Positions 1 to 64,000 are shown, counted from the first letter of the stretch. The stretch is 64,000 nt of DNA from a virus (IMGVR_UViG_3300005573_000057:1-64000), one strand, 5' to 3'. Notes: a model not told the origin generated them from the sequence alone. Numbers and translations are program-made.

Positions 1-2
1 AA

Positions 3-170
3 GTTACAATCGCGGTACTTATATCGGGGGTAATGGTATACCAACGTAATATATACAACGATGGTACGGCGGCGCGCGCTATGACGGATTCGGCGGCTTT
101 TGTAGTGCCGCCGAGGGCAACCTACGAGGTGCAATCGGCTAATTCGTTACTTTTTTGGTTCGAATATTAA
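3..170 (+). CDS. C-terminal end of a tail fibre-like protein (5' truncated by window edge)
   Basis: Open frame VTIAVLISGVMVYQRNIYNDGTAARAMTDSAAFVVPPRATYEVQSANSLLFWFEY*; the FVVPPxATY...WxE ending resembles phage tail-fibre tips. Confidence 0.5.
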   Translation, partial: VTIAVLISGVMVYQRNIYNDGTAARAMTDSAAFVVPPRATYEVQSANSLLFWFEY

Positions 171-173
171 ACC

Positions 174-830
174 ATGACAATCGTCAATCCTCTCGCATAC
201 ACAATTCAGAACGGGCAGGCGGTTGATGCCGTCCCGGTCATGGCGAACCTCAACCAGATCGTCAACAACGTCAACGCAAATGCTGCGCCTGTATCGGGCA
301 GTGCTGCGCAAACTTTTGCAGTGGCAAATGCAACGGCAACGAATCAAGCGGTGAATTTGGGGCAAACAGGTAATCTTTACGCGCCCATAGCAGGCAACTC
401 GGGGCAGACGTTTGCGGTTGCCAATGCATCCACCAGTAGCCAAGCGGTGAATTTGGGACAAACCGATGGCCGTTATCAGCAACGCAATATTATTGTCGAG
501 GCTGGGGCAATAGGAACATTGTCTACCAATGCCTTCATCGGCGCATACGTCAACGCCATGCAGGTCAATGGCTCGGGCGTGCCGGTTACCTTGCCGGGGA
601 ATTGCTCGGGTAGCTACGCAGTTGCCACAGCCGCAGCGACCAATTCGCAAACAATCAACATTCTCAAGATGCCCGCAGGGTCAACTACGCTTAACACAAT
701 CGGGACGATCACCTACGCGGCAGGCGCAGCAAGATTGTTACGGACTAGCGTACATGCAGCAACAGCAAATCTCCACGCTCACTGCTGCATACCAGCAAGC
801 AATTCAAGCTCCGGTGAGCTATACCAGTAA
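174..830 (+). CDS. Tail fibre-like protein, probably truncated or frame-disrupted after ~nt 730
   Basis: Two internal repeats AP.SG...QTFAVANA....QAVNLGQT; Ala/Thr/Asn-rich; sequence after GTITYAAGAA looks out of frame. Confidence 0.55.
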   Translation: MTIVNPLAYTIQNGQAVDAVPVMANLNQIVNNVNANAAPVSGSAAQTFAVANATATNQAVNLGQTGNLYAPIAGNSGQTFAVANASTSSQAVNLGQTDGRYQQRNIIVEAGAIGTLSTNAFIGAYVNAMQVNGSGVPVTLPGNCSGSYAVATAAATNSQTINILKMPAGSTTLNTIGTITYAAGAARLLRTSVHAATANLHAHCCIPASNSSSGELYQ

Positions 831-1104
831 AGGTGGTGTAACAAAAACATATCAAGCAGACTCCGTTAGCGTAGGAAATTTGACGCAAATGCTATTGGCC
901 TTCGGTTACACGCAGACAGTGCCGTCAGGTTTCTATTGGGTATCGCTTGATAATACTCAAGTTCCGTTTACCTATGCAGATATGCAAGGATTGGCTGCTG
1001 CGTTTGGTTTGCAGGGCGCTTCGGCCTTTCAGCACTTGCAGACGCAGAAAAACGCAGTTCTTGCCGCAACTACAGTATCCGCAGTGCAAGCAATTACTTG
1101 GTAA
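754..1104 (+). CDS. DUF4376-like tail fibre assembly protein (possibly N-terminally truncated)
   Basis: YQADSVS...FYWVSLDNTQVPFTYADMQGL...AATTVSAVQAITW matches the typical DUF4376 pattern; follows a fibre gene. Confidence 0.65.
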   Translation: MQQQQISTLTAAYQQAIQAPVSYTSKGGVTKTYQADSVSVGNLTQMLLAFGYTQTVPSGFYWVSLDNTQVPFTYADMQGLAAAFGLQGASAFQHLQTQKNAVLAATTVSAVQAITW

Positions 1105-1115
1105 ATCTCCACGAC

Positions 1116-1121
1116 TAACTA
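1116..1121 (+). promoter_or_regulatory. Putative late promoter CTAACTA
   Basis: Same motif found ~30-60 nt upstream of many virion genes in the window. Confidence 0.6.
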
Positions 1122-1151
1122 ATACACTACCCCATTTTTTAAGGAATCGTG

Positions 1152-1544
1152 ATGAAAAAACTGCTAATCTCTGTTGCTATCGGTCTTGGTGCGTTGACAC
1201 TTGGAGCATGCTCGGCTATTCCCGGAAGCTCCAATGTTCAAGTTAATGTTCAAGAAATGCAAACCAAGTATGTCCAAGCTTGTATTGGCTATGGCGCTGC
1301 TCTGAATGCTGCAACTCAACTCCGGGCAGAAGGTAAATTGAATGCTGCTGAAATCAATCAAGTTTCAATGATTTCGCATCAAATTTCTCCAATCTGCGGC
1401 CAAACAACCATCCCTGCCGATCCTACCACAGCAATCAGTGAAATTACTGCTGCTGTAGCAAGTCTAGGAATCATGGAGGCTGCTCATGCAATTCAACATC
1501 CGGTATCACCTGTGTCGGCTCCATCAAGCACTGTTTCCAAGTGA
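1152..1544 (+). CDS. Predicted lipoprotein
   Basis: MKKLLISVAIGLGALTLGAC: basic N-terminus, hydrophobic core, LGAC lipobox; AAGGA RBS. Confidence 0.75.
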   Translation: MKKLLISVAIGLGALTLGACSAIPGSSNVQVNVQEMQTKYVQACIGYGAALNAATQLRAEGKLNAAEINQVSMISHQISPICGQTTIPADPTTAISEITAAVASLGIMEAAHAIQHPVSPVSAPSSTVSK

Positions 1545-1614
1545 TGTGCCGGGGGGCTGTGAGCGTTTTCTAGCCCCCAAATCCGTTCAACTAATATCTA
1601 ATGGAGAATCTCCC

Positions 1615-1944
1615 ATGTCCGAAGTTACTCAACCTGTTGTGCCCAACACTTCTGTTACCCCCGCTGCTCCTACGACTGTTACAGTCGATCCTACAGCGAT
1701 TGCAGTCAACACCATCAAAGCTTTGTTTCCAACACTGATTTCTGCTGTAGCCGTTGCTAGCGCTGCTGGCACAGCATCTAATCCTTATGCTAGTATTCTT
1801 GCCGCGCTAGCCCCGGTTATCATTTCTGCTGCAACACAAATGCAACAAGCCGGAAATCTGACTCCTGCTGAACTGGCAAGCATGTACGCCACGATTGCCG
1901 ATGGTATCAATCAAACCCAAGCGGCTTGGGATTCTATGAAGTAA
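1615..1944 (+). CDS. Ala-rich hydrophobic helical protein, possibly membrane-associated
   Basis: GGAGA RBS before MSEVTQ; two hydrophobic Ala-rich segments. Confidence 0.6.
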   Translation: MSEVTQPVVPNTSVTPAAPTTVTVDPTAIAVNTIKALFPTLISAVAVASAAGTASNPYASILAALAPVIISAATQMQQAGNLTPAELASMYATIADGINQTQAAWDSMK

Positions 1945-1962
1945 CCCACTGGAGGGTGGTAT

Positions 1963-2850
1963 ATGACACTGCCACAAACAAAAAATATTAAAATAGCCTT
2001 TTCCGGCAGTGGTTTCTTGGCCCCTATTCACGTAGGGGCCTTTTCTGCTTTTGTGGACGCCGGATATAAGATCACGGAAGTTTCTGGAACATCGGGCGGT
2101 AGCATTGCCGCTGCATTGATCGCATCGGGGAAAACATCAAAAGAAATGTTTGAAATGGCTATGCAGCCATTACCATCTGGAATCCTTCGCGTCAATATCG
2201 GTGCATTACTTAGTGGCAGTTATGGTTACTGTAACGGAAATGTTCTTCTGAATTGGCTCATGGATCAAATTGGAGAAAATGTAACGTTTGCGAATGCAAA
2301 AATTCCTGTTACATTGATGGCGACTGATATTGTCCACGGTGTAGGGTTTGAATTGAGTGCAAAGACATTTCCCGATATGACACTGGCGCTGGCTTGTAGG
2401 GCTTCCTCTGCTGTCCCTTTCGTATGGACTCCTGTAAAGTTTGCTCCTGATATTATCCTTGTTGATGGTGGAGTAATTAACAATATTCCAGTCAACAAGC
2501 TGTCTGTAGATGCCGATTCAATACGTGTTGGTGTTCAAGTTGACGATAAATCATCGACTCTTACAAAATTTAATCTGATTTCGTATAGTAAACAACTAAT
2601 CGGATCGTTGCTCTCGGCCAATGAAGATACGCATGTGGATCTTGCTAAAGCTACGGGCGCTTACATTATACCCGTTTCTGCCAATGGACTAGGATTTTTA
2701 GATCCTCGACTTACAAATGACCAAAAAACATCACTCTACCAATCAGGATACAACGCCGTTTCCGCATTCCTCAAAGGCCAAAGTCAAAGTACCAACAACT
2801 CGAAAGCATCCTACACCAGACGCCGAGTTTCCGCAAGACAAGCCAATTAA
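1963..2850 (+). CDS. Patatin-like phospholipase
   Basis: SGSG oxyanion loop, GTSGG nucleophile elbow, SSAVP and DGG catalytic motifs. Confidence 0.9.
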   Translation: MTLPQTKNIKIAFSGSGFLAPIHVGAFSAFVDAGYKITEVSGTSGGSIAAALIASGKTSKEMFEMAMQPLPSGILRVNIGALLSGSYGYCNGNVLLNWLMDQIGENVTFANAKIPVTLMATDIVHGVGFELSAKTFPDMTLALACRASSAVPFVWTPVKFAPDIILVDGGVINNIPVNKLSVDADSIRVGVQVDDKSSTLTKFNLISYSKQLIGSLLSANEDTHVDLAKATGAYIIPVSANGLGFLDPRLTNDQKTSLYQSGYNAVSAFLKGQSQSTNNSKASYTRRRVSARQAN

Positions 2851-3730
2851 GGACAACAAGCCTAAAAAATTGAAGAAATGGAAGCATCTTCCAAACCATC
2901 ATTACGGTTTGAAGCCTTCCAAGAACCGCAATCTTGCTCCACGGTTCCATCCAAAAGAAGGAATTGTTGCACCTGAAACGTTGCCAGTTCTGGTCGATCT
3001 TCGGCCAAAATTTGCTCCGGTTTACAATCAGGAAACATTCAATTCTTGCACGAGCCAAGCTCTTGCTGCGGCCATTCAGTATTTTCATAAGGATTACATG
3101 CCTTCACGCATGTTTATCTATTGGAACGAGCGACAACAGGAAGGGGACACCACAGTTGATGATGGTAGTACACTTCAAACAGGTTTAGAAACGGTTTCCA
3201 AGTTCGGTGCGCCCCCCGAATCTGTATGGCCGTATGATAATGCTCATTTATTCCAAATGCCCCCACAAGAAGTGTATGAAGAAGCCGTACCGGATATTGT
3301 AACGACCTATGAAACAATTGACACGGTTCAAGATCTAAAGATTGCCTTGTCCGAGGGAAATCCTGCTGTCATTGGCATAGCTGTTTATCCGTACTTTGAA
3401 TCGGAAATGATGGCTATGAGTGGAAATCTCGAACTTCCTCAACCGGGACAAACATCAATGGGTGGGCATGCGGTATGCGTGGTTGGATATTCAGATGCTC
3501 AACAAGCATTCCTTGTGCGTAATAGCTGGGGATCTACTTGGGGTATGAATGGGTATTTCTGGCTTCCATATGCTTATGCGTCCAATCCTCAATGGTGTTG
3601 GGACTGGTGGGTGATCAAGGCTACCGAAACCGAAGGTGTTCCGAATAAAACAGAATCCTTGACTCAAGTTTCATTCAAGACAAAACTCTCGAACGTCTGG
3701 ACTCGCATTAAAGCTGTCATCTTGTCGTAA
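2717..3730 (+). CDS. Papain-family (C1) cysteine protease
   Basis: VDLR, Q..FNSCT (catalytic Cys), GGHAV (His), VRNSWG (Asn), WG.NGYFWLPY. Confidence 0.9.
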   Translation: MTKKHHSTNQDTTPFPHSSKAKVKVPTTRKHPTPDAEFPQDKPIKDNKPKKLKKWKHLPNHHYGLKPSKNRNLAPRFHPKEGIVAPETLPVLVDLRPKFAPVYNQETFNSCTSQALAAAIQYFHKDYMPSRMFIYWNERQQEGDTTVDDGSTLQTGLETVSKFGAPPESVWPYDNAHLFQMPPQEVYEEAVPDIVTTYETIDTVQDLKIALSEGNPAVIGIAVYPYFESEMMAMSGNLELPQPGQTSMGGHAVCVVGYSDAQQAFLVRNSWGSTWGMNGYFWLPYAYASNPQWCWDWWVIKATETEGVPNKTESLTQVSFKTKLSNVWTRIKAVILS

Positions 3731-3739
3731 TTTTGCAAC

Positions 3740-3780
3740 AGGGCCTAACTACCTGATAACTCGGGTTTTAGGCCCTTTTC
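3740..3780 (+). terminator. Hairpin with U-tract that contains a late-promoter motif (TAACTA at 3746-3751)
   Basis: AGGGCCTAA...TTAGGCCCT followed by TTT. Confidence 0.5.
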
Positions 3781-3792
3781 AATGGAACAAAA

Positions 3793-4287
3793 ATGGAAAA
3801 AGAAGATGCAGTCAACCAGATTCATGAAGTTGATACCACATTAACACAAGACGTACTGTATCCTGCTCATGCTCCACGCGGGCCTGGAAGTGCAGAATTT
3901 GAACAGAATAAACGTCAATTGATTGATGGTGACAAACATGGATGCTGGATTTGTGGAGCAACAGAAAAGTTAGAAGCCCATCATATTTTCGAATGGAGTT
4001 TGTTTGACGACCTTGACCCAAAATTGATGCAGAATGTTCTCGAAATTCTTGATTTTTATGGTTATTCGGCAAAAATGACGAATCCTCTGTTAACTCCAGA
4101 TGACATTCGGAACCTTTTGATTCTTTGTGAACTGCATCATCGTGGATCGGATAACGGAGTTCACGCAATCACTTTTCCGATATGGGTTGCATTCAAGGCT
4201 CTCAAGCCGGGAGTGTCGATTACTAAACAGGTTCAGGTTGCGCAAACAGCGGAAAAACTCAAATTGATCCACTTAAGTTCTAACTAA
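3793..4287 (+). CDS. HNH-like endonuclease
   Basis: CWICG..E.LEAHH...NLLILCELHH...GVH. Confidence 0.65.
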   Translation: MEKEDAVNQIHEVDTTLTQDVLYPAHAPRGPGSAEFEQNKRQLIDGDKHGCWICGATEKLEAHHIFEWSLFDDLDPKLMQNVLEILDFYGYSAKMTNPLLTPDDIRNLLILCELHHRGSDNGVHAITFPIWVAFKALKPGVSITKQVQVAQTAEKLKLIHLSSN

Positions 4288-4309
4288 TAAAAAATAATCA
4301 GGATCGGCC

Positions 4310-5296
4310 ATGTCATTTCAAGCAGGTTTACCCCAAACATCTACAGATCTTGCAAACTATTGCTTGCGCAAACTCGGTGCGCCAGTGATTAACATCGACT
4401 TGGCTCCCGAACAGATTCAAGATCGTGTGACGGATTCCTTGAATTTTGCTGCCATGTATCTTTGGGACTTGACTGAGGAAATGTACTTTCCTTATCAGAT
4501 CCAACCTGCTACCCTGACTTTGAATGCTCCGGTGTCTTCGTTTGTAACCTTGATGCCAAACACAACGGAAGTTCAGATTACTTCCCAAACTTCCAACATC
4601 ATTGCAACCTGTAAGACGAATTCCGTGTCGGGAAACGTTCTGCAAACAGTTTCGGTAGCCCCGGCGTTGAAAAACTTTGTGGTGGGGGAGACCGTGACGT
4701 TTTCCAATGGTGCTACGGGCACTATAACGGCCTATACAGCCGGTGATGTTCAGAATGGGTATATTGCTATGCCTCAAGCTGTTGTAGGCGTCACGAAGGT
4801 TCTAAGCATGACTGGCGGATACAATTCTTCGGACATTTTCAACATTCAGTACCAATTGCGCCTGAATGATTTGTTCAATTTGAGTTCGGTGGATCTTGGA
4901 TATTACAAAATGGCGATGCAATATCTGGATTTGCTGGATATTGAATTGAACGGCCATGTCAGGTTTCGTTACAACCGATTCACCCAACAAATGCATCTTG
5001 ACATTAACTGGCAATATGATGTAGTTCCGGGACAATTCATTGTGGTTCAGGGGTATACTTACATTGACCCAGATCAATATGCTTCTGCATATGGTGATCC
5101 ATACCTCATTGATTTAACTACAGCAAAACTCAAAAAACAATGGGGTGCCAACTTGAAAAAATTCTCGGGCGTTCCCATGCCGGGTGGTGTCACATTCAAC
5201 GGTCAAGCAATTTATGATGAAGCTGTAAAGGAAGAACTTGACATTGAAGAAAAGATTATGAAGCGTTTGAATCCGCTTGGTTTCCTGATTGGATAA
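4310..5296 (+). CDS. gp13: Neck protein
   Basis: YCLRKLGAPVINID, KKQWGANLKKFSGVPMPGGVTFNGQ; T4 synteny. Confidence 0.92.
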   Translation: MSFQAGLPQTSTDLANYCLRKLGAPVINIDLAPEQIQDRVTDSLNFAAMYLWDLTEEMYFPYQIQPATLTLNAPVSSFVTLMPNTTEVQITSQTSNIIATCKTNSVSGNVLQTVSVAPALKNFVVGETVTFSNGATGTITAYTAGDVQNGYIAMPQAVVGVTKVLSMTGGYNSSDIFNIQYQLRLNDLFNLSSVDLGYYKMAMQYLDLLDIELNGHVRFRYNRFTQQMHLDINWQYDVVPGQFIVVQGYTYIDPDQYASAYGDPYLIDLTTAKLKKQWGANLKKFSGVPMPGGVTFNGQAIYDEAVKEELDIEEKIMKRLNPLGFLIG

Positions 5297-5974
5297 ATGA
5301 TGGCAATCCAAACACTCGGCCCCACTAATCCTTATATCTCCAATGGGGCCACTAATGAACAAAATTTGTTTGATAACTTGACCATCGAATCCATTGGATT
5401 CAACGGCATTCAAGTTGTTTACATCCCTAGAACGATTGTGTCTTTGGATGCAATCTTTGGAGAGGATCGACTGTCACAGTTTAAGCGTGGTGAAACCATT
5501 GAAATGTATCTAAAAGATGCATCATCGTTCAGTGGTCAAGGTGGATTTATTAGTAAATTCGGTTTGGTACTTGATCAATCAGCAACTTTTGTAGTAAGCC
5601 GAACACGATGGGCAGAAGTTATTTCAAATTCTGGATCTACAGTATTACCTACAAGACCGGCAGAAGGGGACTTGATCTGGTTTCCTTTGAGTGATGGGTT
5701 GTTCGAAATCAAGAATGTTGACTATCAGAATCCATTCTATGCCCTGAATAACCTCTATGTTTATACCCTGAATGTTCAGTTGTTCAGCTATGGAAGTGAA
5801 CATATTCAGACTGGAATTGCTGATATTGATGGATTTGAAACTTTGAAGTCGATGGATACCACAGTGAACCCTGGTGCAAGTGGCTCTGCATATTTGAATG
5901 CAGACAACGAGAATGTTGATCAACAAGCTGCTCTTGAAGTGTTCAATCCTGAAAATCCGTTCAATACACCATGA
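5297..5974 (+). CDS. gp14: Neck protein / head closure
   Basis: YIPR, IEMYL, SKFGL, RP.EGDLIWFP, LFEI, PFY. Confidence 0.92.
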   Translation: MMAIQTLGPTNPYISNGATNEQNLFDNLTIESIGFNGIQVVYIPRTIVSLDAIFGEDRLSQFKRGETIEMYLKDASSFSGQGGFISKFGLVLDQSATFVVSRTRWAEVISNSGSTVLPTRPAEGDLIWFPLSDGLFEIKNVDYQNPFYALNNLYVYTLNVQLFSYGSEHIQTGIADIDGFETLKSMDTTVNPGASGSAYLNADNENVDQQAALEVFNPENPFNTP

Positions 5975-6729
5975 ACCAATCTCCATTCTATAACGCAACT
6001 ATTAAAAGCACGGTCACGGCCTTTGCCAATCTTTTCACTGGCATTCAGATCGTTCGTACTGGTACTGGCGCTGCGTCTGGTGTGACACAAACAGTTGCAG
6101 TTCCGTTGTCTTATAGCAACAAGGAAAAGTGGATACAACGCATCTTGCAACAACCAGATGTTGATTCTAAGGCGATTTACGACACTCTGCCTCGGTTGGC
6201 TTTTGAAATGACAAGCTTGTCTTACGATGCATCCCGTAAATTGCCACGGATGGGAACGGTAGCAGGATCACCAAATTCGACATTTACTCCGGTTCCCTAT
6301 AACGTTGGACTGGTACTGAGCTTGGTTTCCAAGACGCAGGAAGACGGTTTACAGGTCATTGAACAGATTTTACCGGCTTTTGCTCCCGAGTATACCGTGA
6401 CTATACCTGCTGGCGCTAGTGGGTCTGGAAACACGCAGTCCGTACCAATCGTCTTGGGTTCCATCACATCTACGGATACCTATGAAGGCTCCTTGAATGA
6501 TCGGCGTTTGATCGTGTGGACACTCCAATTCACAGCAAAAATCAATCTTTATGGTGGTGGTTATCTTGGTAACATCATCAAGACAGTCAATGTTTATATC
6601 AATGATCCAGCGCATGTTGCTGGCATTCCTACAGACTATGCAAGTGGGGAATTGCCAATGGCAGACTATACGGCAACTGAGGCTGTTTCTGGTGGCCCGA
6701 TAACCGAATCTTGGCTTGAGGGGTTTTAA
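5971..6729 (+). CDS. gp15: Tail sheath stabiliser / terminator
   Basis: VPLSY.KEKW, LPRLAFEMT...YD..RK, PVPYN, QVIEQILP.F.P. Confidence 0.92.
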   Translation: MNQSPFYNATIKSTVTAFANLFTGIQIVRTGTGAASGVTQTVAVPLSYSNKEKWIQRILQQPDVDSKAIYDTLPRLAFEMTSLSYDASRKLPRMGTVAGSPNSTFTPVPYNVGLVLSLVSKTQEDGLQVIEQILPAFAPEYTVTIPAGASGSGNTQSVPIVLGSITSTDTYEGSLNDRRLIVWTLQFTAKINLYGGGYLGNIIKTVNVYINDPAHVAGIPTDYASGELPMADYTATEAVSGGPITESWLEGF

Positions 6730-8405
6730 TGGATTCGCCAATTGATAGTTCTCAGTTTGTTGGAAAGGTCAAAATTTACAATGGAAATCCAAATCTGAAA
6801 GCCGCTGGCGTTCAGATGAACTTTACTACTGAACATGGAGTAGAGTGGGTTAAATGTGCTAACGATCCTGAATATTTCATCGAGAATTACTGTTGGATCA
6901 TCAATATTGATACAGGGTTGATCCCCTTTAAGATGTATGACGCATTCAAAGAATACGTCGATAGCATTCATAACAATCGGTGGACAATCCTGATGGCGAG
7001 TCGCCAATTAGGTAAAACAACGACTTCTGCTGCATATATTTTGTGGTATGTTCTTTTTAACAAAGAAGTTACTGTTGCAATTTTGTCAAACAAAGCTTCA
7101 ACAAGTCGAGAAATTCTGTCAAGATTTCAATTGATGTACGAACATTTACCGTTTTGGCTCCAACAAGGTGTGGAAATTTGGAACAAAGGCAGTATTCAAC
7201 TCGAAAACAAAAGCAAAGTCTTTACCGGCGCAACTACAAAGTCTGGTATTCGGTCTTCAAGTGTTAACATGTTGTACATTGATGAAATGGCGATCATCCC
7301 GAATAACATTGCAGAAGATTTCTTTGCATCTGTTTATCCTACCGTTTCCTCTGGTAAAAATACAAAAATCGTCATTACAAGTACCCCTCTAGGGTATAAC
7401 CATTTCTGGCGTTTTTGGGATGGTGCCAAACGTGGAATGAACGGCTTCAATCCGGTATTCATTCCTTGGTACAAGATTCCGGGCCGTGATCAAGAATGGG
7501 CCGAGGATCAACTGCGTCAATTGGGGCCTGTTCGGTTTCGGGCAGAAGTTGAATGTGAATTCATGGGTTCCAGCAACACACTGCTTCCATTGAGTTCCCT
7601 CCAAAAGCTGACGATTGCCGATCCAGTTTCCAAAGTTAACGATGTAGATGTGATGATGTATCCTGAAAAAGAACACTCTTATGTCATTGTTGTTGATCCA
7701 TCAGAAGGGACTGCTAATGACTATAGTGCCTTCTGCGTGATTGATATAAGCGAATTGCCCTATCGAGTTGTTGCAAAATACAGAAACAACACAATTTTGC
7801 CTTCCGTTTTACCAAATGTGATTCACAAAACAGCACTTTATTACAATTCTGCATACGTTTTAGTTGAAATTAACAAGGCCGAAGAAGTAGCAACCATTCT
7901 ACAACAAGATCTTGAATATGAGAACTTGATCTATATTAGTCGTAAACCTCGTACCGGCCAAGTTCCTTTTGGAAGCGGAAAATCGTACTTAGGTGTTAAA
8001 ACTGACAAAATCGTGAAGCGTGTTGGGTGTTATCAACTCCAAGGGATGATTGAAAACGATAAACTCATTGTTCAAGACCCGGACATTATCAGTGAATTCT
8101 CGACTTTTGTAGAAAAAAATGGTAGCTACGCTGCCGAAGAAAATGCTCATGATGATTTAGTCATGACTTTGGTTCTTTTCTCTTGGTTGGCATCGACACC
8201 TTGGTTTGCTGAATTGGCAAACGGAACTGGTTCGATTCGTGAAGCATTATATGATCGCCAACTCAAGGTTATTGAACAAAATCTCGTTCCGTTCTATGTA
8301 ACTAATGGGAAAGAAAATATAGAAGCGCCTGTTATGGTGACAGAAACAGAAGTTTGGTATGCCGCAGATGATCCGCATATGCCAGCAATGTTGTTTGGAA
8401 ATTGA
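6729..8405 (+). CDS. gp17: Terminase large subunit
   Basis: SRQLGKTT Walker A, YIDEMA Walker B, ITSTPLG, nuclease D motifs, HDDLVM. Confidence 0.97.
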   Translation: MDSPIDSSQFVGKVKIYNGNPNLKAAGVQMNFTTEHGVEWVKCANDPEYFIENYCWIINIDTGLIPFKMYDAFKEYVDSIHNNRWTILMASRQLGKTTTSAAYILWYVLFNKEVTVAILSNKASTSREILSRFQLMYEHLPFWLQQGVEIWNKGSIQLENKSKVFTGATTKSGIRSSSVNMLYIDEMAIIPNNIAEDFFASVYPTVSSGKNTKIVITSTPLGYNHFWRFWDGAKRGMNGFNPVFIPWYKIPGRDQEWAEDQLRQLGPVRFRAEVECEFMGSSNTLLPLSSLQKLTIADPVSKVNDVDVMMYPEKEHSYVIVVDPSEGTANDYSAFCVIDISELPYRVVAKYRNNTILPSVLPNVIHKTALYYNSAYVLVEINKAEEVATILQQDLEYENLIYISRKPRTGQVPFGSGKSYLGVKTDKIVKRVGCYQLQGMIENDKLIVQDPDIISEFSTFVEKNGSYAAEENAHDDLVMTLVLFSWLASTPWFAELANGTGSIREALYDRQLKVIEQNLVPFYVTNGKENIEAPVMVTETEVWYAADDPHMPAMLFGN

Positions 8406-8413
8406 GTGTTTTC

Positions 8414-8419
8414 TAACTA
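8414..8419 (+). promoter_or_regulatory. Putative late promoter CTAACTA for gp18-gp19
   Basis: Recurrent motif upstream of virion genes. Confidence 0.65.
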
Positions 8420-8469
8420 TTTCGAAACCATTGATTTAATTCGGACAAAACTTCTCGGAGACTTTGCTA

Positions 8470-10437
8470 ATGGCAACACAACTTTTATCCCCCGGTCAAC
8501 AAATTAAAGAAGTTGATCTTGTCTCGTACATTCCGAGCGTACCATCTTCTGTTGGCGCTGGGGTTGCGTTTTTGCGCTGGGGGCCTGCTATGGTTCCTAT
8601 TACTGTCTCTGGACAGAACAATCTATCTAAAATTTTCCTTCCTCCTGATTCAAACACATGGCAAGGATTTTTCCCTATCTGGAACTTTTTGGCATATTCT
8701 AGTAATGCGCTAGTTGTTCGAGTGGTGGGTTCTGGTGCTCGAAATGCTGTGCAGACAACGAGTGGATCGGTTAATCCTACGGTAACTATTACTGCTGGTG
8801 GAAGTGGCTACACTACTGCCCCGTTGGTCACGATTGCGCCTCCCGGTGTTGCCGGTGGAATCACTGCAACGGCGGTTGCAACCGTTAGTGGTGGTGCGGT
8901 TACAGCGATCACAATCACAAATCCTGGTGCTGGTTATACAACCGCACCACAGGTGACGATTGCTGCTCCTACAACCGGAACAACGGCTACTGCCACTGTG
9001 ACGGTGACGATTGGTGGGGCAACCATTCTTAATACTAACAAATTTGTTCAATATTTCCAAGGTGTGAACACAAACATCTTTGGACAGTTTGTAGCTAAGT
9101 ATCCAGGATCGTATGGCAACAACATTGGTGTGTCGTTGGCCGATTCTGCTTCTTTTGCAAACTGGTCTTTCAAAGGATATTTTGGATCTGCCCCCGGCAC
9201 CAGTGCGTTTGCTGCTTCGGTAGGCGCTTCGAATGATGAAGTTCACGTTATTGTTTATGATGCGACTGGCGCAATTACCGGAACTGCTGGAACTGTTATT
9301 AAAGCGTATCCGTTCTTGAGCAAAGCTTCGAATTCCGTCAATACGGATGGAAGTGCTCTGTATTATCCTTCCGTTATCAATTCTGCTGACCAATACGCAT
9401 GGATTATTGGTACTCCACAATCGAATGCTGATTGGGGTCAACCGGCAACTTCGGGAATGACATTTACGACGCTGGCGACTCCAATCACGGCTGTTTTGAC
9501 TGGTGGCACCGATGACTATACTGGTGGCGACGGGGTTCTGGAACAGGGATGGTCACTCCTAGCCAATAAAGACCTGTACACGGCCAATCTCTTGATTAGT
9601 GGCCCCGCTTCGCAAACCCTTGCAAGCTATGTGGTCAATATTGCTGCTTCCCGCCGTGATGCCGTTGGGTTTGCTTCTCCGTTGAATGTGAGCACTGGTG
9701 GTCTCATTACAGATAATGATTTGACTGCTGCTGCCGATGTGATTGCGTGGCGTACTGGAATGCCTACTGGTAATGTTGGTAGCTATGGTTTTTACGACAC
9801 CGGCTACAAATATCAACTAGATCCGTTCAATAATGTGTATCGTTGGGTTGCTTTGAACGGCGATATTGCCGGTTTGTGCGCCCGTACCGATTCGACAAAT
9901 GCTCCGTGGTGGTCTCCTGCTGGTTATATTCGCGGCTCCATCCAAAATTGTTCGGCGCTTGCCTACAATCCTTCACAGGCAGATCGTGATGCTCTGTATC
10001 CTCAAGGTGTCAATCCTGTTGTCAACTTTGTTGGTGATGGTTTCATGCTCTACGGTGATAAGACTGGCTATGGCAAACCCGGCGCATTCAGTCGAATCAA
10101 CGTTCGGCGTTTGTTCATTGTTCTCGAAACTGCGATTGCGAAGATGGCAAAATACAGTTTGTTCGAATTCAACGATGCAACGACGCAAGCCAATTTCCGC
10201 AATGCCGTGACCCCATATTTGCAAACTCTTGCAAGTCAACGGGCATTCAACACATCCCAAGACAAGGGTTTTGCTGTGATTTGCGATAGCACAAATAACA
10301 CTCCAGACATTGTGGATAGTGATCAGTTTGTCGGAAGTATCTTGGTCAAACCAAACAAGAGCATTAACTATGAAACATTGAACTTTGTTGCTGTTGGAAC
10401 CAGTGTTTCGTTCAGTAATGTTGGTGGCACATTCTAA
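8470..10437 (+). CDS. gp18: Tail sheath protein
   Basis: LLSPG..IKE.DL, WGP, GDIAGLCARTD, WWSPAGY.RG, SRINVRRLFI, KP.KSIN...LNFVA. Confidence 0.97.
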   Translation: MATQLLSPGQQIKEVDLVSYIPSVPSSVGAGVAFLRWGPAMVPITVSGQNNLSKIFLPPDSNTWQGFFPIWNFLAYSSNALVVRVVGSGARNAVQTTSGSVNPTVTITAGGSGYTTAPLVTIAPPGVAGGITATAVATVSGGAVTAITITNPGAGYTTAPQVTIAAPTTGTTATATVTVTIGGATILNTNKFVQYFQGVNTNIFGQFVAKYPGSYGNNIGVSLADSASFANWSFKGYFGSAPGTSAFAASVGASNDEVHVIVYDATGAITGTAGTVIKAYPFLSKASNSVNTDGSALYYPSVINSADQYAWIIGTPQSNADWGQPATSGMTFTTLATPITAVLTGGTDDYTGGDGVLEQGWSLLANKDLYTANLLISGPASQTLASYVVNIAASRRDAVGFASPLNVSTGGLITDNDLTAAADVIAWRTGMPTGNVGSYGFYDTGYKYQLDPFNNVYRWVALNGDIAGLCARTDSTNAPWWSPAGYIRGSIQNCSALAYNPSQADRDALYPQGVNPVVNFVGDGFMLYGDKTGYGKPGAFSRINVRRLFIVLETAIAKMAKYSLFEFNDATTQANFRNAVTPYLQTLASQRAFNTSQDKGFAVICDSTNNTPDIVDSDQFVGSILVKPNKSINYETLNFVAVGTSVSFSNVGGTF

Positions 10438-10455
10438 ACTAGGGATTAAAAAACT

Positions 10456-11031
10456 ATGGCTAACATTTCAGATTTTAAGGCGGCTCTTGCCGGTGGTGGG
10501 GCGCGGGCAAATCTGTTTCAGGTGGGTGTTACATTTCCATCCTTTGTTTCGAATGGAGCATTGGCTTCCCGCCAGATTCAGCTATTAGCGCATTCTGCAT
10601 CGCTTCCTTCATCTAAACTCAAAACCTTCGCTACTCCGTTTCAAGGTCGCTCGGTATACCAAGCTGCCGAACGAGAATTTGAAGACTGGAAAATCAGTAT
10701 CTATAACGATACGAATTTCTCGGTTCGCAATGCGTTTGAGGAATGGATGAACTCGGTTCAAAATGCCGATTCGCTAAGTGGTATTTCGCAACCAGGGCTT
10801 TATCAGGTTCCTCTGCAAGTTTATCAACTGGATCGTTCTGGTGCAATTCTCCAATATTATGACATTCAAGATGCGTTTCCGCATGAAGTCGGAGCCATTG
10901 AACTCAGCTTTGGCGAAGTTAATGGAATTGAAACATTTGATGTGACATTTACGTATAACTACTTTGTAAACCCACAAATCCCCGCTGGTGCAGCAGTTAC
11001 AGTCAATGTAAACGTCAATTTGCCGATTTGA
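10456..11031 (+). CDS. gp19: Tail tube protein
   Basis: GGAR.NLF, PFQGR, REFEDW, NDTNF.VRNAFE.W, QLDR.G. Confidence 0.96.
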   Translation: MANISDFKAALAGGGARANLFQVGVTFPSFVSNGALASRQIQLLAHSASLPSSKLKTFATPFQGRSVYQAAEREFEDWKISIYNDTNFSVRNAFEEWMNSVQNADSLSGISQPGLYQVPLQVYQLDRSGAILQYYDIQDAFPHEVGAIELSFGEVNGIETFDVTFTYNYFVNPQIPAGAAVTVNVNVNLPI

Positions 11032-11068
11032 TTTTTGCCACTATAATAATAAAAATTTGTGGCATTTT

Positions 11069-11102
11069 GGAAGGGGGTTGGAAACAACCTCCTTTTCTTT
11101 TT
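11069..11102 (+). terminator. Rho-independent terminator
   Basis: AAGGGGGTTG-GAAA-CAACCTCCTT followed by a T tract. Confidence 0.8.
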
Positions 11103-11106
11103 GCGC

Positions 11107-11112
11107 TAACTA
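11107..11112 (+). promoter_or_regulatory. Putative late promoter CTAACTA for the portal operon
   Basis: Motif immediately after a terminator and ~40 nt before gp20. Confidence 0.65.
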
Positions 11113-11150
11113 CTGATACAAACTCGAATTTGGATTCAAAGGATTAAGTA

Positions 11151-12827
11151 ATGGCATTCAAAGTGTTTGGCTTCGAAATCAAGAAAACGACGAAAACAGA
11201 AGAACCGCCGATGTTGTCGGTCGTTTCTCCGGCTTCGGACGATGGTGCGTTGCAGATGTTGGGATCTGGTGCGTCTGGATTCTACAATTCCGTTATTGAT
11301 CTTGGTGGCGCAATCAGAAACGAAAACGATCTTATCAATCGTTATCGTGAAATTTCTATGTATCCCGAAGTCGATAATGCTATTAAGGATATTACATCAG
11401 AAGCCGTTTCACACGACGCCTCTGACGTTGCTATTCAACTCAACCTTGATAAGATTGAAACTTTGAGCGAAAACATCAAGAAAAAGATGATTGACGCTTT
11501 CAATGAAGTCGTTAATTTGATGGGCTTTAATGAACGTGGTGAGGATATTTTTGAACGGTGGTACATTGATGGACGCCAACATTATCAGATTATTCTCCAC
11601 GAAAACACAACACTCGGAATTAACGAGCTTCGATACATTGATCCCCACAAGATCCGCAAAGTGCGGGAAATTCAGCCACATAATATTGACGGTGGTGTTG
11701 GTGCTATTGGTCTGGAAGTCATTGATGAATACTATGTCTACAATCCAAATGGTATTACAGAAACGGCTGCACAAGGGCTAAAACTGACTGTTGACAGCAT
11801 TGCCTACTCAAATAGTGGGGTGGTAGATCCTAACACTGGACTGGTGTTCAGTCATTTGCAAAAGGCAATCAAGACCGCCAACCAGTTAAAGATGCTTGAG
11901 GATGCAATGCTCATTTATCGTTTGAGTCGTGCAGCGGAACGTCGATTGTTCCAAATTGATGTAGGTCACTTGCCCCCGCCCAAAGCCGAGCAATACGTAG
12001 CAGAAATGATGAATCGGTATCGTAATAAGGTGACTTACGATGCTCAGACTGGTGAAGTTAGGGATGATCGACGGAATATGTCGATGATCGAAGATTTTTG
12101 GTTCCCGAAACGCGATGGGCAAACCGGAACTACGGTATCAACTCTTGCTGGTGGTACTGCCAATCAACAGATTGATGATGTGCAATATTTCAAGGAAAAG
12201 CTTTATCGGGCCTTGAACATTCCTGTCAATCGTCTACAGCCTACAACCGGGTTCAATCTTGGTAAAGCTTCTGAAATTACTCGGGATGAACTGAAATTCT
12301 CCAAGTTCATTGACCGACTGCGTTCACGGTTTTCTACGATTTTTATTGCTCCACTTCGGGCACAGTGTATTTCAACGGGGATTCTCTCGGTTGATGAATG
12401 GGAAGAAATTGAAGGACTTATTAAGTTCCAATTCAGTAAAGATAACTACTTTTCAGAATTCAAAGAAAATGAAGTCCTCTCACAGCGCATTGCGATGGCC
12501 GGGGAGTTGGAACCGTATGTCGGGAAGTATTTTAGTATGGAGTTTGTGCGGCGTCAAATTTTCAAAATGAGTGACGAAGAAATTGAAAAAATGAAGGAAG
12601 AAATCAAGGATGAAGCGAAGGAAAACCCACAAATGCAGCAACAAGGACAACAAGGTGCTGCCACTGGTGAAGGTACTAATCCATTCGCACCATTGAATCC
12701 TGAACGGGACGTTGCGGAAGTTGAAGCGCAATCTAATCCCGATGATTCAAATTTAGATGGTTCAGACAAACCAGAAGACGAAGAAGACGACGATAAAGAA
12801 TCACTTGACAAAGAACTCAAATTTTAA
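11151..12827 (+). CDS. gp20: Portal protein
   Basis: WYIDGR, LRYIDP.KIRKVRE, NQLKMLEDA, EDFWFP.R, EITRDELKFSKFI.RLR. Confidence 0.97.
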   Translation: MAFKVFGFEIKKTTKTEEPPMLSVVSPASDDGALQMLGSGASGFYNSVIDLGGAIRNENDLINRYREISMYPEVDNAIKDITSEAVSHDASDVAIQLNLDKIETLSENIKKKMIDAFNEVVNLMGFNERGEDIFERWYIDGRQHYQIILHENTTLGINELRYIDPHKIRKVREIQPHNIDGGVGAIGLEVIDEYYVYNPNGITETAAQGLKLTVDSIAYSNSGVVDPNTGLVFSHLQKAIKTANQLKMLEDAMLIYRLSRAAERRLFQIDVGHLPPPKAEQYVAEMMNRYRNKVTYDAQTGEVRDDRRNMSMIEDFWFPKRDGQTGTTVSTLAGGTANQQIDDVQYFKEKLYRALNIPVNRLQPTTGFNLGKASEITRDELKFSKFIDRLRSRFSTIFIAPLRAQCISTGILSVDEWEEIEGLIKFQFSKDNYFSEFKENEVLSQRIAMAGELEPYVGKYFSMEFVRRQIFKMSDEEIEKMKEEIKDEAKENPQMQQQGQQGAATGEGTNPFAPLNPERDVAEVEAQSNPDDSNLDGSDKPEDEEDDDKESLDKELKF

Positions 12828-12836
12828 GGAAAAACC

Positions 12837-12995
12837 ATGAACACACTTAAAAAATCTCTCCAAACCTTTTTCAAAGCTGCTTACCAAGGAAATGTTGCAG
12901 AAATGCACGCATCCTTTGATAAAGCCCTACGTGAGAAACTGGTTCCTATGCTTCAAAACAAGCAACGTGAAGTTGCACGAAAAATTTTTAAATAA
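12837..12995 (+). CDS. Small prohead core protein (gp67-like position)
   Basis: 52-aa ORF MNTLKKSLQTFFKAAYQGN...EVARKIFK not in the ORF track; AAGGA RBS; directly after gp20. Confidence 0.6.
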   Translation: MNTLKKSLQTFFKAAYQGNVAEMHASFDKALREKLVPMLQNKQREVARKIFK

Positions 12996-12997
12996 AA

Positions 12998-13435
12998 ATG
13001 AACTTCTTGGAATACGATTCTCACTCAATTCATGAAATTGGTGGGGAAGTCTTTATTGATGGGCGAAAATCTAGGCGGTTTTCGACTGCTGGCGAAGCAC
13101 TTGCTTTTATGCGGAACTCTAAAGAAAGCAAGTATAAAGTTATGCAGGAAAGTCTGACAAGGCTAACAAGCAAGATTATTAGTGAAGATGTAAACCATAT
13201 TCAATTGAGTAATGGTGATCTTCAAATCGCTTTGGATGAAGCCATTAACGAAGATTTATCCTTGAATCGGCTAACTATTGAACTTCGAAAGAGTGTAAAT
13301 GATAACCCGTTCAGGAAATATCAGTTTGTTCTTGAAAGCGGTGAAAAAGTTTCAATAAGTGAACAAACTCTAAATAGAATAGTAGAATCGAAAAAAGTTC
13401 CGAAAAATCTACTCCAACTTATTCAATACGTCTAA
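12998..13435 (+). CDS. Hypothetical head-region protein
   Basis: ORF in the portal-protease operon. Confidence 0.6.
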   Translation: MNFLEYDSHSIHEIGGEVFIDGRKSRRFSTAGEALAFMRNSKESKYKVMQESLTRLTSKIISEDVNHIQLSNGDLQIALDEAINEDLSLNRLTIELRKSVNDNPFRKYQFVLESGEKVSISEQTLNRIVESKKVPKNLLQLIQYV

Positions 13436-13453
13436 TACGTCTAAAGGTCTTTT

Positions 13454-13867
13454 ATGGCTGCTGCAAAAATCCTCATTCTTAAAAATACAAACACAGAAGT
13501 CGTTGTAAAAGTGGTTGCAGATTCTGCAAACACTGCATCATCGACTGCGTTGCCTTTGAGTGGGTTCACAACGGCCACAGAAACAGTAACATCCCCAACA
13601 GTGAATATTAGGGGCATGTTGTGGTCTTCCGGTGCGGGTGGTTCCATCAACATTTATCGCGGTGGAAGTGCCGAATCAAACTTGGTTAGCTGCCTTAGTG
13701 GAAATGGATCTTTTAATCAAATGAACAACTTTGTTTCGGATAGTGATCAAAATTCTAGTGATTTGTTGGTCAATATGAGCCAATATGGGACTCTATATTT
13801 GCTCTTGGGCAAACAAAGTGGATATACTACAACTTATAACTCAGAACAAGCTGGTCAGGCCGCTTAA
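13454..13867 (+). CDS. Hypothetical virion protein
   Basis: Ser/Thr/Asn-rich, beta-rich ORF just before gp21. Confidence 0.6.
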   Translation: MAAAKILILKNTNTEVVVKVVADSANTASSTALPLSGFTTATETVTSPTVNIRGMLWSSGAGGSINIYRGGSAESNLVSCLSGNGSFNQMNNFVSDSDQNSSDLLVNMSQYGTLYLLLGKQSGYTTTYNSEQAGQAA

Positions 13868-13873
13868 AGACAT

Positions 13874-14518
13874 ATGAAACTACTTATCGAACGTGTCGAA
13901 GAAACTAAACTCATTGTCGAAGATAACAATGGGTCAAAAAACTATTATATTCAAGGGCCATTCCTTCAAGGTGGTATCAAGAATCGTAATGGCCGCATTT
14001 ATCCCAATGAAGTGCTTGATGAAAAGGTCAATGATTACATTGATTCGACTTTGAGTAAAAATCGGGCATGGGGAGAATTGGGGCATCCAGATTCGCCTCA
14101 TATCAATCTTGATCGAGTCAGTCATCGAATTGTCGAACTGAAAAAAGAAGGCAAGGATTGGTATGGAAAAGCCCGCATTCTCGATACCCCAATGGGCCTG
14201 ATTGCGCGTGGTTTGATGGATGGTGGTGGATCTTTGGGAGTCAGTTCACGCGGAATTGGGAGTTTGGTAGAAGATGGGGACGCTTCAATTGTTCAACCAG
14301 ATTTTCTCATTTGCACTGCTGGTGACATTGTAGCAGATCCAAGTGCCCCGGACGCTTATGTTCAAGGAATCATGGAAAGCAAGGAATGGCTTTATGTCGA
14401 TGGTCACTTTGTCGAGCGTCATATTGAAGCTGCCAAGAAACGTATTCAAAAAACCCCTTCTAAACGGCTACAGGAACAGGCCATTAAAGAATTTGAATTG
14501 TTCCTTCAAATGTTGTAA
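13874..14518 (+). CDS. gp21: Prohead protease
   Basis: KNRNGRIYP, GELGHP, LDTP.G, GVSSRG.GS, DIVADPSAPDA. Confidence 0.97.
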   Translation: MKLLIERVEETKLIVEDNNGSKNYYIQGPFLQGGIKNRNGRIYPNEVLDEKVNDYIDSTLSKNRAWGELGHPDSPHINLDRVSHRIVELKKEGKDWYGKARILDTPMGLIARGLMDGGGSLGVSSRGIGSLVEDGDASIVQPDFLICTAGDIVADPSAPDAYVQGIMESKEWLYVDGHFVERHIEAAKKRIQKTPSKRLQEQAIKEFELFLQML

Positions 14519-14585
14519 GAATCAAACTTAGATTCTCTCTAACTATTTTCATTCAACCATCCTATCTTTATAATCAAGGAAAATC

Positions 14586-15248
14586 ATGACTCATTCTGAA
14601 ACACTCAATGCCGATGCTTCACTGTTGGCTCAAATGCAAACCCGCACCGGAGCTTTTGAAGGCGCAAAGGCGGAAGGTCGCTATGTAGCAACTTGCTATG
14701 AACCAAGAAATGTTTCGGCGTACAACACGTTTAAAGCTGAATTGGAACAACTGGCAAAGGCTGGTGATGTAATTCGTGCTGCTAAATGCGCAACTGCAAT
14801 GCAAGAAATGCTAGAAGTCGCGTGGCATGAAGAATATGATAATTTGGTGGTAACTAGTGGTAAAAACCTTGCGCTGAATACCTTGTTCATGGGATCTTCT
14901 TACACTGCCGCTTGGTATCTTGGCTTGGTGAATGGAGCAACAACCCCTACATTTGCTGCTACTGATACGATGGCATCCCATTCTGGATGGACTGAGTACA
15001 CTGGTTATAGTTCTCCTACTGCGCGTGCAACTCCGACTTGGACGGCTTCCACTGCTGATAGCATTGTAACGAATGGTATGAGTTTCACCATGAATGCAAC
15101 TGGTACTGTTGCTGGATCGTTCATGACCACAAACTCGACCATTAGCGGAACAACTGGTACGCTGTATTCTGCCGGTGCATTTACTGGTGGGAACCAATCT
15201 GTTACTTCAACTTCTACTTTGACTGTCACTTGGACAGGAACAGTATAA
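14586..15248 (+). CDS. Putative virion structural / fibre-associated protein
   Basis: NLVVTSGKNLAL...WYLGL...TDTMASHSGWTE...GTLYSAG; TAACTA at 14540. Confidence 0.6.
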   Translation: MTHSETLNADASLLAQMQTRTGAFEGAKAEGRYVATCYEPRNVSAYNTFKAELEQLAKAGDVIRAAKCATAMQEMLEVAWHEEYDNLVVTSGKNLALNTLFMGSSYTAAWYLGLVNGATTPTFAATDTMASHSGWTEYTGYSSPTARATPTWTASTADSIVTNGMSFTMNATGTVAGSFMTTNSTISGTTGTLYSAGAFTGGNQSVTSTSTLTVTWTGTV

Positions 15249-15275
15249 TCCACATAATATACCGGAGGAAATAAA

Positions 15276-15455
15276 ATGGCTTTGAAATTCAAATTGGGCG
15301 ATAATGTTGCTCAGAACGTGGCCCCTGTCAAGGGTGTTGTTGTCGAAAAGACAATTGTTGGTGACGATGTTCTTTATCGTGTTGATTACAAAGTTGGCGA
15401 TGAAAGCCACTCTCGTTGGTTTGCCGAAGAAGAAATTGAAATTGCGCAAGAATAA
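15276..15455 (+). CDS. Small SH3-like protein (59 aa)
   Basis: MALKFKLGDNVAQNVAPVKGVV...SRWFAEEEIE; GGAGG RBS; not in the ORF track. Confidence 0.65.
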   Translation: MALKFKLGDNVAQNVAPVKGVVVEKTIVGDDVLYRVDYKVGDESHSRWFAEEEIEIAQE

Positions 15456-15480
15456 ACAATTCACTTTGCGCTAAAAATCG

Positions 15481-15512
15481 AGGGGCAAGAACAAACGTTT
15501 TTGCCCCTTTTT
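15481..15512 (+). terminator. Rho-independent terminator
   Basis: AGGGGCAAGAAC...GTTTTTGCCCCT followed by a T tract. Confidence 0.75.
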
Positions 15513-15535
15513 AACTATTTTCACAGGAGATTTTA

Positions 15536-17494
15536 ATGTCAAACTCAATCAAAATTTCTGTTGATACAACTTCTTTGGACGCAAGTATTGCTGCGGTAAA
15601 CCAAAATGTATCGACCAATGCGGCGAAAGAACAAGCTTCACTCGCAGCACTTACTAGCCAACTTGGTAACGTACAAGCCGATGTACAAAACGAATCTAGT
15701 TTGTTGACCGAACTACAAACCACTGTAGCTGGACTTTCGGCACAAGTAAGCACGATTTCACACGCTCTGGAAAGCGCAATCCTTGCTCTTACAGGGACAG
15801 CCTCAACCCCTACTTCTGGCTCGACTGTTAGTTCTGGCTCAACTGCTACCTCTGGTTCCACGGCTACATCCGGCTCGACTGTTACTTCTGGCTCAACTGC
15901 TACCTCTGGTTCTGCTACCTCTGGTTCTGCTACTTCTGGCTCAACTGCTACCTCTGGTTCTGCTACTTCTGGCTCAACTGCTACCTCTGGTTCTGCTACT
16001 TCTGGCTCAACTGCTACCTCTGGTTCTGCAACTTCTGGCTCAACTGCTACCTCTGGTTCTGCTACCCCTGGTTCTGCAACTTCTGGTAGTGTAGCATCTG
16101 GAACCGATCTTTCTGCTAACTTGAAGCAATACGGAAAATCTCCACTTCCGTACACCAGCTTGGCTAAACCTGCAAAGGGGCAAACTGTAACCGACCCGGA
16201 TACAGGACTAAAAATTACGCGCATTACAGACTGCGTTGCAGACTTTAATAACTTGTGCGTGGCTCCGGCGTATCCTACGGCAATGGCATGGAATTGCGAT
16301 GAAAGCTATTTCATTCTGTATGTTCCCGGCTCTACAGCACAAAGTAATGGTCAGCAGGGTTGGGCGTTGTACAATGGAAAAACGTATGCGTTCATCAAAT
16401 TTCTTGACATTAACCCAGGCGACATTGAGCAATTTTATTGGGATCATCAAGACCCCGCAACGTTGCGCTACATTGATAATCATCAAATGGGTAGTCAGAA
16501 TTTGGCCGATCTTACTGCTATTAACGTAGAAACAGGTGTAAAAACAATCATTCACAGTTTCTTGCCAAATGGGTTGCCTCCTGGTTGCCCTGCAAATACG
16601 AACGTGGTTCGTTGCGGCTATCCGTTTGCCCTTGGCGTTAATGCAAATGGTGAGCGTATATGGGGGCTTGGTGCTGGTGGCCCTAGCGTTGCAAATGTTT
16701 CTGGCGAACTTGGTCTGTGGGTGTTTGGTTTTAACGAAAGTACCAAAGCATTCACCATTTACGACACTTCTGTTATTCCGCAGCCACAGGCTCGTGGATC
16801 GACACCATTTCCATCGGTTTCGGGCAAATACTTCATCTGGAATGCAGCAGTTGGTCTGGAATCACAACCAACAACACAATCTGCCGTCATGGATGCGGTT
16901 ACAGGTAAGCTTGTTCGATATGTCCAATTTGATACGAATGAACATTGCGACACTGCAATGGATGCAAATGGTAATGATCTACTTGTCGGTTCACAATTCT
17001 CGCGTAATACAGGCGGCAATGGTAACGTCATTGTTGCAAATTTGAATACTGGTCTTGTTACCGTCGATGTGGGTGAATCAAGCGGTTGGGGTTATCCAGC
17101 TACAGGTAGTTTGAGTGGTGCTACAGCTTGGAAGAATCCATCGTGGGTATCGACTGCAATGACCGGAAACATTTATGGGACTGGCACAAACGGTGTAGCA
17201 ACTCCAGGTTCAAATGGAAATAGTGGGCCTACTGCAAATCCGTGTACCATTCTTGACCAAGAAATTACACTAACGAATCTCACCAGTGGCGTTACTTGGC
17301 GAATTGCGCATCATCGCAGTACGGGCAATTATTCGAATGCTACGCAAAGTAATTATTGGGCACAACCTAATGTTACTTTCAGCACTAGCGGAACTCGTAT
17401 TCTGTTCAATAGCGATTGGGGTTGCGGAAATCCTGCTAGCCCGACTTTGAACCCGAATGCTCCAGTTGACACCTATGTAATCGAACTGCCGTAA
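15536..17494 (+). CDS. Surface/fibre protein: N-terminal coiled coil, Ser/Thr/Gly linker, probable beta-propeller
   Basis: Heptad-like N-terminus, GS(T)ATS repeats, DPDTG..ITRIT start and [18 protein letters not shown] end, as in TolB-like propellers. Confidence 0.6.
15812..16090 (+). repeat. Coding tandem repeat of mixed 15- and 18-bp units (GSATS / GSTATS)
   Basis: Repeated TCTGGCTCAACTGCTACC and TCTGGTTCTGCTACT. Confidence 0.9.
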
Positions 17495-17498
17495 CCAA

Positions 17499-20400
17499 AT
17501 GGCAATTGTCCAATCTTCGGCGCTACAAGTTGTCAACGGGGCGCAGTCCGGCGCCGTCACGCTTTCTAATGTCACAGCGGGTAATGCAATTCTTGTCACG
17601 GCGTCGATCTTTTCGCCAACAGCCAATGATGCGCCGCTGGTTAAGGACGGCTCAACCACGCTGACGCAAGTCTCCGCCTACACGCCAGGCGGTAATTACT
17701 CCAGCGCCGTTGTTGCTTGGGAACTGAACGTCGCAGCGGGATCGCACATAATTACAGTGCAAATGACCTCTGCTGTAACGTCGGGGTACTATGTCTTCGC
17801 GGCGCACGAAGTTAGCGGGCTTGGCTCGACACAGCCAAGCGTCAGCACTACCGGCACCACTACGGGCACTACGCTTGCCCTATCCGGCGCAACACCAGCG
17901 CAAAGCGGTTGCATTATTTTCACGGCAATCGCTGACGATGGAGAAGGATCTAGCACTACGGCTACTGCCACCACACCAAGCGGCTATACGTCGCTGTGGC
18001 AGGAGATGAATGGGTCGAACTACCAGATTGGTGCGGCAGCTTACCAAGTACAAAGCACGCCTGCTCCGGTTTCGCCTTCATGGACAGCGCTAAATGCGGG
18101 CGGCGGCGCAGGGTGGGCTGCTGTTGCCGTGGCGTTCGCTCCTTCGGGGTCAAGCGGTCTTTCATCCTCAACCACAGAAGCGGCTAGTGCAGCAGACTCA
18201 AGTACTGTGATCAATTCAGGCCCGGTATTGCAGAATGAGTCTGCTTCTGCGGTTGATACTATTACACAGAGTAACACTAGCTTAAGTTCAACCACAGAAT
18301 CTTCTAGTTTAACAGATTCTGGCGCAGCAGTCAATTCTGGAAGTGGTTCGCAATCAATTTTAGCATATGCATCTGTTGCTGCTCCAAATAGCACTAGCAC
18401 GACAAGTCCACTGATTACAACAGGTATTACGACCCCGGCATCAGGTTCGACCATCATTGTTAATCTGTTGACACAATCGACTAGCACTGCACCTGTTTCG
18501 AATTTCTCGGATAGCTACGGCAATACATGGACGCTGGTGGCGACGAATTACTACGCCGGTGGCACAGCGGCAAATGGGGAGTTTCCGAGTTACCTGCTGA
18601 AATGCGTTAATGCTAAAGGTGGCTCAAACCATACATTCCAACTTGTCAAAAATTCGGTGCAGGATGAATGCACGATCTACGCCGTTGTGCTTAACGGCGG
18701 AAACATCGGCAATTGGACGGTGGACACCACAGGCACGTATTCAGGCACCGTTACAACATCGGGTGCAAACAGCGCTGTGTTGTCGTTTTGGAGTCCAAAC
18801 GATACGGGCGTAGCTGGGTACACAGACAACTATCATGCACCTTCTGGCTGGGTGCAGATGGCGAACAACAACAACGCCGATAACTCAATGTCAGGCGCGG
18901 ACGCCTATCTGGCGCCGGTGGCCAATGCAGGCACCGTAGTAACGGCCACATGGACGGCAGACAACACGGGCGGAGGGATCAACCCAGGCCAGTGCATGTA
19001 CATGGTTGAAGTTCTTGCCTCAACAAATCCAAACGTCAACGCATTCTCCGTTGAATCCGGAACAGGTGCTGATTCCAATGCTGTAGCTGTTATCAAAGCG
19101 GTCACACAGCCCGAATCTGCTACTGCGGTTGATACCATCACACAGAGTAACGCGAACTCAATCTCAACCACAGAAGCGAGTACAGCAGTAGATGCGTCAG
19201 CAGATTTACTATCGGCAACTGCCACGGTCTCTGAATCGGCCAGCGCATCAGACTTTCCATCTTTGGGGTCATGGAAAATCCTGCAAGTGCTGCAAAACAC
19301 GGAGAAGTGGCACGACACAGGATGGGCAACCGCAACCACGAACGTAACTGTTGCAAACGGCGATTCGCTTATTGTGATGATTCAGTGTTGGAATAGCAAC
19401 AGTGTCGGAGCTACTTACCAGCCGGTGATGACCCCAACGCCGCTGACGACGATCTATGACCCGGAATCCACCTACATCGGAACATCGGAACCAGTCTATT
19501 GCCAAGTCTTTGCTGCGTTCAATCTCGCAGCCGGGACTTATTCCATCACCCCTCCAAATGTTGAACCGGGATCTGGCGATGGCGATATGTATGTGTTGCA
19601 CGTGTCTGGTATTTCGGGAGTTCGTGCGAACACACTTGGAACGGATCACCAAGGATCGGGCACTACCGGAAATCTGACCAGCACTACATCGACGCTAGGA
19701 AGTGGTGCTCAAGCGGGAGATTTGGTCGTTGGCATTGGCGGAACGGACAACAACACAGAAGTTACCACTCTGACAGTCTCGACGCCTAGCGGGTGGACGA
19801 ACCTCGCAAAACAGACTGATGGAACCAATTCTCCGCCGTCAAGTTTTGACTACACCACAGCAACGGGTGGATCACAATCAGCAACGTGGACATGGCCTGC
19901 CGAATCAAGCCCCGTTGCTGATTCTGCGGTTGTTGCATTTGTTCCAATTGGGGGTGTCCAAGAATCGGTCACACAATCCGAATCTGCTACTGCGGTTGAC
20001 ACAATTGCAAAATCTACATCAGTAACAAGTGCGCAACTCGAATCTGTTACTGCGGTTGATAGTGAATCCTACACATTTTTACAATCGTTATATCAGGTTG
20101 AATCGGGATTATCTTCGGATAGTTTGATTCCACAAGTATTTTACAATTTAACGATCAATGAAATTGGGTCTTTGGTTGATTCTGTATTTCAAAGTAGTTC
20201 GTTTGTTTCATCTTTAACTGAAATTGGGTCTTTGGCCGATTCTGTAGCCCAAAGTAATTTGTTTGTTTCATCTTTAAGTGAAATTGGGTCTTTGGTTGAC
20301 GCAATTCAAGTGAGTGGATTATATCCATCTTTCCAAACAGAATCAGTTACAGCTATTGATTTAACAGTGAATGGAGCCTCTATACCGTTGACACAAACAG

Positions 20401-21401
20401 AAACAACGAATGCAACAGATTCTCAATCACCAAGCTCTATTTTATATGCTGCGCAAGTGGATGCATCGGGGGCACTCGATTTTTCTGTTCAATCTGCGAC
20501 AATTCCTGTTTCCATTACAGAGTTGTCATCTGCTTTAGATTCTGTGTTGGGGTATTCCAATATTGGAGTATTGAGCAACGAAACTTCAACTGCAACAGAA
20601 TCATCAAGAACTGGAAGTTCTTCTGTACTGTTTGTGAACGAAGGTGGATCGTTGCTTGATTCGTCAAACACTTTGATTTCCAACGCAGTACAAAGTTTAG
20701 AGCATTCAACACTTCAAGATGTTCAATCATCATTGGCAACCCTTTATGCTGCAATAAGCGAAGGGATGGCTGCTCAAGATTCGCCAATTTCATTTGTTGA
20801 TTATTTTGTTTCCACGAACGAAAGTGCGTTGTCTAGTGATGCACAATCGAACAACGGATCTATTTATGTTTCTTTGAGTGAATCACTCAACGCATCAGAT
20901 AATCAACTTCCTGCCGCGTTGATTCGGTTGTCTCAAACAGAAACCGGAAACTCTTTGGATGTGATTTTCAATGTTACAGGCTATTCGGCTAATTTAGTAG
21001 AAGCAGGAACTCTTGGTGATTCGCAATCTTCGGGAACTTTGATTGGGAACATCCAAAATGAATTTGGATCATTATCTGATAGCCAAGCGGCTGTTCTCGT
21101 TTTTCACTTGGAGCAAAATGAAAATTCATCGGGGCAAGACATTTCTGTCAGTTATGCGTTGATTTCTGGAAATAGTGTTGAGTTTTCAAATGCTCTGGAT
21201 TCAAGCAACTCAAGTGCCAGTATTCCTCTTTTTCAAACTGAATTTGCTCAAGCACTAGATTATTATGTTGGTACTTTGTTTGGTAATCTGAACAATTTTC
21301 CATCATCCTATGTGGCAAATGCAAAGAATAACTACAGTAATGTGGTTAACGCAAACAATAACTACATATATGCAGTCTTTTACACGTCGAACTCCCAATG
21401 A
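17499..21401 (+). CDS. 1300-aa Ser/Thr-rich modular virion surface protein
   Basis: Three beta-rich domains (e.g. TPSGWT motifs) separated by ES(A/V)(T/S)AVD linkers, then ~20-aa E-x-x-x-x-x-D periodic repeats. Confidence 0.7.
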   Translation: MAIVQSSALQVVNGAQSGAVTLSNVTAGNAILVTASIFSPTANDAPLVKDGSTTLTQVSAYTPGGNYSSAVVAWELNVAAGSHIITVQMTSAVTSGYYVFAAHEVSGLGSTQPSVSTTGTTTGTTLALSGATPAQSGCIIFTAIADDGEGSSTTATATTPSGYTSLWQEMNGSNYQIGAAAYQVQSTPAPVSPSWTALNAGGGAGWAAVAVAFAPSGSSGLSSSTTEAASAADSSTVINSGPVLQNESASAVDTITQSNTSLSSTTESSSLTDSGAAVNSGSGSQSILAYASVAAPNSTSTTSPLITTGITTPASGSTIIVNLLTQSTSTAPVSNFSDSYGNTWTLVATNYYAGGTAANGEFPSYLLKCVNAKGGSNHTFQLVKNSVQDECTIYAVVLNGGNIGNWTVDTTGTYSGTVTTSGANSAVLSFWSPNDTGVAGYTDNYHAPSGWVQMANNNNADNSMSGADAYLAPVANAGTVVTATWTADNTGGGINPGQCMYMVEVLASTNPNVNAFSVESGTGADSNAVAVIKAVTQPESATAVDTITQSNANSISTTEASTAVDASADLLSATATVSESASASDFPSLGSWKILQVLQNTEKWHDTGWATATTNVTVANGDSLIVMIQCWNSNSVGATYQPVMTPTPLTTIYDPESTYIGTSEPVYCQVFAAFNLAAGTYSITPPNVEPGSGDGDMYVLHVSGISGVRANTLGTDHQGSGTTGNLTSTTSTLGSGAQAGDLVVGIGGTDNNTEVTTLTVSTPSGWTNLAKQTDGTNSPPSSFDYTTATGGSQSATWTWPAESSPVADSAVVAFVPIGGVQESVTQSESATAVDTIAKSTSVTSAQLESVTAVDSESYTFLQSLYQVESGLSSDSLIPQVFYNLTINEIGSLVDSVFQSSSFVSSLTEIGSLADSVAQSNLFVSSLSEIGSLVDAIQVSGLYPSFQTESVTAIDLTVNGASIPLTQTETTNATDSQSPSSILYAAQVDASGALDFSVQSATIPVSITELSSALDSVLGYSNIGVLSNETSTATESSRTGSSSVLFVNEGGSLLDSSNTLISNAVQSLEHSTLQDVQSSLATLYAAISEGMAAQDSPISFVDYFVSTNESALSSDAQSNNGSIYVSLSESLNASDNQLPAALIRLSQTETGNSLDVIFNVTGYSANLVEAGTLGDSQSSGTLIGNIQNEFGSLSDSQAAVLVFHLEQNENSSGQDISVSYALISGNSVEFSNALDSSNSSASIPLFQTEFAQALDYYVGTLFGNLNNFPSSYVANAKNNYSNVVNANNNYIYAVFYTSNSQ
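20155..20310 (+). repeat. Three 60-bp coding tandem repeats
   Basis: GAAATTGGGTCTTTGG at 20160, 20220 and 20280. Confidence 0.85.
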
Positions 21402-21751
21402 ACATTCCACTTTTCCGTTCTAAGTATCCTACAGAACCAGTAACTTTGCTTTTCAATTTTGGGCCTGCTTTATCAAATGGCACAACATTGGTTTCTGCAT
21501 CCATTGCCGAAATATCAGCGATTAACGGACAAGACCCGGCTTCTTCTGCAATGATTATCGGCAATCCTTCTATTTCCACAAATCCGATTACCCTTTCAAA
21601 TGGGACGATTCTTCCTCCTAATACTACAGTTTTGGTATCGGTGAATAACGGCTTGGATGGGTTGGACTATTTGATTGTTGTGCAAGTAACAACATCAGTC
21701 AATGGATATTCCCCTGTTTGCCGTGGAATATTGCCAGTAAGACGCCTGTAA
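21398..21751 (+). CDS. Putative fibre adaptor protein
   Basis: K.P.E...L.F.F...L pattern; translationally coupled to the 1300-aa gene. Confidence 0.5.
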   Translation: MNIPLFRSKYPTEPVTLLFNFGPALSNGTTLVSASIAEISAINGQDPASSAMIIGNPSISTNPITLSNGTILPPNTTVLVSVNNGLDGLDYLIVVQVTTSVNGYSPVCRGILPVRRL

Positions 21752-21774
21752 AAAAACGAAAAATCTTTTGCTTC

Positions 21775-21780
21775 TAACTA
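21775..21780 (+). promoter_or_regulatory. Putative late promoter CTAACTA for gp22-gp23
   Basis: Recurrent motif. Confidence 0.65.
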
Positions 21781-21818
21781 TTTTCAGATAACCCTATGTT
21801 TAATGGAGACTTTTCAAA

Positions 21819-23486
21819 ATGAGTCGATCAATTCAAGACGCTTTGCTTCAAGTTCTAAACGAAGAAGAAGATAAAGCCGAAGTTACAATCCCGGCAAAAA
21901 ATGCCAAGTCAGAAAACAACGAAGAAGACAAAGACGTTAAGGATGCCGATAAGGTTGATAAGGACATTGCTGATCGTACTGCCGGTTCCGATGAATTGGA
22001 CGATGACAAAGATGACGAGGAAGACAAAAAAATGAAAGAAAAAAGTGTTTCTGATTTTGCCGAGTCTACCAAGAAGAAACTCAAGGAAGATCGGATTGAC
22101 GACATTATGAAGTTCGAAGACGGTACTCTGTCTGATGAAGAAAGCAAGAAGCTGATTCAGTCAATGATTGATGATGATTCTGTGTGGAAATTGCAAGGAT
22201 TTTATGGCCGCACTGCTGCTGCTGGCCTCAAGAATGGAACATTCAAGGCGACTACCGATACTGCAAAGCGGGTTGCCGGAAGAATGAATGAAGACATTGA
22301 AAATTCTTTGAATGACGATGATGATGACGATGCAACTAACGCTGACGGATTGCCGGTTGACGACAATGATGATCTGAAAATCGCGGAAGGCAAACATAGT
22401 GGCCTTTGGGGTGAAGACTTCGACTTCAATGATGAAGATGAAGATGATGAAGATGATGAAGATAAGAATTCCCCGCCTAAAGAAGATATTGGCGAAGAAG
22501 CCATTCCTGATGGGCGCGGTAAGGGCTATAGTGCTGCCGATGAAAACAAACGTATCCGTGCTAATGGTAAGTACGATGATGCTGATAATGCGCGTCATAA
22601 CGAAGACGACGATGAAGAAAAGTTTGACAAAGTGAAGTCGGAAACCGAAGGTGTTGGTGGTAACGTTGACCCCGAAGCGACTGCCGAGAATGATCGTATC
22701 AAACGCAATTATCGTGATAATAGCCGCAGTGCCGCTGATCGGCCTCCTGGATATGACGTGAAAGTCACGGAAGGCCATTTGAAAGCATTGTTTGGCGACA
22801 ACGAAACATTGACGGAAGAATTCAAGACACGTGCTTCGACCGTGTTCGAAGCTGCCGTGAAAGAAAACGTGAAAGCTCAATCGAAAGTATTGAAAGAGCA
22901 TTATACGAAGGTGTACTCTCGCAAACTGCGGGAGCAATTTGATGGGCTTGTGGATAAACTTGATGGATACCTCGGGATTGTTGCCGAGACTTGGATGAAA
23001 CAAAATGAAATTGCCCTAGAAAGTGGTATGCGTTCTCAGATCACCGAGAATTTTGTGCGCAATATGAAAAATGTCTTTGAACAGAACTATATCGAACTTC
23101 CAGAAGAAAAAGTAGATTTGGTTCGTAGTCTCAAGGCCAAGACTCGTAATATTAACACAAAATTGAACGAAACCACAGAACAATTGGTTGCTGCTCGGAA
23201 GGAAATTGCCGGTCTCCACCGCAAACAAATTCTTGGCGAAGCATCAGTTGGTCTAAGTCAAGCGCAAGCTGAAAAGCTTGGTTCGTTGGTGGAAGGTCTT
23301 GATTTCACTGATGCTACAGAGTTCAAAAAGAAGGTTGGGATTCTTAAAGAATCGTATTTCCAACGTCCTGCGAACAAACGTGCTTCTGCACCTGTAGATC
23401 CGGTGAGTTCTGTACAAGAAGCTGAGTTGATCAGCGAAGATGTACGGGCAATTGCCAATACCATTACCAAAATGAACACAAGGTAA
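21819..23486 (+). CDS. gp22: Prohead core scaffold with long acidic N-terminal extension
   Basis: ALF...LTEEFK.RA.TVFEAAV, LDGYL.. V.E.W..NEIALE.G, K...LKESYF. Confidence 0.92.
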   Translation: MSRSIQDALLQVLNEEEDKAEVTIPAKNAKSENNEEDKDVKDADKVDKDIADRTAGSDELDDDKDDEEDKKMKEKSVSDFAESTKKKLKEDRIDDIMKFEDGTLSDEESKKLIQSMIDDDSVWKLQGFYGRTAAAGLKNGTFKATTDTAKRVAGRMNEDIENSLNDDDDDDATNADGLPVDDNDDLKIAEGKHSGLWGEDFDFNDEDEDDEDDEDKNSPPKEDIGEEAIPDGRGKGYSAADENKRIRANGKYDDADNARHNEDDDEEKFDKVKSETEGVGGNVDPEATAENDRIKRNYRDNSRSAADRPPGYDVKVTEGHLKALFGDNETLTEEFKTRASTVFEAAVKENVKAQSKVLKEHYTKVYSRKLREQFDGLVDKLDGYLGIVAETWMKQNEIALESGMRSQITENFVRNMKNVFEQNYIELPEEKVDLVRSLKAKTRNINTKLNETTEQLVAARKEIAGLHRKQILGEASVGLSQAQAEKLGSLVEGLDFTDATEFKKKVGILKESYFQRPANKRASAPVDPVSSVQEAELISEDVRAIANTITKMNTR

Positions 23487-23525
23487 TTTGTTTCATTCAA
23501 AAGTCAAAAACTACAAAGGAAAATC

Positions 23526-24827
23526 ATGACTGATACTACTAATCGTGCTGCACTTGTTAAAAAGTGGAAGCCCATTCTGGAACACAAGGACATGCCAGCG
23601 ATCAAAGATCGTTTTCGTGCCGAAGTGACTGCCGTTCTGTTGGAAAACCAAGTCAACGAAATGCGCAAGAGTCAAGCGGTGTTGTCCGAAGCTGCCCCTG
23701 CCAACTCGGATGGTTCATTCCCCGATGCTGGTGGTGTTGCTAAGTTCGACCCCGTATTGATTTCTCTGGTTCGCCGTGCAATGCCTCAACTGATTGCATA
23801 TGATATTTGTGGTGTCCAGCCAATGACTCTGCCTACCGGCTTGGTCTTTGCCATGAAATCGCGTTATACGAGCCAAAGTGGTACGGAAGCTCTGTACAAC
23901 GAAGCTGACACTGGATTCAGTGCTGATCTGGGTACAAGCCAAACAGGTAACAACCCTGCTGTGTCTGGTTATAGTGTCATTACTGGTCAATCTACGGCGG
24001 TTGGTGAAGCTGTTGGTTCCACTGGTGGTGGTACGCTGAATCAAATGGCGTTCAGTATTGAAAAGACTACGGTTACTGCGGTAACTCGTGCTTTGAAGGC
24101 TGAATACTCGATTGAACTGGCTCAAGACATGAATCGTCTTCATGGTCTGGATGCCGAAGCTGAATTGAGCAACATTCTGTCTGCTGAAATCGTTGCTGAA
24201 ATTAACCGCGAAGTGGTTCGTAGCATGTATACCACGGCTCGTGTTGGTTCGCAGAACCAAACCGCAACCGCTGGTGTATTCGATCTGGATGTGGACTCCA
24301 ATGGCCGCTGGTCTGTTGAAAAGTTCAAGGGTATGATGTTCCAAATCGAACGTGAAGCGAACGTTATTGCGCAACAAACTCGTCGGGGCCGTGGGAACTT
24401 CATCCTGTGTTCTTCGGATGTGGCTTCTGCTCTTGCAATGGCTGGTGTGCTTGACTACGCTCCTGCGCTGGATACCAAGCTGGATGTTGACGAAGCTTCG
24501 ACCACGTTTGCTGGTGTGCTGAATGGCAAGTTCAAGGTGTACGTTGACCCGTATTCTGCGAACCTTGGCGTCAACCCTCAGTTCTTCATGGTGGGCTACA
24601 AAGGCGCTTCTGCGATGGATGCTGGGATGTTTTACTGCCCATACGTTCCACTGCAAATGATGCGTGCTGTTGATCCTAATTCGTTCCAACCCAAGATTGC
24701 TTTCAAGAGCCGTTACGGTCTTATCGCAAACCCGTTTGCCTTGGTTGACCAAGGTGCTTCGAGTGGTATTGGTGCTCCCGGATCGAATTACTACTTCCGC
24801 TTTAGCCAAGTCAAGAACATCCTGTAA
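23526..24827 (+). CDS. gp23: Major capsid protein
   Basis: KW.PIL, LVRRAMP.LIAYDICGVQPM..PTG, LKAEYS.ELAQD, YCPYVPL, FQPKI.FK.RYG. Confidence 0.98.
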   Translation: MTDTTNRAALVKKWKPILEHKDMPAIKDRFRAEVTAVLLENQVNEMRKSQAVLSEAAPANSDGSFPDAGGVAKFDPVLISLVRRAMPQLIAYDICGVQPMTLPTGLVFAMKSRYTSQSGTEALYNEADTGFSADLGTSQTGNNPAVSGYSVITGQSTAVGEAVGSTGGGTLNQMAFSIEKTTVTAVTRALKAEYSIELAQDMNRLHGLDAEAELSNILSAEIVAEINREVVRSMYTTARVGSQNQTATAGVFDLDVDSNGRWSVEKFKGMMFQIEREANVIAQQTRRGRGNFILCSSDVASALAMAGVLDYAPALDTKLDVDEASTTFAGVLNGKFKVYVDPYSANLGVNPQFFMVGYKGASAMDAGMFYCPYVPLQMMRAVDPNSFQPKIAFKSRYGLIANPFALVDQGASSGIGAPGSNYYFRFSQVKNIL

Positions 24828-24846
24828 TCAAGGGTAGTTCAAGACT

Positions 24847-24878
24847 AAAAAGCCGCCTTCGGGCGGCTTTTCTTTTTG
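24847..24878. terminator. Bidirectional terminator between gp23 and the convergent nuclease gene
   Basis: AAAAAGCCGCC-TTCG-GGCGGCTTTT. Confidence 0.9.
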
Positions 24879-24889
24879 GTCAAATAAGA

Positions 24890-26380
24890 TCAATCTAGTA
24901 CGTAGGCAATTGTCCCACAATCGTAGATGATACTGTATCCCATTGATTTGACAATTTCCCATTCTGTACGTGGATCATCTTTTGATTCTGCTATTTTGTA
25001 CTTCATGAATTGAGACCGATGATACCTCTTATCATAGCTCTTGTCGAGATACCAATATTGAGGCTTGTTCACCCTCACCTGTTTGAATCCGTTCTTTAGA
25101 TAGACGTTTCCAATACTCCAACGTCTGTTTGCATAGGATATGATTTTTTCGTTTGGATGGTTCTTCTTGAACTCTTTTAGTAGCTTGCTGAATCCACCAA
25201 CAACGTTGAGATATTGACTTGTGCAAAATCTCGATAGCTCCCAATCGACATTATGATCAAATCGAGATTTGCAAAATGTCATGAGTGCAACGAGTTCGTT
25301 CTTGTATTCTAAACCAATACTCAAAGTTGATTTATCGGTTCCTTGAATATGGTTTTTCAGAAGAAATGCTTTCTTTTGTTCATTGCTTGGGTAAACGATC
25401 TTGCATTGGCGTGCTCCAATTCTTTCATTTTGACCAAGTTTTGACATGATAATCGACTTGACAATATCTTGTTTTTGCTCCCATTCATCACTGAAAACCT
25501 GAATCAAAAACACTCCATTTTCTTGCGCTTTAAGTGTTTTGTTCAAATGATAGCGATGATCCTTTCTCAGAGCATCACGTTCTTCATCGGGAATGTATCT
25601 GTGGTAATAGAGACCGTTGTATTCGATTCCAACCTTGTAGTCTGGAAGATAGAGATCAATCTCAAAACCTTCTAAGATTCCACGATTATCCCATTGAACA
25701 CGGATTCCAGAGTTTTCCAACCATTCGCCCAAATCGGTATGGCCTTTAGAGCGACGTACAAATTTTCTCGGATAGGAGTTCGGTTTTTTTGGTTCTATGC
25801 CATAGACATTTTGCAAGTAGTTGGCGACAACTGAATCAGAAACGCCAATTTCATCTGCGATAGCTTGGTAGGTTTTACCTTCTTGAACATACTTTGATAC
25901 TAGAAACTCTTTGTCTTCCAACAAAGTCTTTTTATCATCTGTAACTGTGTTGTATTTCTTGCCGTGAAGACCAAATTGCTTGCATTTCTTGATGACTGGT
26001 ACTTCACTCAAGCCAAATTGTTTGCCAATGTCTTTGTAGCTCCTACGCTTGATGATGCGTTCTTTGTAGAGCCAATCCTTGTTGCTCAGGTGATCCCATG
26101 CATCCTGAGACATTGAACCTCTCTCGGACTTGCAGGATGGATTGTTACAAGTCAAGGCCAGTTCATCAGATCCACGGTTGAATCCCACTAGAGCATGACA
26201 TATAGGGCACCGTGGGAAGGATTGTTCTGTCAACCCGGTCTCTGCTGCCCATCTGCGTAGTTTGAGGGGGTATCCTTCCATCCAAGGGGTCAAGGCATGG
26301 ATCTGATTCAACAGATCGTGCCTGTGTTTGCTAATGGTGATGTTCGATACTCCATCCCACGGAAACATGCTGATGTTCAA
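24890..26380 (-). CDS. Hef-like putative homing endonuclease (Zn finger, HTH repeats, PD-(D/E)xK/Vsr-like domain, GNAT-like C-terminus)
   Basis: CPIC...C...C; EIDLYLPDYKVGIEYNGLYYH; WELSRFC...GGFSKLL...SYANRRWS.GNVY..NGF; IYDCG. Confidence 0.75.
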   Translation of the reverse strand: MNISMFPWDGVSNITISKHRHDLLNQIHALTPWMEGYPLKLRRWAAETGLTEQSFPRCPICHALVGFNRGSDELALTCNNPSCKSERGSMSQDAWDHLSNKDWLYKERIIKRRSYKDIGKQFGLSEVPVIKKCKQFGLHGKKYNTVTDDKKTLLEDKEFLVSKYVQEGKTYQAIADEIGVSDSVVANYLQNVYGIEPKKPNSYPRKFVRRSKGHTDLGEWLENSGIRVQWDNRGILEGFEIDLYLPDYKVGIEYNGLYYHRYIPDEERDALRKDHRYHLNKTLKAQENGVFLIQVFSDEWEQKQDIVKSIIMSKLGQNERIGARQCKIVYPSNEQKKAFLLKNHIQGTDKSTLSIGLEYKNELVALMTFCKSRFDHNVDWELSRFCTSQYLNVVGGFSKLLKEFKKNHPNEKIISYANRRWSIGNVYLKNGFKQVRVNKPQYWYLDKSYDKRYHRSQFMKYKIAESKDDPRTEWEIVKSMGYSIIYDCGTIAYVLD

Positions 26381-26604
26381 ATTTCCTTATCCATGACGTA
26401 ATCCACAGCGTCACGAAAATTCTCAAAGAATCTAGTGATCAGTCCATTTTTTTCATCGACTGCCCATTTAGTGCGACAGAAGCAAACCTTTTTCGGGTTT
26501 GCTTGATAAAAGTTGATCCGGTCTGTATCGGTGCGTTCAGGCTTCACAAATAGGTTGCTCAGTTCACTTCCGTTGTTCAGCATGGCAGAAAATTGATTAT
26601 TCAC
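26377..26604 (-). CDS. Hypothetical protein
   Basis: GGGGA RBS, GTG start, coupled to the next gene. Confidence 0.55.
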   Translation of the reverse strand: MNNQFSAMLNNGSELSNLFVKPERTDTDRINFYQANPKKVCFCRTKWAVDEKNGLITRFFENFRDAVDYVMDKEI

Positions 26605-26616
26605 TATATTCCCCTG

Positions 26617-26754
26617 TTAAGTGCGATTTTTCAGGTTCTTGGTTCGGGCCGAATCAGCATAGATCGGAACCGCCAAGCGCTTAATATACAATTCCCTAGC
26701 AAAGATTGCCAAGACCACTAGGGATACAAGGATTTGAGGAATTGATTGGAACAT
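26617..26754 (-). CDS. Small membrane protein (45 aa)
   Basis: MFQSIPQILVSLVVLAIFARE...; single hydrophobic helix. Confidence 0.45.
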   Translation of the reverse strand: MFQSIPQILVSLVVLAIFARELYIKRLAVPIYADSARTKNLKNRT

Positions 26755-26756
26755 GA

Positions 26757-27062
26757 TCACACCATCATAAAAGGAATTGAGACTGAGGCAACTTGTGCCC
26801 CACCAGTGGTATTGTACTTGATCGTACCGCCCTGAGCGTAAGGGATGTACCCATACGCATCGGCAAGATGTGCATTGCTGCCACCAGGATTCAAGGACGA
26901 ATTGTACTGACTGATGAATTTCCTGAGATTGGATTCCGTTGGCCGACCATAGAAACTTTTCCATTCCATCGGTTCGGTCTTGGCTGTCTTCCAACCAACA
27001 TCCTTGACAAGCACGTTGTAGATCAGTTGGACAACGTATTTAGGGGCGTAGGACTTGCTCAT
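26757..27062 (-). CDS. Early hypothetical protein
   Basis: CAGGAG RBS and upstream sigma70-type promoter. Confidence 0.7.
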   Translation of the reverse strand: MSKSYAPKYVVQLIYNVLVKDVGWKTAKTEPMEWKSFYGRPTESNLRKFISQYNSSLNPGGSNAHLADAYGYIPYAQGGTIKYNTTGGAQVASVSIPFMMV

Positions 27063-27092
27063 GATTAACTCCTGTATCGAATTGACAACTAA

Positions 27093-27192
27093 AGTATACT
27101 CCACTTCACAACTTTGTCAAGAGATTTTTTGTACTTCCTCAATGTGCTCTTGACCTACACCTAAAATATACTTCATTTCACAACTTTGTCAA
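27093..27192 (-). promoter_or_regulatory. Two tandem early promoters TTGACA-N16-TATACT / TTGACA-N16-TATATT
   Basis: Duplicated CTTGACAAAGTTGTGAA; the upstream -35 box overlaps the stop codon at 27189. Confidence 0.75.
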
Positions 27193-27980
27193 GAGCTTTT
27201 TTTCAGCGCATCTTTAACATACTTCAAATTTTCCTTTTCAAACATGACTGCCGAACCGTTGAACCAAGCTTCTGAACTGGAACGAAAGGCACTTTGAGGA
27301 ACATTCCCAGCTTCATAAACTTTGATATGCTGATTTACAAATCTATTGTAGGCATCCAAAATCGTCTTAACTGGATCATTTGTTGATTCTGGAAAATATT
27401 TATGAAAGATTGCTATTGCCGAAGGATCTTTTGCTTTCAGTTTGTTGAGAATTTGGTTAATTGATTCTCTGTTTTCGGCACTTTTAGTAGTACCATTAGG
27501 GTTTAGATTACTCCAAAAACTCGCATCAAATTGGGTCATTGACATTGTATCTGACGTTGCACTATCCCCAACGTCAAATTTATCATCTGATGCTACATCT
27601 TTCATGTCGCTCACCGCGATCTTGGTTCCGTTGAATGGAACGACACAATATACTTTACCATAGTATTCTGCTAGTACACTATTTGTTGCCATGATGATAC
27701 TCTGTTTGCGTCTAGGCATATTCATTGATCTAGCTGCCGAACTATCATCAATCATAATATTATAATAATCATAGAAATTCTTACTACGCCGTTCCCCTCC
27801 AGAAGTCACAATCGAATACCGTGGGATACTTGAATCGGAATCACTTCCACGATAGAAATGTTGGATATTTCCTGACTGCAAAGAATTCGAACAATGATCT
27901 TTGAGTGCCTTGACAGCATCTTGCAACATGAGAGCTTGATAATTGTTCGATTCTTTAAGGTATTCTTTGAATGATTGCAT
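27189..27980 (-). CDS. Putative internal head protein with capsid-targeting-like N-terminus
   Basis: MQSFKEYLKES; TAACTA at 28008-28013 on the minus strand. Confidence 0.65.
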   Translation of the reverse strand: MQSFKEYLKESNNYQALMLQDAVKALKDHCSNSLQSGNIQHFYRGSDSDSSIPRYSIVTSGGERRSKNFYDYYNIMIDDSSAARSMNMPRRKQSIIMATNSVLAEYYGKVYCVVPFNGTKIAVSDMKDVASDDKFDVGDSATSDTMSMTQFDASFWSNLNPNGTTKSAENRESINQILNKLKAKDPSAIAIFHKYFPESTNDPVKTILDAYNRFVNQHIKVYEAGNVPQSAFRSSSEAWFNGSAVMFEKENLKYVKDALKKSS

Positions 27981-28117
27981 GGTGTCTAGGACGGTAAAGG
28001 TACGTCATAGTTAGGTTTCTCGATCCTAGAATAATACAGGAAAGGCACTGCCTACACCAAAAACTGCCATGCGCCCAACGCAACTACTTTTCGTAGGTCT
28101 TATTCATAATCTTGTGT

Positions 28118-28342
28118 TTACTCTGAAAGTTTTGACAGCGCAGATTGAACTGCAAGTTTAGTATTGTGAACTCCATTCTCGTATCCTTCTTGATATACAT
28201 CACACAATGCCGTATACACCATTTGTGCGGATCGGAAGTTGGGAAGCCGTAGCGTGTATGACGATGAGCTGGTTTCGTAAATAGCAAGTCCAGCTTCATC
28301 TTCCACAGACCCTTCCCATTTGAATTTTATTGTGTCTTTCAT
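28118..28342 (-). CDS. Hypothetical protein
   Basis: GGAG RBS before MKDTIKF. Confidence 0.5.
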   Translation of the reverse strand: MKDTIKFKWEGSVEDEAGLAIYETSSSSYTLRLPNFRSAQMVYTALCDVYQEGYENGVHNTKLAVQSALSKLSE

Positions 28343-28343
28343 T

Positions 28344-28508
28344 TCAGTCTCCGTCATCATGGTCAAGGAAAGAAAACACCGCTATTCCAGCCAGTATGAG
28401 GCTTGTGAAAGCCCAAAACGCTTCTTGGATACTCTGCGCTTCCGCAAGCCAGATCAGGCAACCCATGAATGCGGCAAGTGAAACCGTGGCAATCAGTCGG
28501 TCAAGCAT
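28344..28508 (-). CDS. Small two-TM membrane protein (54 aa)
   Basis: MLDRLIATVSLAAFMGCLIWLAEAQSIQEAFWAFTSLILAGIAVFSFL...; AAGGA RBS; not in the ORF track. Confidence 0.55.
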   Translation of the reverse strand: MLDRLIATVSLAAFMGCLIWLAEAQSIQEAFWAFTSLILAGIAVFSFLDHDDGD

Positions 28509-28881
28509 GGCGTTTTCCTTTGTTTGTAAGCGCCATCAAGTATCGACATTCAAACGGGTTCCCCGGTGTCGGTTCGCCGCGATAATCTAGCAAGTCCTCG
28601 GAAATAGTGCATCCATTACAGCTATCGCTCCAGTGGATGCAACGGCCCGAGCATGTCTTACTGTCCAGTACGTCACACGACACGCTACAAAATTCATGGG
28701 TAGTTAACGTTTGCTCCATTGTCCTTTCGCGCCAAGGTTCTAGCGCAACCATCGCTTCCACTCTAGCGTTGGATTCTTCCATCGTGATACCTTCCGACCT
28801 TTTTGCTCGGCCCGTTGTTAGTAGTAGGCTTTCGAGAGCTAGAGCAAGTCGCTCGGCTTCTGCTTTATAATCTTCATTCAT
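28501..28881 (-). CDS. Hypothetical protein with Cys-rich C-terminus (may have a second start at 28719)
   Basis: Open frame; C...C...C..RC...C..C cluster; AGGA before MEQTLT. Confidence 0.45.
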   Translation of the reverse strand: MNEDYKAEAERLALALESLLLTTGRAKRSEGITMEESNARVEAMVALEPWRERTMEQTLTTHEFCSVSCDVLDSKTCSGRCIHWSDSCNGCTISEDLLDYRGEPTPGNPFECRYLMALTNKGKRHA

Positions 28882-28940
28882 TGTCGTCTTCAAGGATATG
28901 CCTAGATGCGCCATCGTCGGAAATTCGAGAACCACTATAT

Positions 28941-29150
28941 TTATGCCGTGAAAGTAGAGCGCGAATTTCTTTCGTACAACTTCCGCAGTTCCGATAGCGT
29001 CTTGTACGCAAAATCTGGGTACTCGAATCCAGGAAACAGCGTGCAAACGGAATCTGCGAGTATGTTGTCGTCGTCGTAAACTTCTGCAAGTCGGGTACTG
29101 CCCTTTGCGGGGTAACTTTTCAGGTATTGTTCTGCTTCAAAACTGTTCAT
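28941..29150 (-). CDS. Early hypothetical protein behind a cassette-type leader
   Basis: Preceded by the conserved promoter/RBS junction (GATAAGGAGTTGGCCATG). Confidence 0.7.
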   Translation of the reverse strand: MNSFEAEQYLKSYPAKGSTRLAEVYDDDNILADSVCTLFPGFEYPDFAYKTLSELRKLYERNSRSTFTA

Positions 29151-29220
29151 GGCCAACTCCTTATCAATGTCTACAACTAAATTATAGACTACTAACAACA
29201 AAAGTCAAGAAAAGATTTCT
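29148..29220 (-). repeat. Conserved junction (stop/-35 overlap, N16, TATAAT, RBS), copy 1
   Basis: GAAATCTTTTCTTGACT-N16-TATAATTTAGTTGTAGACATTGATAAGGAGTTGGCCATG. Confidence 0.9.
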
Positions 29221-29933
29221 CGATTCACGGAAACTACAGCACTATCGGAGATCTTGGCACTTCCATAGACATGAGAATCCCCAAAGATTCGAGCATAACC
29301 GAAAATCTGAGCATCACCGAAGATTCGAGCATCACCGAAGACACGACCAGCATCGAAGACCCGAGCAAAACCGTAGATCATCGCGTTACCGTAGACCCTA
29401 ACATTTCCGTAGACCTTAGCATTTCCAAAGACATGAGCATTTCCAAAGACTAGAGCACGACAAAAAACCCGAGCATTCTCGTAAACCCGAGCCTTCCCAA
29501 AGACCCGAGCATCCCCATAGACCCATGCGTTACCAAAGATCCGAGCATTCCCATAAATTATAGCATTCCCAAAAATCCGGGCGTTCCCAAAGACCCAAGC
29601 ATCCCCGTAGACCCAAGCATTTCCGAAAACTTCGGCCCTTCCATAGATCTGAGCATTCTCAAAGACCCAAGTGTTCCCGAAGACCAGAGCATTCCCACAG
29701 ACCTCGGAATCCCCAGAGACCCGAGCGTTTTCGGAAACCCGAGAATTCCCGTATACCCGCGCATCGTCGGAGACCCAGCATGATCCCCGATGACTCAAAT
29801 TCTTTTCGGATTCAATATAGCCGCCTTTGTCTCCAGTACGAACATCACCGAAATCGCGCAAAGCGCGGATACGGCAGAGAGTGTGACCATTAACTTCAAT
29901 GGTTTCATCTTTCAACAGTTCGTACTTAACCAT
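29205..29933 (-). CDS. Hexapeptide-repeat (left-handed beta-helix) protein, paralog A1, 242 aa
   Basis: KYELL...RIRALRDFG.V..GDKGGYIESEKNLS..G.CWV head followed by GNARVF-type repeats; ends EIFS. Confidence 0.9.
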   Translation of the reverse strand: MVKYELLKDETIEVNGHTLCRIRALRDFGDVRTGDKGGYIESEKNLSHRGSCWVSDDARVYGNSRVSENARVSGDSEVCGNALVFGNTWVFENAQIYGRAEVFGNAWVYGDAWVFGNARIFGNAIIYGNARIFGNAWVYGDARVFGKARVYENARVFCRALVFGNAHVFGNAKVYGNVRVYGNAMIYGFARVFDAGRVFGDARIFGDAQIFGYARIFGDSHVYGSAKISDSAVVSVNREIFS

Positions 29934-30002
29934 GACCAACTCCTTATCAATGTCTACAAGTAAATTATAGACCGTCTACCAAAGAAGTCAAGAAGAAATT
30001 TC
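29931..30002 (-). repeat. Conserved junction, copy 2
   Basis: GAAATTTCTTCTTGACT-N16-TATAATTTACTTGTAGACATTGATAAGGAGTTGGTCATG. Confidence 0.9.
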
Positions 30003-30590
30003 TTGATTCCCTGAAATCAAAGAGTCCCCAGAGACCCTAGCATTTCTGTAGACCCAAGCATTCTCGGAGACCTGAGCATTGCCAAAGACCTGAGCATTTT
30101 CAAAAACATGGGCATCCCCACAGACCTCAGAATTCTCAAAGATCTGAGGATTCCCATAGACACAAGCATCCCCATAGACTAGAGCATCCCCAAAGACCCG
30201 AGCATCACCGTAGACCCAAGCATTTCCAAAAACTTCGGCCCTTCCATAGATCTGAGCATCCTCAAAGATCCAAGTGTTCCCGAAGACCAGAGCGTTCTCG
30301 TATACCTCACTATCCCCAGAGACCCGAGCATCCCCATAAATCATAGAATTCCCAAAAACCCGAGCATCGCCGCCGACCCAAGCGTTCTCGGAGACCCGAG
30401 CATTCTCAAAGACCCGAGCATCGTCGGAAATCCAGCAGTCTCCATCTTGACTCAAATTGTCTTCGGATTCAATGTAACCGCCCTTGTCACCTGCACTAAC
30501 ATCACCGAAATCGCGCAAAGCGCGGATACGGCAGAGGGCGAGACCATTGACTTCAACGGTTTCATTTTTCAACAGTTCGTACTTGTTCAT
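29988..30590 (-). CDS. Hexapeptide-repeat protein, paralog A2, 200 aa
   Basis: Same head and repeats; ends EISS. Confidence 0.9.
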   Translation of the reverse strand: MNKYELLKNETVEVNGLALCRIRALRDFGDVSAGDKGGYIESEDNLSQDGDCWISDDARVFENARVSENAWVGGDARVFGNSMIYGDARVSGDSEVYENALVFGNTWIFEDAQIYGRAEVFGNAWVYGDARVFGDALVYGDACVYGNPQIFENSEVCGDAHVFENAQVFGNAQVSENAWVYRNARVSGDSLISGNQEISS

Positions 30591-30649
30591 GACCAACTCC
30601 TTATCAATGTTTACAACTGAATTATAGACCAATCTCAAGAAATGTCAAG
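30588..30649 (-). repeat. Conserved junction / early promoter, copy 3
   Basis: CTTGACA-N16-TATAATTCAGTTGTAAACATTGATAAGGAGTTGGTCATG. Confidence 0.9.
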
Positions 30650-30656
30650 CCCCTAT

Positions 30657-31409
30657 TCAGAACGTGGTCACATCCTTGACAATGACACTACGCGGTAGGT
30701 GTGTATCCACAATGCTTTCATCCCCGTTATCGAATCCAGAACTACTTTCAATTAGTTGGGTAGCAGTATCGGCAAATGAACTTTCAACAGCGGTTCTATT
30801 ATATTTACTTATTTTTCTGTCCTTGACGTAGGCATCAAGTCTGGCGGATACCAGTGGAAGAAGTGAGCGCATATACTTACCAAGTTTTTGTTGGTTTGGC
30901 TGAAAGAACAAATGTTCAGCCGAAGTGAAAGATGATTGGACAGTTACATAATATTCGCCGTCATGCTTGTTAAGATATTTTTTGAACCTGTCTGTGTTTT
31001 CGTAATCACCTGTCCACGATTGAAGTTTGTTTAAGCCTGTATTCAAGGAAAGTTGCTTGTTTTTCAAAAGTTCAGAAAGTTTTTCAGATTTTTCTTTTCC
31101 TGTCTCTGCACTTTGGTAGATAGTTTTTTCTTTATCATTCAAAAATTGTAGAAGATGACGTTCATGATAAATTCGATACAGCGTCGAAGATCCTGGTTGG
31201 TAATTAGGTATCTTTTTTCTAAGTTCAAGAATTCCTTTAATATATTCGTTTTCTTCCGAATCTTTGAAGGTATTTTTCATGTATGTACCTTGAAACCACT
31301 CATAGATAAAATCGCCATATTTAGTCGTATCAAATAAAAAGTCACGAAATTCTGAGTCTGATTCTGGAAGATCGTATGATTCTAGCAAAAATTCTTTGAA
31401 TGAAAGCAT
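30657..31409 (-). CDS. Putative internal head protein with capsid-targeting-like N-terminus
   Basis: MLSFKEFLLES; TAACTA at 31438-31443 (-); LYR...LQSWT...E motif reminiscent of the ADP-ribosyltransferase fold (weak). Confidence 0.6.
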   Translation of the reverse strand: MLSFKEFLLESYDLPESDSEFRDFLFDTTKYGDFIYEWFQGTYMKNTFKDSEENEYIKGILELRKKIPNYQPGSSTLYRIYHERHLLQFLNDKEKTIYQSAETGKEKSEKLSELLKNKQLSLNTGLNKLQSWTGDYENTDRFKKYLNKHDGEYYVTVQSSFTSAEHLFFQPNQQKLGKYMRSLLPLVSARLDAYVKDRKISKYNRTAVESSFADTATQLIESSSGFDNGDESIVDTHLPRSVIVKDVTTF

Positions 31410-31436
31410 GATGGTCTATGGTTTGGTAAATATCTT

Positions 31437-31670
31437 CTAGTTATAATTTCCGATTTTGAAGACGGGACTAATTGATTTTCCGTCCAAAAGAGAATTACCT
31501 TTGCAAATGCTCCACGCAACGAACCCGCGCTTGATACATTCCTTTTCTGCGATTGCAAAATGCGTTTCTCTGCTGTTCCGGGCATCTAGGATGACGACAC
31601 TGCGATCGCCACAAGCTTCGAACAGAGAATTCGATTCAAGGCCATAATTGTAAAATTGGGCATAGATCAT
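31437..31670 (-). CDS. Early hypothetical protein
   Basis: MIYAQFY...EACGDRSVVILDAR; GGAGAG RBS; TTGACA-N16-TATAAT at 31701-31728 overlapping the gp5 stop. Confidence 0.7.
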   Translation of the reverse strand: MIYAQFYNYGLESNSLFEACGDRSVVILDARNSRETHFAIAEKECIKRGFVAWSICKGNSLLDGKSISPVFKIGNYN

Positions 31671-31724
31671 GATTTCTCTCCGCGTTTGATGTACAAATGA
31701 ATTATAGACCGCCCACAAAAAATG

Positions 31725-34172
31725 TCAAGCTGTATCTGTGACTAACGCAAGTCCTTGTGCTACGACCCTGTTGTTGTGTAACGTCAGGCATTGCTTGCGG
31801 TTCCCGGCTGGGTTGTAAGAAATATGAATCCATCCGGTATCACCATGCAGATTCTCCAGCAAAAGTTGATCATAGTCAAGTGACCCTGCTAGGTCTGTGG
31901 CTATTTCAAGAAGTCTAGCCCGATCAGCGTTGGGGAAGAAAAAGTCGGCTGCTTGACCCAGATAGTGCTGCGAATGCTTGGCCGATGCTGCCACATCCCC
32001 TGGCCTACGGAACCCCGAAGTGATCTGCATAGTAGGATACTTGGCATAGACCTTTTCCGTGACGTTGTTGGCGTGCTGAACAATGTTGGTTGCTATCTGA
32101 GGCGGTGTCAGTCCAAACTGGTTGATCAATGGCCTTGATCCATTCTTAGTGTAGGTTCCCATTGTGAAATTCGGGCTAATCTGCAAGGACGGCGGATATG
32201 TCTTCATTCCAGAAATCTTGGAACAATCAATTACAGTTCCTTTGATTGTGCTTGTTGGTGTTGCTGCTGGAGCTACAGTGATTTTATCAGTCTGTAAGAC
32301 AGACTTTCCGACATTTCCCATAGCCACCTGATTCTGGACAAATGCAGTCGAATCTCCCGAGTCGGGTTCATCATAGTTCTGCATCACAGTTGACGATGCA
32401 GTTGGGGTGTACAATGGATCAAAAGTTGGTACTGGATTGGACGCCGTTGCCAGAGTCCCTAGAACACTGTTGAACGAACTTGTACCGCTTTGTGTGTACA
32501 TTGCCGCACCATCCTCATTGATTGTTCCCCCAGCAACAACGTTCATGTTACCGGATGCCTTGGTGTCAAAGTCTCCACCATAAGCTTCCATTGAAATAGA
32601 TTGTGCTTTCAGAGCGAAAGATCCTTGCACATTTTGTGTCATGTTGCCTTGACATTCGAGATTGACATTTCCGGCAACATACAGATTCAGAGAATTTTTG
32701 ATGTAGACTGATTGGCTACCGTCGATTGTGACTGATGCGTTACCCTTGATGTAAAGAAATCCATTGCGTTCAAGAATTTCGTAATTGTCTCCAATGATGC
32801 GTGTGACCAAAGTTCCATTGCAGTCAATTTCCCGAAAGGTTCCCGAACGATGGTATTCATGAATGCGTTCACTGTGAGGGGTATCGTCGTACTCGATCAC
32901 GTGGCCCGATTCTGTGGCATATACCTTGTTGAACGGATATTGAGCATTGTATGGCGTGTGTGGTTGATCCCATGTTGCAAGACCGTGTGGATCTGCCGGG
33001 ATGCCAGTGATTCTCGTATTGTTCTTTTTGAATACAATCGTTGAACCAAGTTGCTCTGCTCTGGCTAGTCTGTTAGTGTCTGGTTCATTGTAATAGGCAG
33101 GCCATTTTCCATCTGGATCAACAAATCCTTGTGATTGTGACGTATAAGCTGATTGTTGGCTTGTAGAATTACTGACACCAGGAACAAAAGGTGCTACAGT
33201 GGCATTAGAAGGGGCAGGAACGGCCCCGGAAGATGCTGGTGTCACTGTGCCCGTGGATGAATCTGGAACCCCACCAGACAAGAAATAAGACTGTTCCTTG
33301 CTTCGACGATTAAAGAGACCATTGATTGTGACCAAAGCGCCATTCACATGCCCCTTATCCCAATCGAGGAAGTGTTCTGCTGCTTCGTGATACTTGGCAC
33401 TGTCCAAAACTGATTTCAGTGTCGAACCGCTAAATGCTCCTGAACCGATGTTGTAAGCTAAGGAACAACAAGCATCGAACATCTGTTGCGTTAGCGGTGC
33501 CTGAATAGTTTGGACGATTGGAACAGTATTCGATTGTAAAAATTCCGTGAATGCTGCTGTAGCTTGAGATTGTGTGATGACTTGATTGGCAACAACTGGA
33601 GAACCATTGATCGAAGTTGAACCGTACCCGATTGTCCATACTCCTACGGAATCCTGATAGGAAGTAAGACGCAAGGATTCAAAGCCTTGGATCAAACTAA
33701 CCCCGGCTTCCGAAATTGTCATGGCCGATGGACTACTGACCCCCAATGTTGGCAGGGTGCTTGCACTAGATGGAACAGGCGGTGTGAAAGCTGGTGGCGA
33801 TGATGGTGGTAAGGGGTTGACAGGGGTTGGGGCTTGACCATCCGACAAAACATTGATGTTATTATTCCCAATGGTCTGAAATTGATCGCTTTGTGGAATT
33901 CCCCCAATCGTTCCGAGAACAATAGGGTATTGTTGGAATGGATCAGCGAACACAACCAAAACAGTCGAACCTTGTAAGACACCTGTTGGACTGCTTCCAA
34001 TCCCATTCAAGGATGCATCACTGATTCCAGCCACGACAACAGCCCAAGGCAAGTCTGCTGTTGGTAATTCGTTTTTGTCGGCAGTGTGGAGGCCATGAAT
34101 TCTGACCTGAACGCGACCATCCTTTAATGGATCATTTCTGTTTTCGACAATTCCAGTAAAGTACGTTTGCAT
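31725..34172 (-). CDS. gp5: Baseplate hub / tail lysozyme with additional C-terminal M15 peptidase domain
   Basis: GIVENRNDP..GRVQVR..G.H, DLPWA OB-fold; FESLRLTSYQDSVGVWTIGYG GH24 lysozyme; YPFNKV..TESGH..EYDDTP; SGFRR...SQHYLGQAADF...WIHISY. Confidence 0.92.
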   Translation of the reverse strand: MQTYFTGIVENRNDPLKDGRVQVRIHGLHTADKNELPTADLPWAVVVAGISDASLNGIGSSPTGVLQGSTVLVVFADPFQQYPIVLGTIGGIPQSDQFQTIGNNNINVLSDGQAPTPVNPLPPSSPPAFTPPVPSSASTLPTLGVSSPSAMTISEAGVSLIQGFESLRLTSYQDSVGVWTIGYGSTSINGSPVVANQVITQSQATAAFTEFLQSNTVPIVQTIQAPLTQQMFDACCSLAYNIGSGAFSGSTLKSVLDSAKYHEAAEHFLDWDKGHVNGALVTINGLFNRRSKEQSYFLSGGVPDSSTGTVTPASSGAVPAPSNATVAPFVPGVSNSTSQQSAYTSQSQGFVDPDGKWPAYYNEPDTNRLARAEQLGSTIVFKKNNTRITGIPADPHGLATWDQPHTPYNAQYPFNKVYATESGHVIEYDDTPHSERIHEYHRSGTFREIDCNGTLVTRIIGDNYEILERNGFLYIKGNASVTIDGSQSVYIKNSLNLYVAGNVNLECQGNMTQNVQGSFALKAQSISMEAYGGDFDTKASGNMNVVAGGTINEDGAAMYTQSGTSSFNSVLGTLATASNPVPTFDPLYTPTASSTVMQNYDEPDSGDSTAFVQNQVAMGNVGKSVLQTDKITVAPAATPTSTIKGTVIDCSKISGMKTYPPSLQISPNFTMGTYTKNGSRPLINQFGLTPPQIATNIVQHANNVTEKVYAKYPTMQITSGFRRPGDVAASAKHSQHYLGQAADFFFPNADRARLLEIATDLAGSLDYDQLLLENLHGDTGWIHISYNPAGNRKQCLTLHNNRVVAQGLALVTDTA

Positions 34173-34173
34173 T

Positions 34174-35421
34174 TTAGCAGTCTCGGGATAGTTCTATGAT
34201 GCATTCATGCTTGTTAACCGTGATGAAATGCTCAATTGCTGTTACAATATAAGTTCCACTGACTTCGGTATCCAAAATTTCTTTCGTGGTATGATCCGTG
34301 GGTTTGTTCGCATATTTATAGACATTCATCAACTGTCCAACTGTGTAGTCTGTACGGCCATACATGACAACCTTGATCCGATTGCTGGTCAACTGCTTCA
34401 ACAAGCTTTGCCGATGTTGCATTGCTGCAATTTCAGTCACATCCCCCCATCCGGTAAACGAACCGTAGTCTCGTGTCATGTTCCATATCTTTGCTTCATT
34501 GCTGACAACAAGATTAGGCCCAAACAACGGATCACGGTTCAAATGTGAAGTTTTCGCAAAGGAACTTGGATAGTCGAACTTGACAGTTTGGTAGTTCTTC
34601 CTGAGCAAGTCATAGCTGAACAGGGTGCTTCCCAATGCCCCACTTTCCAACATACCCAGGTAGTCATAGCTCGTTCCAGAAAACCCCCATTGCAAAGCGC
34701 GTGAATACTCTGCATTCATGTCACGGTTGACTGACGCCACATCCCGCGTGTAGTGGTCAATGAATACGTTTTGATAGGGAGATTGACGATACAACAACGA
34801 TAGGCTCTTGAAATTCAAACCATAGCGATCCTGATAGAATAGATAGCTGGGTGCGTTGTCCTTTTGGGATTTTGCTCGTTCGGCAAGAAATTTAATATTC
34901 TTGAGAGGCGACCAATAATTGCTGACGTACTTGATACTGTTAGATGTTGGTTCAATGGCGAACGGCAATTCGGATGCAAGGAATCTTTCATCTGATATTA
35001 AGGATTCAATCAGGCTGTCAATTTTCCCGGAGAATGCTCGGGATAGGGCTTTGTTGGCACTGACAATTACATCCCGAGTACAAAAGCCCAGAGTATAACT
35101 TTCCGACTTATCACTATCTTGAGTCCGTTCGCCAAGATTGTAGACATAGAATAAGCCTTCGATAGCTTGGAGTTTATCCATTGTAGGTGTAATGATGGAC
35201 AACTCCAAGACTTCGCTTCCCTGCAAAGGCAACACATTGGTCAAAGCCAATGCATCTGAAATAATAATCTTTCCTGTTGTGTAACCATACAAATCTTCGA
35301 AAATCTGGATTCCATTCACAACATTGAGCAAGTTCACCACGGTTCCGGTGGAACTCGTGATGGACAAGGTGTTGATGGAAACCTGACCGGGGAATGCAAG
35401 TTTGTCGATGTTTTGGGCCAT
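34174..35421 (-). CDS. Baseplate hub protein (gp27-like)
   Basis: IFEDL..TG.I.I.D, LPLQG.E, WSP...I, YLFYQ...G.NFKSL, SG.YIVTAI.H; lies between gp53 and gp5. Confidence 0.7.
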   Translation of the reverse strand: MAQNIDKLAFPGQVSINTLSITSSTGTVVNLLNVVNGIQIFEDLYGYTTGKIIISDALALTNVLPLQGSEVLELSIITPTMDKLQAIEGLFYVYNLGERTQDSDKSESYTLGFCTRDVIVSANKALSRAFSGKIDSLIESLISDERFLASELPFAIEPTSNSIKYVSNYWSPLKNIKFLAERAKSQKDNAPSYLFYQDRYGLNFKSLSLLYRQSPYQNVFIDHYTRDVASVNRDMNAEYSRALQWGFSGTSYDYLGMLESGALGSTLFSYDLLRKNYQTVKFDYPSSFAKTSHLNRDPLFGPNLVVSNEAKIWNMTRDYGSFTGWGDVTEIAAMQHRQSLLKQLTSNRIKVVMYGRTDYTVGQLMNVYKYANKPTDHTTKEILDTEVSGTYIVTAIEHFITVNKHECIIELSRDC

Positions 35422-35425
35422 AATA

Positions 35426-35944
35426 TCAATTCGATAGCAAAGTAACCATCTGCTTCTTGATTGTTGGCAAGTAGATAGGATCAATCAAGACGATCTGACG
35501 CTTTGCGTCATTGACATTCATTTCATAGGTATAGTTGTCCACTGGCAACGCACCGGGATAAGTGGAGTCAACAATCAAACTTCCATCCGGTGTGGTATAA
35601 TGATGGGTTGCGTATTGATTGCCTGCACCATATTTCTGAATGACATAGGCGTTGACCTGACTAAGTGACATAGGCCAATCCAAGGTGTAGTCAAAGATGT
35701 TATTGGCAATCATGATCAGAAAATCATAGTAGGGAGACCCATAGTACAATTCCGAAACAATCCAAGGTGTCTGACCATCCTTGATTTCATAAGGAAGGTA
35801 TGTTCCTAGTCCTTGAATCATGTCAATCGTTGGCCGGAGATTTGCCGTAATATCCGTCATGACTAAAGGAACAAATTGACCACTATCCGCATCATAAAAC
35901 GGATAGTAGAACGTACCGAAATTTGAGAAATATTCTGTTGCCAT
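35426..35944 (-). CDS. gp53: Baseplate wedge subunit
   Basis: YFSNF, Y.IKDG.TP..VS..YYG, N.I.D...DWP, KYG, HHY, N..KR.I.L. Confidence 0.88.
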   Translation of the reverse strand: MATEYFSNFGTFYYPFYDADSGQFVPLVMTDITANLRPTIDMIQGLGTYLPYEIKDGQTPWIVSELYYGSPYYDFLIMIANNIFDYTLDWPMSLSQVNAYVIQKYGAGNQYATHHYTTPDGSLIVDSTYPGALPVDNYTYEMNVNDAKRQIVLIDPIYLPTIKKQMVTLLSN

Positions 35945-35946
35945 GA

Positions 35947-37086
35947 TCAATACCCTTGTTGAATGACTTCTTTGGACATAAGGCCAAGTTCTGTAAATTC
36001 GACTTGCATATCAATGCGTGGAATGTCGCCATTGGCAATTTGCTTCCAAACTCTGTCTGGAGTAAAATTGATGGATACATTCGTCAAGGCACATGTTCCA
36101 ATTCTAGGGATGTTGGTATTTTCGTTAGGCCCCATGAAGAATCGAATATCGAACTCGGAAGGATACAGATACAGAAATTCTCCTGGAGAAACAAACTCTG
36201 GCATCATGTGGAATCTCAAAAGATACAAGATGTTCAGAACTTCTTGAAATTCTGCTGCATTCCTCGGGCCAAATTCGAAATTGAATGTAAAGACCCGGAA
36301 ATTGACCCCATGAAAGACTTTCTCCATTCTTGGGTTAACTGCGAGACCCGTCATGTTGCTCAATGCTGGGCTTGCCTTCAATGCTGCCATTGCCGTAATT
36401 TGGTTCACAGCATTTCCAGTTGTGCTACCTGATTGACCATTCGTGGCTGCATTCCCGACTGCATCGTAAACCACTTTAGCAATTTGACCTACACCCGAAG
36501 CTTTACCATGACTTTTTTCGTAAGATTCGGCTTGGCTCACTGCGTTGGCCGCTGCCCCGAATGCCGTGGTTTCGGCGTCCCCCCAGCTTGTCTTATAGTC
36601 AAATCCTACTTGGTTCGGCATGTACAAAACAATTTCTTGGGCAATTCTGGATGTTGCGCGTGTTGTGGATGGTGCGACGGCTGTTGCCAATCGTGCTCCC
36701 ACTCCCTCGGTAACTGCGCCCCCTGCTGAGCCTGTGGCTACGGCTTTGATTCCACTGCCCTTGAGCAAGCCTAGAACGCTCCCTGCGCCCCCAGCAATGA
36801 CGCCCCCTACCCCACCCTCTAGTGCTGCTGCTCCATCGGTTGCATTCTTGCTCAGTCCAAGGCCAACCAAAGTTCCCCGATTCGGTGTAATGTTAGCTTG
36901 TGTAGTACCATAGGAAGATTCAAACTTGCTGCCAACTAACTGATTGATACGGATCACCATGTACGGTTGGTTGTCCATGTTCAATTCTTGCGGATACTTG
37001 GTCTGGGAATAGTCGTATTTGCTATTTGGGCCTGCGGTTTGGGAAATGTTCAATTGCCCGGTATTTGTTGTTGGTACGGATGCCAT
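35947..37086 (-). CDS. gp48: Baseplate tail tube cap
   Basis: LYMP, NPRME..F.G..FR.F.F.F.F.PRN..E, YPSEFDI, CALT.V..NFTP, F.E. Confidence 0.88.
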   Translation of the reverse strand: MASVPTTNTGQLNISQTAGPNSKYDYSQTKYPQELNMDNQPYMVIRINQLVGSKFESSYGTTQANITPNRGTLVGLGLSKNATDGAAALEGGVGGVIAGGAGSVLGLLKGSGIKAVATGSAGGAVTEGVGARLATAVAPSTTRATSRIAQEIVLYMPNQVGFDYKTSWGDAETTAFGAAANAVSQAESYEKSHGKASGVGQIAKVVYDAVGNAATNGQSGSTTGNAVNQITAMAALKASPALSNMTGLAVNPRMEKVFHGVNFRVFTFNFEFGPRNAAEFQEVLNILYLLRFHMMPEFVSPGEFLYLYPSEFDIRFFMGPNENTNIPRIGTCALTNVSINFTPDRVWKQIANGDIPRIDMQVEFTELGLMSKEVIQQGY

Positions 37087-37091
37087 GTGTC

Positions 37092-37120
37092 TCGACTTTC
37101 GGTTGTCTTTCTGTTATAAT
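37092..37120 (+). promoter_or_regulatory. sigma70-type promoter TCGACT-N17-TATAAT for primase
   Basis: -10 box ends 6 nt before the ATG at 37127. Confidence 0.55.
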
Positions 37121-37126
37121 TTCAAA

Positions 37127-38188
37127 ATGCTAAGTGATTTCGACGAACTACTGATAGAACTACCGCTGGTGAATGCGTTGTCTGTGCGAACTGCAAATTT
37201 TGCGCAAAAACGTAGTCGCTTGTGGAATTTCTCATGCCCCTATCCCGACTGTGGTGACAATGCAACACGTAAAGATCGGGCACGTGGATATATTTTTGAG
37301 TACAAACATCGTTTGCAATACAAATGTCATAATTGTGGCCGATCTTCCCTATTTTCTACACTGCTCAAAGACCAATTCCCGGATATTTATCAAGAATTGA
37401 AAATCCAGCGATACAGGGAAAAACGAAATTCGGCTCCTATACAGTATTTAGACGAAACGAAAGAAGCCGACCCACCAAAACAAACGATTGTCGAACCCCC
37501 TTGGGTTTCGATTGCAGACCTTGATGCACATCATCCGGCCTATCAATACGTCTTAAATCGCAAGATTCCTCGGTCACGCTGGACAGACCTCTACTATGTT
37601 GAAAAATATGGTGAATTTGTCCGACAGATGGGCCAAAAGAACTCACGCTTAGGAAACGATCCAAGAATTGTGTTGCCTTATCGTAGCAAAGATGGTAAAC
37701 TCATAGGTTTCAGTGGGCGTTCGATGGATCTAGTTGACAATCGGTATAAATATTTGTCTGTCAAACTTGACGATGATGCGGAAATGGTTTATAGATTGAA
37801 CGAATTGTCAACCAATCGACCATTCATTGTTGTGGAAGGCCCTATAGACAGCTTATTCCTAGAGAATGCGATTGCCGTGTCGGGTGCAAAACTTGATGCC
37901 CCAAGTGTTGTCAAGGAAAATAGTCGAAGGGCTATCCTTGTTGCTGACAATGAACCCAGATCAAAGATCATTGTCAAGAACATTGCGCGATACATTGATG
38001 AAGGATATAAAGTTTTCTTGTGGCCTCCTAGTTGGAAATACAAGGATATTAACAAGGCAGTTCAAGAAGGTGTGGAAGCCGAATCCATTGAACGGATGAT
38101 TCTGGATGGTTCGGCAAGTGGAATGAAAGCAAGAGCAAATCTTGCATTTTGGCGTCAAGACATAGACATAAGGAAAAATCATGAGTAG
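37127..38188 (+). CDS. gp61: DNA primase
   Basis: CPYPDCGD...ARG...YKCHNCG Zn finger, GFSGR, VEGPIDSLFL.NAIA, DNEPR, KDIN. Confidence 0.95.
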   Translation: MLSDFDELLIELPLVNALSVRTANFAQKRSRLWNFSCPYPDCGDNATRKDRARGYIFEYKHRLQYKCHNCGRSSLFSTLLKDQFPDIYQELKIQRYREKRNSAPIQYLDETKEADPPKQTIVEPPWVSIADLDAHHPAYQYVLNRKIPRSRWTDLYYVEKYGEFVRQMGQKNSRLGNDPRIVLPYRSKDGKLIGFSGRSMDLVDNRYKYLSVKLDDDAEMVYRLNELSTNRPFIVVEGPIDSLFLENAIAVSGAKLDAPSVVKENSRRAILVADNEPRSKIIVKNIARYIDEGYKVFLWPPSWKYKDINKAVQEGVEAESIERMILDGSASGMKARANLAFWRQDIDIRKNHE

Positions 38189-38762
38189 TGGACGAATCAA
38201 TCTCCTGAAATACAACATCGTTGGAATTAGTGGCCCCATTGGATCTGGAAAGGATACTGTGGCGAACTGGATTGCTCGAAACAGCCATCAACAATACAAC
38301 ATTGTATCCTTTGCAACACCACTGAGGGATGCTGCCAAGGCGATGTTTGGCTGGTCTGATTTCCAGTTACAAGATCGGGTTGCCAAGGAACAAGTTGACC
38401 CATTCTGGGGATTCTCCCCTCGAACCGCCTTGCAACTGCTTGGAACTGAATACGGCAGGCAAAAGTTGCGGGATGATGTGTGGATTCTTGCTGCAAAGCG
38501 TAAAGTTGATCAGAATCATAGTGTAGGCATTCATACAGTCATTCAGGATGTTCGATTTCAGAATGAGGATGAATTCGTTCGAAGTTACCCTAATCATCTA
38601 CGAATCTATATGGATTCTAATGAATCCCATCCTACCTCGACCCATGTATCCGAAGCGGGTGTCCCATTTCAAAGTGGAGACATTGTAATTTACAATGATA
38701 AGTCAAAAGGTCTTGTCGCTTTGGAAAATGTACTTAATACCCTATTCTCGTTTGGAGACTGA
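38181..38762 (+). CDS. gp1: Deoxynucleoside monophosphate kinase
   Basis: GISGPIGSGKDTVA, SFA.PL, PR..LQ..GTE.GR, DVRF.NE, H.SE.G. Confidence 0.92.
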   Translation: MSSGRINLLKYNIVGISGPIGSGKDTVANWIARNSHQQYNIVSFATPLRDAAKAMFGWSDFQLQDRVAKEQVDPFWGFSPRTALQLLGTEYGRQKLRDDVWILAAKRKVDQNHSVGIHTVIQDVRFQNEDEFVRSYPNHLRIYMDSNESHPTSTHVSEAGVPFQSGDIVIYNDKSKGLVALENVLNTLFSFGD

Positions 38763-38763
38763 A

Positions 38764-39438
38764 ATGAATACAGCCAAAATTGTTGCCTACAGCCAAGTTG
38801 CCCCGAATGCACTTGATGATCTTGAACTTCAAACTGTTCAGGAATTGATTGCCTATTTTGCTCGGGTGTCCAATCCATCCAACCAAAACAATGTTCAAAC
38901 ATCCGAAAAACTCATTACCTATCTGCTTAACCACAAACACTTTTCACCGTTCGAAATGGTGCATGCAACTCTTGAATTAAACACAACAAGAGATATTGCT
39001 AGACAAATTATTCGACACCGATCCTTTGCATTCCAAGAATTTTCTCAACGGTATGCCAATCCAGAAGCTCTTGGAACCGATTTGATTTTTCGAGAGGCAA
39101 GGATGCAAGACCCAAAGAACCGTCAAAATTCCATCGTTTGCACAGATCCAGAATTGGCCCAACAGTGGCTTCTGAAACAAGAAACAGTTCAGAATATTTG
39201 TAACGATGTGTACAATTGGGCAATTGAACGTGGGATTGCCAAGGAACAAGCCAGAGTTGTCCTCCCGGAAGGTTTGACAAAAAGCCGATTGCTCGTTGCT
39301 GGAAGCCTACGGTCATTCATTCATTACATTCAGGTTCGAACTGAGGAAGGAGTTCAGGCCGAACATCGGGAACTTGCTCGGGCGATTGCTGTAGAAATTG
39401 CAAAGATTTTCCCTCTAGCCATGAATTTTGTGCAATAA
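38764..39438 (+). CDS. thyX: Flavin-dependent thymidylate synthase
   Basis: ARVSNP, H.SPFE, RQIIRHRSF.FQEFSQRY, AKEQAR.VLP, Q.EHR. Confidence 0.96.
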   Translation: MNTAKIVAYSQVAPNALDDLELQTVQELIAYFARVSNPSNQNNVQTSEKLITYLLNHKHFSPFEMVHATLELNTTRDIARQIIRHRSFAFQEFSQRYANPEALGTDLIFREARMQDPKNRQNSIVCTDPELAQQWLLKQETVQNICNDVYNWAIERGIAKEQARVVLPEGLTKSRLLVAGSLRSFIHYIQVRTEEGVQAEHRELARAIAVEIAKIFPLAMNFVQ

Positions 39439-39831
39439 ACAGAAAGCGCCGTAAATCCCCGTCTGTTTACGGATGGGATATAAGGCGTCCTCTTGACTTT
39501 TGAATAAAATTAGAGTACACTACCTACTAAAGATATGTTAACAGCCACCAAAATCCGCATTTACCCGAACCTTAGACAAGAGGAATCTCTTGCCAAGGCG
39601 TTTGGTTGTGCGCGGTGGTACTGGAACAACAGTCTCATTGAAACGGAAAAGACGTATCAAGAAACCGGCAAAGGTCTTGGTCAATTTGATTTGAACAAGC
39701 GCCTTCCCGAACTCAAGAAAGAATACGAATGGCTTGCCGAACCCTATGCTCAGGTACTTCAATCTGTAAGTCTAAACTTGTCTCGTGCCGTTGAAGCTGG
39801 AAGCCCTGCCCTTTAGGGCGGAACAATTCAC
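39439..39831 (+). mobile_element. Internally deleted IS200/IS605-family element (left-end hairpin, tnpB 5' stub, right-end hairpin); left boundary approximate
   Basis: LE CGCCGTAAATCCCCGTC...GGATATAAGGCG; promoter TTGACT-N17-TACACT; RE GGAAGCCCTGCCCTTTAGGGCGGAACAATTCAC. Confidence 0.85.
39535..39816 (+). pseudogene. tnpB: Truncated TnpB (N-terminal HTH region only, no RuvC)
   Basis: KIRIYP...Q...LAKAFGCARWYWN..L...LPELKKEYEWL....QVLQ....NL.RA, then runs into the RE. Confidence 0.88.
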
Positions 39832-39847
39832 CCCAAAAGGAAAAATC

Positions 39848-40540
39848 ATGTTTACTCCTAAAGCAAAGAAAGAAAGTGAAGAATACTATGATGAAGAACA
39901 AGAACCTGCGGGATGTAAAGTCATTGAGTCGGGCACTCAAAAAGAATCTGTTGTCATTCTGCACGGCCCCATCACAACAGAAAACATTGCCGATGCCATT
40001 CAACAAATCATCGTTGCCAATTTGAGTGAACAAAAACGATTGCATCTTGTCATTATGTCAAGTGGTGGAAATCTGACAGCGGCTTTTGGTCTGATTGACG
40101 CAATCGTCGGAAGCACTATTCCTATCATCACCTATGGGATCGGGGAAGTGCTCAGTGCCGGTCTATTGATCTTCATGGCAGGCCACCATCGCGTTCTGAG
40201 TCGAAACACCACCGTCCTGTCTCACCAATTCAGCACAGGATCTGGCTGGAACAAGTTTCATGAAATGGAAGCTTTTGAACGTGGCTTGAAGATGACACAG
40301 AAGCAAGTGATCGAATTCTATATCAAGGCAACTCAATTGCCATTGCGTATTATCAAGGCCAAGCTCTTGTCCAGTAGCGATACGTGGTTGACAGCCGAAG
40401 AAGCCTTGAAGTATAATCTGGCAGATGAAGTTGTAGATGGTTTCTCCCTCTACACCTTGGGAAACGAACCTTCTGTGAGGGTAGAAATATCGGAACCACA
40501 ACTGTTACAGGAAGAAAATGAAAATAGCACTGGCGTCTGA
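39848..40540 (+). CDS. clpP: ClpP-like protease
   Basis: I.S.GG....FG..D, G...SAG, HQ, D.WLTAEEALKY.LADEV. Confidence 0.85.
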   Translation: MFTPKAKKESEEYYDEEQEPAGCKVIESGTQKESVVILHGPITTENIADAIQQIIVANLSEQKRLHLVIMSSGGNLTAAFGLIDAIVGSTIPIITYGIGEVLSAGLLIFMAGHHRVLSRNTTVLSHQFSTGSGWNKFHEMEAFERGLKMTQKQVIEFYIKATQLPLRIIKAKLLSSSDTWLTAEEALKYNLADEVVDGFSLYTLGNEPSVRVEISEPQLLQEENENSTGV

Positions 40541-41282
40541 TATTCATCTAGAGTTCGGAGATTACAAGATCGAAAACCTCGAAGGGGCAGATGTGTTGAT
40601 TCTGTCTGGTGATATTATGACTGATCCAATGATCGGGAATGATTTGACAACGAAATTCTTCAAACAATGTTCGGAAAAGTTCCCTCATGTTCTCTACATT
40701 GCTGGCAACCATGAATTTTACAATGGTCATTTGTTCAAGACTCGTGAAAAGATCAAGAATTTTGTCACTCAGTTCAAAAATGTAGAATTTCTTGACAACA
40801 CGCATTATTTTATCAATGATGTGTTGTTCTATGGCGGAACTCTCTGGACAAACTTTGACAATGAGAATCCCTTGGTCATGCATACAATAAGGTTTTCGAT
40901 GAATGACTACTACAAGATTTCAAACAACAATAGGAAATTCGCACCAGAAGATGCCTTGAATGAACATAAACTATTCTTGGCCGGGTTAAAAGATACCCTT
41001 GACAAATTCAAGGATCACAAAACCGTTGTGATTGGACACCACGCCCCCTCAAAGCTCAGTATCCATGCTCGTTACAGGGACTCTAAAACGAATGCTGCAT
41101 TTAGCTCAGATCTATCCGAGTTCATTCTATCCAATCCCCAGATCGTTCTTTGGACACATGGGCATACCCATGACCCATTCGACTACAAGATCGGGGAAAC
41201 CCGCATTGTAGCCAATCCTCGTGGGTATATCAATTATGAAAATATTGCCTATTGGTTCAGCTTGAAATTCATTGATGTTTGA
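40518..41282 (+). CDS. Calcineurin-like metallophosphoesterase
   Basis: SDIHLE, GDI, GNHE, HHAP, HGHTH, NPRGY. Confidence 0.92.
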   Translation: MKIALASDIHLEFGDYKIENLEGADVLILSGDIMTDPMIGNDLTTKFFKQCSEKFPHVLYIAGNHEFYNGHLFKTREKIKNFVTQFKNVEFLDNTHYFINDVLFYGGTLWTNFDNENPLVMHTIRFSMNDYYKISNNNRKFAPEDALNEHKLFLAGLKDTLDKFKDHKTVVIGHHAPSKLSIHARYRDSKTNAAFSSDLSEFILSNPQIVLWTHGHTHDPFDYKIGETRIVANPRGYINYENIAYWFSLKFIDV

Positions 41283-41956
41283 ATTATGCTGCTATTGAAA
41301 AAATTCAGTCGGTGATGGAAACGAATCTAAAAAATTACACTATACGGCCAATCTCCAACGCACTCGCAATGTCAGTTGTCATTCGGGAGCATTACCTCCA
41401 TCGTCGAGCGCCATGCAGTTTTGCCTTTGGTTTATTCTTGCATGATGAACTCAAAGGTGTTATAACCTATGGAACACCAAGCAGTGCCCCGTTACGAAAG
41501 GGTTTGGCAGGCCCAGAGAACAGTTCCAATGTCATTGAACTTACGCGCCTTTGGGTGAATGACGATGTTCCACGAAACGGTGAAAGTTTTTTGATAGGCA
41601 ACACTGTGCGCTTGGTTGATAAAGAGTTTGTTGTGTCCTTTGCGGAAATTCAGCAGGGGCATTTAGGTATTGTCTATCAGGCTACGAATTGGATTTATAC
41701 CGGGCTATCGGCAAAGCGCACGAACTGGCATGTTGACGGTGATACCCGGCATAGTCAGAGTTTGGGAGACGAATATCGGACAGCCGCCGCATTACGTGAA
41801 AAATTTGGTGATGCGTTCACTCTTGTTCCGCGACCACGAAAGCATAGATATGTGTTTTTCAATGCAAACAAGCGTAGACGTAAGGAAATGCTGAAAGAGT
41901 TACGGTATCCTATACTCCCCTATCCAAAAAACTTGACAAATGAAGGACAGTCATGA
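41279..41956 (+). CDS. mom: Mom-like DNA modification protein (GNAT fold); start may be 41315
   Basis: HYLH, GVITYG.P, IELTRLW, N.ESFLI, VSFA...QGH.G.VYQATNWIYTG, KHRY. Confidence 0.8.
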   Translation: MNYAAIEKIQSVMETNLKNYTIRPISNALAMSVVIREHYLHRRAPCSFAFGLFLHDELKGVITYGTPSSAPLRKGLAGPENSSNVIELTRLWVNDDVPRNGESFLIGNTVRLVDKEFVVSFAEIQQGHLGIVYQATNWIYTGLSAKRTNWHVDGDTRHSQSLGDEYRTAAALREKFGDAFTLVPRPRKHRYVFFNANKRRRKEMLKELRYPILPYPKNLTNEGQS

Positions 41957-42987
41957 ACAAGCTTCTAGGAATTGTAACGAGAGCCAATCAACGACGCCAA
42001 GATCGGAAATGGAACAAATACAAGGATGTGTTGTTGACTGGTATTGATAACCCCATTAGACGATCAAATTACAACACAGTCCTTGATAATCAGCGTAGAC
42101 AAGAAGAACGACAGTACAGTTACTTGACCCCACCCAAAGGACTGTTAAAACAATTGTTAGAACAATTGGGGTGGAATACACAACTAGACTCCCATGAGAA
42201 AGAATCGGAGTTCATGTATCAACTCACAAAACGAGTCTTGGATAAGCTTATTTGTTGGGATCTGGTCGATGTTCAATCCGTTGCATCGGTATTACCATTT
42301 GTGTACTTTACGGAATATGATGGCAGTTCTAAGTTAAGTAAAAGGCATGCGGTGTTGGTAAAGACTCGTGGTTTAGACGTTAAGACCACACTGGATGCTG
42401 TAGGATGTGTCGAACTCCGAAAAGCTGTTTTAGATGAATTAAGTACGGCTATTGCAAAAGAAATCAATCATGACTTGCTAGACACGTTAGCCAGTATCAG
42501 TGATCAATCATCTACACCAGTTTCGGGGGAAGCTTATGATTATTCGAGTAAGGCGGTTGAACACTTAGTCAACGAAATCGGAAACGTCAATAGACGATGG
42601 CGCGTCAATTGGGCTATCATGGATTATTTAACCTATTACAAGTGGAAAAATTCTGCCCATTCTTTCTATGGTAACTTTATTTCGGATGAAGTGCATACGG
42701 CTATTGCAGAAGAAATCAAGTTGGCTGGTATTTTATATGTCGGTATGACAAGTACAGGAGTCAGGCTCTATGTTTCCGATCATCTGAAAACCTCATTGTT
42801 GGTTGGTTGCAAAGGGTTAGAACTTGATGCTGGATATATCTTCAGCCCCTATGTTCTGTCCGGTGCGATGATGGTTGACTCTGAAACCTATGAACCTATC
42901 TTGAAATTCAAAATCCGGTATGCTGAATACGTAACTGGAAAGCATTACTACAAATCCACTGATCTCTACAAAACTCACAAGGAATAA
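41953..42987 (+). CDS. Divergent major capsid protein paralog (gp24-like)
   Basis: LDNQ, LI..DLVDVQ, TR.L, I..EIN, VG.KG..LDAGYIFSPY, TYEP...F..RY mirror gp23 motifs. Confidence 0.7.
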   Translation: MNKLLGIVTRANQRRQDRKWNKYKDVLLTGIDNPIRRSNYNTVLDNQRRQEERQYSYLTPPKGLLKQLLEQLGWNTQLDSHEKESEFMYQLTKRVLDKLICWDLVDVQSVASVLPFVYFTEYDGSSKLSKRHAVLVKTRGLDVKTTLDAVGCVELRKAVLDELSTAIAKEINHDLLDTLASISDQSSTPVSGEAYDYSSKAVEHLVNEIGNVNRRWRVNWAIMDYLTYYKWKNSAHSFYGNFISDEVHTAIAEEIKLAGILYVGMTSTGVRLYVSDHLKTSLLVGCKGLELDAGYIFSPYVLSGAMMVDSETYEPILKFKIRYAEYVTGKHYYKSTDLYKTHKE

Positions 42988-42989
42988 TC

Positions 42990-43157
42990 ATGACAGAAGA
43001 ACAGAAGCAACTTTTGATTAAACTCAATGGAGAACTTATCAAACTCATGCCATTGCTCGACACAGTAACAGACATTATCATCCTTGTAGACCAAATCAAC
43101 ACTTCCTTTGGTATCCAGAGCGATGTTTCCAACGCCTTCGATGTTCCTGAATGCTAA
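42990..43157 (+). CDS. Small hypothetical protein (55 aa)
   Basis: AAGGA RBS, MTEEQKQLLIKL...; not in the ORF track. Confidence 0.5.
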   Translation: MTEEQKQLLIKLNGELIKLMPLLDTVTDIIILVDQINTSFGIQSDVSNAFDVPEC

Positions 43158-43184
43158 ACTTGGAAATTGTTCTATACTTGCATT

Positions 43185-43234
43185 GTCAACTACCCCGGAT
43201 TGAAACCGCAAGGCTGATAGCTTGGTTGATCAGG
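43185..43234 (+). mobile_element. Probable 5' stub of an IscB/HEARO-type (IS200/IS605) omegaRNA
   Basis: GTCAACTACCCCGGATTGAAACCGCAAGGCTGATAGCTTGGTTGATCAGGG resembles the GTCAACTACCCC...GGCT..AGC..GTTGA(C/T)CAG element start. Confidence 0.55.
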
Positions 43235-43291
43235 GATGCCCATGTCTCCGATGATGTTCGGGTCTGTGAGAATGAAGAAATTTCTTCTTGA
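43235..43291 (+). pseudogene. 3' remnant of an eighth hexapeptide-repeat gene
   Basis: Reads DAHVSDDVRVCENEEISS*, ending in the conserved junction. Confidence 0.8.
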
Positions 43292-43348
43292 CTTTTGCTG
43301 TTAGTAATCTATAATTCAGTTGTAAACATTCACAAGGAGCGATCCATG
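43277..43348 (+). repeat. Conserved junction, copy 4
   Basis: GAAATTTCTTCTTGACT-N16-TATAATTCAGTTGTAAACATTCACAAGGAGCGATCCATG. Confidence 0.9.
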
Positions 43349-43912
43349 AAAAAATATGAATTGTTGAAAAATGACTCTATCCAATTTTCTGGTCATACCC
43401 TTTACCGTATCCGTGCTCTACGCAATTTCGGCGGTGTTCACGTGGGCAACAAGGGCGGCTATATTGAATCCGAAAATAACTTGAGTCACGATGGAGACTG
43501 CTGGGTATCCGACAATGCTCAGGTCTTTTGGAACGCTCATGTCACCGGGAATGCTCGGGTCTCCGAGAATGCTCAGGTCTTTTGGAATGCTCGTGTCTAT
43601 GGCAATGCTCGGGTCTCTGGGAGTGCTCTGGTTTTTGATAGTGCCGAGGTTTACGAGAATGCTCGTATTTATGAATATGCTCAAGTCTCCGGGAAGGCCC
43701 AAGTATCCGGGAATGCTCAAGTCTTCGGACGTGCTAATGTCTTTGAGAATGCTCTGGTTTATGGGAACGCTCGGGTCTACAAAAATGCTATGGTCTATGG
43801 TCATTCTAATGTCTTTGAAAATGCTCAAGTCTATGGAAGCGCTCGGGTCTACGGAAATGCGCAGGTCTATGGGGATACTCAGGTTTCTGGGGATGAAGAA
43901 ATTTCTTCTTGA
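43346..43912 (+). CDS. Hexapeptide-repeat protein, paralog B1, 188 aa
   Basis: Conserved head plus repeats; ends EISS. Confidence 0.9.
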   Translation: MKKYELLKNDSIQFSGHTLYRIRALRNFGGVHVGNKGGYIESENNLSHDGDCWVSDNAQVFWNAHVTGNARVSENAQVFWNARVYGNARVSGSALVFDSAEVYENARIYEYAQVSGKAQVSGNAQVFGRANVFENALVYGNARVYKNAMVYGHSNVFENAQVYGSARVYGNAQVYGDTQVSGDEEISS

Positions 43913-43969
43913 CTTTTTCTGTAGATGCTCTATAATTAAGTTGTAAACATTGATAAGGAGTTGGTCATG
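43898..43969 (+). repeat. Conserved junction, copy 5
   Basis: GAAATTTCTTCTTGACT-N16-TATAATTAAGTTGTAAACATTGATAAGGAGTTGGTCATG. Confidence 0.9.
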
Positions 43970-44515
43970 AACAAGTACGAACTGTTGAAAGATGACGCCA
44001 TTGTAATTGCTGGCCGAACTCTATACCGTGTTCGTGCTTTGCGCGATTTCGGTAATGTTCGTTCTGGGGACAATGGTGGCTATCTCGAATCCGAAAACAA
44101 TTTGAGTCAAGATGGAAACTGCTGGGTATCCGATGATGCTCGGGTCTTCGAGGATGCTTGGGTCTTCGATGATGCTCGGGTCTCTGGGAATGCTCAGGTC
44201 TTTGGAAATGCTCAGGTCTCTTGGAATGCCAAAGTATCTGGGAATGCTCAAGTATTTGGGGACGCTATGATTTATGGGGATGCTCGGGTCTCTGAGAATG
44301 CTCGGGTCTCCGGGAATGTTTGTGTCTATGGAAATGCCAAGGTCTACGGCTACAGTCATGTCTTTAGGAATGCTTTGGTCTTTGGGAATTCCGAGGTCTA
44401 TGGGCGTGCTTTGGTCTTCGATGATGCTCTAGTCTTCGATAATGCTCGGGTTTACGGAAATGCGCAGGTCTACGGGGATATTCAGGTCTCTGGGAATGAA
44501 GAAATTTCTTCTTGA
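43967..44515 (+). CDS. Hexapeptide-repeat protein, paralog B2, 182 aa
   Basis: Conserved head plus repeats; ends EISS. Confidence 0.9.
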   Translation: MNKYELLKDDAIVIAGRTLYRVRALRDFGNVRSGDNGGYLESENNLSQDGNCWVSDDARVFEDAWVFDDARVSGNAQVFGNAQVSWNAKVSGNAQVFGDAMIYGDARVSENARVSGNVCVYGNAKVYGYSHVFRNALVFGNSEVYGRALVFDDALVFDNARVYGNAQVYGDIQVSGNEEISS

Positions 44516-44572
44516 CATTTGCTAGGGATCATCTATAATTCAATCGTAAACATTGATAAGGAGTTGGTTATG
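44501..44572 (+). repeat. Conserved junction, copy 6
   Basis: GAAATTTCTTCTTGACA-N16-TATAATTCAATCGTAAACATTGATAAGGAGTTGGTTATG. Confidence 0.9.
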
Positions 44573-45244
44573 AACAAGTATGAACTCTTGGAAGATGACA
44601 CCGTTGAAGTCAATGGCCGTACCTTTTACCGGATTCGCGCTCTGCGCGATTTCGGTGATGTTCGTTCTGGCGACAAGGGTGGCTATATTGAATCTGAAAA
44701 GAATTTGAGCCAAATCGGAAACTGCTGGGTATCCGACAATGCGCGGGTCTTCGAGAATGCGCGGATTTTTGGGAATGCTCGAATCTTTGGGAACGCTATG
44801 ATTTATGGGAATGCTCGGGTCTACGATGATGCTCGGGTCTTTGGGGATGCTTGTGTCTATGGGAATTCTTCGGTCTTTTTGGATGCTTGTGTCTATGGGA
44901 ATGCTATGATTTATGGGACTGCTCGGGTATCAAGAACTTCTCGGGTATTCGGGAATGCCGAGGTCTACGAAAATGCGCAGGTCTCCGGTAATGATCAGGT
45001 CTATGGGAATGCCAAGGTCGCTGGGAATTCTTGGGTATTTGGGAATGTGAGAATCTTCGATGATGCTCGTGTCTTTGATAATTCTCGTGTCTATGAAAAT
45101 GCTCAGGTATTCGATAGTGCCCTAGTTTTCGGTAGTGCTATAGTCTCCGGTAGTTCTCAGGTCTTTGGGAATGCTCGGGTCTCGGGGAATGCTCGGGTTT
45201 CCGGGGACTCTCTGATTTCACGGAATGCAGAAATTTCTTCTTGA
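44570..45244 (+). CDS. Hexapeptide-repeat protein, paralog B3, 224 aa
   Basis: Conserved head plus repeats; ends EISS, but the junction reads TTGAA and has no -10 box (array end). Confidence 0.9.
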   Translation: MNKYELLEDDTVEVNGRTFYRIRALRDFGDVRSGDKGGYIESEKNLSQIGNCWVSDNARVFENARIFGNARIFGNAMIYGNARVYDDARVFGDACVYGNSSVFLDACVYGNAMIYGTARVSRTSRVFGNAEVYENAQVSGNDQVYGNAKVAGNSWVFGNVRIFDDARVFDNSRVYENAQVFDSALVFGSAIVSGSSQVFGNARVSGNARVSGDSLISRNAEISS

Positions 45245-45266
45245 ATTTTAGCAACTTCACCATGTA

Positions 45267-45302
45267 AGGCCAACGACCATTTAATTGTTCGTTGGCTTTT
45301 TT
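45267..45302 (+). terminator. Rho-independent terminator closing array B
   Basis: AGGCCAACGA...TCGTTGGCTT followed by a T tract. Confidence 0.75.
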
Positions 45303-45401
45303 GTATTCCAACTGACAGTGAATCAATTGTTCTGGTTGGCCCGTACTGAGCAAAAATTCAATATACTAACTAATACTATATTCCTCATTAGGAACCCAAA
45401 A

Positions 45402-45626
45402 ATGAAATCATTTAAGCAATTTGTGGCCGAACAGCGTATTTTTGAAGCTGATCTTTCCAAGTTTATTGACAAACGCACCAATCCTTCGACCGGCAAGGAA
45501 GAATGGGCATTCATTGATATTCACAAACCTGATAAAGTTTTCAAGTATTTTGGTACAGAAAAACCATCTGACGAGGAAATCCGCAAGGAACTCGGTGATG
45601 TAGAATATTTCAAAAATAACGGCTAA
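45402..45626 (+). CDS. Small putative internal head protein
   Basis: MKSFKQFVAE; TAACTA at 45367. Confidence 0.65.
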   Translation: MKSFKQFVAEQRIFEADLSKFIDKRTNPSTGKEEWAFIDIHKPDKVFKYFGTEKPSDEEIRKELGDVEYFKNNG

Positions 45627-45629
45627 AGC

Positions 45630-46109
45630 ATGAAAACATTCAACCAATTCCTTTTAGAAACTCTCACAAAAAATGCATCAGCGAAGGACTGGATTGACGA
45701 TTTTGTCAATTCGACTGATCCAAAGTTTGAAGGCAAATCCAAAGAAGAAAGAACCAACATGGCTTTGGCTGCATTCTATGCCAAACAGGGTAAAGTTGAC
45801 GAATCCATGACTTCGGTTGCAAGTGCTATGCACAAAGATCTGATTGTCGAAACCCCCATCATCGGGCCTGTTCACCATCCTAACACGCCTTCAAACGGCT
45901 CTCTATCAAAAGGAAGATCTGGGGTCTTGAGCGTGAACATGGATCAATTTAAAGATAAGTGGAAAACGTTTAGTGACAATGTTCGGCTAGCCGACAACAT
46001 TTCCAATACAAATGGAAAATTCTTCACCTTTGATGTGACGCCTTATTTGGACTGGCTCAACGACTTCAATATTTTTTACACCTTCACAGAAAAAGACTCT
46101 CCCATTTAA
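45630..46109 (+). CDS. Putative internal head protein
   Basis: MKTFNQFLLE; WIDDFVNS.DP.F.GKSKEER..MALAA.Y. Confidence 0.65.
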   Translation: MKTFNQFLLETLTKNASAKDWIDDFVNSTDPKFEGKSKEERTNMALAAFYAKQGKVDESMTSVASAMHKDLIVETPIIGPVHHPNTPSNGSLSKGRSGVLSVNMDQFKDKWKTFSDNVRLADNISNTNGKFFTFDVTPYLDWLNDFNIFYTFTEKDSPI

Positions 46110-46114
46110 TTATT

Positions 46115-46609
46115 ATGCCACAACGATACCGGCTTGTCAAGGGAAATACCAAGATTGCACTGAATATTGCCGGAAGGTTCCAGCCTCCGACAAATGCTCA
46201 CCTGTTGGTCGTTGAATCAGCAATCCTTCAAGCCAAACGAATGGGTGCGAATTTGTATTTGACTTTGGACGAATCTCACGATCAAGAAAAAAATCCACTG
46301 AATATTGATCAGCGAATTCGTTTTTTGAAGATTCTCTTGAGCCAATCAAATGTTTCTCTGGAATTCATGAATGAATCGTCATTCCTTGCAGAAGGATATG
46401 AGCGTGTTGTGGATGTACAACAGAACATGGGAAATCCTGACAAAGAGCGATTGTCGGGTATCAGTCCGGTGTTTATGCGTCACGCTGCCAAGACTGGTGA
46501 TCTACAACAATTTTCAACTGGACTCCCCGCATGGGTCTCCGAACAGAATGCACTAACTATATTGAATGCCATGCGCCAAGGCATGAAATTACCGAACCTA
46601 CAAAAATGA
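46115..46609 (+). CDS. Cytidyltransferase-like protein (degenerate)
   Basis: GRFQPPT.AH, SHD..KNPL, GIS...MR.AA..GD...F..GLP. Confidence 0.7.
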   Translation: MPQRYRLVKGNTKIALNIAGRFQPPTNAHLLVVESAILQAKRMGANLYLTLDESHDQEKNPLNIDQRIRFLKILLSQSNVSLEFMNESSFLAEGYERVVDVQQNMGNPDKERLSGISPVFMRHAAKTGDLQQFSTGLPAWVSEQNALTILNAMRQGMKLPNLQK

Positions 46610-47982
46610 TTGAAAATCCATTCTATCTAGCTCAGGAACTTGACGAAGCCAATCAACGGGGTAGTCTTGATTCGTGGAACAAATACACAGCCGATGAACA
46701 AGCTCAACTCAGGGCGAATCGGAACAGCATCTATTTCAACACGAAATACCCACTTAAGAAAAAGGGCGAAAAGGCTGCTACCGAAGAACCCAAAGGCGAG
46801 AACACAATCAAAGACCCCGAGGAAATCAATAATAAAGTCAGGGCCAAAGTTGTTCATAATCGGGCAAACCGCAAGGAAAACGAGCGTTGGAATCAACAAT
46901 CCATTGATGACGAGAAGCCGGATAGTTCGAACAATAGTGCTGATAAACCTGCTGGCGATCATTTGAAAGACCTTCATGCTCCTTTGATCAAGGGGTCTGC
47001 GATTACTCTCGCTAGTGGTGCAGCAAAAGAAATTACCAAAGCAGTAGCTAAGACATTTATTGACCTGAATCCAGAAACAGATATTGAAGTAGTTGAAAAA
47101 TTTTGCGATCATAATTCCAAAGAACGGAAAGCGTTGGTCAAAGGAATCAAGACGATTGCTAAAGGTACAACGGAATTCATTAAGCATACAGGCCACGAAT
47201 GGAAAAATGGCGCTAAGGGATTGCAAAAATTTGCTTCTGGCAAGGGAAATCCGAAAGAACGCTGGAATGCCTTGAGTGAGCACGAGAAAAAAGGAATCAA
47301 GGTTATTGGGAAAGAATTGACCCTCGCTATTGGTTCACTCATGATGACTGGTGAAGTGGGGCACATTGTTGCTGAATACGGTCTTTCTGGATCGGGCCTG
47401 AAAGCCTTTGGTGAAGCACTGGCAACCGATCTGGTACGAACAACGATTGTTGCATCGGCAATCAAAGGAACATACTATGGTCTCCATTCGTTGTTTGCAG
47501 ATGAAAACGGGGATGCCGAAGCTCAAGCCGTGATCAAGGATCTGATCAATCGTGCTGCTGCAATTGCTCAATCTGCTCAATTCGACCCGAATCTGCTAAT
47601 CAAGAACATGATCGAAGTTCAAAAACAAGGTTCTTCCAAAGATCGAAAAGATGACAAGAAATTCCTTGCTAAAGAATCTCGTAAAGCTGTTCGTTACACT
47701 GATTTCCTCAATGAGTGCAGAACATCCTTGATTGGTTTGTATGACACACGTACCTTGAAAGTGGTCTATACGATGCCGACAAATGTGGACTATTATACGA
47801 AGCTCGGTATGAAAGTGGTCAAAGAAGATACTCGGGATGAATTGAAAGCTGCCATGAGAGACAGTGGTTTGTATGATTATCTTGGTTCATCCCGAGATTT
47901 AGAAATTGATAAAATTCTTGAAAAAATGTTTTCGAATGTCAGTATTACCGCTGACCCGAATCATACGGAACTCAAAAATTGA
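46606..47982 (+). CDS. Late hypothetical protein with hydrophobic central helices
   Basis: ATGA coupling at 46606; TAACTA at 46554; internal YTDFLNE motif. Confidence 0.65.
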   Translation: MIENPFYLAQELDEANQRGSLDSWNKYTADEQAQLRANRNSIYFNTKYPLKKKGEKAATEEPKGENTIKDPEEINNKVRAKVVHNRANRKENERWNQQSIDDEKPDSSNNSADKPAGDHLKDLHAPLIKGSAITLASGAAKEITKAVAKTFIDLNPETDIEVVEKFCDHNSKERKALVKGIKTIAKGTTEFIKHTGHEWKNGAKGLQKFASGKGNPKERWNALSEHEKKGIKVIGKELTLAIGSLMMTGEVGHIVAEYGLSGSGLKAFGEALATDLVRTTIVASAIKGTYYGLHSLFADENGDAEAQAVIKDLINRAAAIAQSAQFDPNLLIKNMIEVQKQGSSKDRKDDKKFLAKESRKAVRYTDFLNECRTSLIGLYDTRTLKVVYTMPTNVDYYTKLGMKVVKEDTRDELKAAMRDSGLYDYLGSSRDLEIDKILEKMFSNVSITADPNHTELKN

Positions 47983-48030
47983 GTACACTAACTATTAACA
48001 TACAATAATCCTTTTAACGGAGAATAAAAA

Positions 48031-48828
48031 ATGCCACTTTGGTCTGATAAAGATACCGATGCTGGAATCCCTAAGTTTGCTGGTCTTGGGCAAGTCGTTG
48101 CCGTAGTCCTGTCTCAACCTGGATCTGGTTACACAGTTGCTCCTACCCTAACTTTCGCTGCACCACCAGCATCTATCACAGCCACGGCAACATCGACGCT
48201 GAATGGTAGTTCTGTTGGTTCTGTCACGATGGTTCTAAATGGAACAAATTACATCACCCCTCCAACTGTCACGTTCTCGGCTGCTCCTACCGGCGCTGGC
48301 AAAGTAACTGCCACTGGAACCGCTATCATGGATGGTCATGGTACTGTGGTAGGGGTCACACTGACAAACCCCGGATCGGGCTATGTGACTGCTCCTACAG
48401 TAACGTTCAGTGCGCCTCCGGTTCCTGTGACAGCGACTGGAACAGCGACAATCAATGCTTCTGGTCAAGTGGCTTCTGTTACGATCACAGATCCTGGTTC
48501 GTTCTACACTGTAGCAAATCCTCCGACTGTGACGTTCTCGGCCCCTCCTACGGGCGCTGGTAATGTAACTGCCACTGGTGTTGTTGCATTCAAAGAACGC
48601 AATTCTCACATCTTTAACCCCGGCAAGGCTGTTCTGTTCCTGAGTGTTGACCAAGCGCAATTGACTGCTAATCGTGCGTTGGGAATGAAAACTCCCGGAT
48701 GGTTCAGTTACAATAGCTACACGGATGGAAGTGGCGAAACGCATATCAGGATTGAACCCCTTGTAGCCATGAGCAAAACCGAAGCTTACGCCGGGAAGAA
48801 CCCTAACAACACTGTTGTTACTGGCTAA
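48031..48828 (+). CDS. Virion structural protein with GSGYT.APTVTF repeat domains
   Basis: MPLW..KD N-terminus, PGW..Y..Y...G..R.E.LVAM C-terminus; TAACTA at 47989. Confidence 0.7.
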   Translation: MPLWSDKDTDAGIPKFAGLGQVVAVVLSQPGSGYTVAPTLTFAAPPASITATATSTLNGSSVGSVTMVLNGTNYITPPTVTFSAAPTGAGKVTATGTAIMDGHGTVVGVTLTNPGSGYVTAPTVTFSAPPVPVTATGTATINASGQVASVTITDPGSFYTVANPPTVTFSAPPTGAGNVTATGVVAFKERNSHIFNPGKAVLFLSVDQAQLTANRALGMKTPGWFSYNSYTDGSGETHIRIEPLVAMSKTEAYAGKNPNNTVVTG

Positions 48829-48850
48829 TCCTTTTTGAGTTGTGAATCCG

Positions 48851-48890
48851 AGGGCGTATTTGCCGTGCAGCAAATGTCGCCCTTTTTCTT
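48851..48890 (+). terminator. Rho-independent terminator
   Basis: AGGGCG..ATTTGC...GCAAAT..CGCCCT followed by a T tract. Confidence 0.65.
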
Positions 48891-48909
48891 TGGCCCATCC
48901 CCACATTCC

Positions 48910-49290
48910 ATGCTAGAAGCAAATAGTCAAAATAACGATTTTCTTAAAAAATGCTTGGAAATCTATTCCAAAAGAAATAATTGCGGAGTAGACGAATTTG
49001 AAAGTGACATTCGTTTACTGGTTAACATCAAGCGACTTCTTATTAAGATCAAAAATAATCCCGAATTGCCGACTCCATCATCTATCAGGCTTCTGAGTAA
49101 CCACTTGCGCGTGCTTTTCAATCTCTTTGGTACATACTCTATAGAAATGTTGGAATACACCATCCCAGAACCTTACTATGATGTGATGTTTGCAGGTCTT
49201 GTCGAATCAAAACTCATTACGGAGAAAGCTGCTATTCAAATCAATCCAGAGTCCATTCACCAAATCCAACGATTTACTGGAGTACAATAA
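48910..49290 (+). CDS. Conserved T4-like hypothetical protein
   Basis: EF.SD....IKRLL, RLL.NHL.VLFN.FG. Confidence 0.65.
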   Translation: MLEANSQNNDFLKKCLEIYSKRNNCGVDEFESDIRLLVNIKRLLIKIKNNPELPTPSSIRLLSNHLRVLFNLFGTYSIEMLEYTIPEPYYDVMFAGLVESKLITEKAAIQINPESIHQIQRFTGVQ

Positions 49291-50060
49291 TGTCAGGAAC
49301 ATCCTTTGTTGACGGAGTTCTAGCTTTCCGCATCCTGCAACTGCTTACCACTCCTTTCGAGGAAATGGATGCTTATAAACTCGGATTGATTAACGATCAA
49401 GGCGAACAACTTAAAAAGCCCACAACTGATGCAGAAAAACGAGCATGGACAATCTTAACAAGAGTTGTGGTACGGGTCAAACGCGCCGTGTTACGCAGTT
49501 CTGCCGGATCATTGGCTTCCATTGCTGCTGCTTACTGGTTGGTGAAAGAATGCTATGACAAGCGTGTGATCTATGGGTTGAGTATGATGACCGAGGAATA
49601 CGAAATCCTGCTTGAAAATGCTGACGAGTATATCCCTGTTGAAGAAATGGTCTTGATTCAATCCATTCTAGGGGAAGATGCGCCAACTAATAACACTACG
49701 GCAATCCCTGGTGAACACGAGCCTGTCATTACTCAGGCTGCTGCTCGGAAGTATCGTGAGTTCAATGTCACTTCATCAACATTCAACAAGTTTTCCAAAG
49801 GAAAACAGAAATTCAGTCGTTGGTCACAGTATATTGATACGACCAACGAAGAAGAAAACGATATGTATGACTACGCCAAGAAGAACCCACGCGGAATCAT
49901 CATTCTGAAACATGGGGATCAAACTCGTGCTATCCGATTCAACAGGCGTGGCGGTGGCAATTGGCACAAGATTCGTCGGCCTACACGCATTACCGAATCT
50001 ACCTACTCAGAAAATCCAATTGAGATTGAAATTTGTTGTGTTAATCTTTCAAAATTATAA
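49290..50060 (+). CDS. Conserved T4-like virion protein
   Basis: D....FRIL.LLTTPFE..DAYKLGLI...G; EDAPTN; RW..Y. Confidence 0.7.
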   Translation: MSGTSFVDGVLAFRILQLLTTPFEEMDAYKLGLINDQGEQLKKPTTDAEKRAWTILTRVVVRVKRAVLRSSAGSLASIAAAYWLVKECYDKRVIYGLSMMTEEYEILLENADEYIPVEEMVLIQSILGEDAPTNNTTAIPGEHEPVITQAAARKYREFNVTSSTFNKFSKGKQKFSRWSQYIDTTNEEENDMYDYAKKNPRGIIILKHGDQTRAIRFNRRGGGNWHKIRRPTRITESTYSENPIEIEICCVNLSKL

Positions 50061-50069
50061 ATAAAAATC

Positions 50070-50483
50070 ATGTCAGAAACTTCTTTACAAAACTTTCAAA
50101 ATGATACGTCCCGAACATTGGAATCGCAATTGAACCAGACTGTCGGTTTGCTCAATCGACTGGATTCGTCAGTGCAAAAAATTTCCGACGCTGCACAGTC
50201 CTTGTCTGTTTCTGTTGCTGTTCAGGGACAAAAGATTGAAGATCTACAAAAAACGATGGCTAATGTTGTTTTGTCGCAACAAAAACAAACGGAATTGTTG
50301 GAAAGCGTCAATTTGGCAAAATCAGATATTGAAACACTTAAAATTAACATGAAAGCGTTGCAATCTCAAGTTGGCGGAATGAATAGGCTTTGGTGGATTG
50401 TCACCGGGGTCTTTATGACACTAACGACACTGTTCGAAGCTGCGCAGAATGGGATTTTTACAATAACTGGCCGTCTTCATTAA
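50070..50483 (+). CDS. Coiled-coil protein with C-terminal TM helix
   Basis: Heptads followed by WWIVTGVFMTLTTLF. Confidence 0.65.
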   Translation: MSETSLQNFQNDTSRTLESQLNQTVGLLNRLDSSVQKISDAAQSLSVSVAVQGQKIEDLQKTMANVVLSQQKQTELLESVNLAKSDIETLKINMKALQSQVGGMNRLWWIVTGVFMTLTTLFEAAQNGIFTITGRLH

Positions 50484-50486
50484 CAA

Positions 50487-50969
50487 ATGGCAAATACGTT
50501 TATCAAGAAACGTAAGCGTCGGTATCCAAAGCCGACTCAATTCATTCCAAAGAACCAAAGCAAGTATCGTGGAGATTTGACAAATATTGTCATTCGAAGC
50601 AATCTTGAAAAGCGTTTCGCTCTATGGTGTGATCGAGCATCGTCAGTTGTTGGGTGGGTTAGTGAGGAATTGATCATACCCTACATTTCCCCTGTCGATG
50701 GTCAGAAGCATCGTTATTTTGTAGACTTTAGAATCTGGGTTTTGGATTCTACGGGGAAGGTCACAGAATATTGGGTAGAAATCAAACCGAAGGCAGAAAC
50801 AATGCCTCCGGTGAACCCGACAAGAAAAACAGCCAAATCCCAACAAAATCTGCAAGAGGCCATTGCGACCTTTGCAGTCAATCAGGCCAAGTGGGAAGCT
50901 GCAACCGGGGTAGCTGAAAGCCGAGGTTGCAAATTCCTTGTTGTCACTGATGAGGATCTGGGGGTTTAG
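50487..50969 (+). CDS. gp4: Head completion nuclease
   Basis: P.N.SKY.GD..NIV.RS..E, W.SEE..IPY.SPVD...HRYF.DF, VEIKP, NQAKW.AA. Confidence 0.93.
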   Translation: MANTFIKKRKRRYPKPTQFIPKNQSKYRGDLTNIVIRSNLEKRFALWCDRASSVVGWVSEELIIPYISPVDGQKHRYFVDFRIWVLDSTGKVTEYWVEIKPKAETMPPVNPTRKTAKSQQNLQEAIATFAVNQAKWEAATGVAESRGCKFLVVTDEDLGV

Positions 50970-51580
50970 AACCCGCCACTCTCTGTCCACACGTGGTCTT
51001 TGCTTTTCTTCTGGAACTTTTCGACCGGAAGCATGACAGCCATAGGCCAATCCCGATATGGAACTAGGAAAGCTTGAGATTGGACATGGCTGAACAAGTA
51101 ATTCTTCACGCAATGTGAAGTCATTTGATGAGTTGCAACACTCTGTAAAATATTGTAGTTCCACTGCAATCTACGCTGATCCCCGACACCTTCCTTATAG
51201 GGTTGAAGTGCTTTGAGCAATTCCAGCCGAGCACGCGGATAGAGATAATGCAGATTAACACCCAGAAAACCTAAACCATCTTCCCGCAACCGAAATGGAA
51301 AGACCAAGGGAAATATGTCGTAATAAGGCAATTCATCCTTGTATTTTGGGTCATAAAAATAGAATAACATTTGACCAGCAATCAAATTTGAAATAGGACG
51401 CAATTTACTTGCATCCGACTGCATGATTCGATTAGGAGTTACACTAACAGACCTTGCTGCCCGCGCAACGTCAAAGAACCAGTCCAGTGACTTTTTGCTC
51501 TCTGGATTGAAATTCTTGAGTTTCTGCTGTGTCAGGGAGAATTGTTTGAATACCTGATCGTACCGATTTGATGCTTGCAT
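50966..51580 (-). CDS. gp2: DNA end protector protein
   Basis: YDPKYK..LPYYD.FPL, FLG.NLHYL.P..R, CVK.YL.SHV, LPVE.F.K. Confidence 0.93.
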   Translation of the reverse strand: MQASNRYDQVFKQFSLTQQKLKNFNPESKKSLDWFFDVARAARSVSVTPNRIMQSDASKLRPISNLIAGQMLFYFYDPKYKDELPYYDIFPLVFPFRLREDGLGFLGVNLHYLYPRARLELLKALQPYKEGVGDQRRLQWNYNILQSVATHQMTSHCVKNYLFSHVQSQAFLVPYRDWPMAVMLPVEKFQKKSKDHVWTESGGF

Positions 51581-51589
51581 GTGAATGTA

Positions 51590-51618
51590 TAACTATTAGT
51601 GGTGGCTCCATATAGTTA
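51590..51618. promoter_or_regulatory. Face-to-face pair of TAACTA motifs serving divergent gp54-like (+, 51590-51595) and gp2 (-, 51613-51618)
   Basis: One motif on each strand within a 60-bp intergenic gap. Confidence 0.6.
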
Positions 51619-51640
51619 TCAAAAAACGAAAGAGGAAAAA

Positions 51641-52420
51641 GTGGCTTCAAGTTTTCAACGATTCATCGGTACGATGAAAACAACCGGAACAGCCAGGACA
51701 AATTTGTTCGGGGTTAATATCTTTTTGCCTAGATCATTGATTCAGTTCCAAAGTTTCACAAATAATGTTATTGCACTCTATGCTTCGACTGTGCCCGTTC
51801 CAAATGTCAGTCTAAGTACATCACCCTATCAGAATTATGGTGAAGTCCGAACACTTCCGGGTAATAGACAATTCGATACACCCTTGACGATTGAATTTTA
51901 CATGGATGGAAACTACAATACTCGACTTCTGTTTGAACAATGGATCAATTCTATTTCAGATCCAAACACCAAGAATCAAGGTTACTACGATGATTACATC
52001 GGAACCATTGAAGTCTATGGATTGGATCGTGACGAACAAACCTTGTGTACCTATCGAATCAATGAAGCTTACCCGAAAAGCGTTGGTGTCGGATCTTATA
52101 GTCATGCAGCAAGTCAAATCAATATGCAGACAACGAGTGTCACGTTTGTTTTCAAGAACACCAATTTCATCGGTAACGCAAGTTTGCAGAATTTCCAGGG
52201 CTACGATCTTCAAACAGGGTCTCTTTCGGGACTGCCATCTGCCATTGCTCCATTGTTCCAAATTGGCGGCTTACAGGGGCTAGGTGGTAATCTACTTGGA
52301 AATATGGATGCGGCTACCGTGGTTGGATCAAATAATCTACCACGGACGTTCATCAATATGAATGATTTGCCACTTGGCAACAATGCAGTTATCAACAGTT
52401 TCAGTACAATGTTTCCGTGA
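51641..52420 (+). CDS. gp54: Baseplate tail tube initiator (gp54-like, gp19 fold)
   Basis: AR.N.F.V, YGE.R, FY.D....R..FE.W..I, YYDDY.G.I...LD, EAYPKSV; GTG start after AGAGG. Confidence 0.75.
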   Translation: MASSFQRFIGTMKTTGTARTNLFGVNIFLPRSLIQFQSFTNNVIALYASTVPVPNVSLSTSPYQNYGEVRTLPGNRQFDTPLTIEFYMDGNYNTRLLFEQWINSISDPNTKNQGYYDDYIGTIEVYGLDRDEQTLCTYRINEAYPKSVGVGSYSHAASQINMQTTSVTFVFKNTNFIGNASLQNFQGYDLQTGSLSGLPSAIAPLFQIGGLQGLGGNLLGNMDAATVVGSNNLPRTFINMNDLPLGNNAVINSFSTMFP

Positions 52421-52426
52421 AATAAA

Positions 52427-52900
52427 ATGAACAAAATTGATCAAAGTCTACAAAAAATTTTCTCGACAATGGATGAAACCGTTGCCGAGGATAAAGCCAT
52501 TGAAGCCGTGATTGAACAAGAACGACTGATAGATACTCCTTATGATGAAGTGATTGTCAATCTTCGACGACTCATTGATCGTGCAGAAGAAGCAATGAAC
52601 TCAAGTCAATCAGCCGCAGAATCGACCGAAGTAGCTGAGGATTTTGATGCCTATTCCAAAGTCACCAAAAACTTGATCGACATGAATCGAGAATTGCGGG
52701 ATGCTATTACTGCCAGAGAGAAATACCGAGCAGCTATCCTTCAACAAAAGAAGGAAACGGAACCAGACAATAAAACTCCTAATAACACGACGAACAACAT
52801 TATTGCCATTGGAACCACAGCCGATCTTCAACGCTTGCTCAAACAAACGATGGAAATCCCGGACTACATTGATGTGAAATCTAAAACCATAGGAGAATAA
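52427..52900 (+). CDS. gp16: Terminase small subunit
   Basis: NLR.LI....EA...A, Y...K.L.D.N..L, NNTTNNII.IGTTADLQRLLK. Confidence 0.75.
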   Translation: MNKIDQSLQKIFSTMDETVAEDKAIEAVIEQERLIDTPYDEVIVNLRRLIDRAEEAMNSSQSAAESTEVAEDFDAYSKVTKNLIDMNRELRDAITAREKYRAAILQQKKETEPDNKTPNNTTNNIIAIGTTADLQRLLKQTMEIPDYIDVKSKTIGE

Positions 52901-52902
52901 TC

Positions 52903-53610
52903 ATGGCCTTACCCAAGATTGCAACACCAGTTTTCATGGCGGTACTGCCAAGTAACAAAATGCAGATCAAATATCGGCCATTCCTTGTCAAAGAAGAAAA
53001 GGCTCTCTTGCTTGCCAAACAACAAGAGTCTGCTCCCGGCCTGATGCTTGCAGTATGGGAAGTGATTAACGCATGCACCTTCGGAGTTCTCGATATTAAA
53101 ACATTGGCTATGATTGATCTGGAATTCCTCTTTTTGCGAATCCAAGCCAAAAGCGTTGGGGAAGAACAAAAAGTCAGTTTTCCTTGTACTGTTACTGAGG
53201 GATGCTCCGGTAGCGTGATCAAAACAATCAATACTGAAACAGACATTGTACCGATTTCCAATCCACAGCATACATCCAAGATTGCTATTACAGATACAGT
53301 TGGGATTGTTATGCGCTATCCAACCATGCAAGGCAACATTGACCGATTGACAAGTGAGAACTTTGACGAAATTGATATGCTGATTGACTGTATCGACTAT
53401 ATCTACGATAAGGACGAAACATTTCCTGCATCGGAACAAACAAGGGAAGAACTTTCTGATTTTCTGCAAACAATGACAGATGAACAATTTGGGCGTTTAC
53501 AAGGATTCTTTGAAACGATGCCTTACATGGGTTTCAATCTGAAATTCAAATGCCCCGTTTGTGAACAAGATAATGAAATCGAACTCAGGGGAATCGAAAG
53601 TTTTTTCTGA
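52903..53610 (+). CDS. gp26: Baseplate hub assembly protein
   Basis: MALPKI.TP, IKYRPFLVKEEK.LL.A, DLEFLFL.I.AKSVGE, MRYP, FFETMP, CPVC, G..SFF. Confidence 0.93.
   Translation: MALPKIATPVFMAVLPSNKMQIKYRPFLVKEEKALLLAKQQESAPGLMLAVWEVINACTFGVLDIKTLAMIDLEFLFLRIQAKSVGEEQKVSFPCTVTEGCSGSVIKTINTETDIVPISNPQHTSKIAITDTVGIVMRYPTMQGNIDRLTSENFDEIDMLIDCIDYIYDKDETFPASEQTREELSDFLQTMTDEQFGRLQGFFETMPYMGFNLKFKCPVCEQDNEIELRGIESFF
53601..53607 (+). promoter_or_regulatory. Candidate -1 ribosomal frameshift heptamer T TTT TTC
   Basis: In-frame X XXY YYZ just before the gp26 stop; the -1 frame continues into gp51. Confidence 0.5.
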
Positions 53611-53780
53611 TGACGCTAGGGCATGAATCATTGGAGAATTATTATCGAACGACATTCTCCTTGATTGACCGATTCAAATGGCCTCTCTCGGATGTTGAAA
53701 CGATGATACCTTTCGAACTGGATGTGTACCTAGCACTCTTAAACCAAAGATTAACCGAAGAAGCAAAGCAGGACAATTGA
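53610..53780 (+). CDS. gp51: Baseplate hub assembly catalyst
   Basis: HESLENYYRTTFSL...KWPLSDVETMIPFE.DVYLALL; not in the ORF track. Confidence 0.8.
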   Translation: MTLGHESLENYYRTTFSLIDRFKWPLSDVETMIPFELDVYLALLNQRLTEEAKQDN

Positions 53781-53781
53781 A

Positions 53782-55932
53782 ATGCCCGCAGAAATAGAAG
53801 AACTAGAACAAAAAACAGGTCAAACCCAAAAACAAGTTCTCACTGTCACAGAACAGAAGGCGTCTTTGGCTAAGGCGACTCGTTCGCTCGAAATTGCCAA
53901 TCTTGAACTTAAACGTGCTCAAAAAGCATATGACAAGACTGCCGAAAAGTTGCAGGAGGATGCTACAGCTTCGTATCTCAATACTTCAAAAGAGATTGAA
54001 GATCTACAAAAACATGCTAGCGATAATGCTGCACGAATCCTGAAATTACTTGGAAAGACCCAAACCGAAACATTGAATGCTCAGGCCAAGAGCATTCTAT
54101 CGTTCTTTGAAAAGTCATACAATCCAACTGTCCTCCAAAAGATGCAAGACGATATTCTCAAGCGTTTTGAAGAACGACGCTTAGGTATATTCAAGCGTGG
54201 TACAGGTGGATTTGTTGACAGGGCCTTGACACGCCACGAGGATCGTTCGCAGTACGTCAAAGACATGAAGGCGACCGGACAGTACCAGGGATCGTCTACA
54301 GCCGAACTCAAGGCCCGCTATGACGCATCAATGGCATTGCAGCGCAAGCTGGACGCAGAGACCAAGAAACTTTTAGGTTTGCAGAATCGAGTTGGAGAAA
54401 AGGCCGCATCCCAATCCAAATTGTTCCAAAATGTTGCTGACCTGACGGAACGCTTGCGTGAGATTGATTCTCGGTTTGTTTCTGATAGTGAAAAACAAGA
54501 AGCCGAAACAGGAAAACTCGAAGCTCCCACTCCAATCAATGTCAAGGATTTTGCTCCAGATGTTGCAGCTAGAGTCGAAAAGGCCCAAGCTCGGGTTGAC
54601 AAGTTGAATGGCAAGAACAAAGAGACTCCAAAAGCAACCGAAAACACCGGCCCAAAACCAAAGTTTATTGAAAAAAACAAAAAGACTCCAAAAGCAACCG
54701 AAAACACCGGCCCCAAACCAGAATGGATTCACGAAAAGGCACCATCAAAAATTCTTCCGGCAACCGAAAAGAATGGGGTCATGGAAAATTACCTGAGTGG
54801 TATTCTGGCTGCTGCTACATCCATCGACACACGCCTCAAGAACCATTGGGTGACAACTGATGTAAAGAAGCAAGATGCGACTGCTGAGGGATTGATGGGT
54901 ACGTTTGGGGGTGGCGCAGTCAAAGGAATTGCTAGCGCACTCACAGGCGGGGTTGTTAATTTCCTCAAAGGTCTGGTTGGTGGCGGGACTGGTCTAGCAT
55001 CTGTATTTGGACGTGTGGCAGGGGTTGCAGCCGCTGGCGCTCAGTTGTATAGCAGCTACAAGAATTTCGACAAAGATACCAAGGATTCCGAAGGGAAACG
55101 ACTTTCACTATTCCAACACAAGAAAGGCGAAAGCATTCTTGATTCGCGTGCTGGGTACTACGGCAGGAATGCCTTAGCAGGCGGCGAAATCGGTCTACAG
55201 GTAGGCAGTATGTTCGGCCCGGTAGGATCGGCCATAGGCGCTGGTGTTGGCGCTCTAGGGGGTCTTGCATTCACATTCTTCCAAGACTACCACAAAGAAA
55301 TCATGGAGAAACTCAATTCTTGGAAAACAAGCATTGGGGGATTCTTCACGAATGTTGGGAGTGGAATCAAAAATCTCAGCGCCAGTGTGGTTGATCATGT
55401 AACCAAGTGGAAAACAAATGCCGAGACTATTTACAAAAATTCAACCGAGGAACTTCAAGGGTTGTTCGCCAAACTTCCAGATTCGGTCAAGAATATTGGA
55501 GTGACTTTGTTCAACCTTCTTACCGGGTTTCCAAAAATGTTTTGGAAAGGGATGAAGGATGCTGCTGGCGCTGTTGGTGGATTTGTCGAAAGTATCTGGA
55601 AAAAGATCGAATCCGTTGGAGAAACCAAATCCCCTATTCCGAAAGTAGCAGGTAAGCCATTTGAAATTAAAGCGCCTATCCCGAATCCAATTGCTCTCAA
55701 GACACAGATTCCTGAAATCGGGATTCAAAAAAAGAAAACAGCCCCAAACATCACACATAACCCTGTAAAAGAAAGACAAGAAAATACCACCAACGTTAAT
55801 ACCGTGGTGGCACCAAGCAACACAACCATCAATAACTCAAAAACTTCGGTTATTGGGCACTACGCTCTGCGTAATGATGATCATTCGATCAACAAGTTGT
55901 TGACGAGTCGGGATGTTGCCTTTTCAATTTGA
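53782..55932 (+). CDS. Tape measure-like baseplate hub protein (gp29 position)
   Basis: Long helical N-terminus, Gly/Ala-rich hydrophobic segments, N-rich VVAP.N.T.NNS end; follows gp26/gp51. Confidence 0.65.
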   Translation: MPAEIEELEQKTGQTQKQVLTVTEQKASLAKATRSLEIANLELKRAQKAYDKTAEKLQEDATASYLNTSKEIEDLQKHASDNAARILKLLGKTQTETLNAQAKSILSFFEKSYNPTVLQKMQDDILKRFEERRLGIFKRGTGGFVDRALTRHEDRSQYVKDMKATGQYQGSSTAELKARYDASMALQRKLDAETKKLLGLQNRVGEKAASQSKLFQNVADLTERLREIDSRFVSDSEKQEAETGKLEAPTPINVKDFAPDVAARVEKAQARVDKLNGKNKETPKATENTGPKPKFIEKNKKTPKATENTGPKPEWIHEKAPSKILPATEKNGVMENYLSGILAAATSIDTRLKNHWVTTDVKKQDATAEGLMGTFGGGAVKGIASALTGGVVNFLKGLVGGGTGLASVFGRVAGVAAAGAQLYSSYKNFDKDTKDSEGKRLSLFQHKKGESILDSRAGYYGRNALAGGEIGLQVGSMFGPVGSAIGAGVGALGGLAFTFFQDYHKEIMEKLNSWKTSIGGFFTNVGSGIKNLSASVVDHVTKWKTNAETIYKNSTEELQGLFAKLPDSVKNIGVTLFNLLTGFPKMFWKGMKDAAGAVGGFVESIWKKIESVGETKSPIPKVAGKPFEIKAPIPNPIALKTQIPEIGIQKKKTAPNITHNPVKERQENTTNVNTVVAPSNTTINNSKTSVIGHYALRNDDHSINKLLTSRDVAFSI
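54623..54720 (+). repeat. Near-identical 38-bp direct repeat with 60-bp period (TPKATENTGPKP)
   Basis: AGACTCCAAAAGCAACCGAAAACACCGGCCC twice. Confidence 0.85.
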
Positions 55933-56221
55933 AATCTATACCAAAGCTTTCTGTTTTTTTATCCTGTTTTCTTTTATAATATAAAATCAAGCTAATGTAT
56001 ATGATATTAGCAATCAAAAGAATGATCGCTGCACAAAAACTAAACCATTGATGCAAATGGGGGTAAAAGAACAAGTTCCAGATTGACCACCCAAAAAAGA
56101 ACAAATTAGTAATTACACTGAACCCCGCTACCATCTTGTGTTTAAGGATGACACGCACGTTGTTCAGAGTGAACCCAGCACCGGCAAGATTGAATGCTGC
56201 GTTGACTAGATCGGGAATCAT
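55889..56221 (-). CDS. Small multi-TM membrane protein
   Basis: Three hydrophobic segments; WGXWNLFFYP-like motif. Confidence 0.65.
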   Translation of the reverse strand: MIPDLVNAAFNLAGAGFTLNNVRVILKHKMVAGFSVITNLFFFGWSIWNLFFYPHLHQWFSFCAAIILLIANIIYISLILYYKRKQDKKTESFGIDFKLKRQHPDSSTTC

Positions 56222-56418
56222 TCTTGGTTATGCTGTGGCAACCACCCAGCACGTAGTAGATAGTCTTTGTGATCCAACAAAATTTCGGTGAGACTTCCAT
56301 ACCACGGCCCAACATGGGCGCAGCGACCACTGTCGTTTATGTCGAAATGCCCCCAGCCAGAACCCTTCACATGCTTTAACACGATTCCGGTTTCGTTTGT
56401 ATATTGTGTCTTTTTCAT
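56218..56418 (-). CDS. Hypothetical protein
   Basis: Coupled ORF in an early operon. Confidence 0.55.
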   Translation of the reverse strand: MKKTQYTNETGIVLKHVKGSGWGHFDINDSGRCAHVGPWYGSLTEILLDHKDYLLRAGWLPQHNQE

Positions 56419-56421
56419 GAT

Positions 56422-56610
56422 TTACGCCATCAGTTCATTGAAGAATTCGCGGGCAATTTCCTTACAGCCAAGAATATCATCAGCATGGCCGATGCACAAT
56501 CCAGCATCAATAATGGGTTGGCTATAACAATCATAGCCATCATCGACCTTTTGTGCCCAGACGGAATAACCAAGATCCGCATGACTCGCTATCTTCGCCA
56601 TCTTGTTCAT
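56422..56610 (-). CDS. Early hypothetical protein behind a cassette-type leader
   Basis: Starts MNK after GATAAGGAGTTGGTCATG. Confidence 0.7.
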   Translation of the reverse strand: MNKMAKIASHADLGYSVWAQKVDDGYDCYSQPIIDAGLCIGHADDILGCKEIAREFFNELMA

Positions 56611-56680
56611 GACCAACTCCTTATCAATGTTTACAACTGAATTATAGACCACCAATAGCAAAAGTCAAGAAAAAATTTTC
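56608..56680 (-). repeat. Conserved junction, copy 7
   Basis: AAAATTTTTTCTTGACT-N16-TATAATTCAGTTGTAAACATTGATAAGGAGTTGGTCATG. Confidence 0.9.
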
Positions 56681-57429
56681 TTGTTTTCGGCGACCCAAGC
56701 ATCCCCGAAGATCCAAGCATCCTCGGAGACATGAGCATCCCCGAATACCCGAGCATCCCCATAGACCCGAGCATTTCCATAGACCCGAGCATCCCCAAAT
56801 ACCAGAGTATCACCAGAGACCCTAGCAGTATCGTAGACCCGAGAATTCCCGAAGATCAGAGCATTCTCGAAGACCCAAGCATTTCCGAATACTTCAACCA
56901 TTCCATAAACCTGAGCATAACCATACACCCGAACATGCCCATAGACCCGAGCATATCTAAACACATAAGCATCCTCATAAACCTGAGAATCACCGAAGAC
57001 TTGAGCATTCCCATAGATACGAGCATCATCGAAAATCCGAGCATTCCCGTAGACACGAGCATCCTCATAAACCCGAGCATTTCCGTAGACACGAGAATGC
57101 TCGGAGACATGAGCATGCTCGTAGACCTGAGCATTCCCATAGACCCAAGCATCCCAAAAGACCCGAGCATCACAAAAGACCTGAGCATTCCCAAAGACAC
57201 GAGACTCCCCGAAGACCCGAGCATCATCGAAAATCCGAGCATTCTCGTAGACCCAGGCATCGTCATAGACCCAGCAGGTTCCATCTTGGCTCAAATTTTG
57301 TTCTGATTCAATATAGCCGCCCGTTTCGCCTGCACGAACACCGGGTAAATCGCGCAAAGCGCGGATACGGTAAAGGATGTGGCCATCGACTTCAACAGAA
57401 TCATCTTTCAACAATTCGTACTTGTTCAT
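56665..57429 (-). CDS. Hexapeptide-repeat protein, paralog C1, 254 aa
   Basis: Head variant RDLPGVRAG; ends KIFS in the junction. Confidence 0.9.
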   Translation of the reverse strand: MNKYELLKDDSVEVDGHILYRIRALRDLPGVRAGETGGYIESEQNLSQDGTCWVYDDAWVYENARIFDDARVFGESRVFGNAQVFCDARVFWDAWVYGNAQVYEHAHVSEHSRVYGNARVYEDARVYGNARIFDDARIYGNAQVFGDSQVYEDAYVFRYARVYGHVRVYGYAQVYGMVEVFGNAWVFENALIFGNSRVYDTARVSGDTLVFGDARVYGNARVYGDARVFGDAHVSEDAWIFGDAWVAENKKIFS

Positions 57430-58031
57430 AGCAAATCCCCATTCTGTATATCATAGACCTTAGCATCGCCATAGACTTCCGAATCGCCATAGACTTGCAC
57501 ATCGCCATAGACTTGCGCATAACCATAGATCTTGGAATGCCCATGGACCCAAGAATCCCCAAAGACATGAGCATTGTCGAAGACCTGAGCATCCTCGGAG
57601 ACTTGGGCACTGCCGTAGACACGAGCAAACCCAGCAACCAAAGCATAACCGGATACCAGAGAATCACCGTAGACTAGAGCACCCCCGCAAATCCGAGCTT
57701 TCCCACTGACTCCAGCGTTCTCGTAGACCTGAGCATTCTCGTAGACCTGAGCATGCCCATAGACCCGAGCATTCCCATAAATTTGAGAATTCCCAAAGAC
57801 CCGAGCATTTCCATAGATTCGAGCATCCCAAAAGACTATAGCATTTTCATAAACCCAAGCGTTCACCAAAACCCAACAGTTTCCATTTTGACTCAGGTTC
57901 TTTTCGGATTCAATATAGCCGCCTTTGTCGCCTGCGCGAACACCGGGTAAATCGCGTAAAGCGCGGATACGGTAAAGAACGCGACCATCGGCTTCAACAG
58001 TGTCATCTTCCAAGAGTTCATACTTTTTCAT
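57426..58031 (-). CDS. Hexapeptide-repeat protein, paralog C2, 201 aa
   Basis: Head variant RDLPGVRAG; AAGGA RBS; ATGA-coupled to C1 without the junction. Confidence 0.9.
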   Translation of the reverse strand: MKKYELLEDDTVEADGRVLYRIRALRDLPGVRAGDKGGYIESEKNLSQNGNCWVLVNAWVYENAIVFWDARIYGNARVFGNSQIYGNARVYGHAQVYENAQVYENAGVSGKARICGGALVYGDSLVSGYALVAGFARVYGSAQVSEDAQVFDNAHVFGDSWVHGHSKIYGYAQVYGDVQVYGDSEVYGDAKVYDIQNGDLL

Positions 58032-58438
58032 GGAAATTTCCTTGAGATTGTGTAAGATTCGGAAACCAATTTTTTGAGGCGGGAAGGAGAAAAGGCCCTC
58101 CAACCATTTGCATACAAATCGAAATACTTGATTACTGTGATTGGACGCTTTTCAAGTTCGGCCTCTTTTTCACTTGGAACCCATCCAGAAGCTTCAATCG
58201 TTTCCTTCTTGAAAGTTCCGTTCATGACGCGCAACTCACCATCTTTCTTGATGTACTCCCCACTGAAATTCGATTGATTTGGCTTCAATGTGTCATTAAC
58301 GAACCGAGCTAACCCAGCTTCCGTCAACAAAGTTGTCACCGAAATTCCAAATTTGGGATCATTCAGATTCAAAGTGTAAATTTCTTGCTCGTCGTCAAGC
58401 TTCGAATACCGATCTTCAACCTTATCATCTTCCATCAT
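58028..58438 (-). CDS. WYL_2/DUF2693-like Sm-fold protein
   Basis: YIKKDGELR.M.GT...YFDL...GWRAF. Confidence 0.6.
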   Translation of the reverse strand: MMEDDKVEDRYSKLDDEQEIYTLNLNDPKFGISVTTLLTEAGLARFVNDTLKPNQSNFSGEYIKKDGELRVMNGTFKKETIEASGWVPSEKEAELEKRPITVIKYFDLYANGWRAFSPSRLKKLVSESYTISRKFP

Positions 58439-59184
58439 TGCTCTCCAAGAATTTGATTCCATCTGCTATGAAGCATTGTAGCATAGGTGTACTGTGAAAT
58501 GCTATTCTTAGGGTAATAACCAAGCGCCCATGCATCATTGATTTCGATGAACAAAATGCGCCCGTTTTCTAACAACCCAATATCCAATCCATAGGATACT
58601 GGCATCTTTCTGTCAGTGAATTCGCGGTTCAGTTCTAAAAGGAATGGTGTTACATCATTAGCAGAAAACGGAAATTCTGCTTCATTGTCATCATATCGAG
58701 TATAGCCTTGCAACTCTCCATCCATGATATAGCAACGCCATTCGGCCACAAATTTGATAGGCTTCTGAAACCAAACCAACGGGTTCTTTCGGTACAAATC
58801 CATCCTGTAGGGATCTACTCCAATGATATGCGGTTCAAATTCCTTGGTGTGAAATGGTTTGACCCACATTTTTTCTGGAACTTCACTGTAAAAGCAAAGT
58901 TCCACTTCACGACCCATCAAATGATGAACGTAGCCTTGGCGACGAAAACACAAGGGATAGTCGATTGGCCGGGGGATTTGTATATCACATTTTTCCATCC
59001 ATGCTTTACAAAATTCAACAGTCCCAACAGGAGTGAATTCTTTTCTGGGATCTTCCCCATCCCGAACATCACTCAATGACGCAAATTTGACAAGAATATC
59101 GTCACGCAAGTATGAAGCAGTAATCACCGCATTTTTCTCCGCACGACAAACATTATCCTTTTGCAGTATGAATTCCATAGTCAT
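58435..59184 (-). CDS. ATP-grasp domain protein (DUF4343-like)
   Basis: PVGTVEF, DYP, WVKP...K.F, F.AEWRCYI, DIG, IE.NDAWALG.Y. Confidence 0.8.
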   Translation of the reverse strand: MTMEFILQKDNVCRAEKNAVITASYLRDDILVKFASLSDVRDGEDPRKEFTPVGTVEFCKAWMEKCDIQIPRPIDYPLCFRRQGYVHHLMGREVELCFYSEVPEKMWVKPFHTKEFEPHIIGVDPYRMDLYRKNPLVWFQKPIKFVAEWRCYIMDGELQGYTRYDDNEAEFPFSANDVTPFLLELNREFTDRKMPVSYGLDIGLLENGRILFIEINDAWALGYYPKNSISQYTYATMLHSRWNQILGEQ

Positions 59185-59194
59185 ATGATTTCAA

Positions 59195-59518
59195 TTATAC
59201 ATCGACCTCAATGACATTGATCTTAAAATTGTAAAAATCTTCCTCACTGAGCTTCGCAACATCATCATAATTTTCTGTTGCTACACATTGAAGCTTTCCT
59301 TGGTCAGACCAAGTTGCAATGTAAAGATTTACCTTTTCTGGTTTGATTCGATATTGAAACTCAACAAAATGAAAAGCAGGATTGTAACAATCCGACCATT
59401 GTCCAATTCTTTTATCAAAAAATTGTATTTGTTCTCCATTGACAAAAGCTTCTACAATTTTTAACTTAGATGGATCGTTTGCCAAATCAAGAACAAATTT
59501 CGCTTCTGTTCGGTTCAT
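59195..59518 (-). CDS. Hypothetical protein
   Basis: GGAGA RBS; AF..G..IQ...W.D...P.F...YRIKP. Confidence 0.6.
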   Translation of the reverse strand: MNRTEAKFVLDLANDPSKLKIVEAFVNGEQIQFFDKRIGQWSDCYNPAFHFVEFQYRIKPEKVNLYIATWSDQGKLQCVATENYDDVAKLSEEDFYNFKINVIEVDV

Positions 59519-59574
59519 ATTTATCTCCAGTAAAAGTTGATTCTGACTTGCTTGTTGCAACATCAGGATCTAAA

Positions 59575-60459
59575 TTAGTCCAAGATTTTTCGCATGAATG
59601 CCAAGCGATCTTGTTCTCCCATCCATACGAATTCTGATGCACGTTCCTCAATTTGTTCAATGAGAGGAACAAATCTAAAGTCGTGTATCAATTCTCGGAT
59701 TGTACCATCTTTCAGTTTGTTTATCAATCGTCCCGACTTCATCCTGGCCAACTTTTTCAAAATCAGGTAGTACGGAGTCTTAAGCTTGAGAGCGTTTCCT
59801 TTCGAATCATACGCAACATAGCCTTCGTAACGCATGGAATCGGCCTCTCTAATAAAATCACCCCATTTACCACTTAAAATAACAGGGGAAAACACATTGT
59901 CGATTTCAAACGGGTTATAGATGTATTCACCACTTTGAATGTTTCGCTTACCCAAATAGTGTACCCCATCTGTTTCAACGATGATGTGAGGATCAATCTT
60001 GCTACACACTTCAAATAGGTAAGTCCATCCTTCTTTCAATTGATCTTCACAAATATAACACTTCAAATATTTCTCTGCCAGATTTGCATAATCGCTATCC
60101 AAAGATCCAGTTGTCGAAACAAGGAGTTTCCCTTGATACATTGTTGCTGCTGCCATGAACCCATTGACTTTTCTGACAACAGATACGGGTTCGTCATAAT
60201 GAAAATCCACCGGAGAAACGCCGTTGTTTGACTCACCGCGATTGAACATCTTCTTGAATGGGCGAGACACGATGTTGAAGTCTTGATCAATCACAAGTCC
60301 ACGAATCTCAACAAGGATTTCATCCCAAATGCAATTCCACATGGCCGCATTTTTGTATTTGAGAACACTCAGACCAGGGTATCGTTTCGAATGGTTAGCC
60401 CTTACCAATTTTGGATGGTCTTGGACATATTTCTTGAGAATTTCTGGAGTTAGATTCAT
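59575..60459 (-). CDS. T4 Rnl1-like RNA ligase
   Basis: E.RGLV...SRPF.KMFN.GE, KVNG motif I, FE, EGYV, KLKT.YY. Confidence 0.85.
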   Translation of the reverse strand: MNLTPEILKKYVQDHPKLVRANHSKRYPGLSVLKYKNAAMWNCIWDEILVEIRGLVIDQDFNIVSRPFKKMFNRGESNNGVSPVDFHYDEPVSVVRKVNGFMAAATMYQGKLLVSTTGSLDSDYANLAEKYLKCYICEDQLKEGWTYLFEVCSKIDPHIIVETDGVHYLGKRNIQSGEYIYNPFEIDNVFSPVILSGKWGDFIREADSMRYEGYVAYDSKGNALKLKTPYYLILKKLARMKSGRLINKLKDGTIRELIHDFRFVPLIEQIEERASEFVWMGEQDRLAFMRKILD

Positions 60460-61412
60460 GATGCTTCCCTGAATTCGCCGTTTTCATCAAGCGTGTAGTA
60501 AACGTTTGGCTTGATACCGTTTTCCCCAACTTTGCTGGCCCGGATATGACGAATTTTACCACAATCATCATAATTAACCAAAACAATTGCTCCGGTAATT
60601 TCGGACTTTGCTTTTGAAAACCCCCCAAAAGATGCTGCAATTCCATTTTTACCACTGTTGATGGCTGTGCCGTTATAGGCATTATTGATGGCTGCGCCTC
60701 TATCCCCACTATTGATGGCTGTACCTCTATGGCCGCTATTGGTAGCTGCGCCCGCATAACCCCTATTGCTGGCTGCGCCCGAAGTACCAGTATTAGTGGC
60801 TGCGCCTTCATAACCATCGTTGCTGGCTGCGCCCTCATAGCCACTGTTGGTAGCTGCGCCTCTGTCCCCACTGTTGGTGGCTGCGCCTCTGACCCCACTG
60901 TTGGTGGCTGCGCCTTTATAACCATTATTGCTTGCTGCGCCGTTTTCGCCACTGTTGGTGGCTGCGCCAATGATCCCGGTGTTGGTGGCTGCGCCTCTTT
61001 CACCATTATTGGTAGCTGTGTACCCAAAGTCCCAATTGATAGCTACGCCATTTTTACTACTATTGATTGATCCCATTTCACTAAAATCACATCTATTTTT
61101 TGTATATGAAACTGCTGCATTGATAAGATCCGACAAATCGAGTGTTTCGACAACACGAATCGAAGAACTTACTGTCTTCGAGTCAAAGCTATGATCTTTT
61201 TCAATCTCCCCCGATTGTTCAACACGAGCAAACAAACTATCAGATGGATTGTAATAATTAAAAACATCAAGTGGATACTCGCATGCGTGGAACCCCGATT
61301 TGCAAGGAATAATTTCTCCTTCGTGATGGTACGTCTTTCCAACTTCATATTGAAAGCCAAAACATTGCATATTGCTATTAAACCCTTTATAACCAATGAT
61401 CTTTTTCATCAT
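60456..61412 (-). CDS. Phage protein with conserved head, 11-aa GAA(T/S)N(S/T)G repeats and conserved tail
   Basis: YKGF....C.GFQYEVG..Y...C.SGFHACE.PLDVF.YY; repeats; VG.NGIKPN.YY.L...GEF. Confidence 0.8.
   Translation of the reverse strand: MMKKIIGYKGFNSNMQCFGFQYEVGKTYHHEGEIIPCKSGFHACEYPLDVFNYYNPSDSLFARVEQSGEIEKDHSFDSKTVSSSIRVVETLDLSDLINAAVSYTKNRCDFSEMGSINSSKNGVAINWDFGYTATNNGERGAATNTGIIGAATNSGENGAASNNGYKGAATNSGVRGAATNSGDRGAATNSGYEGAASNDGYEGAATNTGTSGAASNRGYAGAATNSGHRGTAINSGDRGAAINNAYNGTAINSGKNGIAASFGGFSKAKSEITGAIVLVNYDDCGKIRHIRASKVGENGIKPNVYYTLDENGEFREAS
60640..61020 (-). repeat. 33-bp coding tandem repeat
   Basis: Repeated GGCGCAGCCACCAACAGTGG. Confidence 0.85.
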
Positions 61413-61678
61413 TTTCTGCCTTCTGCGACTGAACGCGCCGTTGCATAGAGAGGATTAGTTTCAAACAGAACAACTTTTCCCCTTTCGAAATAGTCTGTAA
61501 TTATGTCTGTGTTGTTTATGTAGTCGCCAGATCCGGCAAACACCTTTCCCAACGCACCATCGTAGTCTTTGGCGTAGATAGTGACGCACTTCCGACCGTC
61601 GATACGGTTATCGAGCGAGTAGAAAACACGCGCAGAGTTTTCGCCGTTTTTGACACAAAATTTGAGAAATTTGATCAT
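61409..61678 (-). CDS. Early hypothetical protein
   Basis: AGGAG RBS; TTGACA-N16-TATACT at 61709-61736. Confidence 0.7.
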   Translation of the reverse strand: MIKFLKFCVKNGENSARVFYSLDNRIDGRKCVTIYAKDYDGALGKVFAGSGDYINNTDIITDYFERGKVVLFETNPLYATARSVAEGRK

Positions 61679-61740
61679 GATGAAATCTCCTATCAAACAC
61701 ACGCCTATAGTATACCACCAAAATTTCGCTTGTCAAGCAC

Positions 61741-62217
61741 TTATTGATCTACATCCGACTCGTAAAACTTAAGCAAGTCGTTGACTTGCTCAACAAATTT
61801 GTCATGAGGAACCATTTTTTGACGCATTCTGTTCATCGTTTCAACCGGAACACCATGAATACTTCCATAGTCGCCAGTGACAGTCAAAACCTCTACATGA
61901 TAGCCAAAAGACGCAGCAAATCGAATGTAAGAATCAATTTCTTTGATTGTTAGACTGGTGTTAGACAACACTACCCAATCCACATCGTTTTTCATATCAT
62001 CTAGTACAGCAATCTGATTCTGATTATGATACAAACCAAGCTTGCTTGCATCAAACTCATACTTTCCATCATTCATGAAATACATATCGGTTTCACGAAT
62101 CTGGATGCTGTAGCCACGTAGAGCCGATATGCGGGCTAAATCATGGGAAAGCGTGGACTTCCCACTTCCGGGGAGACCACGAATAATGATGAAAGTTTTC
62201 TTTGGGAAATCGTACAT
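61741..62217 (-). CDS. P-loop kinase (AAA_33 / polynucleotide kinase-like)
   Basis: IIRGLPGSGKST, D.YF..G.Y.FD, SNT, HGVP. Confidence 0.85.
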   Translation of the reverse strand: MYDFPKKTFIIIRGLPGSGKSTLSHDLARISALRGYSIQIRETDMYFMNDGKYEFDASKLGLYHNQNQIAVLDDMKNDVDWVVLSNTSLTIKEIDSYIRFAASFGYHVEVLTVTGDYGSIHGVPVETMNRMRQKMVPHDKFVEQVNDLLKFYESDVDQ

Positions 62218-62232
62218 GACCAACACTCCTTC

Positions 62233-62410
62233 ACGCGAATTGTACACAACAGTTGACATCCTCCCCTCCCTAAAGAAAGGGGATTCCTACGGCGTTTAGC
62301 ACAAAATATGCCAAATCGCTTCGGTGGGTTCCTGCTTCGCAGAACGGCCTTGATGCACCGATTCTCCACAGGCTAACCGGGCGTGTCCCGCCCTTAAAAC
62401 TTACAACTAG
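62233..62410 (-). ncRNA. Putative TnpB omegaRNA (reRNA) with 3' guide CTGTTGTGTACAATTCGCGT
   Basis: Scaffold corresponds to the tnpB 3' end/RE; preceded by TTGCTT-N17-TATAAT (62416-62444). Confidence 0.6.
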
Positions 62411-62508
62411 ACCTTATTATACTTGCTCTATGATTCAAAAGCAACAACAGATTTGTCGTTTGTGTTATTGACCACGCTATGAATGGCGGGGTCTGTCGCC
62501 CAACGAAG
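62253..62508 (-). mobile_element. 256-bp non-autonomous IS605-family element retaining LE, promoter, omegaRNA and RE but no TnpB core
   Basis: TTGAT immediately before the LE; LE hairpin GACCCCGCCATTCATAGCGTGGTC; tnpB C-terminal VLRAGHARLACGE...; RE GGAATCCCCTTTCTTTAGGGAGGGGAGGATGTCAA. Confidence 0.85.
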
Positions 62509-62585
62509 ATCAACCAATTTCAACGCTTTGGACAATTGACTCACGATTTTTCCTCGAATCCCGGCACGAAGACCGGGATAATTGA

Positions 62586-62744
62586 TTATTGCTGTTTGAC
62601 CCAATCCATAGCAGCAGATTCCGTATCGAATCGGTCAGACGTTTTGTTCAAAAACGCATGTTTTGCATAGAAATAGCCGTGTTCCTTGATAACCTTCCAG
62701 ACTTTTTGTGAATTAACGCGCTTAATGGTTTGTAGTGAGTGCAT
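62586..62744 (-). CDS. Small hypothetical protein
   Basis: AAAGGA RBS before MHSLQT. Confidence 0.5.
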   Translation of the reverse strand: MHSLQTIKRVNSQKVWKVIKEHGYFYAKHAFLNKTSDRFDTESAAMDWVKQQ

Positions 62745-62770
62745 AATGTTTCCTTTGGTAAATGAGATAG

Positions 62771-62992
62771 TTAGAACCAACCGAGAATGCCACCAAGAGG
62801 CATCGCAAAAATACCGATGATACGCAACAACATCAAAACGGTAACTGGAGAATTGGACAGGGCAAAATAAACAACATCAATGATGTTGTGAACATACCCA
62901 ATGAACAACAAAAATACGAACAACAGCCATGCAGTAATACCGACGGCCCCCAGAGAAGCAAGAGCGCCATAAAGCTTAATTTTCATCCTCAT
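62771..62992 (-). CDS. Small membrane protein
   Basis: Two TM helices; RIIGIF..PLG.ILGWF. Confidence 0.65.
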   Translation of the reverse strand: MRMKIKLYGALASLGAVGITAWLLFVFLLFIGYVHNIIDVVYFALSNSPVTVLMLLRIIGIFAMPLGGILGWF

Positions 62993-63207
62993 TTCAATTC
63001 CTTTTGTTCAAGTCCAAACATTTTACACACTTCACGAATCGAGACTCGCTTTTGATCAACTTCCCATCGAAAATGAACAGCACGTTTTCCATCTGTTTTC
63101 GTTAACACACTATAGCACCTAAACCGCTTGCCGTCAACTGTTTCAAACGCATTTCCGATTTGTGAGGCACGTTCTCGCAACCCTTTGATTTTTTCCTTGT
63201 TATCCAT
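62989..63207 (-). CDS. Early hypothetical protein
   Basis: GGAG RBS; TTGACA-N16-TAAAAT at 63227-63254. Confidence 0.6.
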   Translation of the reverse strand: MDNKEKIKGLRERASQIGNAFETVDGKRFRCYSVLTKTDGKRAVHFRWEVDQKRVSIREVCKMFGLEQKELK

Positions 63208-63293
63208 GTTCAATCTCCACAAATCCATTTTACCATCTTTGACCGCGTTGTCAATGCCTTTTCATCGACTATTTGCGTCACTTGTTGACAACT

Positions 63294-64000
63294 CTACTCA
63301 GATTGACCATCCGATACCCCCGCCAGTGTATTCAACTTTTGAAGGTAGAATTGACTTACCTTAGACGTTGCTCGTTTTGCAAACTTTTTCCATTCAATGC
63401 CATTCTCGACAAGTGTTGTCATTTCTTCCTTGGCCGCATCTTTCATGCATCGACCGATGAACATTCCTGTATCTTTAATCGTTGGAGTCGTTCCCAATTC
63501 GACCGCCATATCATCAAACATCTGATTCAACCGATTCTCGGTCATGACATAATCCACAGCTTCATCAATCTTGGCAATTTCTTCGACGTTGACAGCCGCT
63601 AGAGTCTTGACCTTTGATGCGGAGTGCTTTTCTCCCTTGACCTTGAACACCAATCGACCACCATCATAATCATGAACCCAAACGATTCCTTCACCAATAC
63701 CGTCCTTGCCAAAGTAAGCAGCAACCGGGCAGTGTTCCTCAACCGCAGTGGTCAGTTCTGCTAATTTGTTTTGCGATAATTGAGGATTTGCAAAGTCAAC
63801 GTCAATTTCGTATGTTTCAAATTGATGCACAAAATAAATCTTGTGCAAATTAGCCCATTCAGTCAGTTTTGTGTCAGAAGCAATCTCACTCAACTCGTCC
63901 TGAGAAAATGTGCGTTCAGTTCCACGATATTCTTGCACGATAGAGAAAATGACAAACATTTTTTCACATTGATTGATGCCGACTCCTTTTTGAATGTTTC
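63294..64000 (-). CDS. Rnl2-family RNA ligase (5' end beyond the window)
   Basis: NIQKGVG, F..F, GEGIVW, FKVKGEKHS, VMTENRL.Q. Confidence 0.8.
   Translation of the reverse strand, partial: NIQKGVGINQCEKMFVIFSIVQEYRGTERTFSQDELSEIASDTKLTEWANLHKIYFVHQFETYEIDVDFANPQLSQNKLAELTTAVEEHCPVAAYFGKDGIGEGIVWVHDYDGGRLVFKVKGEKHSASKVKTLAAVNVEEIAKIDEAVDYVMTENRLNQMFDDMAVELGTTPTIKDTGMFIGRCMKDAAKEEMTTLVENGIEWKKFAKRATSKVSQFYLQKLNTLAGVSDGQSE

Follow-up and report, generated by a model that had tools for sequence, protein, structure and literature searches.

Ten YdcK-type beta-solenoid genes and their promoter-bearing junctions in a T4-like phage genome from hot springs

Genomes of T4-type phages harbour promoter-early stem-loop elements (PeSLs), cassettes with a stable stem-loop (terminator/attenuator) as one defining part (Arbiol et al. 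2010, PMC2839356; Comeau et al. 2014, PMC4122927). Recombination between PeSL copies manifests itself in indels between related phages and in excised mini-circles (PMC2839356, PMC4122927). A second system of relevance is the YdcK-type protein family PF18836, which is very large (more than 7,000 relatives of this type among the matches listed), mostly viral, and usually represented by a single-copy early gene. Indeed, 38 of 44 IMG/VR loci possess one family copy, and homologs are located in early operons of temperate phages. The common phage form consists of a head, a solenoid and a C-terminal domain of ~70 aa (CGCFxG..EF..THG..EY); an alignment of the 53 closest homologs shows the latter in 43 of them. 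YdcK-type solenoid genes are among the commonest uncharacterised early phage genes, and a literature search revealed no functional paper on any member of the family.

In this paper we examine a 64-kb stretch of DNA (the window), which forms the first part of a 140,449-bp T4-like phage genome from hot-spring metagenomes. Its beta-solenoid genes probably derive from the expansion, within one lineage, of a single early gene for a YdcK-type protein that is coupled to a promoter cassette. The genome would thereby illustrate a way for one early gene to be amplified and dispersed in a phage.

The beta-solenoid paralogs

An earlier note on this DNA had described seven intact paralogs at three loci and an eighth 3' remnant. 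The seven genes and their lengths (Table 1) were reproduced by ORF lists and by our own extraction, and the remnant is present, ending in DAHVSDDVRVCENEEISS followed by the stop codon. The count of three loci and seven genes, however, becomes five loci and ten intact genes once the whole genome is covered, with paralogs beyond the window at 77307-77936, 76471-77001 and 105058-105894. A second remnant (D0) lies beyond the window near 77991-78070, and a promoter and leader copy without a paralog at about 108590-108650; the remnants B0 and D0 stand at the heads of two arrays.

Table 1. Positions of paralogs, junctions and neighbouring features in the window (D1 and E1 are paralogs beyond it)
Feature	Coordinates	Strand	Remarks
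Junction cassette before A2	30591..30648	-	TTGACA-N16-TATAAT and 30-nt leader/SD; no paralog tail upstream
Paralog A2	29988..30590	-	200 aa, 56-aa head and 24 hexads, end NQEISS-TGA; PF18836 E 7e-24
Junction A2->A1	29934..29991	-	stop codon within -35 box; leader with 2 mismatches
Paralog A1	29205..29933	-	242 aa, 31 hexads, end NREIFS-TGA; PF18836 E 2e-30
Junction A1->ORF69	29151..29208	-	promoter and leader ahead of unrelated gene
ORF69 (MNSFEAEQ..)	28941..29150	-	small unrelated gene behind cassette leader; no family match
HEARO/IscB omegaRNA-like 5' fragment	43183..43233	+	abuts remnant B0; weak (18 bits); aligns to full HEARO behind E1
Remnant B0	43235..43291	+	3'-terminal 18 paralog codons (DAHVSD DVRVCE NEEISS) and stop
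Junction B0->B1	43288..43345	+	TTGACT-N16-TATAAT; leader diverged, 7 mismatches
Paralog B1	43346..43912	+	188 aa, 22 hexads; PF18836 E 2e-18
Junction B1->B2	43909..43966	+	promoter match 11/12; leader exact
Paralog B2	43967..44515	+	182 aa, 21 hexads; modelled beta-solenoid
Junction B2->B3	44512..44569	+	promoter match 12/12; spacer 16/17 identical to junction after D1
Paralog B3	44570..45244	+	224 aa, 28 hexads; -35 spoiled (TTGAAT), no -10
Terminator-like hairpin and U-run closing array B	45266..45305	+	-17 kcal/mol, z about -3.2
Paralog C2	57426..58031	-	201 aa, non-standard end (..IQNGDLL), no junction promoter; start overlaps upstream WYL_2 gene (ATGA), stop overlaps C1 start (ATGA)
Paralog C1	56665..57429	-	254 aa, 33 hexads, end NKKIFS-TGA; PF18836 E 1e-28; PDB 2F9C E 5e-23
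Junction C1->ORF62	56611..56668	-	leader exact; start codons ATGAACAAG
ORF62 (MNKMAKIASH..)	56422..56610	-	small unrelated gene behind cassette leader

In each of the ten paralogs a 56-aa head without gaps precedes an unbroken run of hexads of the form [ND][AS]x[VI][YFS][GED], with 20 to 37 hexads per gene and 265 over the ten genes, all in register. The six copies with the standard ending had been said to differ by whole hexapeptides; their lengths confirm this, and two such genes outside the window (176 and 278 aa) agree, all lengths being 2 mod 6. Sequence comparison places these genes in the YdcK beta-solenoid family PF18836, against which the seven window copies score 65-103 bits (Pfam gathering cut-off 30 bits). 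PHROG 7964/5070 likewise match the paralogs (E down to 1e-103), as does, by sequence, the solved Salmonella YdcK (PDB 2F9C/2PIG; E 5e-23, query residues 17-230). B2 is predicted to form a beta-solenoid (pLDDT 76.6; Atlas model pTM 0.93), with a weak Foldseek match to 2PIG (E 2.7e-3). YdcK proper (NCBIfam NF040481, an equivalog model) was rejected as an identity, the scores of 90-113 bits standing against a curated cut-off of 350; the proteins are related, not equivalent. The C-terminal domain is absent from 10/10 paralogs, and an HMM of 43 homolog C-termini, run against ORFs from all six frames of the genome, found no match (best E 0.36).

In a tree with 111 homologs, the heads of the ten paralogs fall into a single group (1 change, 0/500 shuffles as low, SH-aLRT 78), which fits an origin of the ten copies by expansion within the phage lineage. 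The head tree of the paralogs is star-like and yields no order of duplications. At a dS of 0.72 the heads have a dN/dS of 0.22, so that all copies are maintained, while the repeat blocks range from 0.3 to 1.0 and give no clear sign of positive selection by dN/dS. With heads under purifying selection and only hexad position 3 highly variable, the term "hypervariable" used in the earlier note was overstated. Codons in the repeats depart strongly from the genome background (GGG 63% vs 17, GTC 70 vs 22, CGG 66 vs 16, GCT 81 vs 34), codon use in the heads of the same genes is normal, and frozen repeat codons also occur in other family members. Judged by this codon use, homogenisation of the repeats acts on the DNA, here and in other family members alike. 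Frozen codons and gene lengths together back the proposed change of repeat number by whole hexads.

Junction cassettes and proposed exchange between loci

The gene end and the next promoter had been claimed to form one unit, and the junctions bear this out: the TGA stop of the upstream gene lies inside the TTGAC of the -35 box. In the promoter scan the junctions (TTGAC[AT]-N16-TATAAT) reach 11-12/12; AAGAAATTTCTTC is found upstream of the -35, and a leader of ~25-30 nt containing AAGGAG follows. The 30-nt leader with its RBS occurs in seven copies in the window, as reported, with 0-7 mismatches. TTCTTGA is invariant despite the changing peptide (ISS/IFS/IPS), so that the constraint lies on the DNA. 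About 30 TTGAY-N15-19-TAYAAT sites exist genome-wide, 11 of which belong to the junction cassette; members or remnants of the beta-solenoid family are driven by 6/11 cassette copies and followed by 8/11. Promoter and leader copies with ATGAACAAG or ATGAAC are fused to three unrelated genes; cassette copies stand before four unrelated genes. IscB/omegaRNA mini-elements have invaded cassettes. As had been noted, array B closes with B3, a gene devoid of the promoter, behind which a hairpin and U-run lie. At structural genes the motif is another one, CTAACTA(W)T, and from the promoter type and the location of the family in other phages we infer early expression of the paralogs.

Junction spacers pair across loci at 15-16/17 identity (background 7-13), and identity, 0.90 in the junction, falls on both sides. 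The tail groups (B1/B2; A2/B3/D1; C1/E1) do not match the spacer pairs. Since the spacers are near-identical between loci and the adjoining genes far more diverged, as measured by the head dS, these patterns point to exchange at junctions, although the high identity could partly result from selection on a strong promoter and RBS. Gain and loss of cassettes at junctions, as suggested earlier, is backed by the two remnants, the cross-locus spacer pairs and the promoter and leader copies at unrelated genes. A search for relatives closer than about 50% portal identity found none, and copy gain or loss between genomes was never observed.

Alternatively, the paralogs could be an ordinary old family, created by a few ancient tandem or segmental duplications, in which the junction was kept for its strong promoter, RBS and start and had no role in gene movement. 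We regard this as unlikely, though it is the rival to be taken most seriously. While -35, -10 and SD are exactly what selection would keep, the 17-nt spacer, for which we know of no sequence requirement, is 88-94% identical in four junction pairs from different loci, compared with 66% for the third positions of adjoining heads. The head dS and the star-like tree do speak for old copies, no copy-number variant was seen in the contigs of two samples, and in other phages 2-4 copies occur in tandem with no coupling to a promoter. Against the reading stand tail similarity groups at odds with the spacer pairs, remnants heading two arrays, and the cassettes before four unrelated genes, of which ORF62 and ORF115 have their first three codons (ATGAACAAG) in common.

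The repeated unit comprises, in order, a sigma70-consensus promoter (TTGAC[AT]-N16-TATAAT), a leader with AAGGAG, the 56-aa head, 20 to 37 hexads and a tail, usually ..EISS-TGA; with its AT-rich final codons and stop codon the tail supplies the upstream region and -35 box for the promoter that follows. If, as we favour, a single early gene expanded together with its promoter cassette, units would be duplicated, moved and deleted through homologous recombination, both between junction cassettes and inside the 18-bp repeats, as happens with the PeSLs of T4-type phages. Host RNA polymerase would transcribe each copy early in infection, and read-through would accumulate along an array until a terminator such as that after B3.

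Candidate functions and assembly support

DNA mimics built of pentapeptide repeats (Qnr, MfpA, AlbG), like the protein mimics of phages such as Ocr, act by binding, not catalysis. By analogy, the pentapeptide mimics are likewise repeat-built rods, but with a 5-residue repeat and another fold, whereas the paralogs described here have a 6-residue repeat. Our guess is that the products, devoid of the C-terminal domain, have no enzymatic activity and work as rods, graded in length and varied in surface, that bind host components in takeover or counter-defence. PADLOC gave no match, which neither supports nor refutes the role of binders or decoys against host defence put forward in the earlier note. 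The surface residues form no distinct face, and the ten paralogs vary in pI from 4.2 to 8.6 and in charge from -19 to +3; therefore no single binding mode, e.g. DNA mimicry, fits all copies. General DNA mimicry was rejected on this charge range. Speculatively, and with rather low probability, gene and promoter may constitute a self-propagating module: recombining junctions (possibly via excised circles, as with PeSLs) would add, drop and reshuffle early-expressed solenoid rods that differ in length and surface, an adjustable repertoire whose binding would neutralise host defence of a variable kind or surface-independent host factors, and it would have been the loss of the C-terminal domain that made an early gene a cassette.

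It seems improbable that the products are instead self-assembling scaffolds, i.e. bactofilin-like polymers or classical left-handed beta-helix trimers, differing in length, with a structural use during infection rather than host binding. Some database records do call homologs "polymer-forming cytoskeletal protein", but the bactofilin (PF04519) matches are weak, none exceeding 24.3 bits where Pfam sets a cut-off of 27.9. Tyr, Phe and Arg abound on every face of the surface, yet a 3-hexad periodicity marking a dedicated interface is absent, and the promoters are early-type, not late-type. Far more doubtful is an identity as hexapeptide-repeat acyltransferases, suggested by depositors' names (LpxD/LpxA-like, "putative acyltransferase") and by low-scoring matches to Hexapep and LpxA/LpxD/GlmU models: Hexapep (PF00132) reaches 16.9-20 bits against a Pfam cut-off of 27 and the NCBIfam enzyme models 16-28 bits against cut-offs of 160-666, the hexads have no loop insertion or extra domain, and the C-terminal domain is wholly absent.

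Logan contigs from two hot-spring runs and two studies cross B0-B1-junction, B2-junction-B3-terminator and ORF69-junction-A1; they contain no joints and show 0-5 differences, the two runs representing almost one strain at contig level, and the first 60 nt of B2 are bridged by no contig among those listed. Because independent contigs bridge several junctions, there is no sign of an assembly artefact. Metagenome-derived repetitive DNA, with contig breaks falling inside the conserved head, might invite collapsed or expanded repeats, but with heads differing by 15-27% between copies, unique bodies and 10/10 frames open and under purifying selection, we give this explanation almost no weight.

Comparison with tandem sets and PeSLs

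The genes share with the YdcK family the head and the hexapeptide solenoid, and phage members of that family sit in early regions. Ten copies in one genome, however, contrast with the single copy at most IMG/VR loci, and these copies lack the C-terminal domain of the common phage form. Tandem sets elsewhere (four copies in IMG/VR L079-L082, two in L073, and gp175/gp176 of Bacillus phage vB_BauM_KLEB27-3) resemble the present case in that the same gene is multiplied with varying repeat number; for example, the L073 copies have identical heads and about 4 vs at least 17 hexads. They differ in keeping the C-terminal domain and in occupying a single locus, with copies 9-53 nt apart, and in L079, the only array inspected, no common promoter cassette was seen between copies. 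That one genome keeps ten copies which have diverged, are under selection and each have a strong predicted promoter of their own suggests that dose or variety of the protein matters early in infection, and the copies provide a natural length series of 20-37 hexads for experiments.

The likeness to the PeSLs of T-even phages suggested in the earlier note is genuine, the order of parts being the same (PMC2839356, PMC4122927): an upstream stop codon in an AT-rich stretch, sigma70-consensus -35/-10, SD and the next start. Both occur in many copies in a T4-like genome beside ORFans between core gene blocks, the junction neighbours being ORFans between hub, head and tail genes, and the junction copies, like PeSLs, show signs of exchange. 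The folding of junction RNAs, however, does not surpass that of shuffled sequences (z -0.41 and -0.58); lacking the stem-loop, the junction is therefore not a full PeSL. It further differs in the position of the stop codon, within the -35 box, and in an AT-rich upstream part that belongs to coding sequence; moreover, most copies drive or follow members or remnants of one gene family, whereas PeSLs flank unrelated ORFans. On its sequence features, the junction is a regulatory cassette that resembles a PeSL but has no stem-loop, and it is joined to the 3' end of a gene. With other genes having captured it and IscB/omegaRNA mini-elements having invaded it, the locus offers a compact example of how T4-like plastic regions are built, and the junction would extend the concept of PeSLs: the coding end of a gene can be overlapped by a regulatory cassette, and both then travel together.

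Paralog copies and the genome that carries them

The earlier note counted seven paralogs at three loci, but a genome-wide tblastn search and motif scan yielded ten genes at five loci. The note's observation was thus upheld and enlarged, and its interpretation upheld in part. All seven intact genes of the window were recovered where the note had placed them (242, 200, 188, 182, 224, 254 and 201 aa), as was the 3' remnant that heads array B (B0, 43235-43291), and to these are added D1, D2 and E1, listed in the table below, and a second 3' remnant (D0), which sits upstream of D2. The common architecture of a head followed by repeats holds for all copies: the head is gap-free and 56 aa long, and is followed by uninterrupted hexads of the form [ND][AS]x[VI][YFS][GED]. 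Genes with the standard ending do differ in length by whole hexads.

All copies matched the YdcK beta-solenoid repeat family PF18836 (65-103 bits) as well as PHROG 7964/5070, both groups of unknown function, and the solved Salmonella YdcK was matched at E 5e-23. Against the Hexapep, bactofilin and acyltransferase models, every score was under its cut-off. A solenoid was predicted in both structural models, by AlphaFold (pLDDT 76.6) and in the ESM Atlas (pTM 0.93); a Foldseek search against the PDB returned just a weak match to YdcK, as is usual for solenoids, and the prediction of a B2 homotrimer gave no verdict (score 0.00). The family is very large and viral for the most part. Temperate phages carry a single member in an early operon, between cro-like regulators and ERF/SSB genes, and among 44 IMG/VR loci one copy was found in 38 and two in one. 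A C-terminal domain of ~70 aa (..CGCFxG..EF..THG..EY..) is present in 43 of the 53 closest homologs aligned and in none of the ten copies, whose solenoid runs straight into the promoter; a profile search of the whole genome for this domain found nothing. Nor did that search bear out the impression that ORF62, an unrelated gene behind a cassette copy, is a look-alike of the domain.

The 64-kb window is the start of a single virus record of 140,449 bp. Among its genes are those for a large terminase, portal, scaffold, tail proteins and a gp5-like hub with lysozyme. The closest database entries belong to T4-like myophages and are distant (hub ~37% identity, portal <=50%); megablast against phages gave no match, the exact leader sequence was not found in IMG/VR or the JGI metagenomes, and the paralogs were not found in five distant T4-like contigs. 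The phage is present almost unchanged in two metagenome runs from hot springs, which belong to two different studies. No joints were found among the Logan contigs placed over 28600-45800 (43964-44023 being without listed cover), where loose contig ends are cross-matches to other paralogs or to a cassette near 108.6 kb. One Logan contig (run X1) has 26 differences from the window, mostly in 40069-40491, with identical flanks; this is a strain-variable patch inside the genes at 39785-41282. The type of the phage tmRNA, together with the tRNA cluster, hints at a betaproteobacterial host.

Features of the paralog loci and their surroundings (L061, a stretch of the same genome outside the window)
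Feature	Coordinates	Strand	Remarks
Paralog D1	genome 76471-77001		176 aa
Paralog D2	genome 77307-77936		209 aa, odd end
Paralog E1	genome 105058-105894		278 aa
Internal-protein-like N-terminus, flanking arrays A, B	window 30657-31409	-	MLSFKEFLLE
Internal-protein-like N-terminus, flanking arrays A, B	window 45402-45626	+	MKSFKQFVAE
Internal-protein-like N-terminus, flanking arrays A, B	window 45630-46109	+	MKTFNQFLLE
WYL_2 (Sm-like SH3) gene	window 58028-58462	-	directly upstream of C2, translationally coupled
R2K-clade ATP-grasp gene	window 58435-59184	-	upstream of C2, translationally coupled
CTAACTA(W)T sites	window 8413, 11106, 14539, 15511, 21774, 45366, 47988, among others	+
Large HNH/homing-endonuclease-like gene	window 24890-26380	-	structural region; PHROG 3339, E 9e-100
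Cluster of 5 tRNAs	genome 103.9-104.4 kb
HEARO/IscB omegaRNA, complete	genome 104754-104997 (L061:1255-1498), outside window	-	Rfam RF02033, 93 bits, cut-off 83
tmRNA, betaproteobacterial type	genome 105921-106235 (L061:2422-2736), outside window	-	Rfam RF01850, 148 bits; just upstream of E1

Divergence of heads and repeats

Compared with 111 database homologs, the ten heads form one group in the head tree, which would fit an expansion inside this lineage. The tree of the ten heads themselves is an unresolved star, so that the duplications cannot be ordered; the heads have a dS of 0.72 and a dN/dS of 0.22, so the copies are old and all of them maintained. In the repeats, codon choice is frozen relative to the background (GGG 63% vs 17%, GTC 70 vs 22, CGG 66 vs 16, GCT 81 vs 34), whereas the heads of those same genes show ordinary codon use, which means that the 18-bp unit is propagated and homogenised as DNA. 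Frozen repeat codons likewise occur in homologs of other phages. Furthermore, the paralogs share blocks at shifted hexad positions, as exemplified by A2 hexads 6-14 and A1 hexads 3-11 (141 nt, 91% identity). The description of these genes as hypervariable is too strong, because block-wise dN/dS (0.3-1.0) is relaxed and not clearly positive, and variability is greatest at hexad position 3 (3.0 bits).

Net charge ranges from -19 to +3 across the copies, and surface residues show no 3-hexad periodicity of the kind that a fixed interface would leave. PADLOC and NCBIfam gave no informative match for paralogs or neighbours, and literature searches on YdcK/phage, hexapeptide anti-defence, PF18836 and bactofilin/prophage found nothing relevant. 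The proposed anti-defence role gained no support from these results, and none of them speaks against it. Our guess, of low confidence, is that the products may be rods that are expressed early in the infection and bind without enzymatic activity. The neighbouring genes comprise ORFans, three genes with internal-protein-like N-termini, similar to those that target the internal proteins of T4 to the capsid, an R2K ATP-grasp gene and a WYL_2 gene.

Junction cassettes and probable exchange between them

The junction proposed from the window alone, TTGAC[AT]-N16-TATAAT, agrees with the consensus at 11-12 of 12 positions; TTGAC takes in the TGA stop, and a 30-nt leader containing AAGGAG follows. As the earlier note had it, B3 lacks a junction promoter (-35 spoiled, -10 absent) and is followed by a terminator, a hairpin (-17 kcal/mol, z -3.15) with a U-run. 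Between C2 and C1, too, a junction promoter is missing, and ATGA overlaps join both to their neighbours. Eleven cassette copies were counted in the genome, of which six drive paralogs, four drive unrelated genes and one, behind E1, drives the omegaRNA; one of the eleven, near 108.6 kb, has promoter and leader but no paralog. Among the unrelated genes, ORF62 and ORF115 begin with ATGAACAAG, the same as the paralogs, ORF69 has ATGAAC in common with paralog starts, and the fourth begins with ATGAAAGAC. A perfect 12-nt palindrome, AAGAAATTTCTT, lies just upstream of the -35 box (window 43896-43907) and at the same place in the other standard tails; it may serve to bind a protein or be no more than the AT-rich upstream element.

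The motif CTAACTA(W)T precedes the structural genes, and the internal-protein-like gene after B3, at a distance of 20-50 nt from their starts, and is likely a late-promoter box differing from that of T4. The T4-type late promoter TATAAATA has just three sites in the genome, none of them meaningful. Given this separate motif at structural genes and the near-absence of the T4 box, we infer that the sigma70-type junction promoters belong to the early class, with which the position of the family in temperate phages agrees.

The 17-nt spacers of the junctions form four inter-locus pairs identical at 15-16/17 positions, against a background of 7-13: B2->B3 with D1->ORF115, B1->B2 with E1->omegaRNA, A2->A1 with D0->D2, and B0->B1 with A1->ORF69 (upstream->downstream gene). 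In three of the four, identity is highest (0.90) within the junction and lower to either side; in the A2->A1/D0->D2 pair it remains at 0.80-0.93 as far as the heads downstream. The tails fall into similarity groups (B1/B2; A2/B3/D1; C1/E1) that are discordant with the spacer pairs, and identity between the heads is only 66% at third codon positions. TTCTTGA is invariant despite changes in the encoded peptide (ISS, IFS, IPS), which places the constraint on the DNA and not on the protein end. Recombination at and between cassettes is the best explanation for these observations as well as for both remnants and for the leaders captured by other genes.

Cassettes have also met IscB-type elements. 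The promoter in the E1 tail directly precedes the omegaRNA, the cassette leader being interrupted just after ..GTTGTAGGTTGAT. About 50 nt homologous to the omegaRNA 5' end (window 43183-43233, +) adjoin B0, a former paralog that seems to have been truncated by an IscB-type mini-element. A 29-nt element end, CCACCTTTTAACTGTGGCAAAAATGGAGA, occurs twice on the minus strand beyond the window, at genome position 77119 (upstream of D1) and at 104690 (downstream of E1), and D1 has element-derived sequence in place of a junction promoter; an Rfam search of the D locus gave no match.

Comparison with known tandem genes and promoter cassettes

Tandem family members are known from a few other records. 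Four copies occur in one IMG/VR lineage of four near-identical contigs (L079-L082; L079:5953-9076), where they are diverged and retain the C-terminal domain, while another IMG/VR record (L073:5902-6901) has two copies with identical heads and ~4 versus at least 17 hexads. Bacillus phage vB_BauM_KLEB27-3 (L062:3998-5709) likewise has a tandem pair, which is flanked by the genes for ribose-phosphate pyrophosphokinase and nicotinate phosphoribosyltransferase and so lies inside an NAD-salvage cluster. The closest counterpart of the junction is the promoter-early stem-loop cassette (PeSL) of T4-type phages, which extends from the stop codon of the preceding gene, set in AT-rich DNA, through a sigma70 promoter to a Shine-Dalgarno sequence and the next start, and contains a stem-loop (Arbiol et al., PMC2839356). 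The junction described here has every part of a PeSL but the stem-loop, and differs further in that its stop codon sits within the -35 box. A YdcK-family early phage gene and a PeSL-type promoter cassette, both of known kinds, are here joined in one repeating unit.
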